Assembly: GCA_043228905.1 (NCBI GenBank)
Contig: JBHGNT010000012.1
Span: forward strand, 12,710,001-12,774,000
Source: Azolla caroliniana
Lineage: Eukaryota; Plantae; Polypodiophyta
DNA: 64,000 nucleotides
Direction of reading: 5' to 3'
Shown here: one piece after another, positions 1 through 64,000 of the stretch
Numbering within the stretch: position 1 is the first letter of the stretch
How the letters are laid out: every line of letters starts with the position of its first letter
Translations under genes and position numbers: made by a program
The notes under the pieces: model-generated
Told to the model about the DNA's origin: nothing
Seen by the model: only the letters and a program-made list of their open reading frames with translations
Databases searched by the model: none

Positions 1-595
1 CTAGTAACTTAGCTCACAAAGTACAGAACTAGTACTAATCATGAACCATGTAGTACTTACTAAGTACTAATCCAACAAATGTAGATTGGTATTTTGCACA
101 CAAGTAATACTAAACATGATATGTGTTCTACACACCTAGTTACATAACTTGTACTAATTACACCAACAGTATTAATCTTGAATAGTATTAGTACTAAATG
201 TGATATGTGTTTGACACACCTCATTTCCAGATTACAATAATTGTACTATTATTCAGCAATTTACTATACACCTTGTTCCCAAATTACATTACTAGTACTA
301 ATTCCCAAGTTACACAAACAATACTAACAGTCAACAATGTACTATAAGTATAGTGTTTACTAAACTAATACTAGGCAAGTTGCAATATAGATTGGACGAT
401 GTTGTACCTGGTTCCCTTTTAGTACTACTAATTCTGGAAAATATCCCTACAACTACACATACCAATTATATATTAAGAGTACTTCCAATACTAACCCACA
501 TAATTAGGGTTCCACCTAATAGTTGTTAGAGATTACACTAAATTTGAAGTATGAATTGTGGCATACACTAGTTCTAGTCCAAATGTTAATTGACA

Positions 596-1969
596 TCATA
601 TAATACAAACAATAGAATAGTAGAGCCACATACCGTACGGGTGTACTTTTAAACCCCAAGCATAGCACCACTCAGCCGCAATTGTAGTTTTACAGTCCAT
701 ACATGTATTCTCTGTCTCAAAATGATACTTAGCACATAGCACATGATATGTGTGCAAGCATGGTGTAATCACAACATCCATAGCCTCCAGCTTGAATCCG
801 AGGCCACAAAATATACACCTGGAAGATTACAAACACAAGTTATAATATATTAGCTGCTCACTTATTTATACCAGAGAAGTAGAAATAAATAACTTTTAAA
901 GCCAATACCGTGATATAACTATACTAATAATGGTACTTTCTATACCACTTGGGTGCTCAATTACAGATGGACACAAAGTATCAAAACCATTTTGTTTTAA
1001 ATCCTGCATCAAGCATGCAAGGTTCTCAGAATGCAACTTTAAGGCTGACAACTTATTATCTATTTCTTCATGTGCATTCCTACAAGTATCAAGGTCTCTC
1101 ATCTGTGAACCTAATTGAGTGCCCATATTGTTCAGCTCTTTCTTCAACTCCTCTTTCAACACCTCACTTTCTGAATTTTGGATTGTCCATGCAATCCATT
1201 CATATGTAGTTTTTATTGAAGAAAATTTCTTTTCTGCCTGTATCTCAGCTGATTTAACTGCTTCCAAATCAGCAAGTAGTACTTGTATTCTTGAGCTCAT
1301 AGAAGCTATGCAACCGGCCATCATCTGTTTATGCTTTTCAGCCATTGTGGCCCGTACCTTTGCCTCTAGAACTTGGTGGACAGGTGTTGTAGCTGGAATA
1401 TCCACATGAGAGGTTCCAGATGACTTCAAGCCAGTGTTGGTACTGGAGGACCCTTTGTAATGTTCTGACCGGTGCCGATTAAAATCTTCCCAATTTACGT
1501 CAATGCCACCTTGAACTTCACATGCAAAAGCACGTGCAAAAACAGTACCCACCTCATTGTTAGTGATTTGATTTGTATCATAAACATGTTCGTATCTCGT
1601 CTTCAATAAATTCATGTATTCCCTCTTCAAACCACTTATGTGGAATCCTCGCCTTGTGTCAGGATGTGCTGACCCCCAGGTTTTTAACAACCACTCTCTC
1701 AGCTCTGGATAAACGTCAGGTCGTGCTCGAAGGAAATAATTCCATCCAAGAGGTGTGTCTCGACTGATGGAGTGGTACATCTTCTTTCTCTGTGTTGATG
1801 AATTCATCACCCTTTCTCTTGTGGGTGTCTTCTTGCTTTCTTTCATGGGTGTCCTTCTTCCTTCCTTCATTGGTGTCTTCACTTTCTCTTTCATCAATGT
1901 CTTCTTTATGGGTGTCCTTCTCGTCATTTTCCTAGTCAACACAATTCTCAGGGAATGAATATGCATGTA
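596..1969 (-). CDS. Spliced gene (3' exons): Lys/Arg T-P-x-K repeats, coiled coil, C-terminal RING-H2 zinc finger (putative E3 ligase)
   Basis: ORF 896-1966 joins in phase to the 596-818 exon across a GT..AG intron at 908-819 (TCA CG|G TGT). This gives C-I-F-C-x15-C-L-H-T-Y-H-V-L-C-x10-C-M-D-C, a C3H2C3 RING-H2. An acceptor ttcttctag at 1971-1970 suggests further upstream exons. Confidence 0.6.
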
Positions 1970-2001
1970 CTAGAAGAAAACTCAAGCAATTACCATCTCC
2001 A

Positions 2002-2347
2002 CATAGCAAATCATCACATTGCATGTACAAACCATGTCAAACACACAATAACCCTAAATAGTCGGAAAAAAACTCATCCATGTCAAACACACAGACAATA
2101 AAAACAGACGGTTAGGAAAGTCAAAGAAAACGAAAACATTGTAAATCATCATAGCCAACTCCATCACATCGCATGTACAAGCCATGTCAAACACACAAAA
2201 ACCCAAAATAGTCGGAAAAACACTCATCCATGTCAAACTCACACAAAATAAAGCAGATGGACAGGAAACAAGAACAAAACGAAAACATAGCAACTCATCA
2301 TAGCCAACTCCATTTACGTTGCATGTACAAACATGTCTAACACACAA
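2002..2347. repeat. ~148-bp tandem repeat, about 2.3 copies (probably intronic)
   Basis: catagc(c)aa..catcaca..gcatgtacaa.ccatgtcaaacacacaa recurs at about 2002, 2150 and 2299. Confidence 0.7.
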
Positions 2348-2992
2348 CCACCTCGATCAAAATATTGTCATACATTTTCAAAAGAAACACAGAGAAACAC
2401 AGAGAAAACAAAAACATACCAGTTGGGCATGCAACACATAGACTATGAATAATCAAAACCTAAAAATGGCCATACACATGCAAATAAAAAACAGACAGAC
2501 AGGAAACATTCAGAAAAAGAAAACATACCAGTTGAGCATGCAACACAGAGAATACCTGGACGTCGTACAACTTGCAGAGGTACCACACCGTGTTGATTTT
2601 GACACCTTGGGAGCACACCAAGCCTTCAAAATCACCTATATGCAAGAGGTTGTTGACGAGGCTGCTGCAGAGGAGACAAACGAGCATACACAGAGGAGAC
2701 AAACGAGCATACACAAGGAAGGAAAATCAACAACACATACAACGAGCAGGGGAAACAAAAATCTCTGCGTATACAAAGTTCAGAGATCGAACCTGGCACA
2801 GAGGAGAACACAAGAACAGCTACGCGGGGAAACAGAGAATCGAAGGTGGACTGAGAGAGAGAAACAGAAAGAAAGAAAGAAACAGAGCTTCAAAGGTGGA
2901 GTGAGAGAGAGAAAGAGAGAGATAGACCTGTAATAGATATGTCGTCTTTCTTTAACTTTCTGCCACTGTCTGTCTGACAACTTCGAGACAAA

Positions 2993-3069
2993 AGAGAGAG
3001 AGAGAGAGAGAGAGACATACCAACTGACACGTTCGACTACCCATACCAGAGAGAGAGAGAGAGAGAGAG
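2993..3069. repeat. Two (AG)n microsatellites
   Basis: AG runs at about 2993-3014 and 3047-3069. Confidence 0.9.
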
Positions 3070-3341
3070 ATACTGAGACTGACCAACTGTCACAATGGAT
3101 ACCTTCTCCAGGTGTGCTTTCGTACAACTCTACCTAGGAGACTGGGGCAACAATTAATGTATTAAATATGGCCTAGGGACATTTCGAGTGTGACGTATAA
3201 TATCTTTGTGCATTCGAGTGTGACGTAATGAATTTGTTTTTTGTTTTTTGAAATTTATTTACAATTTTTAATGTTTATTTTCTTCTTCGATTTAGTACTA
3301 AAGTTTTGGCCAAAAGTTGGTACACCGTAGCATGCTTCGAC

Positions 3342-6300
3342 CCAAGTCCTAGATGAGATCAGCCCATCGTGCCTTACGACCTTTCAGGTCTTGTTGGTCA
3401 CAAATCTATTTCAAGGACTCGTGGTCGGTAGTTACCACAAAGCGATTTCCATAAAGATAATAAGGCCATGTTTTGAGCGCATGTAGAACTGCAAATAATT
3501 CGTTTTCCTAAACAGTATACCGACATTGAGCAGAATCATGTTTCTTACTCATGAATGCTATTGGTTTACCATCTCGATATAAGATAGCACCTATAGCATA
3601 ATTGCTTGCTTCGGTTTCAACCTCAGAAGGTTTTGAAGGATCAGGTAAAAGAAGTGAAGGAGCCTTGCACACCAGGTCCTTGAGTTCCTTAAAGACGAGG
3701 TCTAGTGTAGCATTCCAAACAATAGGTTTTATAGACTTACGCATTTGACCTTTTAGAAGAATAGTAAACGACATCGTCAATTGGGAGTAATTACGAAGGG
3801 ATTTTCGCAGAAACCCAACAAAACCCAGGAATGATTGAACTTCTCGAATATTCCAAAGAGTGGGCCAAAGCGTGATTTTCTCGATGCGACAAGGATTAAT
3901 TTCAACTCCTCATTCGGTTATGAGATGCTCAAGATAAGTAATTGATTTCTTGAAGAACTAACATTTTGAGATCTTCGTATAAAACTGTTTGTCACACAAT
4001 GTTTATAAAACAAAGCGGACATGTTTAGCATGTTCTTGTAATGTATGGCTATGAACTAAATTATCATCCAAGAAAATAACGACAAATTTTCGAAGTTGTT
4101 CTCGGCAAAATGTCATTCATTTTTTGTTGAAATGTGGCCGGAGCATTCGTCAAACCAAAAGGCATAACCAAAAACTCATAATGGCCATAGCGCGTACGAA
4201 ATGCCGTTTTAGGTGCATCGTCCTCACTTATACGAATTTGATGGTAGCCAGTACGGAGATCAAGTTTCATAAACTACCGAGCTCCCTAAAGATGGTCAAT
4301 TAGATCATCAACCTGAGGCAAAGGATACGAATTCTTGATCGTCACTTTATTCAAGCGTCGGTAATTAATACACATACGCCATGTGCCCTCTTTCTTTGTA
4401 ACCAGGGGAACTGGGTCACCCCATGGAGATTTACTATAACGTATATAACCCATTCGTACATAGTCCTTGAGTTGCTTAGATACCTCATCCTCTTCGGATC
4501 GACTTAAGCGATAAGGAGGTATACTTATTGGTGCAACGCCAGGTTCAATATCTATACGATGGTCTATATTACGTTTAGGAGGTAACCCATCTGGTAGTTC
4601 ACTCGGAAAAACATCACGAAAATCATGTAAGATTTCATCAAGTTATTGTTGTTCCAAAATATGTTAATTGAACTGAGACATTATCCATATTGTAACCGTG
4701 AATGTTTGGATCAAGTACACAATAAAATAGAGTAGAACAAGACAACTCGGATCTTGATGGAGAGAAAACAATTGAGAGGGATTGTTTTTTTACACATTGA
4801 ATAAAATGAGTACAATTGTTCAGTTCAAATGTTATTGAATGATTAACCTTATCAATAGATAAAGAAGAGTTTTTATTATAGAACCATGGATAACTAGTAT
4901 TACATCAATGGTACAAAGATTCATTACATGGAAGTCTACTTCCTCTATATAAGTATCAATAGAAATTCCTAATGAATGAATCGCATTGTTGATATATTGT
5001 ACTTACGGTGGGTTCAATTCCCCATATCTCAACCAAACGATCATTCACAAAGTTGTGTGAGCTTCCCGAATCAAACAAAAATTCTACGGAAGATCCATTG
5101 ATATACTCGTTTGCACGTAGTAAATCATTGGGACCCAATACATAGTGAGGGAAAGAACATTGACAATTACTTAAATAATGTGTATAGACTTGAAGGACAT
5201 TAGGAATCTGACCTTTATGGTGTGCAACTTTAGCTTTGTTGTCGTGATCTTTCCATTGGAGCTTTCGACATTGCTCTTTTGTATGACCCTTCTTTTTGGA
5301 GAATACGCAAAATGGATGTTGTCGCTTACAATCGCGATCCATGAATTTGTTGGGTGTCTTGCAATTCCCAGCGAATTGCGGCTGCTTAGTCCCGTGCACT
5401 TCGTTGGGTTTATTATGGTCCTTCTTCGCGAACCCACGCCACCAGGCGGAGGCCTTCCCCCCTAGTTCTCGGCCGACATATGCAATCTTCGTACTGTCTA
5501 GCGTGGGATAGAGCTCAAAATTAGACTCCCATTGGCCCAGCCACGTGCAGATTGCTTCTTCAGTTCTTTCCTTATCTTCTCCCGTAAATGGCTTAATGAC
5601 AAACGATGGTTCACCTTGTTGCTCATCAAGTTTATTAGTTTCACATTGTAAACTAATGACACGTGCCTCGAGAGCACTTTGAGATTGTCTAAGTTCGGTC
5701 ATCTGTTGAGCGGTGAAACTAAGGTATTGGCTTATTTGTGAAAAATACATCTCAATGGACATTTGTCCAGGAGGATTTCCTTGAGTTCTTTGCACTTGAG
5801 CTAATGACATCAGGTTGGTATTTTGAGCCATTAAATGATTATTTCTGGCAAAGAAATAGGATAAGGTCAGACAAATAGTCATAACATCATGTCGTGATGT
5901 AAACATATCATGGGTAAACATTAATCGATATCATAATCTCACGTCACTACCCCTGTAGACATATGAGATGAGGTTGAAGATCAGGTTACTATGGTAACAC
6001 AATGGTGTTTGAAAAACCACGGAGGTGACAAATTAATGTCTTTCCCTCATCTCTATATCGATTTTTTCATGGTGGCTCCCCGAGGTTCAACCATGTATGT
6101 TCGTGTCATGAATAGTTTATACACAAAACAATAAAGTATGTTTCTGTGCCCACATATGTGGTTTAGGCTCTTTAAGTCCTATCACGAGGACCCTGAAGTG
6201 CACTTAGACCTAAAGTCTAAACATGTGTTAAAGTCATATGTATCAACGATCTTGTATGGTCTTGGTCATATATGAACTCAATATCTCGAGAACAAATGCA

Positions 6301-7655
6301 TTAAACACTTGAGCTAACCAAATAGGTTGCTCGTGTTGAATATTGAATGTTTAATGCGTATAAGACATATGCAAGGCATTTGCCCACATATGTTTATTTA
6401 AAAGAAACATATATGTCAAGAGTCCTTATTTCCCCCTCATTTACCACAAACATTGTTGGTACGTTACTTAACCTCAAGTCTCGTAATTGTGATGGCATAC
6501 GCCAAAGTGCAACCTAATGGTCAAGCCAAATGAGCCCTCTTTTCGTAGTAGGCCCACGTGGCCCACCACATGGTTACGTCATTACGAATGCCTTTCGTAA
6601 GAATGATCTCATGGTGGCATCATATCCATGTAATGAGGGACGGATGTTGGATATCTATGTCATAAGAGCGACCTCACATCAAGTGGGTCAAGCCCTATGT
6701 TCTCAACACCATTGTGGCTAAGATTGTTTCATTATGTAATGAAATCGAAGTTACCAATGGGGATGTCAACAATAAAAATTTGTTGAAAAAGGGATTGTGA
6801 CAACGCCATTCTGACAAAAATGTGAGGATGGCCACCAAGATGCTTTCCCCGAAAAGGAGAACATTCGATATTGAATTCACGTAATAACTTAAATACACAT
6901 ATGTATATTATAACATATATACGATCAAATACGTATACACGTGACCACATATGCATATATAAAATAAATTTTAATATAAAATAGTAAAAAATGATGCAAT
7001 CGAGATACGTAGTTGAGGCATATACCCTCTACTCACACGAAACATCTAAATATAAGGGTTAATTGTAATACGCAATTCAAGTATTGACCTCATATGCATA
7101 CAACACCAAACACATATCATTTAGATACAAATCAAGGTAATGACCTCATATGCAAATGTAACATATGTTTGTGAACGTATTACGCAATTGAGGTATTAAC
7201 CTCGTGCGCATATGACATTAATCACATATTCAATATATGTCGAATGAGGAATTCACCTCGTGCACATATGTAAACGTTTTGTATAACCAATTAATTACCA
7301 CTACAACCTCATCGAATTAATGAAAAAAAATTACATATGACCGTATACATGATTAGAAGGGAGAAGAAAAAATAGAAAAAAAAACAAGAAAGATTACCGA
7401 AGTTCCTTTGTTGATCGTTGTCTGGATCAAGGCCGACCGCACATCGATCGATCACCATCAATCAAGAAGACAAAACACAACAAAAGAAACATTAGAACAT
7501 GAGCTCTGAAACCAACTATTAGAGATAGGATCTAAAGTAAGCATATGATAAGCATAAAATATAGATAGATATAAAGGAGAGAGAGAAAGAAGGTTTTCGA
7601 TCCACCCGACCACCCCTGAGCGAAGGCATCGAGACGGACTTGATCCTCGATCGGC
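3342..7655 (-). mobile_element. Decayed Ty3/gypsy chromovirus family D, copy D1 (partial LTR, PBS-iMet, long UTR, gag-PR-RT-RH fragments)
   Basis: PBS TGGTTTCAGAGC at 7514-7503; gag/PR (LFDSGSSHNF) in ORF 4956-5921; RT ([26 protein letters not shown]) 4064-4270; RH 3508-3780; many stops and frameshifts. Confidence 0.9.
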
Positions 7656-10600
7656 AGTGGTATGGGACGCCGATCGAGGCTCGAGTCCGTATCGATCCCT
7701 TCACTCGGGGGTGGTCGGGTGGATCGACACCCTTCTTTCTTTCTCTCCTCTCTATCTAGATCTATCGTTTATCCTTATCCTTTGCTTACATTAGTACATA
7801 TGTCTAATAGTTGGTATCAAAGCCTATGTTCTAATGTTTCTTTTGTCTTGTTGATTGATGGTGATCGATTGATGTGTAGTCGGCCTTGATCTAGACGACG
7901 ATCAACAAAGGAACTTCGGTAAGTCTTTCCTCTCTTTTTTTTGTATTTTTTCATCTCCCATCTAATCATGTATATAGTCTATATGAATTTTTTTTCATTA
8001 ATTCAATGATGTTGTAGTGGTAATTAATTGGTTCTATAAAATGTTTACATATGTGTATGAGATCAATACCTCATTTGACATATATTGAATATGTGATTAG
8101 TGTCGTATGTGCACGAGTTTAATACCTCAATTGCGTATTATGCTCACATAGATATGTTACGCATGCGTATTAGGTCTATACCTCGATTTCGTTGTAAATG
8201 ATATGCGTTTGGTCTCGTATGCGTAAGAGGTGAATACCTCAATTGCATATCACGATGAACCCTTATTTTTGGATGTTTTGTGTGCGTAGAGGGTATATGC
8301 CTCGATTACGTATCTCGATTACATCATTTTTGGCTATTTGATGTAACGATTTGTTTAATGTACGCATATGTGGTCACGTGTATACGTATTTGATCGTATA
8401 TATGTGTTAAGTAAACATATGTGTATATTTGATATTACATGATTTCTATCGAATGTTGTCCTTGTCGGGAAAAGGATCTTGGTGGCCGTCCTCACATTTT
8501 TGTGAGAATGGCGTTTTCACCATCCCTTTTTCAACAATTTTTTGTTGACATCCCCGTTGGTCACTTCGATATTTCGTTACGTAATGAAACAATCATAGCC
8601 ACAATGGTGTTGAGTACGTAGGGCTTAACCCACTTGATGTGAGGTCGCTCCTATTACACACATATCCAACATCCCTCCCTCATTACATGGATACGATGCC
8701 ACCATGAGATCTTTCTTACGAAAGGCATTCGTAATGACATACCCATGTGATGGGCCACGTGGGCCTACTACGAAAAGAGGGCTCATTTGGCTTGACCATT
8801 AGGTCGCAGTTTGGCGTAAGCCATCGTAATTACGAGACTTGAGGTTAGGTAATGTACCAAGAAAGTTTGTGGTAAACGAGGGGGAAATAAGGACTCTTGA
8901 CATATATGTTTCTTCTAAAGAAACATATATGGGCAAATGCCTTGCATATCTCTTATACGCATGAAACATTAAACATTAAAAAAGAGCAACCTAATTGCTT
9001 AGCTCAAGTGTTTAATGCATTTGTTCTCGAGGTCTCGAGTTCAAATATGACCAAGACCATACAACATCGTTGATACATATGACTATAACACATGTTTAGA
9101 CTTGAGGTCTAAGTGCACTTCAGGGTCCTCGTAATAGGATTTAAAGAGCCGAAACCACATATGTGGGCATAGAAACGTAGTTTATTGTTAACATTTTTTT
9201 CGTGTATAAACTATTCATGACGCAAACATACATGGTTCAGCCTCGGGGAGCCACCCTGAAAAAAATCGATATAGAGATCAGGGAAAGACATTTATTTGTC
9301 ACCCCCATGGTTTTTAAAACACCCTTGTGTTACCATAGTAACCTGATCTTGAACCTCATCTCATACGTCTTGAGGGGTATTCACCTGAGATAATGATATC
9401 GAGTAATGTTCGCCCCTGATATGTTTACATCACGACATGATGTTATGACTATCTCTCTGACCTTATCCTATTTCTTTTCCAGAAATAATCATTCAATGGC
9501 TCAAAATAACGACCCGATGTCATCCGCTCAAGCGGAAGGAACTCAAGGGAGTCCTCCTAGACAAATGTCCAGAGATGTATTTTTCGCAAATAACCCAATA
9601 CCTTAGTTTCACCGCTCAACAGATGACCGAACTTCGTCAATCTCAAAGTTCTCTTGAGGCACGTGTCATTAGTTTACAACGTGACACTAATAGACCTGAT
9701 GAGCGACAGGGTGAACCATCGTTTGTCGTTAAGCCATTTACGGGAGAAAAAAAGGAAAGAACAGAAGAAGCAATCTGCACGTGGCTGGGCCGATGGGAGT
9801 CTCATTTTGAGCTCTATCCCACACCAGATAGTACAAAGATTGCATATGACGGCCGAGAACTAGGGGGTAAGGCCGCCGCCGGATGGCGTTGGCTCTGAAC
9901 TTTGCGGAAATTGCCTGATACTTGGACGAATTTTTTCACAGTTTTTAAGGGTCAATTTATGCAACCTCCCTCTCGAACCGAGACAGCTCAAGCTTTAATG
10001 AACCTCTCTAGCAAGAGGTTTTCTTCGCTAGAAGACTATGTTCACCATGCTAGAACCCAAATCCAAAAATCGGGGTCTAGAACGGGACAATTGGTTAATA
10101 GCTTGTTTTGTCAATGGCATCCCCAATTTGGACTATCACTAGATAGTGCACGATAAGGATCCAAAATCCTTCCAAGGGGCCGTTGAGATAGTTCTTTGCT
10201 ACCAACGCACTTCGAAGAACGACCGGAACAAACCCAACGAAGCGCCCGGGACTAAGCAGCTACAATTCGCTGGGAAACACAAGACACCCAACAAATTCAT
10301 GGATCGCGATTGTAAGCGACAAAATCCATTTTGCGTATTCTCCAAAAAGAAGGGTCATACAAAAGAGCAATGTCGAAAGCTCCATCGGAAAGAGCACGAC
10401 AACTAAGCTAAAGCTATAGACCAAAAAGGTCAGATTCCTAATGTCCTTGAGGTCTATACACATCATTTAAGTAATTGTCAATGTTCTCTCCCTCACTATG
10501 TATTGGTTCCCATTGATTTACTACGTGCAAACGGGTATATCAATGGATCTCCCCTACAATATTTGTTTGATTCAGAAAGCTCACACAACTTTGTGAATGA

Positions 10601-11513
10601 TCATTTGGTTCAGATATGGGGAATTGAGCCCACTGTAAGTGATCACACCTATACGGTGCACTTGGCTGATGGAAGAGTACAATACATCAACGTGGCGATT
10701 CATTCATTAGGAATTTCTATTGATACTTATATAGAGGAAGTAGACTTCCATGTAATGAATCTTTGTACCATTGATGTAATACTAGTTATCCCTGGTTCTA
10801 TAATAAAAACTCTTCTTTATCTATTGATAAGGTTAATCATTCAATAACATTTGTACTGAACAATTGTACTCATTTTATTCAATGTGTAAAAAAACAATCC
10901 CTCTCAATTGTTTCCTCTCCATCAAGATCCGAGTTGCCTTGTTCTACTCTATTTTATTGTGTACTTAGTCTGGACATTCACGTTTACAATATCGATAATG
11001 TCTCGGTTCAATTAACATATTTTGAACAACAACAACTTGATGAAATCTTAAACGATTTTCATGATGTTTTTCCAAGTGAACTACCAGATGGGTTACCTCC
11101 TAAACGTAATAAGTCGATCCGAAGAGGATGAGGTATCTAAACAACTCAAGTACTATTTACGAATGGGTTATATACGTTATAGTAAATCTCCATGGGGTGC
11201 ACCAGTTCTCTAGGTTAAAAAGAAAGAGGGCACATGGCGTATGTGTATTAATTACCGACGCTTGAATAAAGTGACGATCAAGAATTCGTATCCTTTGCCT
11301 CGGGTTGATGATCTAATTGACCGTCTTTAGGGAGCTCGGTAGTTTACGAAACTTGATCTCCGTACTGGCTACCATCAAATTCGTATAAGTGAGGACGACG
11401 CTCCTAAAACGGGATTTCGTACGCGCTATGGCCATTATGAGTTTTTGGTTATGCCTTTTGGTTTGACCAATGGTCCGACTACATTTCAACAAGAAATGAA
11501 TGACATTTTCCGA
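7656..11513 (+). mobile_element. Decayed chromovirus family D, copy D2, head-to-head with D1, truncated in RT
   Basis: LTR 3' part to about 7809, PBS TGGTATCAAAGCC 7812-7824, gag fragments 9406-10406, PR 10503-10847, RT to 11513 where it joins host repeat DNA at CGA(C). Confidence 0.9.
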
Positions 11514-12020
11514 CGGCTTCGTCCAAGTTCTTACTTATCATTATGTTCTTGTAGGTGACTAACCTGTATATCGACGGAGTTTTGGCACTCTTGCCTCAAC
11601 TCTCGGTCTTGTGGCTCATCGTGATCGCTACTACGACGATCCCGATCCTGTTCAGACTCTCTCCTATTGTTTCTACGTTGTCCTTCATCGAGGGATCCTA
11701 CACGACATCGGTCACGCCTCTCCTCCTCGACATCCTTCTCCCTACATCGATTGCGCCTCTCGTCACGTGACTCATCACGATCGCGACTGCGAAGATCCCG
11801 TTCCTCTTTGAACTCTCTCTTGTTGTATTCCTAGCGCCCCTCCTCGATGGACCCCTCACGAAGTCCCCCACACCTCTCCTCATCCAAGTTCTCCTCTCCT
11901 CATTTGTCGTCGATCGCGCCTCTCCTCTTCGTGATACCGTACTACAGATCTAACATTGGCCGCGCTGCAGGCGGCTAGTATGATAACCGCCATGAGGAAT
12001 ATGATAATCAGCTTCGCCAT
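11511..12020 (-). pseudogene. 2S-albumin-like storage protein copy S1 (5' half; 3' end lost)
   Basis: ATG at 12020 reads MAKLIIIFLMAVIILAACSAAN (signal peptide), then R/E/D-rich repeats and LRQECQN; internal deletion and frameshift. Confidence 0.6.
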
Positions 12021-12086
12021 TGCTTGTGTTCGGAACTACCCTAGTTCTCTCTCTGCGTATTTGAGTGGGTCATAGTTGATTCACCC

Positions 12087-12124
12087 TTATATACACAAGG
12101 CCATGGATGTCTAGTACATGCATG
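12087..12124 (-). promoter_or_regulatory. TATA box plus RY box (CATGCATG) of S1
   Basis: TATATAA on the minus strand at 12093-12087; CATGCATG at 12117-12124; the same layout precedes the other copies, with some decay. Confidence 0.6.
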
Positions 12125-12214
12125 TCCCTTCCCACATCCATTCCTATAGACATTAATTGCATGATCCATACTTGGTCCACGTAAGACACCAATTACTTTT
12201 CACCACCCCCCTTT

Positions 12215-12318
12215 TGTCATGAACAGTACTGAGACAGAGAAGGAATTAGTACTAAACGAAGGATTAGTACTATGAGAGGTGTGGAACTTCTTCGAGAGAA
12301 GGAAGAAGTGAGCGAGAC

Positions 12319-12372
<54 letters not shown>

Positions 12373-12662
12373 AGAAAGATATTTATTATATGAAGAGAAT
12401 ATACAACGGTGGCTAAAAGGCTTAAGACTGGCGTTGAACCAATTTGGTTCAACATAATGGCTAGTGCCCTCTTTTATAGTGTTTTCAGGAGTAATCCTGA
12501 AGCTTCTAGAATGTTCCAGAGAAATCTGGAATATACACTAATTTCCTATAATAAAATGTAAATGAAAATAATATCCTACGTATTACAATAGATGGTCTAA
12601 TGGTCAAGAGCTCGACCCATATAATCTAAGGTCATGGGTTCGAGTCTTGCCATATCATGACA
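12215..12662 (-). repeat. 3' LTR of element A
   Basis: TGTCATGA..TCATGACA termini; adjacent PPT (ctatccccccttt on +). Confidence 0.95.
12586..12657 (+). ncRNA. tRNA-like A/B-box cassette at the U3 end of the element A LTR
   Basis: TGGTCTAATGG 12593-12603 and GGTTCGAGTC 12637-12646, starts 44 nt apart as in tRNA; also at 21351/21395 and, degenerate, at 54265/54309. Confidence 0.55.
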
Positions 12663-15600
12663 CTATCCCCCCTTTAAAACGACGAGTGTCACGAGTCGTC
12701 TTGGATTGAGGACCCGATTTGTGTGGATATTGACGATGGAAGTCTTCAAGAAGAGCACGAGCATTGGTTACATTCTCGATCGGTTCCCAAGTACGTTCGC
12801 TGGGACTATAGCCTAGCCAATCGACTAGATAGTAGAGCTTGTTGCGAACAATCTTGGAATCAAGAATGGCGGCAACCTCGTACTCCGGCCCATCTTCAAG
12901 CTCGATCGGGGGTGGAGGTTGGATAAGACGTTCTGGGATGGTGCTCTCGTGGTAGGGTTCGAAGAGAGAACTATGAAACACCGGATGTATCTGAAGTTGA
13001 GGAGGTAGATCGAGACGAAAAGCAACATCATTAATCTTTCCAATAATACGGAAAGGACCTAATCGCCGATAATCCAACTTCTCACATGGGCGAGTAGTCT
13101 TGATGTGTCGTCGTAGCAACCACACCCGATCTCCAATATTAAAACTAGATGGAAGTCGATGACGATCCGCGTAGACCTTGTGTGTTTGTTGAGCTTGCTG
13201 GAGATGAGTAGATAAATCCGCTTGTATCTTGCGTAACCGCTCCAAACGATCCTCCGCGCACGGATTTGTGGACACCTCTGGGGTTTCAAGTACACTCCAC
13301 CGGGGGTGACATCCCGTATAAGCATAAAATGGCGTAACTTTAGTGGATGCGTGGATAGAGTTGTTATAGGCAAATTCGGCGAAGTGGAGAATATCGGCCC
13401 AGTCGTCCTGATGATAGCTGAGAAAGCACCGCAGATACTGCTCCAACGTTTGATTTGTTCGTTCAGCTTGGCCGTCAGTTTGTGGGTGGTAGCCGGAAGA
13501 GAGGTTACAAGTGACCTTGAGCATGTTAAAAAGGTGCTTCCAGAATTTTGACACGAACTGGGGTCCACGGTCGCTAATGATACTATCGGGGAGTCCATGA
13601 TGCCGACATACTTCACGCATGACAATTTCGTAAGTGTCTTCACTGGAGATCTCCTTAGTACATGGCAAGAAATGAGCCATCTTCGTATATCGATCGACCA
13701 CCGTTAGAATCGCATTGAACCCCTTAGAGACTGGAAGATCTGTGATGAAGTCTAGAGCAATGGATTGCCACGGCTTGCTTGGAATTGATAATGGTTCTAA
13801 TAAACCATATGGATGATGCCTTGGCATTTTCGCTCTACAACATGTATCACAAGTCCGAACAAAATCCTCAACAAATTGTCGCATACAGGGCCACCAGAAT
13901 GATCGTTGTACTAAATGTAATGTTTTAGTACTACCAAAATGCCCAGCTGTATATGTGTCATGACAGTTTTGTACTACTCGAAGGCGGCAAGAACCATTAG
14001 GAACATACAAAAGTTCTTTAAAGAAGAGTAATCCATCATGGTATTTGAATTGCCGATAGTCCGTACCTGGTGGTTGCGACTGTGAACACGACGCTCGAGA
14101 GGGATCAATTTGTGCTAGTATAGCTTGGGCGAACGCATCTGTCTTCAAGTCTTCACGTATGGTATCGATAACGCGGGAATCCATAGGCATGTCAAAGACT
14201 TGTGTTGCTTGTAATCGTGCCGGTCCCAAGATGACTTGTTTTTGGTTATCGAAAGTTGGCTCGCCGGGACGGGGTGCTAGATACGAACGCCGTGATAATG
14301 CATCTGCCTTCCCTTGGTGCCTCCCCGGACGATATGTAATTTTGAAGTCGAAACGCGTGAGGAAGTGGGCCCACCGAGCTTGACGTCGATTCAACACATG
14401 AGCATCCTGAAAGTAGGCAAGATTCTTGTGGTCACTAAATACGGTGACTGGATGAGAGGATCCCTCCAGAAAATGCCTCCATTGCATAAAAGATTCCACT
14501 ATTGCCAGTAGCTCCTTATCATGGATTTCGTAGTTGATTTCGGCGGCATCAAACTTGCGTGAGTGAAAAGCCACAGGATGTAGCTTTTCATCATTCCCCT
14601 GTTGTGACAGAATGCTCCCCAATGCAAAATCCGATGCGTTAGCTTCGATAATGAATGGTTTCTCCGGATCGACATGAGCTAGAATTGGAGCCGATGTAAA
14701 TGCTTTTTTAAGACTCTCGAAAGCCATGTCCGTTTCTTCAGACCAGATGAACGGTTGTCCCTTCCTGGTAAGTTGTGTGAGAGGTAGAATGATCTTTGAG
14801 TAATCCTGTATGAACTTCCGGTAAAAATTGGCAAAGCCTAAGAAGCATTGCACATCCCGTACCGAACGCGGAGTCTGCCATTCTACCACCGTTCTGACCT
14901 TAGCTGGGTCCATGGAGATGCCTTCTGACGAAATGATGTAGCCGAGAAATTCCACTTGGTTGCACCCGAAACTACATTTTTCTAGCTTTGCATACAGACC
15001 ATGTTCTCGAAGTCGTTTTAGTACTAATAGTACATGAGAATCATGTTCTTCTTGGGTCTTTGAATAAACCAGTAGATCATCCAAATAGATGATCAAACAA
15101 TCATCCAATAGATCTCGGAATATATCATTAGCCATGTGCTGGAAGACTGCCGGCGCATTAGTGAGGCCGAACGGCATGACAGTATACTCGAAGTGCCCAT
15201 ATCTGGTGCGAAACGCGGTCTTCCATTCGTCTCCTGGTCGGATCCGTACGAGGTTATATGCTCCCCGTAAGTCGATCTTCGTGAAGAACCTGGCACCATT
15301 GATCCGTTCTAAAAGACTTGAGATAAGGGGAAGAGCATACCTATTCCTGATTGTAACCTTATTCAAGCCACGGTAATCTACAACGAGACGAAGCGATCCA
15401 TCTTTTTTCTTGACGAAGAAAATGGGCGCACCGGCTGGAGATTTCGAATGCCGAATGAAACCATTTTCCAAATTCTCCTCTATATAGGCCCGAAGGACTT
15501 CCAGCTCGGTTGGTGACAAATTGTAGATCGGTCCCCATGGCGGCTCTTTTCCCGGTTGTAAATCGATGGGGCAATTGTACGGTCGATGATGAGGAAGTGT

Positions 15601-16251
15601 GTTGGCTTGTACTTTATCGAACACATCGGTGTAATGGCGATACTTCTCGGGAAGTTGAACGGTGGATTCTTCTTTAGTGGTGTTGGAGGGGTTTACTGAT
15701 ATTGCAAAGAGGAACATTTCCTCCTTGTGCCCTTCTTTACGCAACTGACGTAGCGAAATGGTTGCCATCTTCTGAGTTGACCCTTGGGTTTGTCGATACC
15801 GGATTTCTCTTGTTCTCCAATCTATGTCAGGGTTATGTAACTCGAACCACGGTAGTCCTAAAACTATAGGATGTTCTGGGATACTAATAATATTAAATGA
15901 TACTACACATACTAAGTTATCTAGGACAATATTAATGGGCTCTGACTCTTCTAGGATATTTCCGGAAGCAATGGGACGTCCATCAATGACTACTACAGAG
16001 GCTGGACACTGGAGTTTTCTTAGGGATATCTTATGAGGTTGAGCAAATTTCTTATCCATAAAGCAAGAGTTAGCTCCGGAATCTAGGAGTGCTAGGACAT
16101 GTACTGGAGGGGTACTTTTAGTACTAACTATTACTTGGGCTACGAACACATCACTAACTTGCTTAGAGGGAATGGAACCACTAATGGGCTGCACAGATCT
16201 AGGGCTGTCCAACCAAACAGCTCCTATTTTGGCTGGACTTAGTCGTTTAAC
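12655..16251 (-). CDS. pol: Pol of element A: PR-RT-RNase H-integrase-chromodomain, reached by a -1 frameshift
   Basis: LLDSGA; YLDD; [20 protein letters not shown]; IN H-H-C-C, D-D-E and GPF; chromodomain YEVAAILDS..YLVDWLGY..TWEP; uninterrupted 1185-aa ORF. Confidence 0.95.
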   Translation of the reverse strand, partial: VKRLSPAKIGAVWLDSPRSVQPISGSIPSKQVSDVFVAQVIVSTKSTPPVHVLALLDSGANSCFMDKKFAQPHKISLRKLQCPASVVVIDGRPIASGNILEESEPINIVLDNLVCVVSFNIISIPEHPIVLGLPWFELHNPDIDWRTREIRYRQTQGSTQKMATISLRQLRKEGHKEEMFLFAISVNPSNTTKEESTVQLPEKYRHYTDVFDKVQANTLPHHRPYNCPIDLQPGKEPPWGPIYNLSPTELEVLRAYIEENLENGFIRHSKSPAGAPIFFVKKKDGSLRLVVDYRGLNKVTIRNRYALPLISSLLERINGARFFTKIDLRGAYNLVRIRPGDEWKTAFRTRYGHFEYTVMPFGLTNAPAVFQHMANDIFRDLLDDCLIIYLDDLLVYSKTQEEHDSHVLLVLKRLREHGLYAKLEKCSFGCNQVEFLGYIISSEGISMDPAKVRTVVEWQTPRSVRDVQCFLGFANFYRKFIQDYSKIILPLTQLTRKGQPFIWSEETDMAFESLKKAFTSAPILAHVDPEKPFIIEANASDFALGSILSQQGNDEKLHPVAFHSRKFDAAEINYEIHDKELLAIVESFMQWRHFLEGSSHPVTVFSDHKNLAYFQDAHVLNRRQARWAHFLTRFDFKITYRPGRHQGKADALSRRSYLAPRPGEPTFDNQKQVILGPARLQATQVFDMPMDSRVIDTIREDLKTDAFAQAILAQIDPSRASCSQSQPPGTDYRQFKYHDGLLFFKELLYVPNGSCRLRVVQNCHDTYTAGHFGSTKTLHLVQRSFWWPCMRQFVEDFVRTCDTCCRAKMPRHHPYGLLEPLSIPSKPWQSIALDFITDLPVSKGFNAILTVVDRYTKMAHFLPCTKEISSEDTYEIVMREVCRHHGLPDSIISDRGPQFVSKFWKHLFNMLKVTCNLSSGYHPQTDGQAERTNQTLEQYLRCFLSYHQDDWADILHFAEFAYNNSIHASTKVTPFYAYTGCHPRWSVLETPEVSTNPCAEDRLERLRKIQADLSTHLQQAQQTHKVYADRHRLPSSFNIGDRVWLLRRHIKTTRPCEKLDYRRLGPFRIIGKINDVAFRLDLPPQLQIHPVFHSSLFEPYHESTIPERLIQPPPPIELEDGPEYEVAAILDSKIVRNKLYYLVDWLGYSPSERTWEPIENVTNARALLEDFHRQYPHKSGPQSKTTRDTRRFKGGIVS

Positions 16252-19200
16252 TCTTCTTCTAACTGACTAAGGACATCAAATTTGTTTGCTAGATCTGGGA
16301 TATTAGTACTATTAGGACTATCAGATATCCCTACTGAAATAGGTTCGGATTTAGTACAATTAGAACTAGCGACTATTTGGTTTACCTGTCTTCTTGGCCT
16401 ATGGGGGCAATTTATTGCGATATGTCCTGGTCCACCGCAGTAAAGACATAGTCGATTTGTACGGCGTCGCTGCTTTTCTTCTTCGGATAATGGCCCTCGA
16501 CGACGTGTAGTGTCAATCTCCATCGGAGTCGGAGTATTCGCTGGAGACGCATTATATGACTCCCTCGGAAAAGGTCTTGCTACCACTGAGGCGTAGGTGG
16601 GCTCTGATCTTGCCCTCGGCATCTGTAGCTGTCGTTCCGAACGTCGCTCAAAGAGGCGGTTGTCACATCTCACCGCGCGACTGATTGCTTCTGTTAAGGA
16701 CTTTGGCTCTTCGGGGAAGGTCAAGAGTAAATCCTTGACGTCGTTGCGTAAACCATAACGGAATTGCTCCATCAACGCTTGATCATCCCAAGGGATATCG
16801 GCGGCGAGTAGGCGAAAATCTGCAGCGTATGCGGAGGTTGGACGGTCACCTTGGCGTAATCGCCGGATTTTGTTGATTGCGGTCCTGATGCTGTCAGTAT
16901 CTCCGAAACATGCTTTAAACTCACCTAGAAACTCTTCAAAATTGTTGAGTAACGGAGATTCCTTTTCTAATAGTGGAGCGAACCATGACAACGCTGAGCC
17001 ACTTAACAAAGTGCCTACTAAACCCACTCGTGATGCATCGGTGGGATATCGGGAAGGATGCATTTGAATAACTAATCGTACCTGGTTAAGGAACCCTCTA
17101 AACTGCGATCGCGTTCCATCGAACTTCGTGGGAAGGCCAATCTTAGGTTCTTTATGAATCCCTTGTGTTCCGGGCCCATGTTGTTGCATCGCTACGATGG
17201 TGGCTTCGAGTTGTTGCACGCGTTGTCGTAGTGTATTTTGTACACTACGTGAAAAACGTATATAGTATTAGATTCAATAAAAAATGAAGAAATAAAAGAA
17301 AATAGCAAAATAAATGGAACATGCATAGGGCAAGATTCGAACCTTGCACCTCCATGTTAATAATGTAATGTCTTACCATTACACTAGCATTTCATTAGTG
17401 TTAAAGCATAGATGTCCCACATAGAAAGGTAAATTCACGCTAGGATAAACATTAGAAAAACGCATAACAAAAGAAAAAGCTACACATACACATCTAGCGT
17501 GCATGATAAAAAACGCACAAGTTAGAAAAAAGCATGATCACTTTAGATAAAGCATATAGTCTATCTATAGGAAAAGCATGGGGTCTATAGTTAGAGAAAA
17601 AGCATGGATTACTAAGACTTCCTCATCACTACATAAGGATGGGGAGCACAATGTAATTGTGTGTGAAAAATATTTGGAAACTAGATATGTTTCTAAAAAA
17701 CACCAATTAATAAACTATACTCGTGGGATTCACGAGAATTCTATATCATTCTCTTTCAACCGAAGTTTATATTCTTATATTCATATTGATTAATCTAATA
17801 CAATACACTCGTGGGATTCACGAGTTTTCTATAACTCTTTCTTACAACATATTTATATTCTTATTAGCCTTAAAACTCTCCTCTTCCTAGTCCAAAACCC
17901 CAGTGGTTCCCACCCGACTCACGCAAACGATCCGGAGCCGAAAGGCACGACATAGTTGGTGAACCCGACGTGAAGACGGGTGGCAAGGAGATGGAGAATC
18001 AACAAGAGGCGATGAACATGATGATGATAATGTTTGAGCGGATGCAACAAGAACAACGTGCAATGTCGGAGATGAAGGCGGCAGTAGAGCGGCTTCTGCG
18101 ACGAAACGGGGAATTCAACGGTAAGGGTGTGTCACGCTACCTACGTGAATATAAGGCGGAGATGATGCAATATCGGATACCGGAAGGATTGCAAGTGATA
18201 TCCTTTAGTCGGGTGGCCTCGGACGAACTACAAGAGAGAATCCACAAGATACAACAACAAAACTCGACATGGGAGTCCTTTGAAGAAGCTTTACGAGAGG
18301 CATATGACTACGAGAGATCGAAGGGACGAGATCGACGAGAATTCGACGAATGGGTGGCGTCGGAGAAGACTCACCGAAGTGCAACGCAAGCGTTCCTAGA
18401 GTTCGAGCATCGTTTTGCTCGACTCTCGGAGCGGGAACGAAGATTGGTGGGAGGAGATAAAGTCTTAATGTTCGTAAGATCGATCGATCGGAAAGAAAGG
18501 ATGGACATTGGGATCGAACTCGAAGATGATGACGGTGCGAACGGCCTTACCGAGGATTGGGCCAAAGTCGAAAGGGTATGCCGAAGACATGATGAAAGGA
18601 AGCTGAGAATCTCGTCAACAACGACATGGCCCATGAAGGATGGTCGATTGAGGAAAAATGATGAAGCCAATATGAAGGCCGAAATACAACATGATGGTAC
18701 CACGGGAGAAAGAGTGGAACAAGACACCCACTCGTCTTGTGAAAGAACGATGGCGAAGGATAAGGCCGATAATTCAAGTGTAGAAGGAAATTTCGGGATA
18801 CAAGTGCCCGAGACATCAGGTCAAAAAGGGGTAAGCATAATAGATGTTTGCATAATTGATGCAGATAAAGAGTGTGAAGCGGATGTGATTAAGGAGGTAG
18901 CCACAAAAGACGAAATCGAATCGGAGGTGGCTATGGACGAATCAATGGCGGATTGCTATATCGAGACTTCCCCACCACTGATTCCAGAGACTCCGGCGGT
19001 TGCGATCTAAAGGCAACGTGAGACCGAAGAGACGGAAGGTGGCGGAGAGAAAACGAATGTCGAAGCCGACGAATACGATGAAGAGATAGCCGAGAAGAAT
19101 GCTAAGGGTGAAACTACGAAAGAAGGTAATACCGAGGATTCATGCCAACAATATCTAGAGACTTCGGCGGTTGTGTCCGAGAACCAACGTGAGACCGGAG

Positions 19201-20913
19201 AGACGGGAGATGGCGGCGAGGAAGGTAAAGTCGGAAGTCGGTTCGGATGGAAAATGATTCATCCGAAATTCCAATCTAAAAGAAAGTGCGACAATGCGGA
19301 GGTCGGGTCTACGACGGGAGAAGCGCGTAATACAGAGCACGCTCTACGGCGAATAAAGAAACGCGTGTTATGGCGAATAAAGAAGCACGCGCTACGGCGA
19401 GAAAAGAAGCATGCATTACAACCACACGAGGACCGAACAACGAGCACATATCGGAGGACCTACGTAGCGAACAACGGAAAGAAGTGCCGAAAGTCGAACC
19501 GGACAAGGCAGGTGAAAACGAAGAAAAGAAAGCAAATCCGGACGAAAAGAAAAGAAAAGAAACCGACCCGAAAGAGCACTGAATCGGTAAAAACCGATCA
19601 ACCGAGTCCGGATCGACCGAATACAAATCGGAAAGGAAGCCGAACTAAACGAAAGACGATCCGACGAGACCGAATCGGAAGTAAGCTAATCCGACTAAAC
19701 CGAAAATCCGAAAAGAAGTCGAGATTGATGAGGAAAAGAAAGAGGGCAAGAAAAGATACTACCGCGGATGACAAGGACCAAGCGGGCCATGCAAAAAGCG
19801 AACGAAGACTATGGTGGATCGGATGTCGACAATGGTTTGGGTGGAAAGAATGGATGTGCTCCAAATGGAGAGACAAAGTCAACATAACAAGAGAAGTCGA
19901 GGGTACTACGAGCCGGCAACGAAACCAATCGGGTAGAGACCGGACGGAGGAGACTAACAAACACCAACAACTTCGGCACATACCGGAGGATGTGCGGGTT
20001 TGGAGGGGGCGAGTGTCGTAGTGTATTTTGTACACTACGTGAAAAACGTATATAGTATTAGATTCAATAAAAAATGAAGAAATAGAAGAAAATAGCAAAA
20101 TAAATGGAACATGCATAGGGCAAGATTCGAACCTTGCACCTCCATGTTAATAATGTAATGTCTTACCATTACACTAGCATTTCATTAGTGTTAAAGCATA
20201 GATGTCCCACATAGAAAGGTAAATTCACGCTAGGATAAACATTAGAAAAACGCATAACAAAAGAAAAAGCTACACATACACATCTAGCGTGCATGATAAA
20301 AAACGCACAAGTTAGAAAAAAGCATGATCACTTTAGATAAAGCATATAGTCTATCTATAGGAAAAGCATGGGGTCTATAGTTAGAGAAAAAGCATGGATT
20401 ACTAAGACTTCCTCATCACTACATAAGGATGGGGAGCACAATGTAATTGTGTGTGAAAAATATTTGGAAACTAGATATGTTTCTAAAAAACACCAATTAA
20501 TAAACTATACTCGTGGGATTCACGAGAATTCTATATCATTCTCTTTCAACCGAAGTTTATATTCTTATATTCATATTGATTAATCTAATACAATACACTC
20601 GTGGGATTCACGAGTTTGCTATAACTCTTTCTTACAACATATTTATATTCTTATTAGCCTTAAAACTCTCCTCTTCCTAATCCAAAACCCCAGTGGTTCC
20701 CACCCGACTCACGCAAACGATCCGGAGCCGAAAGGCACGACAGCGTAACGCAAGTTCCCCATGTTGTTGTTGCGTTTGCTGCTTTTCTAAGGAGATTTGC
20801 TGAAGATCCCCCAGCAACCGTTGGTTTTCTTGTTCCAAAGCATGGAACTTCTCCTTCAAGCATTGGAATTCCGAGAAAACAGATTGATATTCTTCAGCGC
20901 TAACAGTGGCCAT
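16239..20913 (-). CDS. gag: Gag of element A, split by element B (segments 20913-20743 and 17219-16239)
   Basis: Removing B and one TSD copy restores the frame ..HGELALRVQQLEA..; capsid motifs; zinc knuckle CLYCGGPGHIAINC. Confidence 0.92.
17957..17974 (+). promoter_or_regulatory. Primer binding site complementary to the plant tRNA-Trp 3' end
   Basis: TGGTGAACCCGACGTGAA is the reverse complement of TTCACGTCGGGTTCA+CCA; near-identical sites at 40834-40817 and from 45936. Confidence 0.85.
17991..20021 (+). CDS. Gag-derived ORF of B with an acidic middle and a very basic tail; one in-frame stop at 19008-19010
   Basis: ORFs 17970-19010 and 19173-20021 are in the same frame with an open linker between them; the N-terminus is homologous to C/E gag (RRNGEFNGKGVSRYLREYKAEM). 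Confidence 0.7.
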
Positions 20914-20986
20914 GGGATGAAAGAAAAGAGGAATAAAAGATTAGTAGGAAATGAGAGAGACAGAAGGTAGGCAAATTGGTTCAAAC

Positions 20987-21090
20987 TGTCATGAACAGTA
21001 CTGAGACAGAGAAGGAATTAGTACTAAACGAAGGATTAGTACTATGAGAGGTGTGGAACTTCTTCGAGAGAAGGAAGAAGTGAGCGAGAC

Positions 21091-21130
<40 letters not shown>

Positions 21131-21420
21131 AGAAAGATATTTATTATATGAAGAGAATATACAACGGTGGCTAAAAGGCTTAAGACTGGCGTTGAACCAA
21201 TTTGGTTCAACATAATGCCTAGTGCCCTCTTTTATAGTGTTTTCAGGAGTAATCCTGAAGCTTCTAGAATGTTCCAGAGAAATCTGGAATATACACTAAT
21301 TTCCTATAATAAAATGTAAATGAAAATAATATCCTACGTATTACAATAGATGGTCTAATGGTCAAGAGCTCGACCCATATAACCTAAGGTCATGGGTTCG
21401 AGTCTTCCCATATCATGACA
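20987..21420 (-). repeat. 5' LTR of element A
   Basis: Matches 12215-12662; TATAAAA on the minus strand at 21236-21230. Confidence 0.95.
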
Positions 21421-22353
21421 CCTTTACGTGTCCATGATCCTCCTCCTTGGACCTACCATATCATTATCCCTATACTCATCTCCATTACACAAGGAGTAGG
21501 ATTATGTGCTTGGGTGTTTCAAATCTACTAACCTATGGATGCTTCGTCCATATTGCAACGTCGACAGTATGTAACCCGATGATAGCCCCCTACACATGTG
21601 ATGCCATTGAGGTTGTAGAGTGTGTATGGGCCTCATAAAACGAGGATAAGGTGGTAAGAGAAGGTTTTTAGGGTGTTGGTTCTCTCCACGAATATGTTTT
21701 TGGCGGTTGTGGTCACCGCGGAGTTTAGAATGCACTGCGACTAACATACGGACAACGGCATGTGTTTTGATTGTGATTACCAGATCCGTCGTCGTTGTGG
21801 ACGCTGCAACATCTGACGCAAATGAAGGTGGCACCATTCAAAGGCAACATTTCGAGGTGAAACATGCGTGGGTAGGTGCACACGATGATGAAATGGTAGA
21901 TAGACATGAGAATGTCATGTGGAATCATGTTTATAGTAGGAGTTACGATCAGCCACTATTATTGCGCACATCATGGTACGGTAGGACACGACATTGTATG
22001 AGGGTGGCTTCAATACAACATTGTGATGGCATCGACGTTTGACGAGTTTCGCGCTGCTTGTGAGAGAGATAACGATAGGTGGATAGAGATAGATATAGGT
22101 AGGGCAGAAATGAGGTAGTGTGCATGTGGGCACGCAACCTAATCTTGTGTGCGTAAGAAACCATGCGTGTGGAGTTTCATTTTGTTTGGGCACTGAGCGA
22201 CCAAGGGCACGTGACCTAATCGTGTGTGTGTGTGTGTGTGTGTGTGTGTTGTGCGCGCTCGTGGGAGAAATATGATTGAGAGGGTTATGAGAACGTCAAC
22301 ACACCACAAAGCACACCATTTACGATGTTCAAAAACTGTATAGTTGAAAATGT

Positions 22354-23412
22354 TCAAAAACTACAAGCGCGTGGGCGAAGCTGACATTGTTGGAGGCGGC
22401 GAGATGTTGCCACGCTTAGAAGTTATTCCTCTTCACCGACCTTGAAACGACAACATTGTTCCTCATCTTGACATCCGGTCAAGCGATAACTGCACTTGTA
22501 CTCCTCGTGCTGGCTACTATCTCTCTCTCGCTCGCCGTCCTCTTCCCTTTGACCACGTTCCCTGGACACTTGGCTATGGCGGTGACCTTCATTGCGTGCC
22601 TCTTCTCTGCTATTGTATAAGGCCTCACAAAGGTGGTTGCAATGCTCTTCTACGGGGTTTTGTTCCCTATTCCTGCAGCATCTTTTGGAGTGCATTGGGT
22701 ATTGGATGATTTCATCCCAATAGGTGTGACGTCTTCGTCCACGTTCTTCCTTATCATTATGTTCTTGTAGGTGATGAACCTGCCTATCGATGAAGTTTTG
22801 CCACTCTTGCCTCAACTCTTGGTCTCGTGGCTCATGTCGATCGCGACTACAACGATCCCGATCCTCTTTGGACTCTCTCTTATTGTCTCGACGAGGTCCT
22901 TCATCAAGGGATCCTTTACGACATCGGTCACGCCTCTCTTCCTCGACATTCTCCTCCCTACGTCGATTGCGCCTCTCATCACGTGACTCAGAACGATCAG
23001 GACCGCAACAATCCCGTTCCATTTCGGCCTCTCTCTTGTTGTCTCCATAGCGCCCCTCCTCGGTGGACCCCTCGTGACGTCCCCCTCGTCTCTCCTCATC
23101 GAAATCCTCTTCCTTGCGTCCATCACGTGGCCCATCGCGATGGCGACTGCGACGATCCCGGTCCTCATCCAACTCTCTCTTGTTGTCTCTATAGCGCCTC
23201 TCATCGATGGATCCCTCACGGCGCCCGTTGCCCCTTTCCTCGTTGACATCCTCCTCCCTACATTGATCGCGTCTCTCCTTGTCAATATCTCCTGCTCTTC
23301 GTCGATCGCGCCCCTCCTCTTCCCGATCCCGTGCTATAGAACTAGCATTGGCCGCGCTCTAAGCGGTTAGCATGATAACCGCCATGAGGAATATGATAAT
23401 GAGCTTCACCAT
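22354..23412 (-). pseudogene. 2S-albumin-like storage protein copy S2 (single frame, two nonsense codons)
   Basis: MVKLIIIFLMAVIMLTA*SAANA signal; R/E/D repeats; ..KRCCRNREQNPVEEHC..EEE*LLSVATSRRLQQCQLRPRAC. Confidence 0.7.
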
Positions 23413-24487
23413 TGCTTGTCTTGGGAGCAACCCCGGTTCTCTCTCCACCTATTTGAGTGGGTCATAGTTGATCCACCCTTATCTACACAAGGCCCTGCAT
23501 GTCCCTTCCCACGTCCATTCCTATAGACGTTAATGGCATGATCCATACTTGGGCCACGGAAGAAACCATTCACTTTTCACCACGCCCCTTTACGTGTCCA
23601 AGATCCTTCTCCTTGGACCTAGCATATCACTAGACCTATAGTCACCTCCATCACACTACGAGTGGGATTATGCAGTTGGGCATTTCGAATCTACTAAGGT
23701 ATGGATGCTTCGTCCATATTGCAAAGTAGACAGTATGTAACCTCATGATAACGACCTACACATGTGAGGCCATTGAGGTTGTAGAGTGCGTATGGGCCTC
23801 ATAGCATGAGGATAATGTGGTGAGAAATGGTTTTTAGCGTGTCTGTTCTCTCCACGAATATGTTTTTGGCGGTTGTGGTCACGAGGGAGTTTAGAATGCA
23901 TTGCGACCAGCATATGGATGACGGCATGCGTTTTCATTGTGATTAGAAGATCCGTCGTCGTTGTGGACGCTGCAACACCTGAGGAATATGACGGTGGCAC
24001 CATTCAAAGAAAACATTTCTAGGTGAAACATGCGTGGGGTGGTGCACACGATGATGAAATGGTAGATAGACATAGGAATGTCATGTGGAATCATGTTCGT
24101 AGTAGGAGTTACGATCGGACACTACTATTGCGCATATCATGGTACAACGAGACACGTCATTGTATGAGGGTGGCTTCAATACAACATTGTAACGAGTTTC
24201 GTGTTACTCGTGAGAGTGATAGTGATACATATAGGTAGGGCAGGAGTGAGGTAGCATGTGTCTGGGCACGCGACCTAATCATGTGTGCATGAGAAACCGT
24301 GTGTGTGGAGTTTCATTTTGCCTGTGCAACGAGCGAGCAAGGGCACACGACCTGATCGGGTGTGTGTGTGTGTTGTGCACGCATGGGAGAAATATGATTG
24401 AGAGGGTTATAAGAACATCAAGAGACCACAGAGCACACCATTTACAATGTTCAGAAAGTGTATAGTTGAAAATGTTATGTACCTTGT

Positions 24488-25369
24488 TTAAAATTTGTGA
24501 ATACAAGCGCGTGGGCGAAGATAACATTGATGGAGGAAGCGAGAGGTTGCCACACTTAGAAGGTGATCCTCCTCACCGGCCTTGAAATGACGACGTTATT
24601 CCTCATGTTGTCGTCCGGTGATGCGATAACGACACTCATCCTCCTTGCGCTCGCATTGTCTCTCTTTCGCTCGGCATCCTCTTCAAATTAACCACGTTCC
24701 TTGGACACTTCGCTATGGCAGTGACCATCATTACGTGCCTCTTCTCCACTAATGTATAAGGCCTCACGGAGCCAGTTGCAACGCTCTTCTACGGGGATTT
24801 GTTCCACATTCCTGCAGCAGCTTTCAGAGGGCCTTGCATATCGGCTGATTTCATCCCAAGAGGTGCGACGGCTTCTTCCACGTTCTTCCTTATCATTACG
24901 TTGTTGTAGGTGGTAGACTTGCCTATCGACGAAGTTTTGGCACTCTTGCCTCAACTCTTGGTCTCATGGCTCATCGCGATCGTGATCCTCTTCAGACTCT
25001 CTTCTTAATGGACCCATCACGACATCCCCCGCACTTCTCCTCATCGAAATCCTCCTCCCTGCATCGATCACACCTCTCCTCATGTGGACCATCGCGATCA
25101 CCACTCTGACAATCCCGGTCCTGATCCGACTCTCTCTTGTTGTCTCTATTGCGCCTCTCATCGATAGATCCCTCATGGCGCCCGTTGCGCCTCTCATCGT
25201 CGACATCCTCCTCCCTACATCGATCGCGTCTCTCCTTGTTAATATCTCCCTCTCTTCGTCGATTGCACCTCTCCTCTTCGCTATCTCGTGCTATAGATCT
25301 AGCAATGCTAGCCCTCTAGGCGGTTAGCATGATAACCGCCATGAGGAATATGATAGTGACCTTCGCCAT
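24488..25369 (-). pseudogene. 2S-albumin-like storage protein copy S3
   Basis: Signal peptide with TAG at codon 18; LRQECQNFVDRQV..RPSESCCRNVEQIPVEERCNWLREAL; C-terminal HQCYLRPRAC. Confidence 0.7.
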
Positions 25370-26446
25370 TGCTTGTGTTGGGAACTACCCCGGTTCTCTC
25401 TCTACCTATTTGAGTGTGTTATAGTTCATCCACCCTTATATACAGAAGGCCATGCATGTCTAGTACACGCATGTCCCTTCCCACGTCCATTCCTATAGAT
25501 GTTAATGGCATGATCCATAGTTTGGCCATGGAAGAGACCATTCACTTTTCACCACCCATCTTTACGTGTCCAAGATCCTCCTCCATCGACCTACCATATC
25601 AGTAGCCCTATACTCACCTCCATCACAACCAAGAGTGGGATTATGCACTTGGGCATTTCAAATTTACTAACCTATGGATGCTTCGTCCATATTGCAACAT
25701 AGAGAATATGTAACCTTAGGACGGGCCTCGTAAAATGAGGATAAGGTGGTGAGAAAAGGTTTTTAGGTTGTTGGTTCTCTCAACGAATATGTTTTTGGCG
25801 GTTGTGGTCACGAGGGAGTTTTGAATGCATTGCGACCAACATACGGATGACGACATGCAATTCCGTTGTGATTACAAGATCCGTCGTCGTTGTGGATGCT
25901 GGAACACCCAAGGAATATGAAGGTGGCACCATTCAAGGACAACATTTCTAGGTGAAACAAGCGTGGGTAGGTGCACACAATGATGAAATGGTAGATAGAC
26001 ATGGGAATGTCATGTGGGATCATGTTCATAGTAGGAGTTACGATCAACTATTACTATTGCGCACATCCTGGTACGACGTGACACGTCATTGTATGAGGGT
26101 GGTTTCAATACAACATTGTGATGGCATCGACTTCTGAGGAGTTTTGTGTGGCTCGTGAGAGAGATAAAGATAGATGGATAGAGATAGATATAGGTAGGGC
26201 GGGAGTGAGGTAGAGTGCGTGTGGGCACGCGACTTAATCATGGGTGCGTGAGAAACTGTGCGTGTGGAGTTTCATTTTGCCTATGTAACGAATGAGCGAG
26301 GGCAGACAACCTAATCGTGTGTGTGTGTGTTGTTCGCGCGAGTGGGAGAAATATGATTGAGAGGGTTATGAGAACGTGAAGACACCACAGAGCACACCAT
26401 TTACGATGTTCAGAAAGTGTATAGTTCAAAAAATTATGTACCTTCT

Positions 26447-26700
26447 TTACAAGAGGCGAATACAAGCATGTGGGCGAAGATGACATTGTTGTAGAAGGTG
26501 AGAGGTTGCCATGCATAGAAGTTATTCCTCCTTACCCGCCTTGAAATGACGACGTTCTTCCTCATCTTGTCGTCCGGTCATGCGATAACGACACACGTCC
26601 TCCTCGCGCTCGCTACTGTGTTTCTCTCGCTCGGCATCTTCTTCACATTGACCACATTCCCTGGACATTTCGCTATGGCTGTGACCATCATTGCGTGCCT
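26447..26700 (-). pseudogene. 3' fragment of copy S4
   Basis: C-terminal QQCHLRPHAC segment; the 5' part is deleted at the D3 junction. Confidence 0.6.
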
Positions 26701-26728
26701 CCGTGAAGTCTTATACATTAGCGGAGAA

Positions 26729-29700
26729 TTTGGTTGTCTTTGGTGTTCTTGATTAATGGTGATCGATCAATGTGCGGTCGGCCTTGATCCAGACAACGAT
26801 CAACAAAGACCTTCAGTAACTCTTTCCTTATTTATTTTTTTCTATTTTTTCTTCTCCCATCTAATCATGTGTATAGTTTATATGTAATTGTTTTCATTAA
26901 TTTAATGATGTTGTAGTGGTAATTAATTGGTTGTATAAAACGTATACATATGTGTATGAGGTCAATACCTCATTTGACATATATTGAATATGTGATTAGT
27001 GTCGTATGCGTATAAGGTCAATACCTCGATTTCATTGTAAATGATATGTGTTTGGTCTCGTATGCGTAAGAGGTCATACCTCAATTGCGTATTACGATGA
27101 ACCCTTATTTTTGGATGTTTCGTTTGCATAGAGGTATATGCGTCGATTACAAATTTCGATTATATATTTCTTGGCTATTTGATGTAACGATTTGTTTAAT
27201 ATATGCATATGTGGTCACGTATATACATATTGGATCGTATATATGTGATAACATACATATGTGTATATAAGTTATTACGTTAGTTTAATATCGAATGTTT
27301 TCATTTTCAGGGAAAGGATTTTGGTGGCCGTCTTCACATTTTTGTGAGAATGGCGTTGTCACCATCCCTTTTTTCAACAATTTTTTATTATTGACATGCC
27401 CATTGGTGACTTCTATTTTATTACGTAAAGAAATGTCTAGAGCCACAATGATGTTGAGAACGATGGGCTTGACCCACTTGATGTGAGGTCGCTCTTATGA
27501 CACACATATCCACCATCCCTCCCTGATTACATGGATACGTTGCCACCATGAGATCATTCTTACGAAAGGCATTTGTAATCACGTAACCATGTGATGGGCC
27601 ACGTGGGCCTAATACGAAAAGAGGGCTCATTTGGCATGACCATTAGGTTGCACTTTGGCATATGCCATCATAATTACGATACTTGACATTAGGTAACGTA
27701 CCAAGAAAGTTTGTGGTAAACGAGGGGAAAATAAGGAGTCTTGTCATATATGTTTCTTTTAAAAAAACATATATGGGCAAATGCCTTGCATATCTCTCAT
27801 ACGCATGAAACATTAAACATTCAAAAAGAGCAACCTAATTGCTTAGCTCAAGTGTTTAATGCATTTTTTCTGAAGGTCTCGAGTTCAAATATAAGCAAGA
27901 CCATACAACATTGTTGATACATATGATTATAACACATGTTTAGACTTGAGGTCTAAGTGCACTTCGGGGTCCTCGTAATAGGACTTAAAGAGCCGAATCC
28001 ACGTATGTGGGCACCGAAACATAGTTTATTGTTAACATTTCTTTCGTGTATAAACTATTCATAATGCAAACATACATCGTTGAGCCTCAGGGAGACGCCA
28101 TGAAAAAATCGATATACAAATGAGTGAAAGACATTAATTTGTCACCCCCATGGTTTTTAAAACACTTTTGTGTTACCATAGTAACCTTATCTTCAACCTC
28201 ATCTCATACGTCTAGAGGGTTATTTATGATATCGATTAATGTTTGCCCATGATATGTTTACATCACGACATGATGATATGACTATTTGTCTAACCTTATC
28301 CTATTTCTTTGCCGGAAATAACCATTCAATGGCTCAAAATAATGACCCGATGTCATCCGCTCAAGCGGAAGGAACTCAAGGAAATCCTCCTGGACAATTG
28401 TCCATTGAGATGCATTTTTCACAAATAAGCCAATACCTTAGTTTCACCGCTCAATAGATGACCGAACTTCGGAAATCTCAAGGTCCTCTCGAGGCACGGG
28501 TCATTAGTTTACAACGTGTGATTAATAGACCTGATCAGCGACAAGGTGAACCATCGTTTCTCGTTAAGCCATTTATGGGAGAAAAAAAGAAAAGAACCGA
28601 GGAAGCAATCTGCACGTGGCTGGGCCGATGGGAGTCTCATTTTGAGCTCTTTCCCACGCAAGATAGTACGAAGATTGCATATGTTGGCCTGGTGGCGTGG
28701 GCTCTGATCTTTTGGGAAATTGACCGATACCTGGACAGATTTTGTCACAATTTTTAAGGGCCTATTTCTGCAACATGTCTCTCAAACCGAGGCAACTGAA
28801 GCTTTAATAAACCTCTCTAGCAGGAAATTTTCTTCCCTAGAAGACTATGTCCACCATGCTGGAACTCAAATCCAAAAATCGGGTCTAGAAGGGGACAATT
28901 GGTTAATAGCTTGTTTTGTCAATAGCTTGTTTTGTCAACGGAAAGAGCACGACAACAAAGCTAAAGCTGCAGACCATACAGGTCAGATTCCTAATGTCCT
29001 TGAGGTCTATACACATCATTTGAGTAATTGCCAATGTTCTTTCCCTAACAATGTATTGGGCCCAATGATTTACTATGTGCAAACGGGTATATCAATGGAT
29101 CTCCCGTACAATTTTTGTTTGATTCGGGAAGCTCACACAATTTTGTGAATGATCGTTTGGTTTAGATATGGGAATCCAACCCACCATAAGTGATCACAAC
29201 ACCTATAGGGTGCACTTGGCTGATGGAAGAGTATAATACATCAACGGGGCGATTCATTCATAAGGAATTTCTATTAACACTAATACTTGTAATGAATCTT
29301 TGTACCACTGATGTAATACTGGGTTATCCCTAGTTTTTTTAATAAAAACTCTTTTGTATCTATTGATTGGGTTCATCATTCAATTACATTTGTAGTGAAC
29401 GATTATACTCATTTTATTTAATGTGTTAAAAAATAATCCCTCGCGATTGTTTCCTCTCCATCAATAACTGAGTTGTCTTGTTCTACTCTATTTTATTGTG
29501 TACTTGATCTAGACATTCACGTTTACAATATCGATAATGTCTCGGTTCAATTAACATATTTTGAAAAACAACAACTTGATAAAATCTTAAATGATTTTCG
29601 TCATGTTTTTTCGAGTGACCTACCAGATGGGTTACCTCCTAAAGGTAATAGAGACCATCATATAGATATTGTACCTGGCGTTGCACTAATAAGTATACCT

Positions 29701-31503
29701 CCTTATCACTTAAGTCGATCCGAAGAGGATGAGGTATCTAAGCAACTCAACGACTATTTACGAATGGGTTATATTTGTTATAGAAAATCTCCATGGTGTG
29801 CACCAATTCTCTGGGTTAAAAAGAAAGACATTGTATGTGTATTAATTGCCGACGCTTGAATAAAGTGACGATCAAGAATTCGTATCCATTGGATGATATT
29901 TTAGTTTATAACCGTACATTACAAGAACATGCTAAACATGTCCGCTTTGTCTTACAAGCATTGCGTTACAAACAGTTTTATGCGAAGACCTCAAAATGTG
30001 AGTTCTTCAAGAAATCCATTACTTATCTTGGACATCTCATAACCAAACGAGGAGTTGAAATTGATCCTTCTCGCATCGAGAAAATCAAGCTTTGGCCCAC
30101 TCTTCGGAATATTCGAGAAGTTTGATCATTCCTTGGTTTTGTCGGGTTTTTGCGAAAATCCCTTTGTAATTACTCCCAATTGAGAACGTCGTTTACCGAT
30201 CTTCAAAAAGGTCCAACGCATAAGTCTACAAAATCTATTGTTTGGAATTCTACACTAGACCTCGCCTTTAAGGAACTCAAGGACCTGGTGTGCAAGACCG
30301 CGAGTCCTTGAAATATTTTTGTCACCAACAAGACCTGAAAGGTTGTAAGGCACGATGGCCTGATCTCATCCAGGAGTTGGATTTTTCCATTCGATATCGT
30401 AAAGGATCCATTAACACTGTCGCTGATGGACTAAGTGGCATCCGTGAAGTTAACATGCTTAGCTTCACTGAAATAACATCAGATCTTTATGATCACCTTT
30501 CTTCGGGATATGTAAGATATGTTGCATATTGCACCAGATAATATAAAAACGGCTCAAGATAAAGCACGTTTTTATGCCAATCATCATAGGAAACCTCATG
30601 TATTCAACCTTGGACAGAAGGTATTTTTACGTGTACCTTAAAATTCTAAGACATTGTCTAAGGGTTAGTGCGCTAAGATAGCCTCACGGTTTTGTGGACC
30701 TTTTATAGTGCTCAAACGCACAGGGTCACCAGCCTATCTTCTCGCTCTTCCCGATGGTGTGTAAATTCATCTAGTTTTTCATGTGAGTCGTCCAAAAGAG
30801 CTTCTAGGTTCTAGCGACAATACAGTTACAACTGAAACTCTGGTTACTTTTGAGGAATTATCTTCTAAACCACATGTACCAGAAAGAATTTTCAATGTTA
30901 AAACAAAAAAAAAACGTATTAAAGAAATTCGGGAATTTAAAATAAATTGGATGGATAAATCAATAAAAGATGCCACATGGGAACGCGAAAATACTCTCAG
31001 AACTTACTTCCCTAACTTTCCATTGCAAAACTGCACTGTTTTAAAGAGGGGGAGTATGTTACGGGCATGACCATATAATATCCCGTGGTGATAATTTACC
31101 GTAGTATTCTATACACGTGGATAAGTGTGAGGGTTAAATTAGAGTGTAAAGAAGGGGAGGATTACTTTTAATACTCGATATTGAAACAACCTATTAGGCC
31201 AACTGTGAACTTGCCTGGGGGCCTTGGGTATCGCTATAACTAAGAGGCCTAGCTACCCTCATTTCATCATTTTCTGACTACGTCGAGACTCTGTTCTTGT
31301 GGTGGGTCAACTCTTGTAGTGAGCACGCCAGCACCAGGTACGACACGACGCCACATCGGTGGTATGGGACGCCGATCGAGGCTCGAGTCCGTCTCGATCT
31401 CTTCGCTTGGGGGTGGATCGGCACCCTTCTTTCTCTCTGTCCTCTCTATCTAGATCTATCGTTTATCCTTATCCTTTGCTTACATTAGTACATATCTCTA
31501 ATA
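26729..31503 (+). mobile_element. Decayed chromovirus family D, copy D3 (5' LTR lost; integrase core deleted; 3' LTR 31057-31503)
   Basis: gag/PR/RT/RH fragments; chromodomain PERIFNVKT..FKINWMDKSIKDATWE (30783-31070); PPT AAGAGGGGGAGTA before TGTTACGGG. Confidence 0.9.
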
Positions 31504-32019
31504 ACATTTCTAGGTGAAACATGCGTGGCTAGGTGCACACGATGATGAAATGGTAGATAGTCGTGGGAATGCCATGTGGAATCATGTTCGTAGTAGGAGT
31601 TACAATCAGCCACTACTATTGCGCACATCATGGTACGGGGAGACACGACATTTTATGAGGGTGGCTTCAATACAACATTGTGATGGCATCAACGTCTGAT
31701 GACTTTCGCGTTGCTCGTGAGAGAGATAGCGATAGATGGATAAAGATATATATAGGTAGGGAGGGAGTGAGGTAATGTGCGTGTGCACAGGCGACCTAAT
31801 GATGTGTGCGTGAGAAACCGTGCGTCTGGGGTTTCATTTTGCTTTTGTAACAAGCGAGCGAGGACACACGACCTGATCATGTGTGTGTGTTTGTGTTTGT
31901 GTGTTGTCCGCATGTGGGGAGAAATGTGATTGAGAGGGTTATGAGAACGTTAAGACACCACAGAGCACACCATTTATGATTTTCGGAAAGTGTTTAGTTA
32001 AAAATGTTATGTACGTTCT

Positions 32020-33199
32020 TTAAAAGTGGCGAATACAAGCGCATGGGCGAAGATCACATTGTTGGAGGAGGCGAGAGGTCGCCACGCATAGAAGTTGTTC
32101 CTCCTCACCGGCCTTGAAACGACGATGTTGTTCCTCATCTTGTCGTCCGGTCATGGGATAACGACTCTCGTCCTCCTCGCGTTCACTATTGTTTCTCTCT
32201 TGCTCGGCATCTTCTTCCCATTGAAGACGCTCCCTGGACACTTGGCTATGGCGATGACTTCATTGCGTGTGTCTTCTCCGCTAATGTCTAAGGCCTCACG
32301 GAGCCGGTTGCAACGCTCTTCTCCGGGGATTTGTTCCACGTTCCTGCTACATCTTTCAGAGTGCCTTGCATATCAGTTGATTTCATCCAAAGAGGTGTGA
32401 CGACTTGGTCCACGTTCGTCCTTATCATTACGTTCTTGTAGGTGGCGGACCTGCCTATCGACGATGTTTTGGCACTATTGCCTGAACTCTCTATCTCATG
32501 GCTCATCCCGACTACGACGATGCCAATCCTCTTTGGACTCTCTACTGTTGTTTCTGTGACGTCCTTCATTGAGGGATCATTCATGACGTCGGTCACGCCT
32601 CTCCTATTCGACATCCTCCTCCCTACATCGATCGCTCCTCTCGTCACGTGACTTATCCTAGACGATCCCGTTCCTCTTCAGACTCTCTCTAGTTGTCTCT
32701 ACGATGTCCTTCATCGATGGATCCTTCACGACAAGACGACTATCATGTTCGACATCCTCCTCCCTACGTTGATCACGCCTCTTGTCCCGTGACTCAGCCC
32801 GATCACGACTGCGACGATCCCGTTCTTCTTTCGACTCTCTCTTGTTGTCTCTGTATCGCCCCGCCTTGATAGACCCCTTGCAACATCCCCCCCGCCTCTC
32901 TTCATCGAAATCCTCCTCCCTGCGCCGATCGCGCCTCTCCTGACGTGGCTCATTGAGATCGCGACTATGACGATCCCAGTCCTCATCCGACTCTCTCTTG
33001 TTGTCTCTGTAGCGCCTCTCATCGATGGATCCCTCACGGCGTCGGTTGACCCTCTCCTCGTCGACATCCTTCTCCCTATGTCGATCACGTCTCTCCCCGT
33101 TAATGTATCCGTTTCTTCGTCGATCGCGCCTCTTCTCTTCCCGTTGCCGGTGGTTAGCATGATAACCACCATGACGAATATGATAGTGAGCTTCGCCAT
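32020..33199 (-). pseudogene. 2S-albumin-like storage protein copy S5 (frameshifted)
   Basis: MAKLTIIFVMVVIMLT start; end EEEQLLCVATSRLLQQCDLRPCACIRHF*; two RY boxes upstream at 33281 and 33296. Confidence 0.65.
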
Positions 33200-33988
33200 T
33201 GCTTGTGTTCGGAACTAGCCCGATTCTCTCTCCGCCTATTTGACTGGGTCATAGTTGATCCACCCTTATATACCTAACGCCATGCATGTCTAGTACATGC
33301 ATGTCCCTTCCCACGTCCATTCCTAAAGATGTTAATGGCATGATCCGAACTTGGGCCATGGATGAAACCATTCACTTTTCACCACCCCCCTCCTCCTCCT
33401 TTGACCTACCATATCGCTAGCCCTATACTCATCTCCATCACACTAGGAGTGGGATTATGGACTTGGGCGTTTCAAATATAGTAACCTATGGATGCTTCGT
33501 GCATATTGCAATGTAGACAGTATGTAACCTCATGATAGCCACCTACACATGTGATGCCATTGAGGTTGTAGAGTGTGCATGGGCATCGTAAAATGAGGAT
33601 AAGGTGGTGAGAAAAGTTTTTTAGGGTGTTGATTCTCTCCACGAATACGTTTTTGGCGGTTGTGGTCATGAGGGAGTTTAGAATGCATTGCGACCAACAT
33701 ACGGACGAAGACATGCGTTTTCATTGTGAATACAAGATCCGTCATCGTTGTGGACACTGGAACACCCGAGGAATATGAATGTGGCACCATTCAAGGACAA
33801 CATTTCTAGCTGAAACATGCGTGGGTAACTGCACACGATGATGAAATGGTAGAGAGACATGGGAATCTGATGTGGAATCATGTTCGTACTAGGAGTAATG
33901 ATCAGCCACTACTATTGCACACATCATGGTATGACGAGACACGTCATTGTATGAGCGTGCCTTCAATACAACATTGTGATGGCATCGA

Positions 33989-35385
33989 TGTTACGGGCTT
34001 GACCATATAATATCCCGTGGTGAAAATTTACCATAGTGTTCTATACACGTTGATAAGTGTGAGGGTTAAACGAGAGTGTAAAGAAGGGCAGGATTTCTTT
34101 TAATCCTCGGGTTTGAGGCAACCCATTAGGCCAAGTGTGAAGTTGCCTAGGGGCCTTGGGTATCGCTATAAATAAGAGGCCTTGCTACCCTCATTCGATC
34201 CTCTTTTGACTACATCGAGTCTCTATTCTTGTGGTGGGTCAACTCTTGTAGCGAGCCCGCCAGCACCAGGTACGACTCTACGCCACAACGGTGGTATGGG
34301 ATGTCGATCGATGCTCGAGTTCATCTTGATCCCTCCGCTCGGGGGTGGTCGTGTGGATCAACACCGTTCTTTCTCTCTCTCCTATCTATCTGTCATTCTT
34401 TTCTCCTTATCATACGCTTACATCAGGGCATATCTCTAATAGTAGGATTTAGAGCTCATGTGCTAATGTTTCTTTTGTTGTCTTTTGTCTTCTTCATTAA
34501 TGGTGATCGATTGATGTGCAGTCGGCCTTGATCCAAACAACGGTCAACAAAGGAACTTCGGTAATCTTTCTTGTTTTTTATTTATATTTTTTCTTCTCCC
34601 TTCTAATCATGTATATGGTCATATGTAAAAAAAAATTCATTAATTCAATGATGTTTTAGTGGTAATTAATTGGTTATATAAAAATGTTTAGATATGTGGA
34701 CGAGGTCAATACCTCATTTGACATATATTTAATATGTGATTAGTGTTGTATGCATACGAGGTTAATACCTCAATTACGTATTACGTTCACAAACATATGT
34801 TACGTTTGCGTATGAGGACATTACCTTGATTTGTATGTAAATGATATGTGTTTGGTATCTTATGTGTATGAGGTCAATACCTCAATTGCGTATTACGATT
34901 AACCCTTACTTTTAGATGTTACGTGTGTGTAGAGGGTATATGCCTTGATTACGTACCTCGATTACATGATTTCTGGCTATTTTATATTACGATTTCTTTT
35001 ACATATCCATATTGGTCACGTGTATACGTATTTGATCGTATATATGTGATAATATACATATGCATATATAAGTTATTACGTGATTTCAATATCGAATGTT
35101 TTCCTTTTTCGGGGAAAGGATCTTGGTGGCCATGCTAACATTTTTGTGAGAATGGCGTTGTCACCATCCCCTTTTCAACAAATTTTTATTGTTAACATCC
35201 CCGTTGGTGACTTTGATTTCGTTATGTAATGAAACAATTTTAGCAACAATGGTGTTGAGAACGCAGGGCTTGACCCACTTGATGTGAGGTCGCTCTTATG
35301 ACACACATATCCAACATCCCTCCCTCATTACATGGATACGGTGCCACCATGAGATCATTCTTACCAAAGGCATTCGTAATGACGT
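33989..35385 (+). mobile_element. Chromovirus family D, copy D4: 5' LTR (33989-34441) and UTR
   Basis: LTR matches 31057-31503; degenerate PBS; the UTR is broken at 35385 by a gypsy insertion. Confidence 0.9.
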
Positions 35386-38300
35386 TGTCGTGCCTTTCAG
35401 CTCCGGATCGTTGCGTGAGTCGGGCGGGAACCACTGAGGTTTTGGACTAGGAGAAAAGGAAATTCTAAGGCAATTAAGAATATGACGTATATTGTAAGAA
35501 AGAAAGATATGGAAAACTCGTGAATCCCACGAGTATAATGTATTAGTGAGTACTCAGATTAAGAGAGAAAAGTAGTTAGCAAATTTATGAATCTCATGAA
35601 TATATTATATTAATCAACCCTTGTAAACTAATCAACAACCCTATACATCTTTCTCTCTTCCTTATATAGTGTTGGAAGAGTCTAAGTTTATCACATGCAA
35701 GCATCATGCTTTTCCTAACTTTAGTTTTCGTGCACACTGCATGTACATTGTTAACTTTCTATCCCATCTTTTCTTTTAACTCGAGTGTATATGCATGAAT
35801 AACTTTTTGTACCATGCATATCTAGAATATTTACATGGGATAAAGTTTAGTATAACTTTAAAATTCATAGTATGCTCGTATAGTGGTAAGGCTGGGGTTT
35901 GTCTACGTGGAGGTATAGGGTTCAAATCCTGCCCTATGAACATAATAAATATTTTTAATATTTTATTTATTATTTATTATACGTACTCTAAATCGGATAT
36001 AGTGTTTTACATATTTCACGCAGTGTGTGATTCACACTACGACACTCGCCCCCTCCGAACCCGCACATCCTCCGGTATGTGCCGAAGTCCCCGATGCTTG
36101 CTATTCACCTTCATCTGAAGATTCCTCTGATTCTCCCCTTATGTCGACAATGAGTTGTAATCCACTTTCTTCGCTTTCTGCATCACCGCGATCTTCGTCC
36201 GATTGCTCCTCCTTGTTGGTCTTATCTAGGATCACATAGGGTTCGTCATCAGTCCGCTTTTTGAAAATCTTCACCCGTTTCCCAGCTATAGGCACTCGTA
36301 GTATCGTTCCATCCAACTCGCATAGTCGGTAAGTTCCGTTGGCGAAAACTTTCCGAATGTCGTATGGCCCGAACCACCTTTTTGCGAACTTCCGCATCGT
36401 TGTATGGTGATGATCCAAACTACTGTCGTAGACAATCACCCAATCTCCTTCCTCAATCTTTCGCGGTCGTAGTTGGTGCTTTGTGTCGAACCGGTTTTTA
36501 TTTAGGAATCACGCTTCTTGTTGTCGGCGTATTTCTTCCGCTATGTCTTCCAGTCTTCCCTCTAGTTGTCGTATCCAGACCGCTAGTAGTTCTTCCCGGC
36601 TCATCTCTTCCTTCCACGGTACCACTTTCCCGATCAACAAGTTTCTCCCTCGTATTCTTCTTCCCGGAATTCTCGGATTACATTCACCCGCCATATGCGC
36701 TCTGAGTAGTCTTCGGAAACTTCTTCATTATCGGATTCGGTTATGTCATCTCCGAACCGCGCCCTTGATAGCATATCTGCTACCGCGTTGTATTTTCCGT
36801 AGATGTGTCGTACCTCCGGATTAAGTGACTGAACATATGCAATTCCACCTTAGCATAGCCACATCCGGTATCGTGCAACACCGCATCATCCCGAGTATCG
36901 GAAGACAATCCGTTTCGATCACTACTTCGGGTCAGATCAAATAATCTCGATCCGATTTGATTGTTGGCACGACTCCCCATAATTCTCTTTTGACTTGTAC
37001 TTATCCGCATTTCCTTTCGTTGAGAACCTTTGCTCCGAATCGGATCGGATATCGCGAACCATCCGAGTCGGCTTGATTGATTACCCATCCGATTCCGGTT
37101 GGACTTGTGTCAACCGTTACTATGATTGGTCGGTCATAGTTCGACTTCTTTAGTGCTTTTGCCCTCCGTAGAGATTTCTTGAGCTTCTTCACGGCTTTGG
37201 TATGCTCCGGTTTCCATTCGAACTTCTTCCCCTTCCGCAACAAGTGATAAAGCAGGTCCGCAATATGTGCGTAGTGCGGAATCCATATGTGGTAGAACGC
37301 ACATGCTCCAAGAAACCTTCGAACTTCGGATTGTGACTCACATACTTCTTTCATAGCTTGAATCGCATCGATCTTGGTTGGTGACGGTCTTCGGCCTTAG
37401 GGCCCACATAGATGTCTGACTACCAATATTTCTTCTCGTCCGAATGCCGATTTCTCTCCGGAAAGTGTTAGATGCACATCTTCTAACTTCCGTAACACTT
37501 TCTCACAATCACGGATATGGTTGACTACGAACCTTTGGCATCCCTGTTCATCCATAGCTTCATCTTTTTCTTCCACCGCAAACCCTTTCATCGGAATGTC
37601 ATCTAGGAATGGCATCGTTATCTCCGATATGCAATCCTGGAGCACCTTGTTCATCGCATTCATCATATGTGCGACTAAGTTCGTCGCGCCTTGTGGTAGC
37701 GTACACATCCGGACCAATCCTATCGGTGTCTGCATGGTAGTGATGTCTCGGCTCTCCACAACTAGTTGGAATTGGTCATATCCGGAGTATAGGTCTCCGA
37801 TGGAGTATATCGCGCGACCGGCAAATGCTTCCGCAAATTCGTCCACTATTGGACCGACTCCGGAGTTCCGGATCGTGACCTTGTTTACTGGTTGCAAATC
37901 TTGAATAGATCGGAGTGACCCATTCTTCTTCGGAACCGTAAACCATCGATTTGAGTACGGAGCATTTGATGGCTCTAGAATCCCCATCGCCACCTTCTCC
38001 TTGAGCAAGTCGATGATTTTTGGAATATGCGCCCGTGGCACCAAAATCGGCTTTAGGTTCCACGACACATGGTCAATCGTGAAGATCACCATCGGCTCCA
38101 CTATCTTCGGGTCAGCGCATCCTATTTCTTTCGATGTAAATGCAAATGCTCTCTCATGTCGCTCTAGCATCCCACGAAATCGTTCTTCTTCATTCTTTAA
38201 TAGGAACCCACCTCCACCGATCCGAAGTTTCTTCCGGGTCTCATCCGTGAAGGCATGTCCGATATCCATGGACTTCCGAAGTGTTGGATCCCCTGAGACA

Positions 38301-41300
38301 TCTTTCCTCTTTTGTTCACTTTCTACGGGTAACGGTCCCGCGGCCGGTTTCACTTTCTTCTCCACGGTCTTGTATTTCGTACTTACCATTGCTTCTTCTT
38401 TGCGAAGCGCATCCGGCCCCATTTTCACAATGATCTCGTACATCTCGACCGACTCCACCGGAATTACCCGGTTTCCCTGGCTTGTATCTTCTGCGAGCTC
38501 TTCAAGCCGTTGTAGTGTGTTCCCATAGAACACCTCTTCGACTATGCCCACGATTTCTTCGTCTTCTTTTATTATTGATACTGACCGTAACTTATCCTCC
38601 ACTTTTCGGTATTCTTTCTTCATTCCTCCGGTTATGGCCGTGTATGTGGATGCCCCATCTGGACCGATTCATACTTGTTTTGCATCGAGAGGTTTCTTCC
38701 TGTGTGGGGTATCAGGGCTTCTCGGACTATCACTTCCCCACTCCGCAACAGTCCGCTCTAAAAATCCATTCTTGTTTGGGACAAGAGCTCTCTCTTGTTC
38801 CTTTCATGATTTGCCGGAACCATTAGGAATTGGACGGATTTCCCTCCGTTTTGGCTCCGAATTCGCGCAAAAGCCGCACCGCTATAGAGCACCTTCGTCT
38901 CCATCTGTGGTGCCATGATAAAAGGTTGCCCGAGGATCACGGAGTGTGAGACCTCGTCTTGTACGAAAAAATTTTGGTCGATCTCGACATCCCCGATCTT
39001 CACCGTCACACCCGAACAAGCCGCAAATAGATCTTCTGTTGCTTTAGTGGCTGCCCGGATCTTCCACCCATGATTCGTGTTAATAGGCCACTTACCCTTC
39101 CGGTAGAATTCCTTGGACATCAAGTTGATCTCCGATCCGTGATCAATCAATGCTAGCACAGGTTCTTTGATGTTACCGATTCGGACTGGAGTCTCCGTAG
39201 TTGCGCATGCCCAGTGTGGCTTTGTGTAGTGAGAATTCGGTACTTCGTCCTCCAATTCGGTGTCATTCATTTGAACGGTATTTGCATTCACCCTTGGAGC
39301 GTTCCCCTCCGTACTTTGCCTTTTTCTCTTCACGAGATCCACAAGAAGATCGTGGAACTCCTTCTTCGCTATTCCGAGTAATTCTCAAAGCGAAAAATCT
39401 GCCCGGCTATCGAGGATTCTCTCCTCGAACACCTTTTTCAAGTCCGTTTGTTGTTCGATGTCCGAGGCGAGCTTGAATGCTGGAATCATCTCTTCTTTTC
39501 CCTTACCTCCGGAGTTCCTACTTTCTGGTGTCTTCGATGGACCGGCTGCCTCATCCGTGCGTCGTCGCTTCTCATCTACATACACTTCATGCAATTGGCA
39601 TAAAGCAAACACGCTATTCTTATCGACGGGGCACTCCCATCCCGTAGCTTCCCGAATGCCTTCCGCGGTACTTCGGATCTCATTAGAGTCGGTTTTCTCG
39701 GTGTTTTCTAGCACTTCTGGCCAAAAAGACACCTTTGCTCCCGATGACTCCCCGACACGTATTCCCTCGATTGTCGCGTAATTGTTCTTTGCCGTTATTT
39801 CCTCCTCTAGGACCTTCTTTTTGCCGCCTTTTCGGAAGTTCGGTCGGAGCAGCTTCCGAGAGTCCATCGAATGAATCCGATTTCCCTCATAGTAGATAAG
39901 ATCCTGTTGTAGCGCTTCCTTGTGCTCATCGCAATCCCTCCGATCATGTTCGGTGCTATTGCACCATATGCACCGACGGTCCATATACTTGGAACTTGTG
40001 GGACGGTCATCTGACTTCTTCACCATCACGATTTTTAGATTCTCCATCTCCTTCAGCAACTGCTCCACCGTAGTTGCGTCGATTCCCTTCTCAGTCGTAG
40101 CTTCCCGAGCCCGCGGTTGATGGTCTTCCGATCCGTATCTCGGTTTCGAAATTGGTTCCGAAACCCTTTTTTCTTCGTTGGCAAGCCATTAACCCCTCTT
40201 TGTGTATCGCGCAACGATATCCCGCACGCTTTCCCATGTTTCGGTGAGGCCGCTCTCGGTAGTCGTGTCCTCTAGAAGCACTCCAAGATCCTTCCGGTCC
40301 TGGACGTCTACGGCTCGTAAGAACATGATAACTTTGTCCGGTGCGAGGATAGCTTGATCTCTTGCAGACAACCTCCCGAACCGACTTTCGAATGCCGAAA
40401 ACACATCGAGGACCTTCATACCCTTGTATGGCGTTTCCACCCAAACCTCGAATCCTCTCCGCGTTGCCTTGGAGGAGTCCTCGATAGTGAACGTGGTCTT
40501 TAGCGCCTCTTCAAACACTTCCCATGTCGGATTTTGTTGTCGTAGCCCGTGGATACTTGCTTGAAGCCCGTCGGTAGCCACCTGGTTCAAGGATGCCAAT
40601 TGCAGTCCTTCCGAGATCTCGCACCGTAGCATTTCCGCCTTGTAGTCCCGAAGATAGCGTGATATGTCCTTTCCCTTGAATTGCCTGGTCCGTTGCACGA
40701 GCCGCTCCACTGCCGCCGCTATCTCCGACATCGCACGTTGTTCCTGAAGCATCCGCTCGAACAGCATCATCATGTTGTTAGCCTCTGGTTGATTTTCCAT
40801 CTCCTTGCCACCCGTGTTCACGTCAGGTTCACCACTTGTGTCGTGCCTTACGGCTCCGGATCGTTGCGTGAGTTGGGTGGGAACCGCTGAGGTTTTGGAC
40901 TAGGAGGAAAGAAAATTCTAAGGCAATTAAGAATATGAAATATATTGTAAGAAAGAAAGATATGAAAAACTCGTGAATCCCACGAGTATAGTGTATTAGT
41001 GAGTACTCAAATTAAGAGAGAAAAATAATTAGCAAACTCGTGAATCCCACGATTATATTATATTAATCCCCTTGTAAAATAATCAACAACCTCTATACAT
41101 CTTTCTCTCTTCCTTATATAGTGTTGGAAGAGTCTAAGTTTATCCCATGCAACCATCATGCTTTTTCTATCTTTAGTTTTCATGCACACTGCATGTGCAT
41201 GATTAGCTTTCTATCTCATCTTTTCTTTTTAACTCGAGTGTCTATGCATGAATAACTTTTGTACCATGCATGTCTAGAAATTTTACATGGAATAAAGTTT

Positions 41301-41729
41301 AGTATAACTTTAAAATTCATAATACTCTACTATAATGATAAGGCTTAACATTATTAACATGGAGGTGCAAGGTTTGAATATTGCCCTATGCATGTAATAT
41401 ATATATATTTTATATTTTCTTCTATTTACAAATATATCTCTTCATCCTGTGAGACTCTCCCCGGCCTTCTTCATCCGGCTCTTTCCGGTTCTGCTTCATC
41501 CGGTGCTTGATAGTTTTCTTTGTCCGGTTCTTACCGGGACCTCCTTACCAATCTCTTCGTCCGTTTCTCACCGACTGTCACCGGCCTTCTTCATCCGGCT
41601 CTTGTCGGGTCTCCTTGCCGGTTTCGGTCCTTACCGGTTCCTTCTTCCGGTTCTCACCGGTACTCCATGTCCTATCCGGAGAGACCAAAAATGTAATTTT
41701 TCACGTAGTGTATGAATTATACTATGACA
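35386..41729 (-). mobile_element. Non-chromoviral gypsy element C (chimeric after inversion): LTR type 1 at 35386-36044, LTR type 2 at 40839-41729
   Basis: PBS-Trp; gag 40821-39385; PR ALIDHGSEINLM; RT DLYSGYDQ..LPQGATN..PFLDD (37397-38623); RH; integrase core deleted at about 36630; PPT 36045-36056. Confidence 0.9.
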
Positions 41730-43121
41730 GCGTAGTGTGACTTTTGACGCCTTCCTGCGTCTCTTCTGCTTGATCCCGCTTTGTCCGAATCGGCTTTGTT
41801 TTTCCATCACTCGCTCTCCTTTTGGCCTTTCTTGCCACAGTACCAGCATTCTGTCACGGCCTTCTCTTGCCAGCTTCCGGCGCCGCCATGACTCCCCCTA
41901 CTTCCAGAGGGTTCGGAATTGTTCCCGAGATTTCGATTATGCCGTCCATGCTGCTCTTTCTGGCCGCCTCCATTATGCGCTGATTTGCCTCATCCGCCAA
42001 GACCATGGAGACCACGGAGCCTATCTCCCTCTGTGTACAACATCTTGCCGTCGGTGTGTGTACTCGTTGATGCACCTGCGTGATTTTCCTCTACGAGCAA
42101 CATTGACTCAAGCTCGAAGAACGAAGGCGTATTCTCCCTTGTACAGACCGCCGTTCGGAACGCTCCGAACTTTGACGCTAACCCACCAAGACAAACCTAC
42201 ACCATTTCATCTTTCTCGACATTGACGTTGACAGAGGTGACAGAGTCGCAGATTTCTTTGATCTTGGAGGTGTAATCCGCTATCGACATATCTCATTGTC
42301 GAACATTGCTCAACTCTTGCCTGAGTTGAAGTTTCCTGGCAGTGGTGCTAGTGGCAAAAATCTTCGTGAGATTTGCCCATGCGTCCTTTGGCTTCTTGGC
42401 ATCCCGAATATGGCTCAATAGTTTGTCGCTCACACAGGACGCAAAGCAGTAGAGAACTCTCCTTGCCGGTTGTTCCCAAGACGAAAAATCCGTGTGTGTC
42501 GATTCGGGTAGTGTATCATTATCTCCTTCGACATAACTCCACTAGCCATGACCAAGCAGGTTCTACTGCATCTTGTACGACCAAGATGCGTAGTTGCTCC
42601 TGTCGAGCTTCCCATTCCTCTATCAACGTTGCTGTCTTATCTTTTCCGAAAAACAAGACCATGTCTCTGTCGCAAACTTTTCTGTTAGCTACAGAGGACT
42701 TCAACCCTCGCGCTCTGATACCATATAAAAGAATACGTGTGGAGAAGCGTATGCGAAACACAGAGTACACAGTTCGGAGAACAACAATATAATAAAACAC
42801 AAAAAATGCAGAGATGGAGGGGGAAAGGGAGAGACAAAGACAAAGAGAGCAGACAACTCAGTTCTATTTCAAAATAATGACACTTTGTACATATTTCGTG
42901 CTTAGTGACCACTTCTTATACACGCCCTTAAATCAGGATGACACAAGTATTGATAGTACTTGACTGCTCATAAATGAGCCTACTACACTTACTCCCAAAA
43001 CTATTCCTTATGAGGAATATCATTCTTACGTCTTCTCGGTGTCCGTACCGTTATGGCCATGTTGTGCGTAACGGTTTTACGCACCAAATTACACACCGAA
43101 TCTGGAGCTTGTGTCTCAACA
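41730..43121 (-). mobile_element. Ty1/copia element 5' part: LTR about 43121-42726, PBS-iMet, decayed gag
   Basis: TGTTGAGAC start; TGGTATCAGAGCG at 42723-42711; gag GKLDRSNYASWSYKM. Confidence 0.85.
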
Positions 43122-45306
43122 CTTATTGGTGCAACGCCAGGTACAATATCTATACGATGGTCTATATTACGTTTAGGAGGTAACCAATCTGGTAGTTCGC
43201 TCGGAAAAACATCACGAAAATCATTTAAGATTTCATCAAATTGTTGTTGTTCAAAATATGTTAATTGAACTGAAACATTATCGATATTGTAAACGTGAAT
43301 GTCCGGATCAAGTAGAACAAGACAACTCGGATATTGATGGAGAGGAAACAATCGAGAGGGATTGTTTTTTTACACATTGAGTAAAATGAGTGCAATGGTT
43401 TAGTACAAAAGTTATTGAATGATGAACCCAATCAACACATAAAGAACAGTTTTTATTATAGAACTAGGGATAATCCAGTATTACATCAGTGGTACAAAGA
43501 TTCATTACATGGAAGTCTACTTCCTCTATATAAGTATCAATAGAAATTCCTAATGAATGAATCACCCCATTGATGTATTGTACTCTTCCATCAGCCAAGT
43601 GCATCCTATAGGTGTGATCACTTACGGTGGGTTGGATTCCCCATATCTAAACCAAACGATCATTCACAAAGTTGTGTGAGCTTCCTTAATCAAACAAAAA
43701 TTGTATGGGAGATCCATTGATATACCCGTTTGCACGGAGTAAATCATTGGGGCCCAATACATAGTGAGGGAAAGAACATTGACAATTACTTAGATGATGT
43801 GTATAGACCTCAAGGACATTAGGAATCTAACCTTTATGGTCTTCAACTTTAGCTTTGCTATCGTGCTCTTTCCGTTGGAGCTTTTGACATTGCTCTTTTG
43901 TATGACCCTTCTTTTTGCAGAATACGCAAAAACGATGTTGTCGCTTACAATAGTGATCCATGAATTCGTTGGGTGTCTTGCGTTTCCCAACGAATTGCGA
44001 CTGATTAGTCCCGGGCGCTTCGTTGGGTTTGTTGTGATCCTTCTTCGAAGTGTGTTGATAGGGAAGAACTATCTCAACGGCCTCTTCGAAGGATTTTGGA
44101 TCCTTATCATGCACTATCCAGTGATAGTCCGAATTGGGGATGCCATTAACAAGTTATTAACCAATTGTCCCCTTCCAGACCCGATTTTTGGATTTGGGTT
44201 CTAGCATGGTGGACATAGTCTTCTAACGAAGAAAATTTCCTGCTAGAGAGGTTCATTAAAGCTTGAGCTGTGTCAGTTCGAGAGGGAGGTTGAAGAAATT
44301 GGCCCTTAAAAACTGTGACAAAATTTCCTCAATGTTCAGAGCGCATGCCACCAAGCGGCGGCCGTACCCCCTAATTCTCGGTTGACATATGCAATCTTTG
44401 AACTATCTAGCATGGGATAGAGCTCAAAATAAGACTCCCATCGGCCCAGTCACGTGCAGATTGCTTCTTCAGTTCTTTCCTTTTTTTTCTTTCCTTGAGT
44501 TCCTTCCACTTGAGCAGATGACATCAGGTCGTTATTCTGAGCCATTGAATGAATACTTCTGGAAAAGAAATAGGATAAGGTTAGAACAATAGTCATAACA
44601 TCATGTCGTGATGTAAACATATCATGGGCAAACATTAATCGATATCATGATCTCATGTCAATACCCCTCTAGACGTATGAGATGAGGTTGAAGATCAGGT
44701 TACTATGGTAACACAAAGGTGTTCTAAAAACCATGGGGGTGACAAACAATGTCTTTCCCTGATCTCTAGATCGATTGTTCATGGCGGCTCCCCGAGGCTC
44801 AACCATGAATGTGACGTGTCATGCATAGTTTATACACAAAAAAAAAGTTAACAATAAACTATGTTTCGGTGCCCACACATGTGCTTTCGGCTCTTTAAGT
44901 CCTATTACAATGGCCCCGAAGTGCACTTAGACCTCAAGTCTAAACATGTGTTATAGTCATATATGTGTTGTAACAATGTTGTATGCTCTTGGTCATATTT
45001 GAACTCGAGACCTCGAGAACAAATGTATTAAACACTTGAGCCACCAAGTAGGTTGCTCCTCTTGAATGTTTAATATTTAATGCGTATAAGAGATATGTGA
45101 AGCATTTGCCCATATATGTTCCGTTTAAAGGAAACATATATGTCAAGAGTCCTTATTTCCCCCTCATTTACTACAGACTTTGTTGGTACGTTACCTAACC
45201 TCAAGTCTCGTAATTACGATGCAATACGCCAAAGTGCAACGTAATGGTCAAGCCAAATGAGCCCTCTTTTCGTAGTAGACTCACGTGGCCCATCACATGG
45301 TTACTA
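43122..45306 (-). mobile_element. Continuation of D4 (UTR-gag-PR), now inverted
   Basis: Its reverse complement continues the D UTR from the point interrupted at 35385 (..taatgac|gtaaccatgtgatggg). Confidence 0.85.
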
Positions 45307-45399
45307 TGTCGTAGTGTGAATCACACACTATGTGAAATATGTAAAACACTATATTATCCGATTTAGAGTACATATAAAAAATAATAAATAAAATATTTA

Positions 45400-45476
45400 T
45401 TACGTGCATAGGGCAGGATTCGAACCTTGTACCTCCACGTAGACAAACCCCAACCTTACCACTATACTAGCATACT
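45400..45476 (-). ncRNA. tRNA-derived Pol III A/B-box cassette in LTR U3 (best-preserved copy, tRNA-Asp-like)
   Basis: TAGTATAGTGGTAAG (A box 45469-45459), TTGTCTACG, GGTTCGAATCC (B box 45426-45416), then T-runs; does not fold into a full cloverleaf. Confidence 0.6.
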
Positions 45477-48400
45477 ATGAAATTTAAAGTTATACTAAAC
45501 TTTATTTGATGTAAATATTCTAGATATGCATAGTACAAAAGTTATTCATGCATACACACTTGAGTTAAAAGAAAAGATGGGATAGAAAGCTAATCATGCA
45601 CATGCAGTGTGCATGAAAACTAAAGTTAGGAAAAGCATGATGCTTGCATGTGATAAACTTAGACTCTTCCAACACTATATAAGGAAGAGCGAAAGATGTA
45701 TAGGGTTGTTGATTATTTTACAAGGGTTGATTAATATAATATATTCGTGGGATTCACAAATTTGGTAACTACTTTTCTCTCTTAATCTGAGTACTCACTA
45801 GTTTTTCATATCTTCTTTCTTACAATATATGTCATATTCTTAATTGCCTTAGAATTTCCTTTTCTCCTAGTCCAAAACCTCAGTGGTTCCCACCCGACTC
45901 ACGCGACGATCCGGAGCCGAAAGGCACGACACAAGTGGTGAACCCGACTTGAAACACGGGTGGCAAGGAGATGGAAAATCAACCGGAGGCTAACAACATG
46001 ATGATGATGTTCAAGCGGATGCTTCAAGAAAAACGTGCGATGTCGGAGATAGTGGCGGCAGTAGAGCGGCTCGTGCAACGGATCGAGAATTCAACGGAAA
46101 GGACGTATCACAGTATCTTCGGGACTACAAGGAGGAAATGATACGGTGCGGGATTTCGGAAGGACTGCAAGTGACATCCTTCAACCGGGTGGCTTCCGAC
46201 GGGCTTCAAGCAAGTATCCATGGGCTACAACAACAAAATCCAACGTGGGAAGTGTTTGAAGAGGCGCTAAAGACCACGTTCGCTATCGAGGACTCCTCCA
46301 AGGCAACACGGAGAGGATTTGAGGATTGGGTGGAAACGCCGGAGAAGGGGATGAAGGTCCTCGATGTGTTTTCGGCATTCAAAAGTCGGTTCGGGAGGTT
46401 GTCTGTGAGAGATCAAGCTATCCTCACACCAGACAAAGTTATCATGTTCTTACGAGCCGTAGACGTCCGGTACCGGAAGGATCTTGGAGTGCTTCTAGAG
46501 GACACGACTACTGACAGTAGCCTCACCGAAACATGGGAAAGCATGCAGGATATTGTCGCGCGATACACAAAGAGGCGCGATACACAAAGAGGGGGCAATG
46601 GCTTGCCAACGAAGAAAAGAGGGTTTCGGAACCGATTCTGAAACCGAGATCTGGATCGGAAGACCATCAACCGCGGGCTCGGGAGACTACGACCAAGAAG
46701 GGAATCGACGCAACCACGGTGGAGCAATTGCTGAAGAAGATGGAGAATCTGAAAATCGTGATGGTGAAGAAGACGGAAGACCATCCCACAAGCTCCAAGT
46801 ATGTGGACCGTCGGTGCATATGGTGTGATAGCACCGAACATGATCGGAGGGATTGCGACGAGCACAAGGAGGCGTTACGACGGGATCTTATCTACTACGA
46901 GGGAAATCGGATCCATTCGATGGACTCTCGGAAGCCACTCCGACCGAACTTCCGTAAAGGCGGCATGAAAAGCAATCATGCGACAACTGAGGGAATAGGT
47001 GTCGGCGAGTCATCAGGAGCAAAGGTGTCTTTTTGGCTAGATGTGCTAGAAAACCCTGAGAAGACTGACTCCAATGAGATCCTAAGGGCCGTGGAATGTA
47101 TATGGGAAGCTACGGGATGGGAGTGCCCCGTAGATAAGAATAGCGTACATGCGTTATGTCAATTGCATGAAGTGTATGTAGACGAGAAACGACGGTGCAT
47201 GGATGATTCGGCTAGACCATCGAGTACACCTGAAAGTTGGAACTCCGGAGGGAAGGGAAAAGAAAAGACGATTCCGGCATTCAAGCTCACCTCGGACATC
47301 GAACAACAAATGAACTTGAAAAAGGTGTTCGAAGATCGAATCCTCGATAGCCGGGTAGAATTTTCGCTTCAGGAATTACTCGAAATAGCGAAGAAGGAGT
47401 TCCATGATCTTCTTGTGGATCTCGTAAAGAGAAAAAGAAAAAGTACGAAGGAGAACAATCCAAGGGTAAATGCAAACACGGTTTTAATGAATGACACCGA
47501 AGCGGAGGACGAAATTCCGAACTCCCACTACACAAGGTCACACTGGGCACGTGCAACTACGGAGACTCCAGTTCGAATCGGTTACATCAAAGAGCCCATG
47601 CTAGCATTGATTGATCATGGATCGGAGATCAATTTGATGTCCAAGGAGTTCTACCGGAAGGGGAAGTGGCCTATAAACACTAACCATGGATGGAAGATCC
47701 GGGCAGCCACTAAAGCAACGGAAGATCTATTTGTGGCTTGTCCGGATGTGACGGTGAAGATCGGGGATGTTGAGATCGACCAAAATTTCTTTGTACAAGA
47801 CGAGGCAACCATCTATCACGACATCACGGATGGAGACGAAGGTGCTCGATATCGGTGCGGCTTTCGCACGAATTCGGAGCCAAAGCGGAGGGAAATCCGT
47901 CCAATTCCTAATTGTGGTAGCAAATCATGAAAGGAACAAGAGAGAGCTCTTGTCCCAAACAAGGATGGATTTTTAGAGCGGACTGTTGCAGAGTGGGGAA
48001 GTGATAGTCCGAGAAGCCCTGATACCCCACACAGGAAGAAAACTCTCAGAGCAAAACAAGTACGAATCGGTCGGGATGGGGCATCTACGTACATGACCGT
48101 AACCGGAGGAAAGAAGAAAGAATACCGAAAAGTAGAGGATAAGTTGCGGTCGGCATCAATAATAAAAGAAGACGAAGAAATCGTGGGGGTAGTCGAAGAA
48201 GTGTTCTATGGGAGCACGCTACAACGGCTTGAAGAACTCACGGAAGATACAAGCTAGGGAAATCGGGTAATTCCGGTGGAATCGGTTGAGATGTACGAGA
48301 TCATTGCGAAAATGGGGCTGGATGTACTCAGCAAAAAAGAAGCAATGGTAAGTATGAAATACAAGACCGTGGAGAAGAAAGTGAAACCGGCCACGAGACC

Positions 48401-50988
48401 ATTACCTGCCGATAGCGAGCAAAAGAGGAAAGAAGTCTCGGGAGATCCGACACTTCGGAAGTCCGTGGATATCAGACATGCCTTCATGGATGAGACTGGG
48501 AAGAAACTTCGGATCGGTGGAGGTGGGTTCCTATTAAAGAATGAGGAAGAACGATTCCGTGGGATGCTAGAGCGACATGGGAGAGCATTTGCATTTACAT
48601 CGAAAGAAATAGGATGCGCTGACCCAAAGATAGTGGAGCCGATGGTGATCTTCACGATTGACCATGTGCCGTGGAACCTGAATCCGATTCCGGTGCCGCG
48701 GGCGCATATTCCCAAAATCATCGACTTGCTCAAGGAGAAGGTGGCGATGGGGATTTTGGAGCCATCAAACGCTCAGTGCTCAAATCGATGGTTTACGGTT
48801 CCGAAAAAGAATGGGTCACTCCGGTTTATTCAAGATTTGCAACCGGTGAACAAGGTCACAATCCGGAACTCCGGAGTCGGTCCGATAGTGGACGAATTTG
48901 CAGAAGCATTTGCCGGATGTGCGATATACTCCATTGGAGACCTATACTCCGGATACCAATTCCAACTAGCCGTGCAGAGCCGAGTCATCACTACCATGCG
49001 GACACCGATAGGATTAGTCCGTATGTTCACACTACCACAAGGCGCAACAAATTCTGTCGCACATATGATGAATGCAATGAACAAGGTGCTCCGGGATTGC
49101 ATTCCGGAGATAACGATGCCGTTCCTAGATGACATTCCGATAAAAGGATGCGCGGTGGAAGAAAAAGATGAGACTATGGATGATCGGGGATGCCGAAAGT
49201 TCGTAGTCGACCATATTCGTGATTGTGAGAAAGTGCTTCGAAAGTTAGAAGATGTGCACCTAACACTTTCCGGTGAGAAATCGGCATTCGGGCAAGAAGA
49301 AATATTGGTAGTCAGACATCTATGTCGGCCCTACGGCCGAAGACCGTCACCAACCAAGATCGATGCAATTGAAGCTATGAAAGAAGTATGCAAGTCACAA
49401 TCCGAAGTCGGAAGGTTTCTTGGAGCATGTGCATTCTATCACATATGGATTCCGCACTATACACATATTGCGGACCCACTCTATCACTTGCTGCGAAGGG
49501 GTAAGAAGTTCGAATGGAAACTGGAGCATACCAAAGTCATGAAGAAGCTCAAGAAATCACTACGGAGGGCAAAAGCACTTAAGAAGCCGAACTATGACCG
49601 ACCAATCATAGTAATGGTTGACACAAGTCCAATCGGAATCGGATGATTAATCAATCAAGCCGACTCGGATGGTTCGCAACGAAAGGCAACGCAGATATGC
49701 ATAAGTTAAAAGAGAATTATGGGGAGTCGTGTCGGCAATCAAATCGGATCGAGATTATTTGATCGGAGCTGAAGTAGTGATCGAAACGGATTGTCTTCCG
49801 ATACTCGGGATGATGCGGTGTTGCACAATACCAATGTGGCTTTGCTAAGATGGATTGCGTATGTTAAGTCACTTAATCCGGAGGTAAGACACATCTCCGG
49901 AAAAGACAACGCTGTAGTGGATATGCTATCAAGGGCGCGGTTCGGAGATGACATAACCGAATCCAATAATGAAGAAGTTTCCGAAGACTACTTTGCTTCG
50001 GAGCAAATATGCCGGGTGGACGTAATCCAAGAATTCCGGGAAGAAGAATACAAGGGAGAAAGTTTGTTGATCGGGAAAATGCTACGAGAAATCGAGGAAT
50101 AATCGGACAATAAAGAGAAGAGAGCCGAGATTTGAAGTAAGAAACGACAAGTCCGAAAGTTCTTCTTGAAAAATGGATTACTATGGAGGGAGCCGAAAAG
50201 ACCGGATGGCATACCACTTCGAGTAGTCGGGACGAAAGAGCAACGAAACCGGGTAATGTCCGAATTTCACGAATCTGAATGGTCTGGACATCGGGGAACA
50301 TGGGCAACATTTGGGAAGATCAAGCAAAGATATTGGTGGAAGAATATGTACAAAGATGTCGCGGAGTTCACGGAAAGCTGTGAGAAGTGTCAAATCTACT
50401 CCGGAGTTCGACACCGAGATGAGTTACATCCGACATTCTCACCGACAATCAACTTCAAATGGATGGTCAACATTGTAGCCATGCCAACCTGGATCGGACA
50501 AAAGAAGTACTTGGTGTTAGCTCGGGAAGATCTCACAAACCAAGTAGAAGTCGGGCGCTACGGAGGAAAACGTGTTCTACGGTATGCCAATTCCTTTTGG
50601 AAGAAGTGTTTTGTAGGTATGGGTGCGTAGGACAAGTGATTGCGGATCGGGGAGAAATTGACTCTGATAAAGCTAGGGGATTCTTCGCCAAACATGGAGT
50701 TCGGTTAACACTAACAACGGCATACAATCTGGAAGCCAACGGGAAGGTCGAGCGAGGACATAGTCCGATCGTCAAAGCACTTGCCAAAGCATGCGACGGA
50801 AGGGTGAAGGATTGGCCGCAGATGCTTCCGTATGCACTATGGGCGGATCGGACGACACATAGCTCCGTAATCGGCTACATGCCGGCAGAACTCATGACCG
50901 GACAAGCACCGGTAATGCCTACGGAAACCGTGATTACGACATGGATAGTGTTACCGTGGAAAGAAGAGAGGAGCCGGGAAGAACTACT

Positions 50989-51729
50989 TGACGGAAACTG
51001 GTCGTTCCTTATGCGCAACGCTCGGCCACAACTGAGCTTAGAATGGTACACAGAAAACGGGAAATAAGACACGACACAAAGAAGAAGACAATACACAGGA
51101 GGTTTACGGGGAAATCCCCAAACTAGGGAAAAAAACCACGGCAGCCCACAGGCTGCAAACTGTCACTATGTAAGAATGTACAAAATAGTGAGTTCACGGA
51201 GGCAACGACCTCGGACTCACGATCTTCGCCACAGGCGGCGGTTACAACAGAGGCAGCGACCTCTTTCTCTCTCTCTCTCTCTCTCTGTACAACGTTACGT
51301 ACTCTCTCTTCTTCTTGCACCAACAAGAAAAATGACAACACCTACTAATAGTTTGCCCAAAGTCATATTTATACTAATATGACTTTTCGGCTATTTACAA
51401 ATATAGCCTCGATGGACTATCAGAAAACATATTTACGAATATGTCTCTTCATCCAGTTCTCCGTAGCCGGGTACTCCTCATCCGGTCTTCATCGGGTCTG
51501 CATCATCCGGCCCTCCGTAGCCGGGTACTCCACATCCGGTTCATACCGGGTCTGCACCATCCGGCCCTCCGTAGCCGGGTACTCCTCATCCGGTCTTCAC
51601 CGCGTCTGCATCATCCGACTCTCCGTAGCCGGGTCCACCTCATACGGTTTCGGCCTCGGCCCATCGGTCGAGTTTGTTCATCAGCACTTTTCTTCTCCCT
51701 TCCCATCCGGAGGGACCTGTCTCCCAACA
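50989..51729. mobile_element. Solo LTR (741 bp) inserted in the integrase of E
   Basis: TG..CA ends; TSD CTACT at 50984-50988 and 51730-51734; removal restores EELLAVRIRQLEG; contains about 3.5 copies of a 54-bp repeat (about 51460-51650). Confidence 0.88.
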
Positions 51730-53210
51730 CTACTAGCGGTCCGGATACGACAACTGGAGGGAAGACCGGAAGACATAGCGGAAGCAATACGCCGACAACA
51801 AGCAGCGCGATTCCGGAATAAAAGCCGGTTCGACACAAAGAACCGACTACGACAGCGGAAGATTGAAGAAGGAGATTGGATGATTGTCTACGATAGTAGT
51901 TTGGATCATCAACATACAACGATGCGGAAGTTCGCGAAAAGGTGGTTCGGGCCATACGAGGTTCGGAAAGTTTTCGACAACGGAACTTACCGACTATGCG
52001 AGTTAGATGGAACAATGCTACGAGTGCCTATAGCCAGGAAACGGGTAAAGATTTTCAAGAAGCGGACTGATGAAGAACCCTATGTGATCCTAGACAAGAC
52101 CGACCAAAAGGAGCAATCAGACGAAGATCGCGGTGATGCGGAAAGCGAAGAAAGTGGATTAGAACTCATCATCGTCTTAAGGGAAGAATCGGAGGAAGCT
52201 TCGGATGAAGGTGAATAGCAAGCATCGGGGACTTCGGCACATAGGGGGCGAGTGTCGTAGTGTAATTCGTACACGACGTGAAAAATTACATTTTCGGTCT
52301 CTCTGGATAGGACATGGAGTACCGGTGAGAACCGGAAGAAGGAATCAGTAAGGACCCAAACCGGCAAGGAGACCCGACAAGAGCCGGATGAAGAAGGCCG
52401 GTGACAGTCGGTGAGAAACGGACGAAGAGATCGGTAAGGAGGTCCTGGTAAGAACCGGACAAAGAAAACTATCAAGCACCGGATGAAGCAGAACTGGAAA
52501 GAGCCGAATGAAGAAGGCCGGTGAGAGTCTCACCGGATGAAGAGATATATTTGTAAATAGAAGAAAATATAAAAAATATATATATTACATGCATAGGGCA
52601 ATATTCGAACCTTGCACCTCCATGTCAATAATGTTAAGCCTTATCATTATAGTAGAGTATTATGAATTTTAAAGTTATACTAAACTTTATTCCATGTAAA
52701 ATTTCTAGACATGCATGGTACAAAAGTTATTCATGCATAGACACTCGAGTTAAAAAGAAAAGATGAGATAGAAAGCTAATCATGCACATGCAGTGTGCAT
52801 GAAAACTAAAGATAGAAAAAGCATGATGCTTGCATGGGATAAACTTAGACTCTTCCAACACTATATAAGGAAGAGAGAAAGATGTATAGAGGTTGTTGAT
52901 TATTTTACAAGGGGATTAATATAATATAATCGTGGGATTCACGAGTTTGCTAATTATTTTTCTCTCTTAATTTGAGTACTCACTAATACACTATACTCGT
53001 GGGATTCACGAGTTTGCTAATTATTTTTCTCTTTTAATTTGAGTACTCACTAATACACTATACTCGTGGGATTCACAAGTTTTTCATATCTTTCTTTCTT
53101 ACAATATATTTCATATTCTTAATTGCCTTAGAATTTTCTTTCCTCCTAATCCAAAACCTCAGCGGTTCCCACCCAACTCACGCAACGATCCGGAGCTGTA
53201 AGGCACGACA

Positions 53211-53969
53211 ACGCTGAGGACTCCAAATGAGCCAGAAATGGATCGGGCCCTGCCTTCGTAATGAAGCACAAGGCCAATTCAATGGCCGTGAACACCTCGA
53301 AATCGAGCGAGGTGTGGTATGTTGATTCTGGAGAATCAAATCATATGACGAGTCATGAGGAAAAGTTCTCGTACTTGGAGAAGCCAGAGAAACAAGGGGT
53401 AGTCGAAACAGGAGATGACACCTCGTATACCATCGAACATGTTGGTGAAGTTCCCCTCAGCCATGTCGGGCAGAAAGGGAAACTTTTGAATGTGCTACAT
53501 GTCCCCATAATAATGAAGAACCTGGTGTCAGTCGGACAGATCGTCGACCAAGGGATGCCAGTTCGATTCACGCATCTAGGGTGCTTCATAGAAGAGGAGG
53601 GCAAAATAATCGCGCAAGGGCACCGGGAAGGGAGGATGTGTATCTTCGAAACCAACAATGTGGGCACCTATGTTTGCAAAAGGGCAGAAGGTCGAGTCAG
53701 AAATCGGCCTGTGGCATAAGCGGTTCGGCCATATTAACTTCTCGCGGCTTCGTGAAATGCAGACGAAGAACATTGTGTTCGGCTTGCCGAAATTTCGAGA
53801 CCGGAATGGCCAACTCTGTGAAGCGTGTAATTGTAGTCGAAATCCGTTGGATTTGATCCATTCGGATGTGTGGGGTCCGGCACAGAATGTGAGTCTCAGT
53901 GGAAGCCGTTACTTTGTAACCTTCATCAATAACTTCACTTGGCACACGTGGGTATGGACGATCGGGAAG
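53211..53969 (+). mobile_element. Ty1/copia element continuation: protease and integrase N-terminal part
   Basis: WYVDSGESNHMT; LWHKRFGH..CEAC; LIHSDVWGP..RYFVTFI; same element as 41730-43121. Confidence 0.88.
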
Positions 53970-56210
53970 TGTCAGGAATAGTACTAAGCAGAGAGAGAAT
54001 TAGTACTAAAGAAGAGAAGTACTATTAGTACTAAGAGGCGATCTCATCAGCTAATATATTATGTGAAGCATAAGTACAAAGTTGCTAAGACGCTTAACAC
54101 TGGCGTTGAACCAATTTGGTTCAAAACAATGCCTTGTGCCTCCTTATATAGTGCTCTCAGGAGTAGTTCTCAAGCTTCTAGAATGTTCTAGAGAAATCTG
54201 GAATATACATTAATTTCTTATAATAAAGCATAAATGAAAATAATATCCTACAAATTACAATGGATGGTGTAATGGTTAAGAGCTCGACCCATATACCATA
54301 AGGTCATGGATTTGAGTCTTGCCATATCATGACACTATCCCCCCCCTTAAGATGACGAGTGGAACGAGTCGACGCTGATTGAGGACCGGGTTTGTCGGGA
54401 TATTGTCGGTGAAAATCAACAAGAAGATCCTAAGCATTGGTGACATGCTCGACGGGCTCCCAAGTATGTTCGCTTAGACTATAGCCGAGCCAATCGACCA
54501 AATAATAAAGTTTGTTGCGAACAAATTTGGAGTCGAGGATGGCAGCAACTTCATACTCCGGGCCGGCGTCTAACTCAAGCGGGGGCGGCGGCGGTGTAAC
54601 ACGATCGGGAAGAGTGTTTGCTTTATAAGGTTCAAGAAGAGAACTATGGAAGACCGGATGTATCCGAAGATGCGGAGGAAGATCAAGGCGGAACGTGACA
54701 TCATTAACCTTATCGGTAATACGGAAAGGACCGAGTCGGCGATAATCCAACTTGTCGCACGGTCGAGTAGTCTTGATGTGACGACGTAAAAGCCATACTC
54801 GATTTCCGATGGCAAAAGAGGAGGGAAGCCGATGACGATCCACGTAAGTCTTCTGTGTCTGTTGAGCATGACAAAGATGAGTAGAGAGATCCATCTGGAT
54901 CTTGCTTTCTCTCCAAATGATCCTCGGCACGAGGATTGGTAGGTAGCTCCGGGGTGTCGATCACCGAGCAGCGAGGATGAGAACCGGTATAAGTGTAGAA
55001 TGGGGAGACTTGAGTCGAGGAGTGAACATCATTATTATATGCAAACTCCACAAAGTGGAGAATCTTGGCCCAATCGTCCTGTTGATAACTCAGGAAACAC
55101 CAGAGATATTGCTCCAGCGTTTGGTTTGTTCGTTACGCATACCCATTGGTCTGAGGATGGTAGCCGGAGGAGAGGTTGCAAGAGACCTTGAGCATCTGGA
55201 AGAGATGCTGCCAAAATTTGGAGACGAATTGCGGTCCTCAGTCACTGATGATACTGTCTAGGAGGCCATGATGCCGAAATACCTCACGCATGACAAGGGC
55301 GGCGGTTTCCTTGCTAGTGGATACCTTAGTACATGGCACAAAATGTGCCATCTTAGTATATCGATCGATGACGGTTATGATAGCATCGAACCCCTTCGAG
55401 ACCAGCAGATCTGTGATAAAGTCAAGACAAATAGACTGCCACGGCTTACTTGGAATCGGTAAGGGTTCCAACAAGCCATATGGATGGTGTCATGGCATCT
55501 TTGCTCGGCAGCAAGCATCACAGGTCCGAACTTAGTCGTTGACAAAACGTCGCATATGGGGCCACCAAAAGGATCGTTGAACTAGATCCAATGTCTTAGT
55601 GCTACCAAAATGTCCCGCCATATGGGTGTCGTGACAACTTTGGACGATTTGAAGGCAACAGGAGCAATCGGGGATATACACAAGCTTTTTAAAGAATAAC
55701 AAACCATGATGATATTCGAATTGTCGGTAGTCCATACCTGGTTGTTGAGACTGGGAACAAGATGCCAGAAAGGTATCAATGTGTGCCAAAATGTCTTGAG
55801 CAAAATTGTTTGTCTTCAAATTCGCATGTATGGTGTCGGTAATCTGGGAATCCATTGGGGTATAAAAAATCCGTGTTGTGTACAATCGTGTTGGTCCCAA
55901 GATTACTTGCTTTGGATTATCGAACGTTGGATCACCAGGACGAGGTGCAAGATATGAATGTCATGATAGTGCATCTTCCTTTCCTTGCTGCTTCCCCAGT
56001 CGATATGCGATTTTGAAATCAAAACGTATGAGGAATTGAGCCCACCTAGCTTGCCGTCAATTTAGCACACGAGCATTTTGGAAATAAGAAAGATTCTTGT
56101 GATCACTGAAGACGATGACCTGATGTGGAGAGCCCTCCAGAAAATGCCGCCATTGCACAAATGAATCCACGATGGCTAATAACTCCTTGTCATGTATTTC
56201 GTAGTTAATC
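53970..56210 (-). mobile_element. Decayed A-like chromovirus A2: 3' LTR 53970-54334, chromodomain-IN-RH
   Basis: LTR homologous to that of A; PPT; YEVAAILDSKFVRNKLYYLVDWLGY; cut off inside RNase H. Confidence 0.9.
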
Positions 56211-56269
56211 CTTAGGGCCGGACAATGGCCTAACACAGGGTGTCTTAGGAAGACACTTCACCAAAGGGG

Positions 56270-59200
56270 TGTTACGGCGAGATCACTTAAGACCCAACGA
56301 TTAATCCGACTTAATTGGCTACTTCGCAATAAGGCATTCAGTTAATACACGCATAAGATATAACAGTTAATACATAATGGTAATCAATACGTGAAGATAA
56401 AACAAGAAGCTTATATTAATTCTTCGTTAAAGTTTTACATTGTAACCGGGCCTTTATATAGGTCATCGGTGCTGCGTACAAAACGGTGCCAACCGGCACT
56501 TGTTCGGATCCGGATCGGCATACCGATTCCAGTCCGTCCGTTCACTACATAATTATAATCTATTCTAGTTAATTAAAATAGATTCCAAATAACAATCCCT
56601 TTCACATTCTGGTCTTTAACTCCTTTGTTGGCCGGGTAACACATGGTACGCCCGTGGGAAAGTACCTTGTACGTCGAATCCCACTATCTAGCCCTTAGCC
56701 TTCGTCCAAGATATCCAAAATACTCTGCTCCAGGGTATCCAATGGTTGTTTGGAACTCTGTTGTTGCGGTTGTTGTTGCTATTGTGGCTGCTGTTGTGGC
56801 TGTTGTGGCTGCGGTTGTGGCTACTGTTATGGCTTCGGCTCCTCCGACTGTTGCTCCTTAGATGGCGTCTGTTTGGCTCCTGGTACCGGCGGTTGTGGCG
56901 GTGATTCCTCCGTTAGCTGCTCCGCCAGATTTGACTCCAGTTGACTCACCCCGGCCTTGTCTCCGTCCGGTCCTTGCTCCAGTGATGGCTTCTCATCGCT
57001 GAGGTTGACGGTCGCCGCCTGCTTTGCTTCTTCTCTCCGTAGCCTGGTCTGCTCATAGCTTTCAAACTGGATTTGAGCATCCAGTTGATCATCATCTAGT
57101 TGTGCTACAAGTTGTTCGACCACTGCTGACTGTTCCTCCACCAGAGTTACAAAATCCTCGGCTAACTCATCCCTTACGGCGGTGAAGTCCTCCTTTGTTA
57201 GCATGTAGCAGTCGTCGCCATCCTTCTGCCGGTTTTCCGCGTTCGCCCTTAGCAATTGGAGCTCGGTTGTGTGCTATGCCCATTTGTCCCACCATTGCGC
57301 GGAACTTTCGTCAATCAAGCATTTGGTCTTGTTCCTCCATGCCTGGACAATGAACTCGATCCACTCCAATCCCATCTTCGATTTGTCGTCTGCGGCTTGC
57401 CGTTCGTCCTTCAATTGCTTGATTAGTGCCACCGTATCCGCCTCCTACTCCCAGTAATGTGACAATTGGTTTTGATAGGTGGTGTGCAACCTTTGCAATA
57501 CCATTGTCACTCTTTCCTTCTCTTCATAATGTTGCTTATGGAGCTCCATACGTTCTTGCGCGGCTTCCTCCAACAGCGTGGTTCTTTCAGCCCATTTCTT
57601 CGCTAGTGCCATCTCAACTCGATGCACCTCCTACCGGAGCTCTGCCATCTTCTCCAGCTGTTTCTTATGCTCCGTATCCAGGTGCTTGTAGTCCCGGTGC
57701 AGGTGCTCAAAATCATCGGTCTTCTGCTTCAACTTTTGGTTGAGTTGTCGGCGGGCGCGGTCTTCCCGATCCTTCTATTGACAGAGTTCTTCTTTAAGTC
57801 TTTCGATCTTTGTTTCTGCCATCTGTCGCAGCTTCTCCTTTTCTTGCAGCGCCTTTTCTTTCTCCTCCTTCAGCCGGTCATAGGCCTGATGTCCTTTCCG
57901 CAGATTCTGTTCTGCCCGATAGAGGTTCTCAGCAGTCTTTCGTTGCTCTTCTTCTGCCGCTTTCTTCAAGTCCCGCTCTCGGGTGCGTAATGCTTCCTGT
58001 GCGGCTAGTTCATCTCTCAATTCAGCAAGCTCTTTTGCTTGTGCTGCCACTATCTCCGGGACTGGTTCCATCTCCGGGGTCTTATTTTGTACATCTACCG
58101 GAGTCACCGATGCTTGGATCGGTGGTCCAGTTAAGGCCATTTTGGACAATTCATCTGTGGCCAAGTCCAAGTCTTGTTCTAAGCTCCGGATCCTTGACCG
58201 GGGCGTCTCTAGTTCTCCGGTTGTGACGAGCAACCGGTTCACCTGCGCTTTCTCTTCCGCCTCTATGTAGTGTACCACTCCGGCAATCTGTTCTCCAATC
58301 CACCGGAGCCATTGACTGCCAGTGCCCTATTGTTGCGTCTACCCGAAGGGTTGGCTGTTGGTGTCGTTGGCCAGTGGTTGGTTTTGTCTGGTTGTGTCGA
58401 GCTGCAACTTTGGCTCTTGTTGTTGACCACTTTGCCGTTCTGGTTGCAGCTCCGTTGGCCGCTTTGCCTCTGAATGCTCTTGGCCTGCCGGTGAGGTAGG
58501 CAACTATACTTCCGGCGCTTGCATTTCGGGTCTTGCCGTATCCTGACCCGCCGATAGAGGTTGTTGTGCAGGGAGCTCTATGACCAGTTCTGTCCGAACC
58601 GGTTCCGGTACCATCCTTGGTGCGGGCTGCTCAATGCGGGGTACAGGCGTTCCATCCTTCCTTGGGTCCGAACGCTCCTCGGCCTGTTCAAAGGTGCTTG
58701 CCTTCTAGCGCCGTTGGAGGTGCTCTAACGGTTCCTCCTCCGCTTCCTCCTCCTGAGTCCCGATGTTGATTTTCGCTGCCAAGGGGTCCGGCACTTGTTG
58801 AACCAGTCGGTGAAGCCTGATCTTGATTGGCCATGCCGGTGGCTCCTCTTGCGTGTCCGCCTGCCGCTTCCTATTGGCGCGCTCCTTTGCCGCTTGGTCC
58901 GTGTCGCCCGCCTTCCCTGTGGTTGCCTTAGAAGCCAACAGTTGCTGCCGTTTCGAGGCCGTTTTTGGGGTGCCTTCGGTTGTTCTTCCCCGCTTCCTAG
59001 TCTTGACAGGCTCGATAGGTGGTGCCAATAGGGTGAGCCATTGCGCCATTGCCGTCCATATCTTCCGACCCTCCTTGCCTCTAACAGAGTCAGTGGCCGC
59101 ACAGAGGCCATCCGCAATCAGTACCGGTCAGTCCACCTTCACGCCTTCATATGTTGCTATGATTAAGCCGGTCCGGTTCGGAGGCATGCACGGGGGTTGA

Positions 59201-62200
59201 GGGTATACATGTCCAAATTCATGGAGCACACGAGCAATCTCTCGAAAGAGTGGATCTTCGCCGCCCTATGTTCGGTAGGCCTTGCTGGCCCGGGAGTATT
59301 CCCCAAAATATTTTTGGAGCTGCTCCGGGGTAGGGTTGTCGATAGTGAAGATGCCCCCTTCCGGAAGGCCAATCAACGCATGGACGGCCTCCTCAGTGAT
59401 CAGCTCTGTGTCGATTTCCTTGACTATCTTCTCCGCCTCCCGGTGCGGTGGCACCTCCATGATTGTGAGGAAACCTTCTAATCCGTGTTGCCTTAGCCAC
59501 TTCTTGGCTGCTTTAGAGAGTGCTTGGCAGTCCATGGCTTCTTCGAGGTTGGTGAGCGCTGGTGAGGGGTGTGTTTGAGGAGGCTCGGTATGCGTGGGCT
59601 CGTGTTTGCTGATCTTCAATCCCATGTGCTCGTTTGTGCTCCTCTGTTCGCGAAATGTGACGGTTTCCACGCGGTGGGAGTTTTCTTGCTGCATGTTGCC
59701 GCCTTTTTTTCTGACTCGCGAGTGTGCACGTCGTGTACTAAAATAGAATGACGTGCCATGTGGCAACGGTTTAATATCCTATTAATAGCCCACTATGTAC
59801 CTTTTCAAAGTGCTTGTTCACTCCTTGTTCTTGCATGTGTCCGTTCACCCCTCGCCCCTGCATGATTTACTTTGATTTTATTTTTATTTTTATTTTTAAA
59901 GATAAAAATGGTTTTGTTAATCCGCATCTAGTCCCATTGGACCCCTATCCAGATTGTGGAACTTGTCGGCCGTTGGACTGCCTACCGTTGCGTCGTTCTT
60001 GTTGTTTGTCGGCTCGTGCTCCCTCTTACCGGCTTCACGCTTGCCAATTGCTAAACATGTTGCCGTCTCTTCCGACTTTCCGGTGTCCGGTTCTGTGTTG
60101 GCCTTTACTTGTTCAAATGGCTTTCTTGGCATGGGTCCATTGTATGGTTTGAATCCGAACCCAGTAACCCATTTACCCAGAACCTCGCCGGCGAGTGTCC
60201 CTAATTGGTAGTAACCGTTGAACTCATGCATAATCCAGTATGGTCCGGTCCACCGAAACCGTAGCTTTCCCGGTATCTTACTAGTACTAGCTTACTGATT
60301 CCGAACATTTTTTCGTTCCCTTTCCGGTGATGATCCACGAACGTCTTCCTTCGCCGCTGCTCTAGTTCTAGGTGCATGATGCTGGCTAGCCGGTGTTCTT
60401 CCAATTCGCATAGCGCGGCTAACCAGATAGCTTCCGATTCCTTCTCATTTAGGCGTTCCCGAATCTGTATTCGTAAACTCGGTGCCTGGAACTCTACCAG
60501 CATCACTGCTTCCAATCTGAATGCTAGGTGAAACGATGTTGTGCGGATACTTGTCTTATATGTCGTTCGTTAGGCCCAGAGTGCACTGTGTAGCTTTGTA
60601 TCCCAATCCGTCCGGTTCTCCTTGACGATTTTTCGCAGGATGTTTTGTATTGTTTTATTTCTTGACTCAGCTAATCCGTTGGCTTGCGGATAATAGGGAG
60701 TGCTCCGTTTGTGCATCACTGCATAAAATGTCGTCAAACTTTCCACTACTTGCCCTAAGAGTGCCCACCTTGGTCACTTATGAGCTCTATCGAACATCCA
60801 TACCAGCACCAGATGCATTCATATAAAAACTTTGTCGTGGATGTCGCGGTGTTGTCGCGTAGTGCTTTGGCTTCCACCTATTTTGTGTAGTAATCCGTAG
60901 CGACGATCACGTATCGGTTGCCGGTTCTCATTGCCGGTGGTTTGAATGGACCGACAAAATCCAACCCCCATTTCTGAAATGGTTCTAATGGTAGCACGGG
61001 CTGGTGAGGCATCCTGGCTTGTTCGGTTGGTTGGCCTATTCGCTGACATAGGTCACATTCTTTAGCGTACCAGACTACATCCTTCAATGTTGTCGGCCAC
61101 CATAATCCACTCTGCCATATTTTCCTTGTCATAGTGTCTCCGGAATAATGTCCTCCAGCCACGCCGCAGTGTGCTTCGCGCAATATTACTTCCTTTTTGT
61201 CGTTGTGCACTGCACGCCGCCATATGCCATCTGCGCCTTTGTGGTACAATGTGTCTTGTAATAGACAGAAGTGTCGGCTTTGAACTGCTAAGCGTTTCCT
61301 TTTGTCTCTATTCATCTCCTCCGGAGGTAAGCCGGTGCTCAGAAATTGGTGCATGTTGGTGAGCCACTTGTCTTCCTCTGCAACCGTACTATCCGATGCC
61401 GTTTCTGCTGTGACTTTAAACAACTCTGCATCTGGAAAGTCGTCTGGGACGCCGTCACCGATTTCGCCGGAATGTAACCGGCTTAAATAGTCTGCTACCG
61501 CATGTTGTATGCCGGGTCGGTGGAATATCTCGAACTCGAATTCTTGTAATAGTAACGTCCACCGGGCCAGGTTACCGGTGACTGATGCTTTGGACACCAA
61601 GTAGAGGAGCGCCGAATGATCTACGTGAAAGGAAAATTTCCTTCCCAACAGATAGTGTCTAAACTTGGTGACACTATAGATCATACCCAAGGCCTCCCTT
61701 TCCATTGTGGAATAATTACGTTCCGCTTGGGACAACTTCCGGCTGGCATAATACACTGGCCGGTACCATTTCGGTTCTGTAAGTTGCATCAGCGCGCTCC
61801 CGATTGCGATGTCGGACGCGTCAACGAACACATGGAACTCCTTAGACCAATCCGGAGGTTGCACCACCGACGTTTGTGACAACAGTACTTTTAGGGCCCG
61901 GTAAGCCTGATTATAACCGTAGAAACCATCCAGAAAACTGTACACCTTATGACCGGCGATCGCATCCAGGGCTCCATCCGTGAATGGAAGTGGGAAGGCA
62001 TCTGTTACCATAGCCGCATTCAATTTCCGGTAGTCGACACACACTCTTATCTTACTGTTCTTTTTGGGTACTACGACTATCGGGCTAAGCCATGTGGCTT
62101 TCTTTACCGGTCGGATGAAGCCCACTCTTAGCAACTTGTTGATTTCTTCTTTGACTTTTGCTGCATAATTTAGGTTCATCCGGTAACGCCGTTGCGCTAC

Positions 62201-64000
62201 CGGTTTGGCGTCTTTACCTAGATGTATCTGGTGTTGATACAACTGAGGATCGAGTCCCCGCATGTCCTCGTAGGACCAGGCGAACACATCGTGAAATTCT
62301 TTTAGGAGTGTGATCATTGCCACTTTGTTCTCCGGGGTCATTTCCTTGGGGATGTGCACCGGTCTTGTGTCCTCTGTGGTACCTAGGTTTACCTCTTCTA
62401 GTTGGGATGCTTTCACGCGCTGCGATACTGCCATTTCTTTTTCCAGTGCCTCCTGTGCTTGCCGTAATTCCCGGACTACTTCTTTATGTAGTTCCTCGTC
62501 AGTCCCGTCCGGTTGCAGTATGTACGGTGATACTACTTCAACTACATCAATCTCGAACAGAGGTACGATCTTCAAATTTTCCTGTAAGTATTGATCAACC
62601 TCTTCGTCCGCCAATCCTTCCAGCATGTTGACACATTCCGCATATAGCGGCATTGATTCCTTGCCGGTACCGGATCGTGGTTGAGTCGGTACTCGTACTT
62701 TCACTTTTCCACACCGGAACGTAATTATATTCTTCCTCCAATTTTGCTTAATGTGTGTTGTTTTTAACCAAGGGCGTCCGAACAATAGTGGGTAAGCTCC
62801 CTAGGCCTGTAGCTGGAGAACTACTGTGGAAATGCGAAATGTGTGACCCCCGATGGTCACTTCCAGATCAAGTATTAATCCGGTCGGCCGTACTGAGCTT
62901 GTGTCCGCCATCCGAAGCCAAAACGGGCACGGTTCCCAGTCATGGATTCCTAGAGTGTTACACGTTCGGAGGCTAATCATGTTCACGCCAGATCCTCCAT
63001 CGATAATCATGCCCGGTAGCTCATTTCCTTTCACGATGGCTGTGATTGTCGGACTGCTCGTGTCCACCACTGCCGGTCCTTCCTCTGGATTTGAAAAGAA
63101 TGCTGGAGTCGGTGGTGTGTCAACTGTGGTCCTTCCTATCTTCAGTCCTTCCGTGAAGCCTGGTACCAGTTGCAATAGTTAGCCTAACGGTAGCCTTATT
63201 TGGCATTCTTGTAACGCCTGCCATGTTCGATTTTCGGGCTGCCCCGGACCGGTGAGCTCTTCGGCATTCTACTTTTGTTGTTCAAGCTCTACTGCATTCC
63301 GCTCATTTTCCTTCTTCTCTCATTCTGTTGCCTGCTTCCGGATGGCTTCTTGAGTTTCCCACTCCGTGGCTTTGCCTTTTGATCTTGTAGTGACTTGTTG
63401 TATTTCTGCGACTTCCGCGTCCACCATGTTCACCGTTGGTCGCTTGTCGTAGCTCTTCGTAGGACATTGATTACTATAGTGGCCTTCTTGCTGGCAATAA
63501 TAGCAGTACGGCTTCCAGGTGTTGCTGGATTTAGTGTGTGTGCTTGGTGGAGGTCCTGTGGTAAGTGTGTGGTTTTGGTTCGGTTGGCTGCTTGGAGCGC
63601 CCTTTTCCGGTTCCCGTGGATGACCCCCCTTTTTGTTGAAATGACGTTTCTTGAAATTCTTTTTGTTTCGATAACCTTGACGGTGTTGGTCGTCATACTT
63701 GCCATAGTCGTCCCGTCAGTGGTTGTAACCAGGGGAGTGATCCCGGTTGTATCTCTCGTACCGTCCATTATAGTCCCGGTATCTATCATGTCTGTCATAC
63801 CGGTCATAAGCGTCTCTTCGATCGCTGTACCGGACATCTTATGCCCGTCGGTAGCGCTCCTCTCGCCGCCAACGTTCTTCTTCTTCCTCCTGGTTGCTCC
63901 GTGGTTCAATTTGCCGGACCGGTGGTGCTTGCCGATTTAACAAATTATTCTCACACTGTTCCATTGTGTGACTTCTGGAGTGGCAGAGTAAGCATTGGGA
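56270..64000 (-). mobile_element. Athila-like non-chromoviral gypsy element F (5' end outside the window); probable 3' LTR about 56270-56594
   Basis: Zinc knuckle CYYCQQEGHYSNQC (about 63465-63506); PR IIDGGSGVN; RT FLDGFYGYNQ; RH VDASD; IN HCGVAGGH..CDLC; TGTTA..TAACA segment with a minus-strand TATA; LTR ends uncertain. Confidence 0.8.
56827..59766 (-). pseudogene. Extra ORF downstream of pol in F (coiled-coil-rich, fragmented)
   Basis: Collinear same-strand fragments at 59266-59766, 58705-59049, 57775-58278, 57445-57627 and 56827-57255; E/K/Q-rich heptads. Confidence 0.6.

Follow-up and report, generated by a model that had tools for sequence, protein, structure and literature searches.

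The zein, gliadin and napin clusters of plants consist of short intron-less storage-type genes arranged head to tail, with many pseudogenes and transposon insertions. PF00234 (Tryp_alpha_amyl) is a plant protein family. Among the closest described systems are the 2S albumins, a group that includes napin, Ber e 1, Ara h 2/6, Mo-CBP and fern matteuccin. 2S albumins carry eight cysteines bonded 1-5, 2-3, 4-7 and 6-8 (PMC2570561). Regions A, B and C are distinguished in these proteins, which also occur in fern spores (PMC4973428). In storage-protein promoters, the RY motif is the binding site of B3 factors of the ABI3/FUS3 type (PMC3458547).

A tandem array interrupted by transposons

The array studied here lies at 11511-33992, on the minus strand, of the window, that is, of the whole stretch of 64,000 nucleotides that was analysed. 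Self-comparison resolved it into six pieces of at least five units (five or six) of ~2 kb each, which follow one another head to tail as in a satellite or tandem array. Unit length is 1.9-2.2 kb and pairwise identity 78-88% (self-comparison and alignment of three units); the five ~2-kb units of the original prediction were essentially right. In each unit, CATGCATG motifs and a TATA box precede an intron-less frame, which encodes a signal peptide, R/E/D repeats of 52 residues and a domain with six cysteines. The array is interrupted twice, by a Ty3/gypsy element (12215-21420) and by a block of transposon sequence (26729-31502).

The first unit, U1 (11511-12214), retains the promoter together with the 5′ portion of the gene: CATGCATG (12117-12124), a TATA-like box (12085-12094) and the ATG (12018-12020). 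Its frame is lost in the first ~50 codons, a TAA lies at 11531-11533 and a transposon truncates the copy at 11511. U2 (21421-23587) is the best-preserved copy. Its CDS (22354-23412) counts 352 codons from the ATG to the final stop, which agrees with the predicted ~350 aa, and has zero frameshifts and two in-frame stops: a TAG in the signal peptide (23359-23361) and a TAA ahead of the last 22 codons (22423-22425). The longest open stretch (22426-23358) encodes 311 aa. The TATA box (23477-23486) and the RY motif of its promoter are both degenerate.

U3 (23588-25557; CDS 24488-25369) carries CATGCATG at 25451-25458 and a TATA box at 25434-25443. The signal-peptide TAG (25316-25318) is common to U2, and is accompanied by a TGA (24964-24966), a TAA (24688-24690) and frameshifts; piece 24691-24963 holds the best-kept LRQEC...CC...ERC domain. 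Of U4 (25558-26728), only the spacer remains, along with the 3′ portion of the gene (CDS remnant 26447-26728), with a TAA ahead of the last codons (26522-26524) common to U2, and transposon sequence stands in place of the upstream part. U5 (31503-33391; CDS 32020-33199) has two CATGCATG motifs (33281-33288 and 33296-33303), a TATA box (33264-33273) and the most R/E/D repeats of any unit, with a 156-bp period at 32749-33096. A 31-bp deletion past the signal peptide disrupts its frame, as do several stops and 1-bp indels; the C-terminal LLCVATSRLLQQCDLRPCAC region is retained in piece 32023-32259. Finally, U6 (33392-33992) is the spacer remnant of another unit, 87.5% identical to 21438-22039; the array ends at 33992, where it abuts transposon sequence.

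The Ty3/gypsy element is a chromovirus on the minus strand, inserted immediately upstream of the U1 promoter. The two LTRs (12215-12663 and 20987-21420) share 96% identity, and the target duplication, CCTTT, is 5 bp long. The element contains pol (12655-16212) and gag (16239-17219), and a second LTR element, with 99.6% identical LTRs, is nested on the plus strand at 17224-20742. The second interruption consists of transposon fragments, is assigned to neither strand, and has related copies at 5471-10118, 34302-35385 and 43121-45304. Rfam and tRNA scans of the window gave no match.

Decay of the copies in the window

Every copy in the window is disabled by stops and/or frameshifts, as had been predicted, and indels of 1, 23 and 31 bp disrupt the frame. 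Between window copies dN/dS is 0.38-1.2. An excess at third codon positions was looked for in these copies and none was found, nor is their coding sequence better conserved than the spacer. All copies in the window are pseudogenes, decaying neutrally. The disabling stops are partly common to several units, which implies that duplication or conversion of dead copies continued, the array by then being plain repeat DNA; LTR retrotransposons invaded it later. An intron removing the stops was ruled out, the intact homologues described below being colinear and uninterrupted.

Several frames of the purine-rich repeat region are open, and the length of an ORF is therefore no proof of coding by itself. 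Coding status is proven because intact homologues exist elsewhere, and through them the view that the locus is a tandem array of gene copies, and not anonymous satellite DNA, was borne out.

Intact relatives and selection

A search for intact paralogues yielded intact ORFs of 272-295 residues on contigs from three metagenome series: 292 aa on L004 (447-1322), 272 aa on L007 (216-1031) and 295 aa on L010 (212-1096). A further paralogue type is carried by contigs L001 and L011, and the two paralogue types are only 35-51% identical to each other. The signal peptide and six conserved cysteines are found in the intact ORFs of three sequence types and in the distant paralogue. Between the intact types dN/dS is 0.15-0.24, and identity reaches 83-93% in the coding sequence vs 72-77% in the spacer. 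Among the relatives all 22 coding indels keep the frame (multiples of three), compared to 14 of 64 in the spacers. On this evidence the gene family is real, and intact versions of it, under purifying selection, exist in the same or related organisms.

The relatives have a tandem period of 1.64-1.73 kb (1640-1730 bp). Their unit contigs are covered 440-657x, whereas in the same metagenome series transposon contigs are covered 6-26x and the paralogue 1.5x, a rough comparison made across samples. These cross-sample coverages suggest, roughly, a copy number nearer that of a satellite than that of a usual gene cluster.

Of 1.84 billion representative proteins, the family profile matched only 2 relatives and not one named 2S albumin. 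When the window's longest open piece was used in a word-index protein search, no match came up, and the same type of search with the intact-family profile returned only P0002, already known. Bacterial and archaeal genomes were scanned for contaminating copies and none was found. On the metagenome contigs, prokaryotic gene callers chose another frame; of 5.8 billion predicted proteins hardly any belong to the family, since its contigs are annotated in the wrong reading frame.

Features of the encoded protein

The motifs listed in the original prediction (signal peptide, R/E/D repeats, LRQEC and the C-terminal ATSRLLQQCxLRPRAC) were all recovered on the minus strand, as was PSESCCRNVEQIPVEERC. 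The signal peptide MAKL(I/T)IIF(L/V)M(A/V)VIML is encoded in U1, U2, U3 and U5; by eye, the N-terminus is signal-peptide-like, with a hydrophobic core and then A-N-A before R. The R/E/D-rich repeats have a period of 156 bp and their copy number varies between units. Vicilin-type CxxxC hairpin peptides were ruled out for these charged repeats, which are without cysteine in the intact relatives. As anticipated, the protein is rich in nitrogen: the mature form contains 31% Arg and 33% Glu/Asp, with ~2 nitrogen atoms per residue, and is extremely hydrophilic (GRAVY about -2.4).

The three conserved regions of the prolamin superfamily follow one another as is customary: A (LRxxCxxFIxxQ), then B (RCCRxxExIPxExRC), then C (SRLLQQCxLRPRAC). 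Long charged insertions separate A from B and B from C. The cysteine-bearing regions are the best conserved across paralogues; the charged repeats differ in number and sequence. Precursors measure 267-295 residues in the intact relatives and ~350 in U2. The ancestral gene is one for a secreted precursor of ~270-350 residues, in which the signal peptide is followed by charged repeats and then by a six-cysteine domain.

Proposed relationship to the prolamin superfamily

The window copies, taken as separate open pieces, and their relatives were compared with 24,736 Pfam models. PF00234 was the top match for every member, both paralogue types included. Relative to its curated gathering cut-off (21.7 bits), the window piece 24691-24963 scored below, at 16.9 bits (E 0.0076), and the relatives were borderline, at 20.1-22.2 bits (E 1.7e-4 to 8e-4): full intact relatives reached 20.1-21.4 bits, and only a domain-only construct (L007:516-1031) exceeded the cut-off, with 22.2 bits.

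Similarity to solved structures was seen with family profile A6, whose top four matches among PDB sequences are all prolamin-superfamily inhibitors: barley limit dextrinase inhibitor (4cvw_C, E 0.012), ragi bifunctional inhibitor (1tmq_B and 1bip_A) and 1b1u_A. These are followed by 1bea, 1bfa, Mo-CBP4 (6vj0_A) and a 2S albumin (6s3f_A). Superfamily members make up 8 of the 12 matches at E ≤10 (E 0.012-3.1), weak singly but consistent. Profile A4 gave three matches only, all to ragi-type inhibitors. With phmmer of the window piece and with the window-only profile A1, the PDB sequences returned only chance matches to coiled-coil proteins. The fold of the superfamily is a bundle of four or five alpha-helices braced by disulfides. 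AlphaFold2 models, obtained with no alignment or with a shallow one of 17 rows, were of low confidence (pTM 0.31-0.35, domain pLDDT 40-70) and drew long single charged helices; Foldseek of these models against the PDB gave 0 matches.

In place of the eight-cysteine motif C...C...CC...CxC...C...C, the conserved cysteines number six, in the window copies as in the paralogue and the three intact types. Of the motif, the CC doublet persists, CxC has become (E/D)RC and C1 is missing. This 'ERC' aligns to the 'CRC' of 1tmq_B and 4cvw_C, which identifies C5 as the replaced cysteine, so that the loss of C5 and C1 was correctly foreseen. The six remaining cysteines would bond 2-3, 4-7 and 6-8, a pattern that fits by position only. 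The proposed link to PF00234 and the 2S albumins stood as far as the top rank of PF00234 goes, but its scores are borderline, the eight-cysteine skeleton is absent and the best PDB matches are inhibitors. Our verdict is that the family would represent a new six-cysteine, Arg-rich variant of the prolamin superfamily, of which the window preserves pseudogenes, and that its protein is probably distantly related to plant 2S albumins.

Promoter, proposed role and alternatives

Two promoter elements are conserved between the window and the relatives, CATGCATG at -105 to -108 and the TATA box at about -75. A pair of RY motifs (CATGCATG / TGCATG) is conserved 15-30 bp upstream of the TATA box, and the start context is ATGGC. 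In the window, 6 CATGCATG sites are observed vs 1.35 expected, and four of them lie inside unit promoters. The RY pair suggests expression in the maturation/desiccation phase of seed or spore. Because of its Arg content and its ~2 nitrogen atoms per residue, the product would most likely act as a nitrogen reserve. The precursor would be deposited via the secretory pathway and degraded at germination, and the tandem array would give high gene dosage for bulk synthesis.

Taken jointly, these observations make it somewhat more probable than an even chance that the secreted, Arg-rich precursor encoded by this decayed tandem array of intron-less genes belongs to the prolamin superfamily and is a nitrogen reserve. 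A bolder version is possible but doubtful: an undescribed six-cysteine prolamin clade with ~31% Arg, amplified to satellite scale (hundreds of 1.65-kb units with frames under purifying selection), might be the main propagule nitrogen reserve of a poorly annotated plant lineage, missed through wrong-frame gene calls.

It is unlikely that the family serves in defence and not as a reserve, either as an amylase/protease inhibitor (cereal ATI/CM-like) or as an antimicrobial-peptide precursor, with tandem amplification driven by an arms race. Defence families typically consist of tandemly amplified genes for secreted proteins that contain cysteines. The solved-structure matches are headed by limit dextrinase inhibitor and by bifunctional amylase/trypsin inhibitors, and 2S albumins themselves can be antifungal (PMC2570561). 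The inhibitor matches, however, depend on the short region-B motif, which is also present in 2S albumins, and the inhibitors, compact and with ten cysteines, do not resemble a protein with 31% Arg, 33% Glu/Asp and long loops of low complexity. In addition, dN/dS of 0.15-0.24 indicates no diversifying selection, and the RY/TATA promoter fits maturation-phase reserve genes.

The maturation-type promoter would also suit a hydrophilic protein that is secreted to protect propagules tolerant of desiccation, or to form their matrix (LEA-like, or of the spore/seed wall); in such a protein the repeats would be functional and the cysteine domain only a scaffold. The extreme hydrophilicity and the long charged helices of the low-confidence AlphaFold2 models are in line with this idea, to which we nevertheless give only a small chance. 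It is the A, B and C regions that are best conserved across paralogues, while the charged repeats vary, and typical LEA proteins are not known to have a signal peptide or cysteines. A nitrogen reserve is still the reading that we prefer.

That reading assumes a plant. A non-plant host, for example a transposon-rich fungus, with a lineage-specific secreted protein or effector whose prolamin likeness would be convergent, is very improbable. The close homologues are all on metagenome contigs, and the named relatives of the chromovirus protein among the matches listed are the fungi Cunninghamella (53% identity), Powellomyces (49%) and Ustilago (44%) and the charophyte alga Closterium (40%). Plant genome annotations usually omit transposon proteins, so these fungal names, drawn from the matches listed only, are weak evidence. 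Against a non-plant host, two paralogue types only 35-51% identical both rank PF00234 first of 24,736 models, and the RY-RY-TATA arrangement and ATGGC start context are plant-like.

Least probable is an ordinary non-coding satellite with open frames as a by-product of purine-rich repeats, which the several open frames of the repeat region, the neutral evolution of the window copies and the different frame taken by prokaryotic gene callers would allow, and which still describes how the dead window copies behave, but which is refuted for the family as a whole by intact, selected ORFs of 272-295 codons (signal peptide and six cysteines in three types and a distant paralogue, coding indels all frame-keeping, dN/dS well below 1).

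If the prolamin-superfamily storage reading is confirmed, the definition of the superfamily widens, with one whole disulfide lost, length doubled and one residue in three an Arg, and a handle is gained on the form of storage proteins outside the well-studied seed plants. The family is also a case of a protein-coding gene behaving as a satellite: some arrays keep intact, selected copies, probably at very high dosage, while others, as in the window, decay and are colonised by retrotransposons. In practice, wrong-frame annotation is a blind spot that hides such a family from predicted-protein databases.

Comparison with known systems

The family resembles 2S albumins in its signal peptide, in how regions A, B and C are ordered, in the CC doublet and in a C-terminal motif of the QQCxLRPxxC type. 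Richness in Arg and Glu, RY-motif promoters and tandem multigene families are likewise common to both. The variable insertions of the family, which separate the 'small' from the 'large' part and C6 from C7, fall in the least conserved places of 2S albumins (PMC2570561). Weak PDB profile matches reach Mo-CBP4 and one 2S albumin; in the large protein searches, no match at E <0.001 was to a named 2S albumin. The family differs from 2S albumins in its six conserved cysteines vs eight, with the C1-C5 pair absent, in its extra N-terminal 52-residue charged repeats and in its 31% Arg. Whereas 2S albumin precursors are of 18-21 kDa and about 150-190 residues, with a signal peptide and small and large chains, those of the family are longer, at 270-350 residues.

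Of the proteins with solved structures, cereal alpha-amylase/trypsin inhibitors and CM proteins match the family best in sequence (E 0.012-0.03). Their region B aligns with that of the family almost residue for residue (RCCRxLExIPxxxRC), but the match spans only ~25-55 residues. Unlike the family, these inhibitors are compact: they have ~120 residues and ten cysteines, and lack charged repeats.

At the level of genome organisation, zein, gliadin and napin clusters and gene-derived satellites show the same head-to-tail amplification, pseudogenes and transposon insertions as the array described here. In the relatives, the unit coverage, a rough measure across samples, suggests more copies than in a usual gene cluster.

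Organization of the array and inserted transposons

Self-comparison of the window and alignment of its three longest units define a head-to-tail repeat with a unit of 1.9-2.2 kb, spanning 11511-33992. The minus-strand units, at least five in number and 78-88% identical in pairwise comparison, are present as six pieces: U1 (11511-12214), U2 (21421-23587), U3 (23588-25557), U4 (25558-26728), U5 (31503-33391) and U6 (33392-33992). The original count of five units of about 2 kb was essentially right.

A structurally complete, minus-strand Ty3/gypsy chromovirus (12215-21420) separates U1 from U2; its LTRs are 96% identical and its 5-bp target duplication is CCTTT. Its 326-aa gag and uninterrupted 1185-aa pol carry the expected Pfam domains, which in pol are RT, RNase H, integrase and chromodomain. 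Its polypurine tract is clear and its primer-binding site differs from the usual TGG-type. Nested inside it on the plus strand is a younger LTR element of 3.5 kb (17224-20742), whose insertion is very recent, its 729-bp LTRs being 99.6% identical. Of its two ORFs (17970-19010 and 19173-20021), the first was scanned against Pfam and gave no match; the element is possibly non-autonomous. A block of transposon fragments (26729-31502) parts U4 from U5. Another RT-bearing element forms two inverted copies of 4.8 kb, 87.6% identical (36619-41429 and 45368-50085). Shared LTR-like pieces are present at 35386-36044, 40839-41729 and 52253-53213.

Unit anatomy

In minus-strand orientation, every unit carries one or two copies of CATGCATG, followed after about 15-30 bp by a TATATAAGG box and, about 70 bp beyond the box, by an ATG within ATGGC. 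The encoded protein has a hydrophobic N-terminus resembling a signal peptide, then R/E/D-rich repeats of 52 residues (156 bp) each, which vary in number, and finally a cysteine domain. The latter runs through LRQEC, SESCCRNVEQIPVEERC, a charged loop and LL(S/C)VATSRLLQQCxLRPRAC to the stop. The gene is intron-less and in U2 counts 352 codons from ATG to final stop, close to the ~350 aa originally proposed.

The window genes and their relatives on metagenome contigs share CATGCATG at -105 to -108, TGCATG about 20 bp downstream and a TATA box around -75; in a more distant paralogue, CATGCA motifs adjoin the TATA box. Against an expectation of 1.35, the window contains six copies of CATGCATG, four of them within unit promoters. 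Both motifs belong to the RY class, the binding site for the B3 factors ABI3, FUS3 and LEC2 in storage-protein promoters (PMC3458547).

Other features recur from unit to unit. An element with an ACGT core, GACACGTAAAG, is conserved on the minus strand at the unit junctions, some 190 bp before the ATG (21422-21432, 23588-23598 and 25560-25570), and relatives carry TACGTAGGACAC at a similar distance; GACACGTAAAG may be a G-box-like companion of the RY motifs. Each stop codon is followed, after about 100 bp, by an (AC/GT)n microsatellite whose length varies (22222-22253 in U2). A minus-strand spacer ORF of 86-111 codons, starting with ATG (MVPPS...), is found in several units (21505-21837, 23746-24003 and 33533-33790) and probably arose by chance.

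Decay of the window copies

As initially suspected, none of the copies is intact. The reading frame of U2 is free of frameshifts and is interrupted by two stops: a TAG within the signal peptide (23359-23361) and, 22 codons short of the end, a TAA (22423-22425). U3 shares this TAG (25316-25318) and contains more stops and frameshifts, while U4, reduced to its 3' part, shares the TAA (26522-26524). U5 is disrupted by several stops, by 1-bp indels and by a deletion of 31 bp; in U1, which a transposon truncates, the frame is lost about 50 codons in. The stops common to different unit pairs imply duplication or conversion of copies that were already disabled. Coding sequence is not better kept than spacer (82-86% versus 86-91% identity), no excess of third-position changes was found among the window copies, and their pairwise dN/dS is 0.38-1.2. 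The window sequence is an array of decayed pseudogenes that retrotransposons have colonised.

Intact relatives

The purine-rich repeat region is open in more than one frame, so that ORF length alone cannot settle coding status. A search of 1.84 billion representative proteins with A1, a profile built from the open pieces of the window, returned only two relatives, P0001 and P0002. The same gene is intact on the contigs encoding these and on four more that came from a metagenome scan. ORFs of 292, 272 and 295 aa lie at L004:447-1322, L007:216-1031 and L010:212-1096, and the paralogue at L001:414-1214 and L011:138-950. The paralogue has the six cysteines of the family, a different signal peptide and His/Glu-rich loops (6.7% His, 20% Arg); it lacks the 52-residue repeats and shows no tandem neighbour on its contig.

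Between intact types, dN/dS is 0.15-0.24 and identity is 83-93% in coding sequence versus 72-77% in spacers. Indel lengths are divisible by three in all 22 coding cases versus 14 of 64 in spacers, an excess part of which could reflect slippage of in-frame internal repeats. Taken together, these data establish a real gene family under purifying selection, with intact members elsewhere, and the window copies are its pseudogenes. The window is 68-78% identical to the relatives' contigs at the DNA level, exclusively in the coding region; its spacers have no DNA similarity to these contigs. One reason for the near-absence of the family from protein collections is that prokaryotic gene callers passed over the intact ORF of 272-295 codons and annotated the repeats in a shifted frame (L004:535-750 and 763-1257; L002:122-586).

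The relatives' contigs wrap around or hold two neighbouring copies with a period of 1640-1730 bp, which indicates that the gene is tandemly arrayed there too. Three sequence types recur in a JGI series (33000475xx) and an ENA series (ERZ10343xx-10344xx), and a third series (ERZ272272xx) carries the paralogue. K-mer coverage is 440-657x for unit contigs, 6-26x for transposon contigs of the same series and 1.5x for the paralogue, roughly suggesting hundreds of unit copies, the coverages being from different samples. The chromovirus likewise has its best relatives, with protein identities of 84% and 70%, in these three series, which argues that the window organism and the eukaryotic host in the metagenomes are the same or closely related.

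Protein composition and probable superfamily link

Past the presumed signal peptide, the intact proteins contain 31% Arg, 21-22% Glu and 11% Asp, with six conserved cysteines. At about 2.0 nitrogen atoms per residue, they are as nitrogen-rich as had been proposed. The top Pfam match was PF00234 (protease inhibitor / seed storage / LTP family, cut-off 21.7 bits), both for window piece 24691-24963 (E 0.0076, 16.9 bits) and, at E 1.7e-4 to 8e-4 and 20.1-22.2 bits, for the paralogue and each of the intact relatives; a single, domain-only construct exceeded the cut-off. Against sequences of solved structures, the four best matches of the family profile were all of the prolamin superfamily: barley limit dextrinase inhibitor (4cvw_C, the best, E 0.012), ragi bifunctional inhibitor (1tmq_B and 1bip_A) and RATI (1b1u_A). 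Maize inhibitor (1bea/1bfa), Mo-CBP4 (6vj0_A) and a 2S albumin (6s3f_A) ranked lower. No named 2S albumin was reached in large protein searches, including that of the 1.84 billion representative proteins.

The family (E/D)RC aligns on the CRC of the inhibitors, so the missing CxC cysteine is C5 of the eight-cysteine skeleton; with no cysteine ahead of the LRxxC helix, C1 is absent too. Since C1 is bonded to C5 in 2S albumins (PMC2570561), exactly one disulfide is lost, in line with the predicted absence of one whole pair. The three conserved regions of the superfamily, A, B and C (PMC4973428), are all present in order. The stretches in which 2S albumins are least conserved (PMC2570561), from A to B and from C6 to C7, are where the family has its long charged insertions. 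AlphaFold2, without alignment or with a 17-row alignment, gave low-confidence models with long charged helices (pTM 0.31-0.35), for which Foldseek returned no match.

Possible role

Promoter, signal peptide and Arg content best support a maturation-phase nitrogen-reserve protein following the secretory route. The RY-RY-TATA promoter, with its B3-type sites, would direct expression in the maturation phase; the signal-peptide-like N-terminus would send the product through the secretory pathway; its extreme Arg content would make it a nitrogen reserve, and a high dosage of tandem genes would sustain synthesis in bulk. A defence protein, inhibitor or antimicrobial, is a competing reading of the family, as is a secreted hydrophilic protectant. 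The host is probably a land plant, to judge by the PF00234 match, the ATGGC start context and the conservation of the RY-RY-TATA promoter. A secreted protein or effector from a non-plant host, its prolamin-superfamily likeness convergent, is unlikely. Among the matches listed, in a biased list, named relatives of the transposon protein were from fungi and a charophyte (40-53% identity). A bacterial-genome scan gave no match. An ordinary non-coding satellite with chance ORFs describes the present behaviour of the dead window copies but is excluded for the family.

Comparison with 2S albumins

As a nitrogen reserve, the family would work like 2S albumins and the prolamin superfamily, to which it is probably related. 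Of the original '2S-albumin-like (prolamin superfamily)' assignment, the superfamily part is probable, with PF00234 as top match, at borderline profile scores, and regions A, B and C in order. The 2S albumin part does not stand, as two defining features are lacking: six cysteines replace the eight-cysteine skeleton, and the length (272-295 aa, 352 codons in U2) departs from 2S albumin precursor size. For these reasons we set the family apart from 2S albumins and file it, on sequence grounds, as a putative new six-cysteine, arginine-rich variant of the prolamin-superfamily kind.
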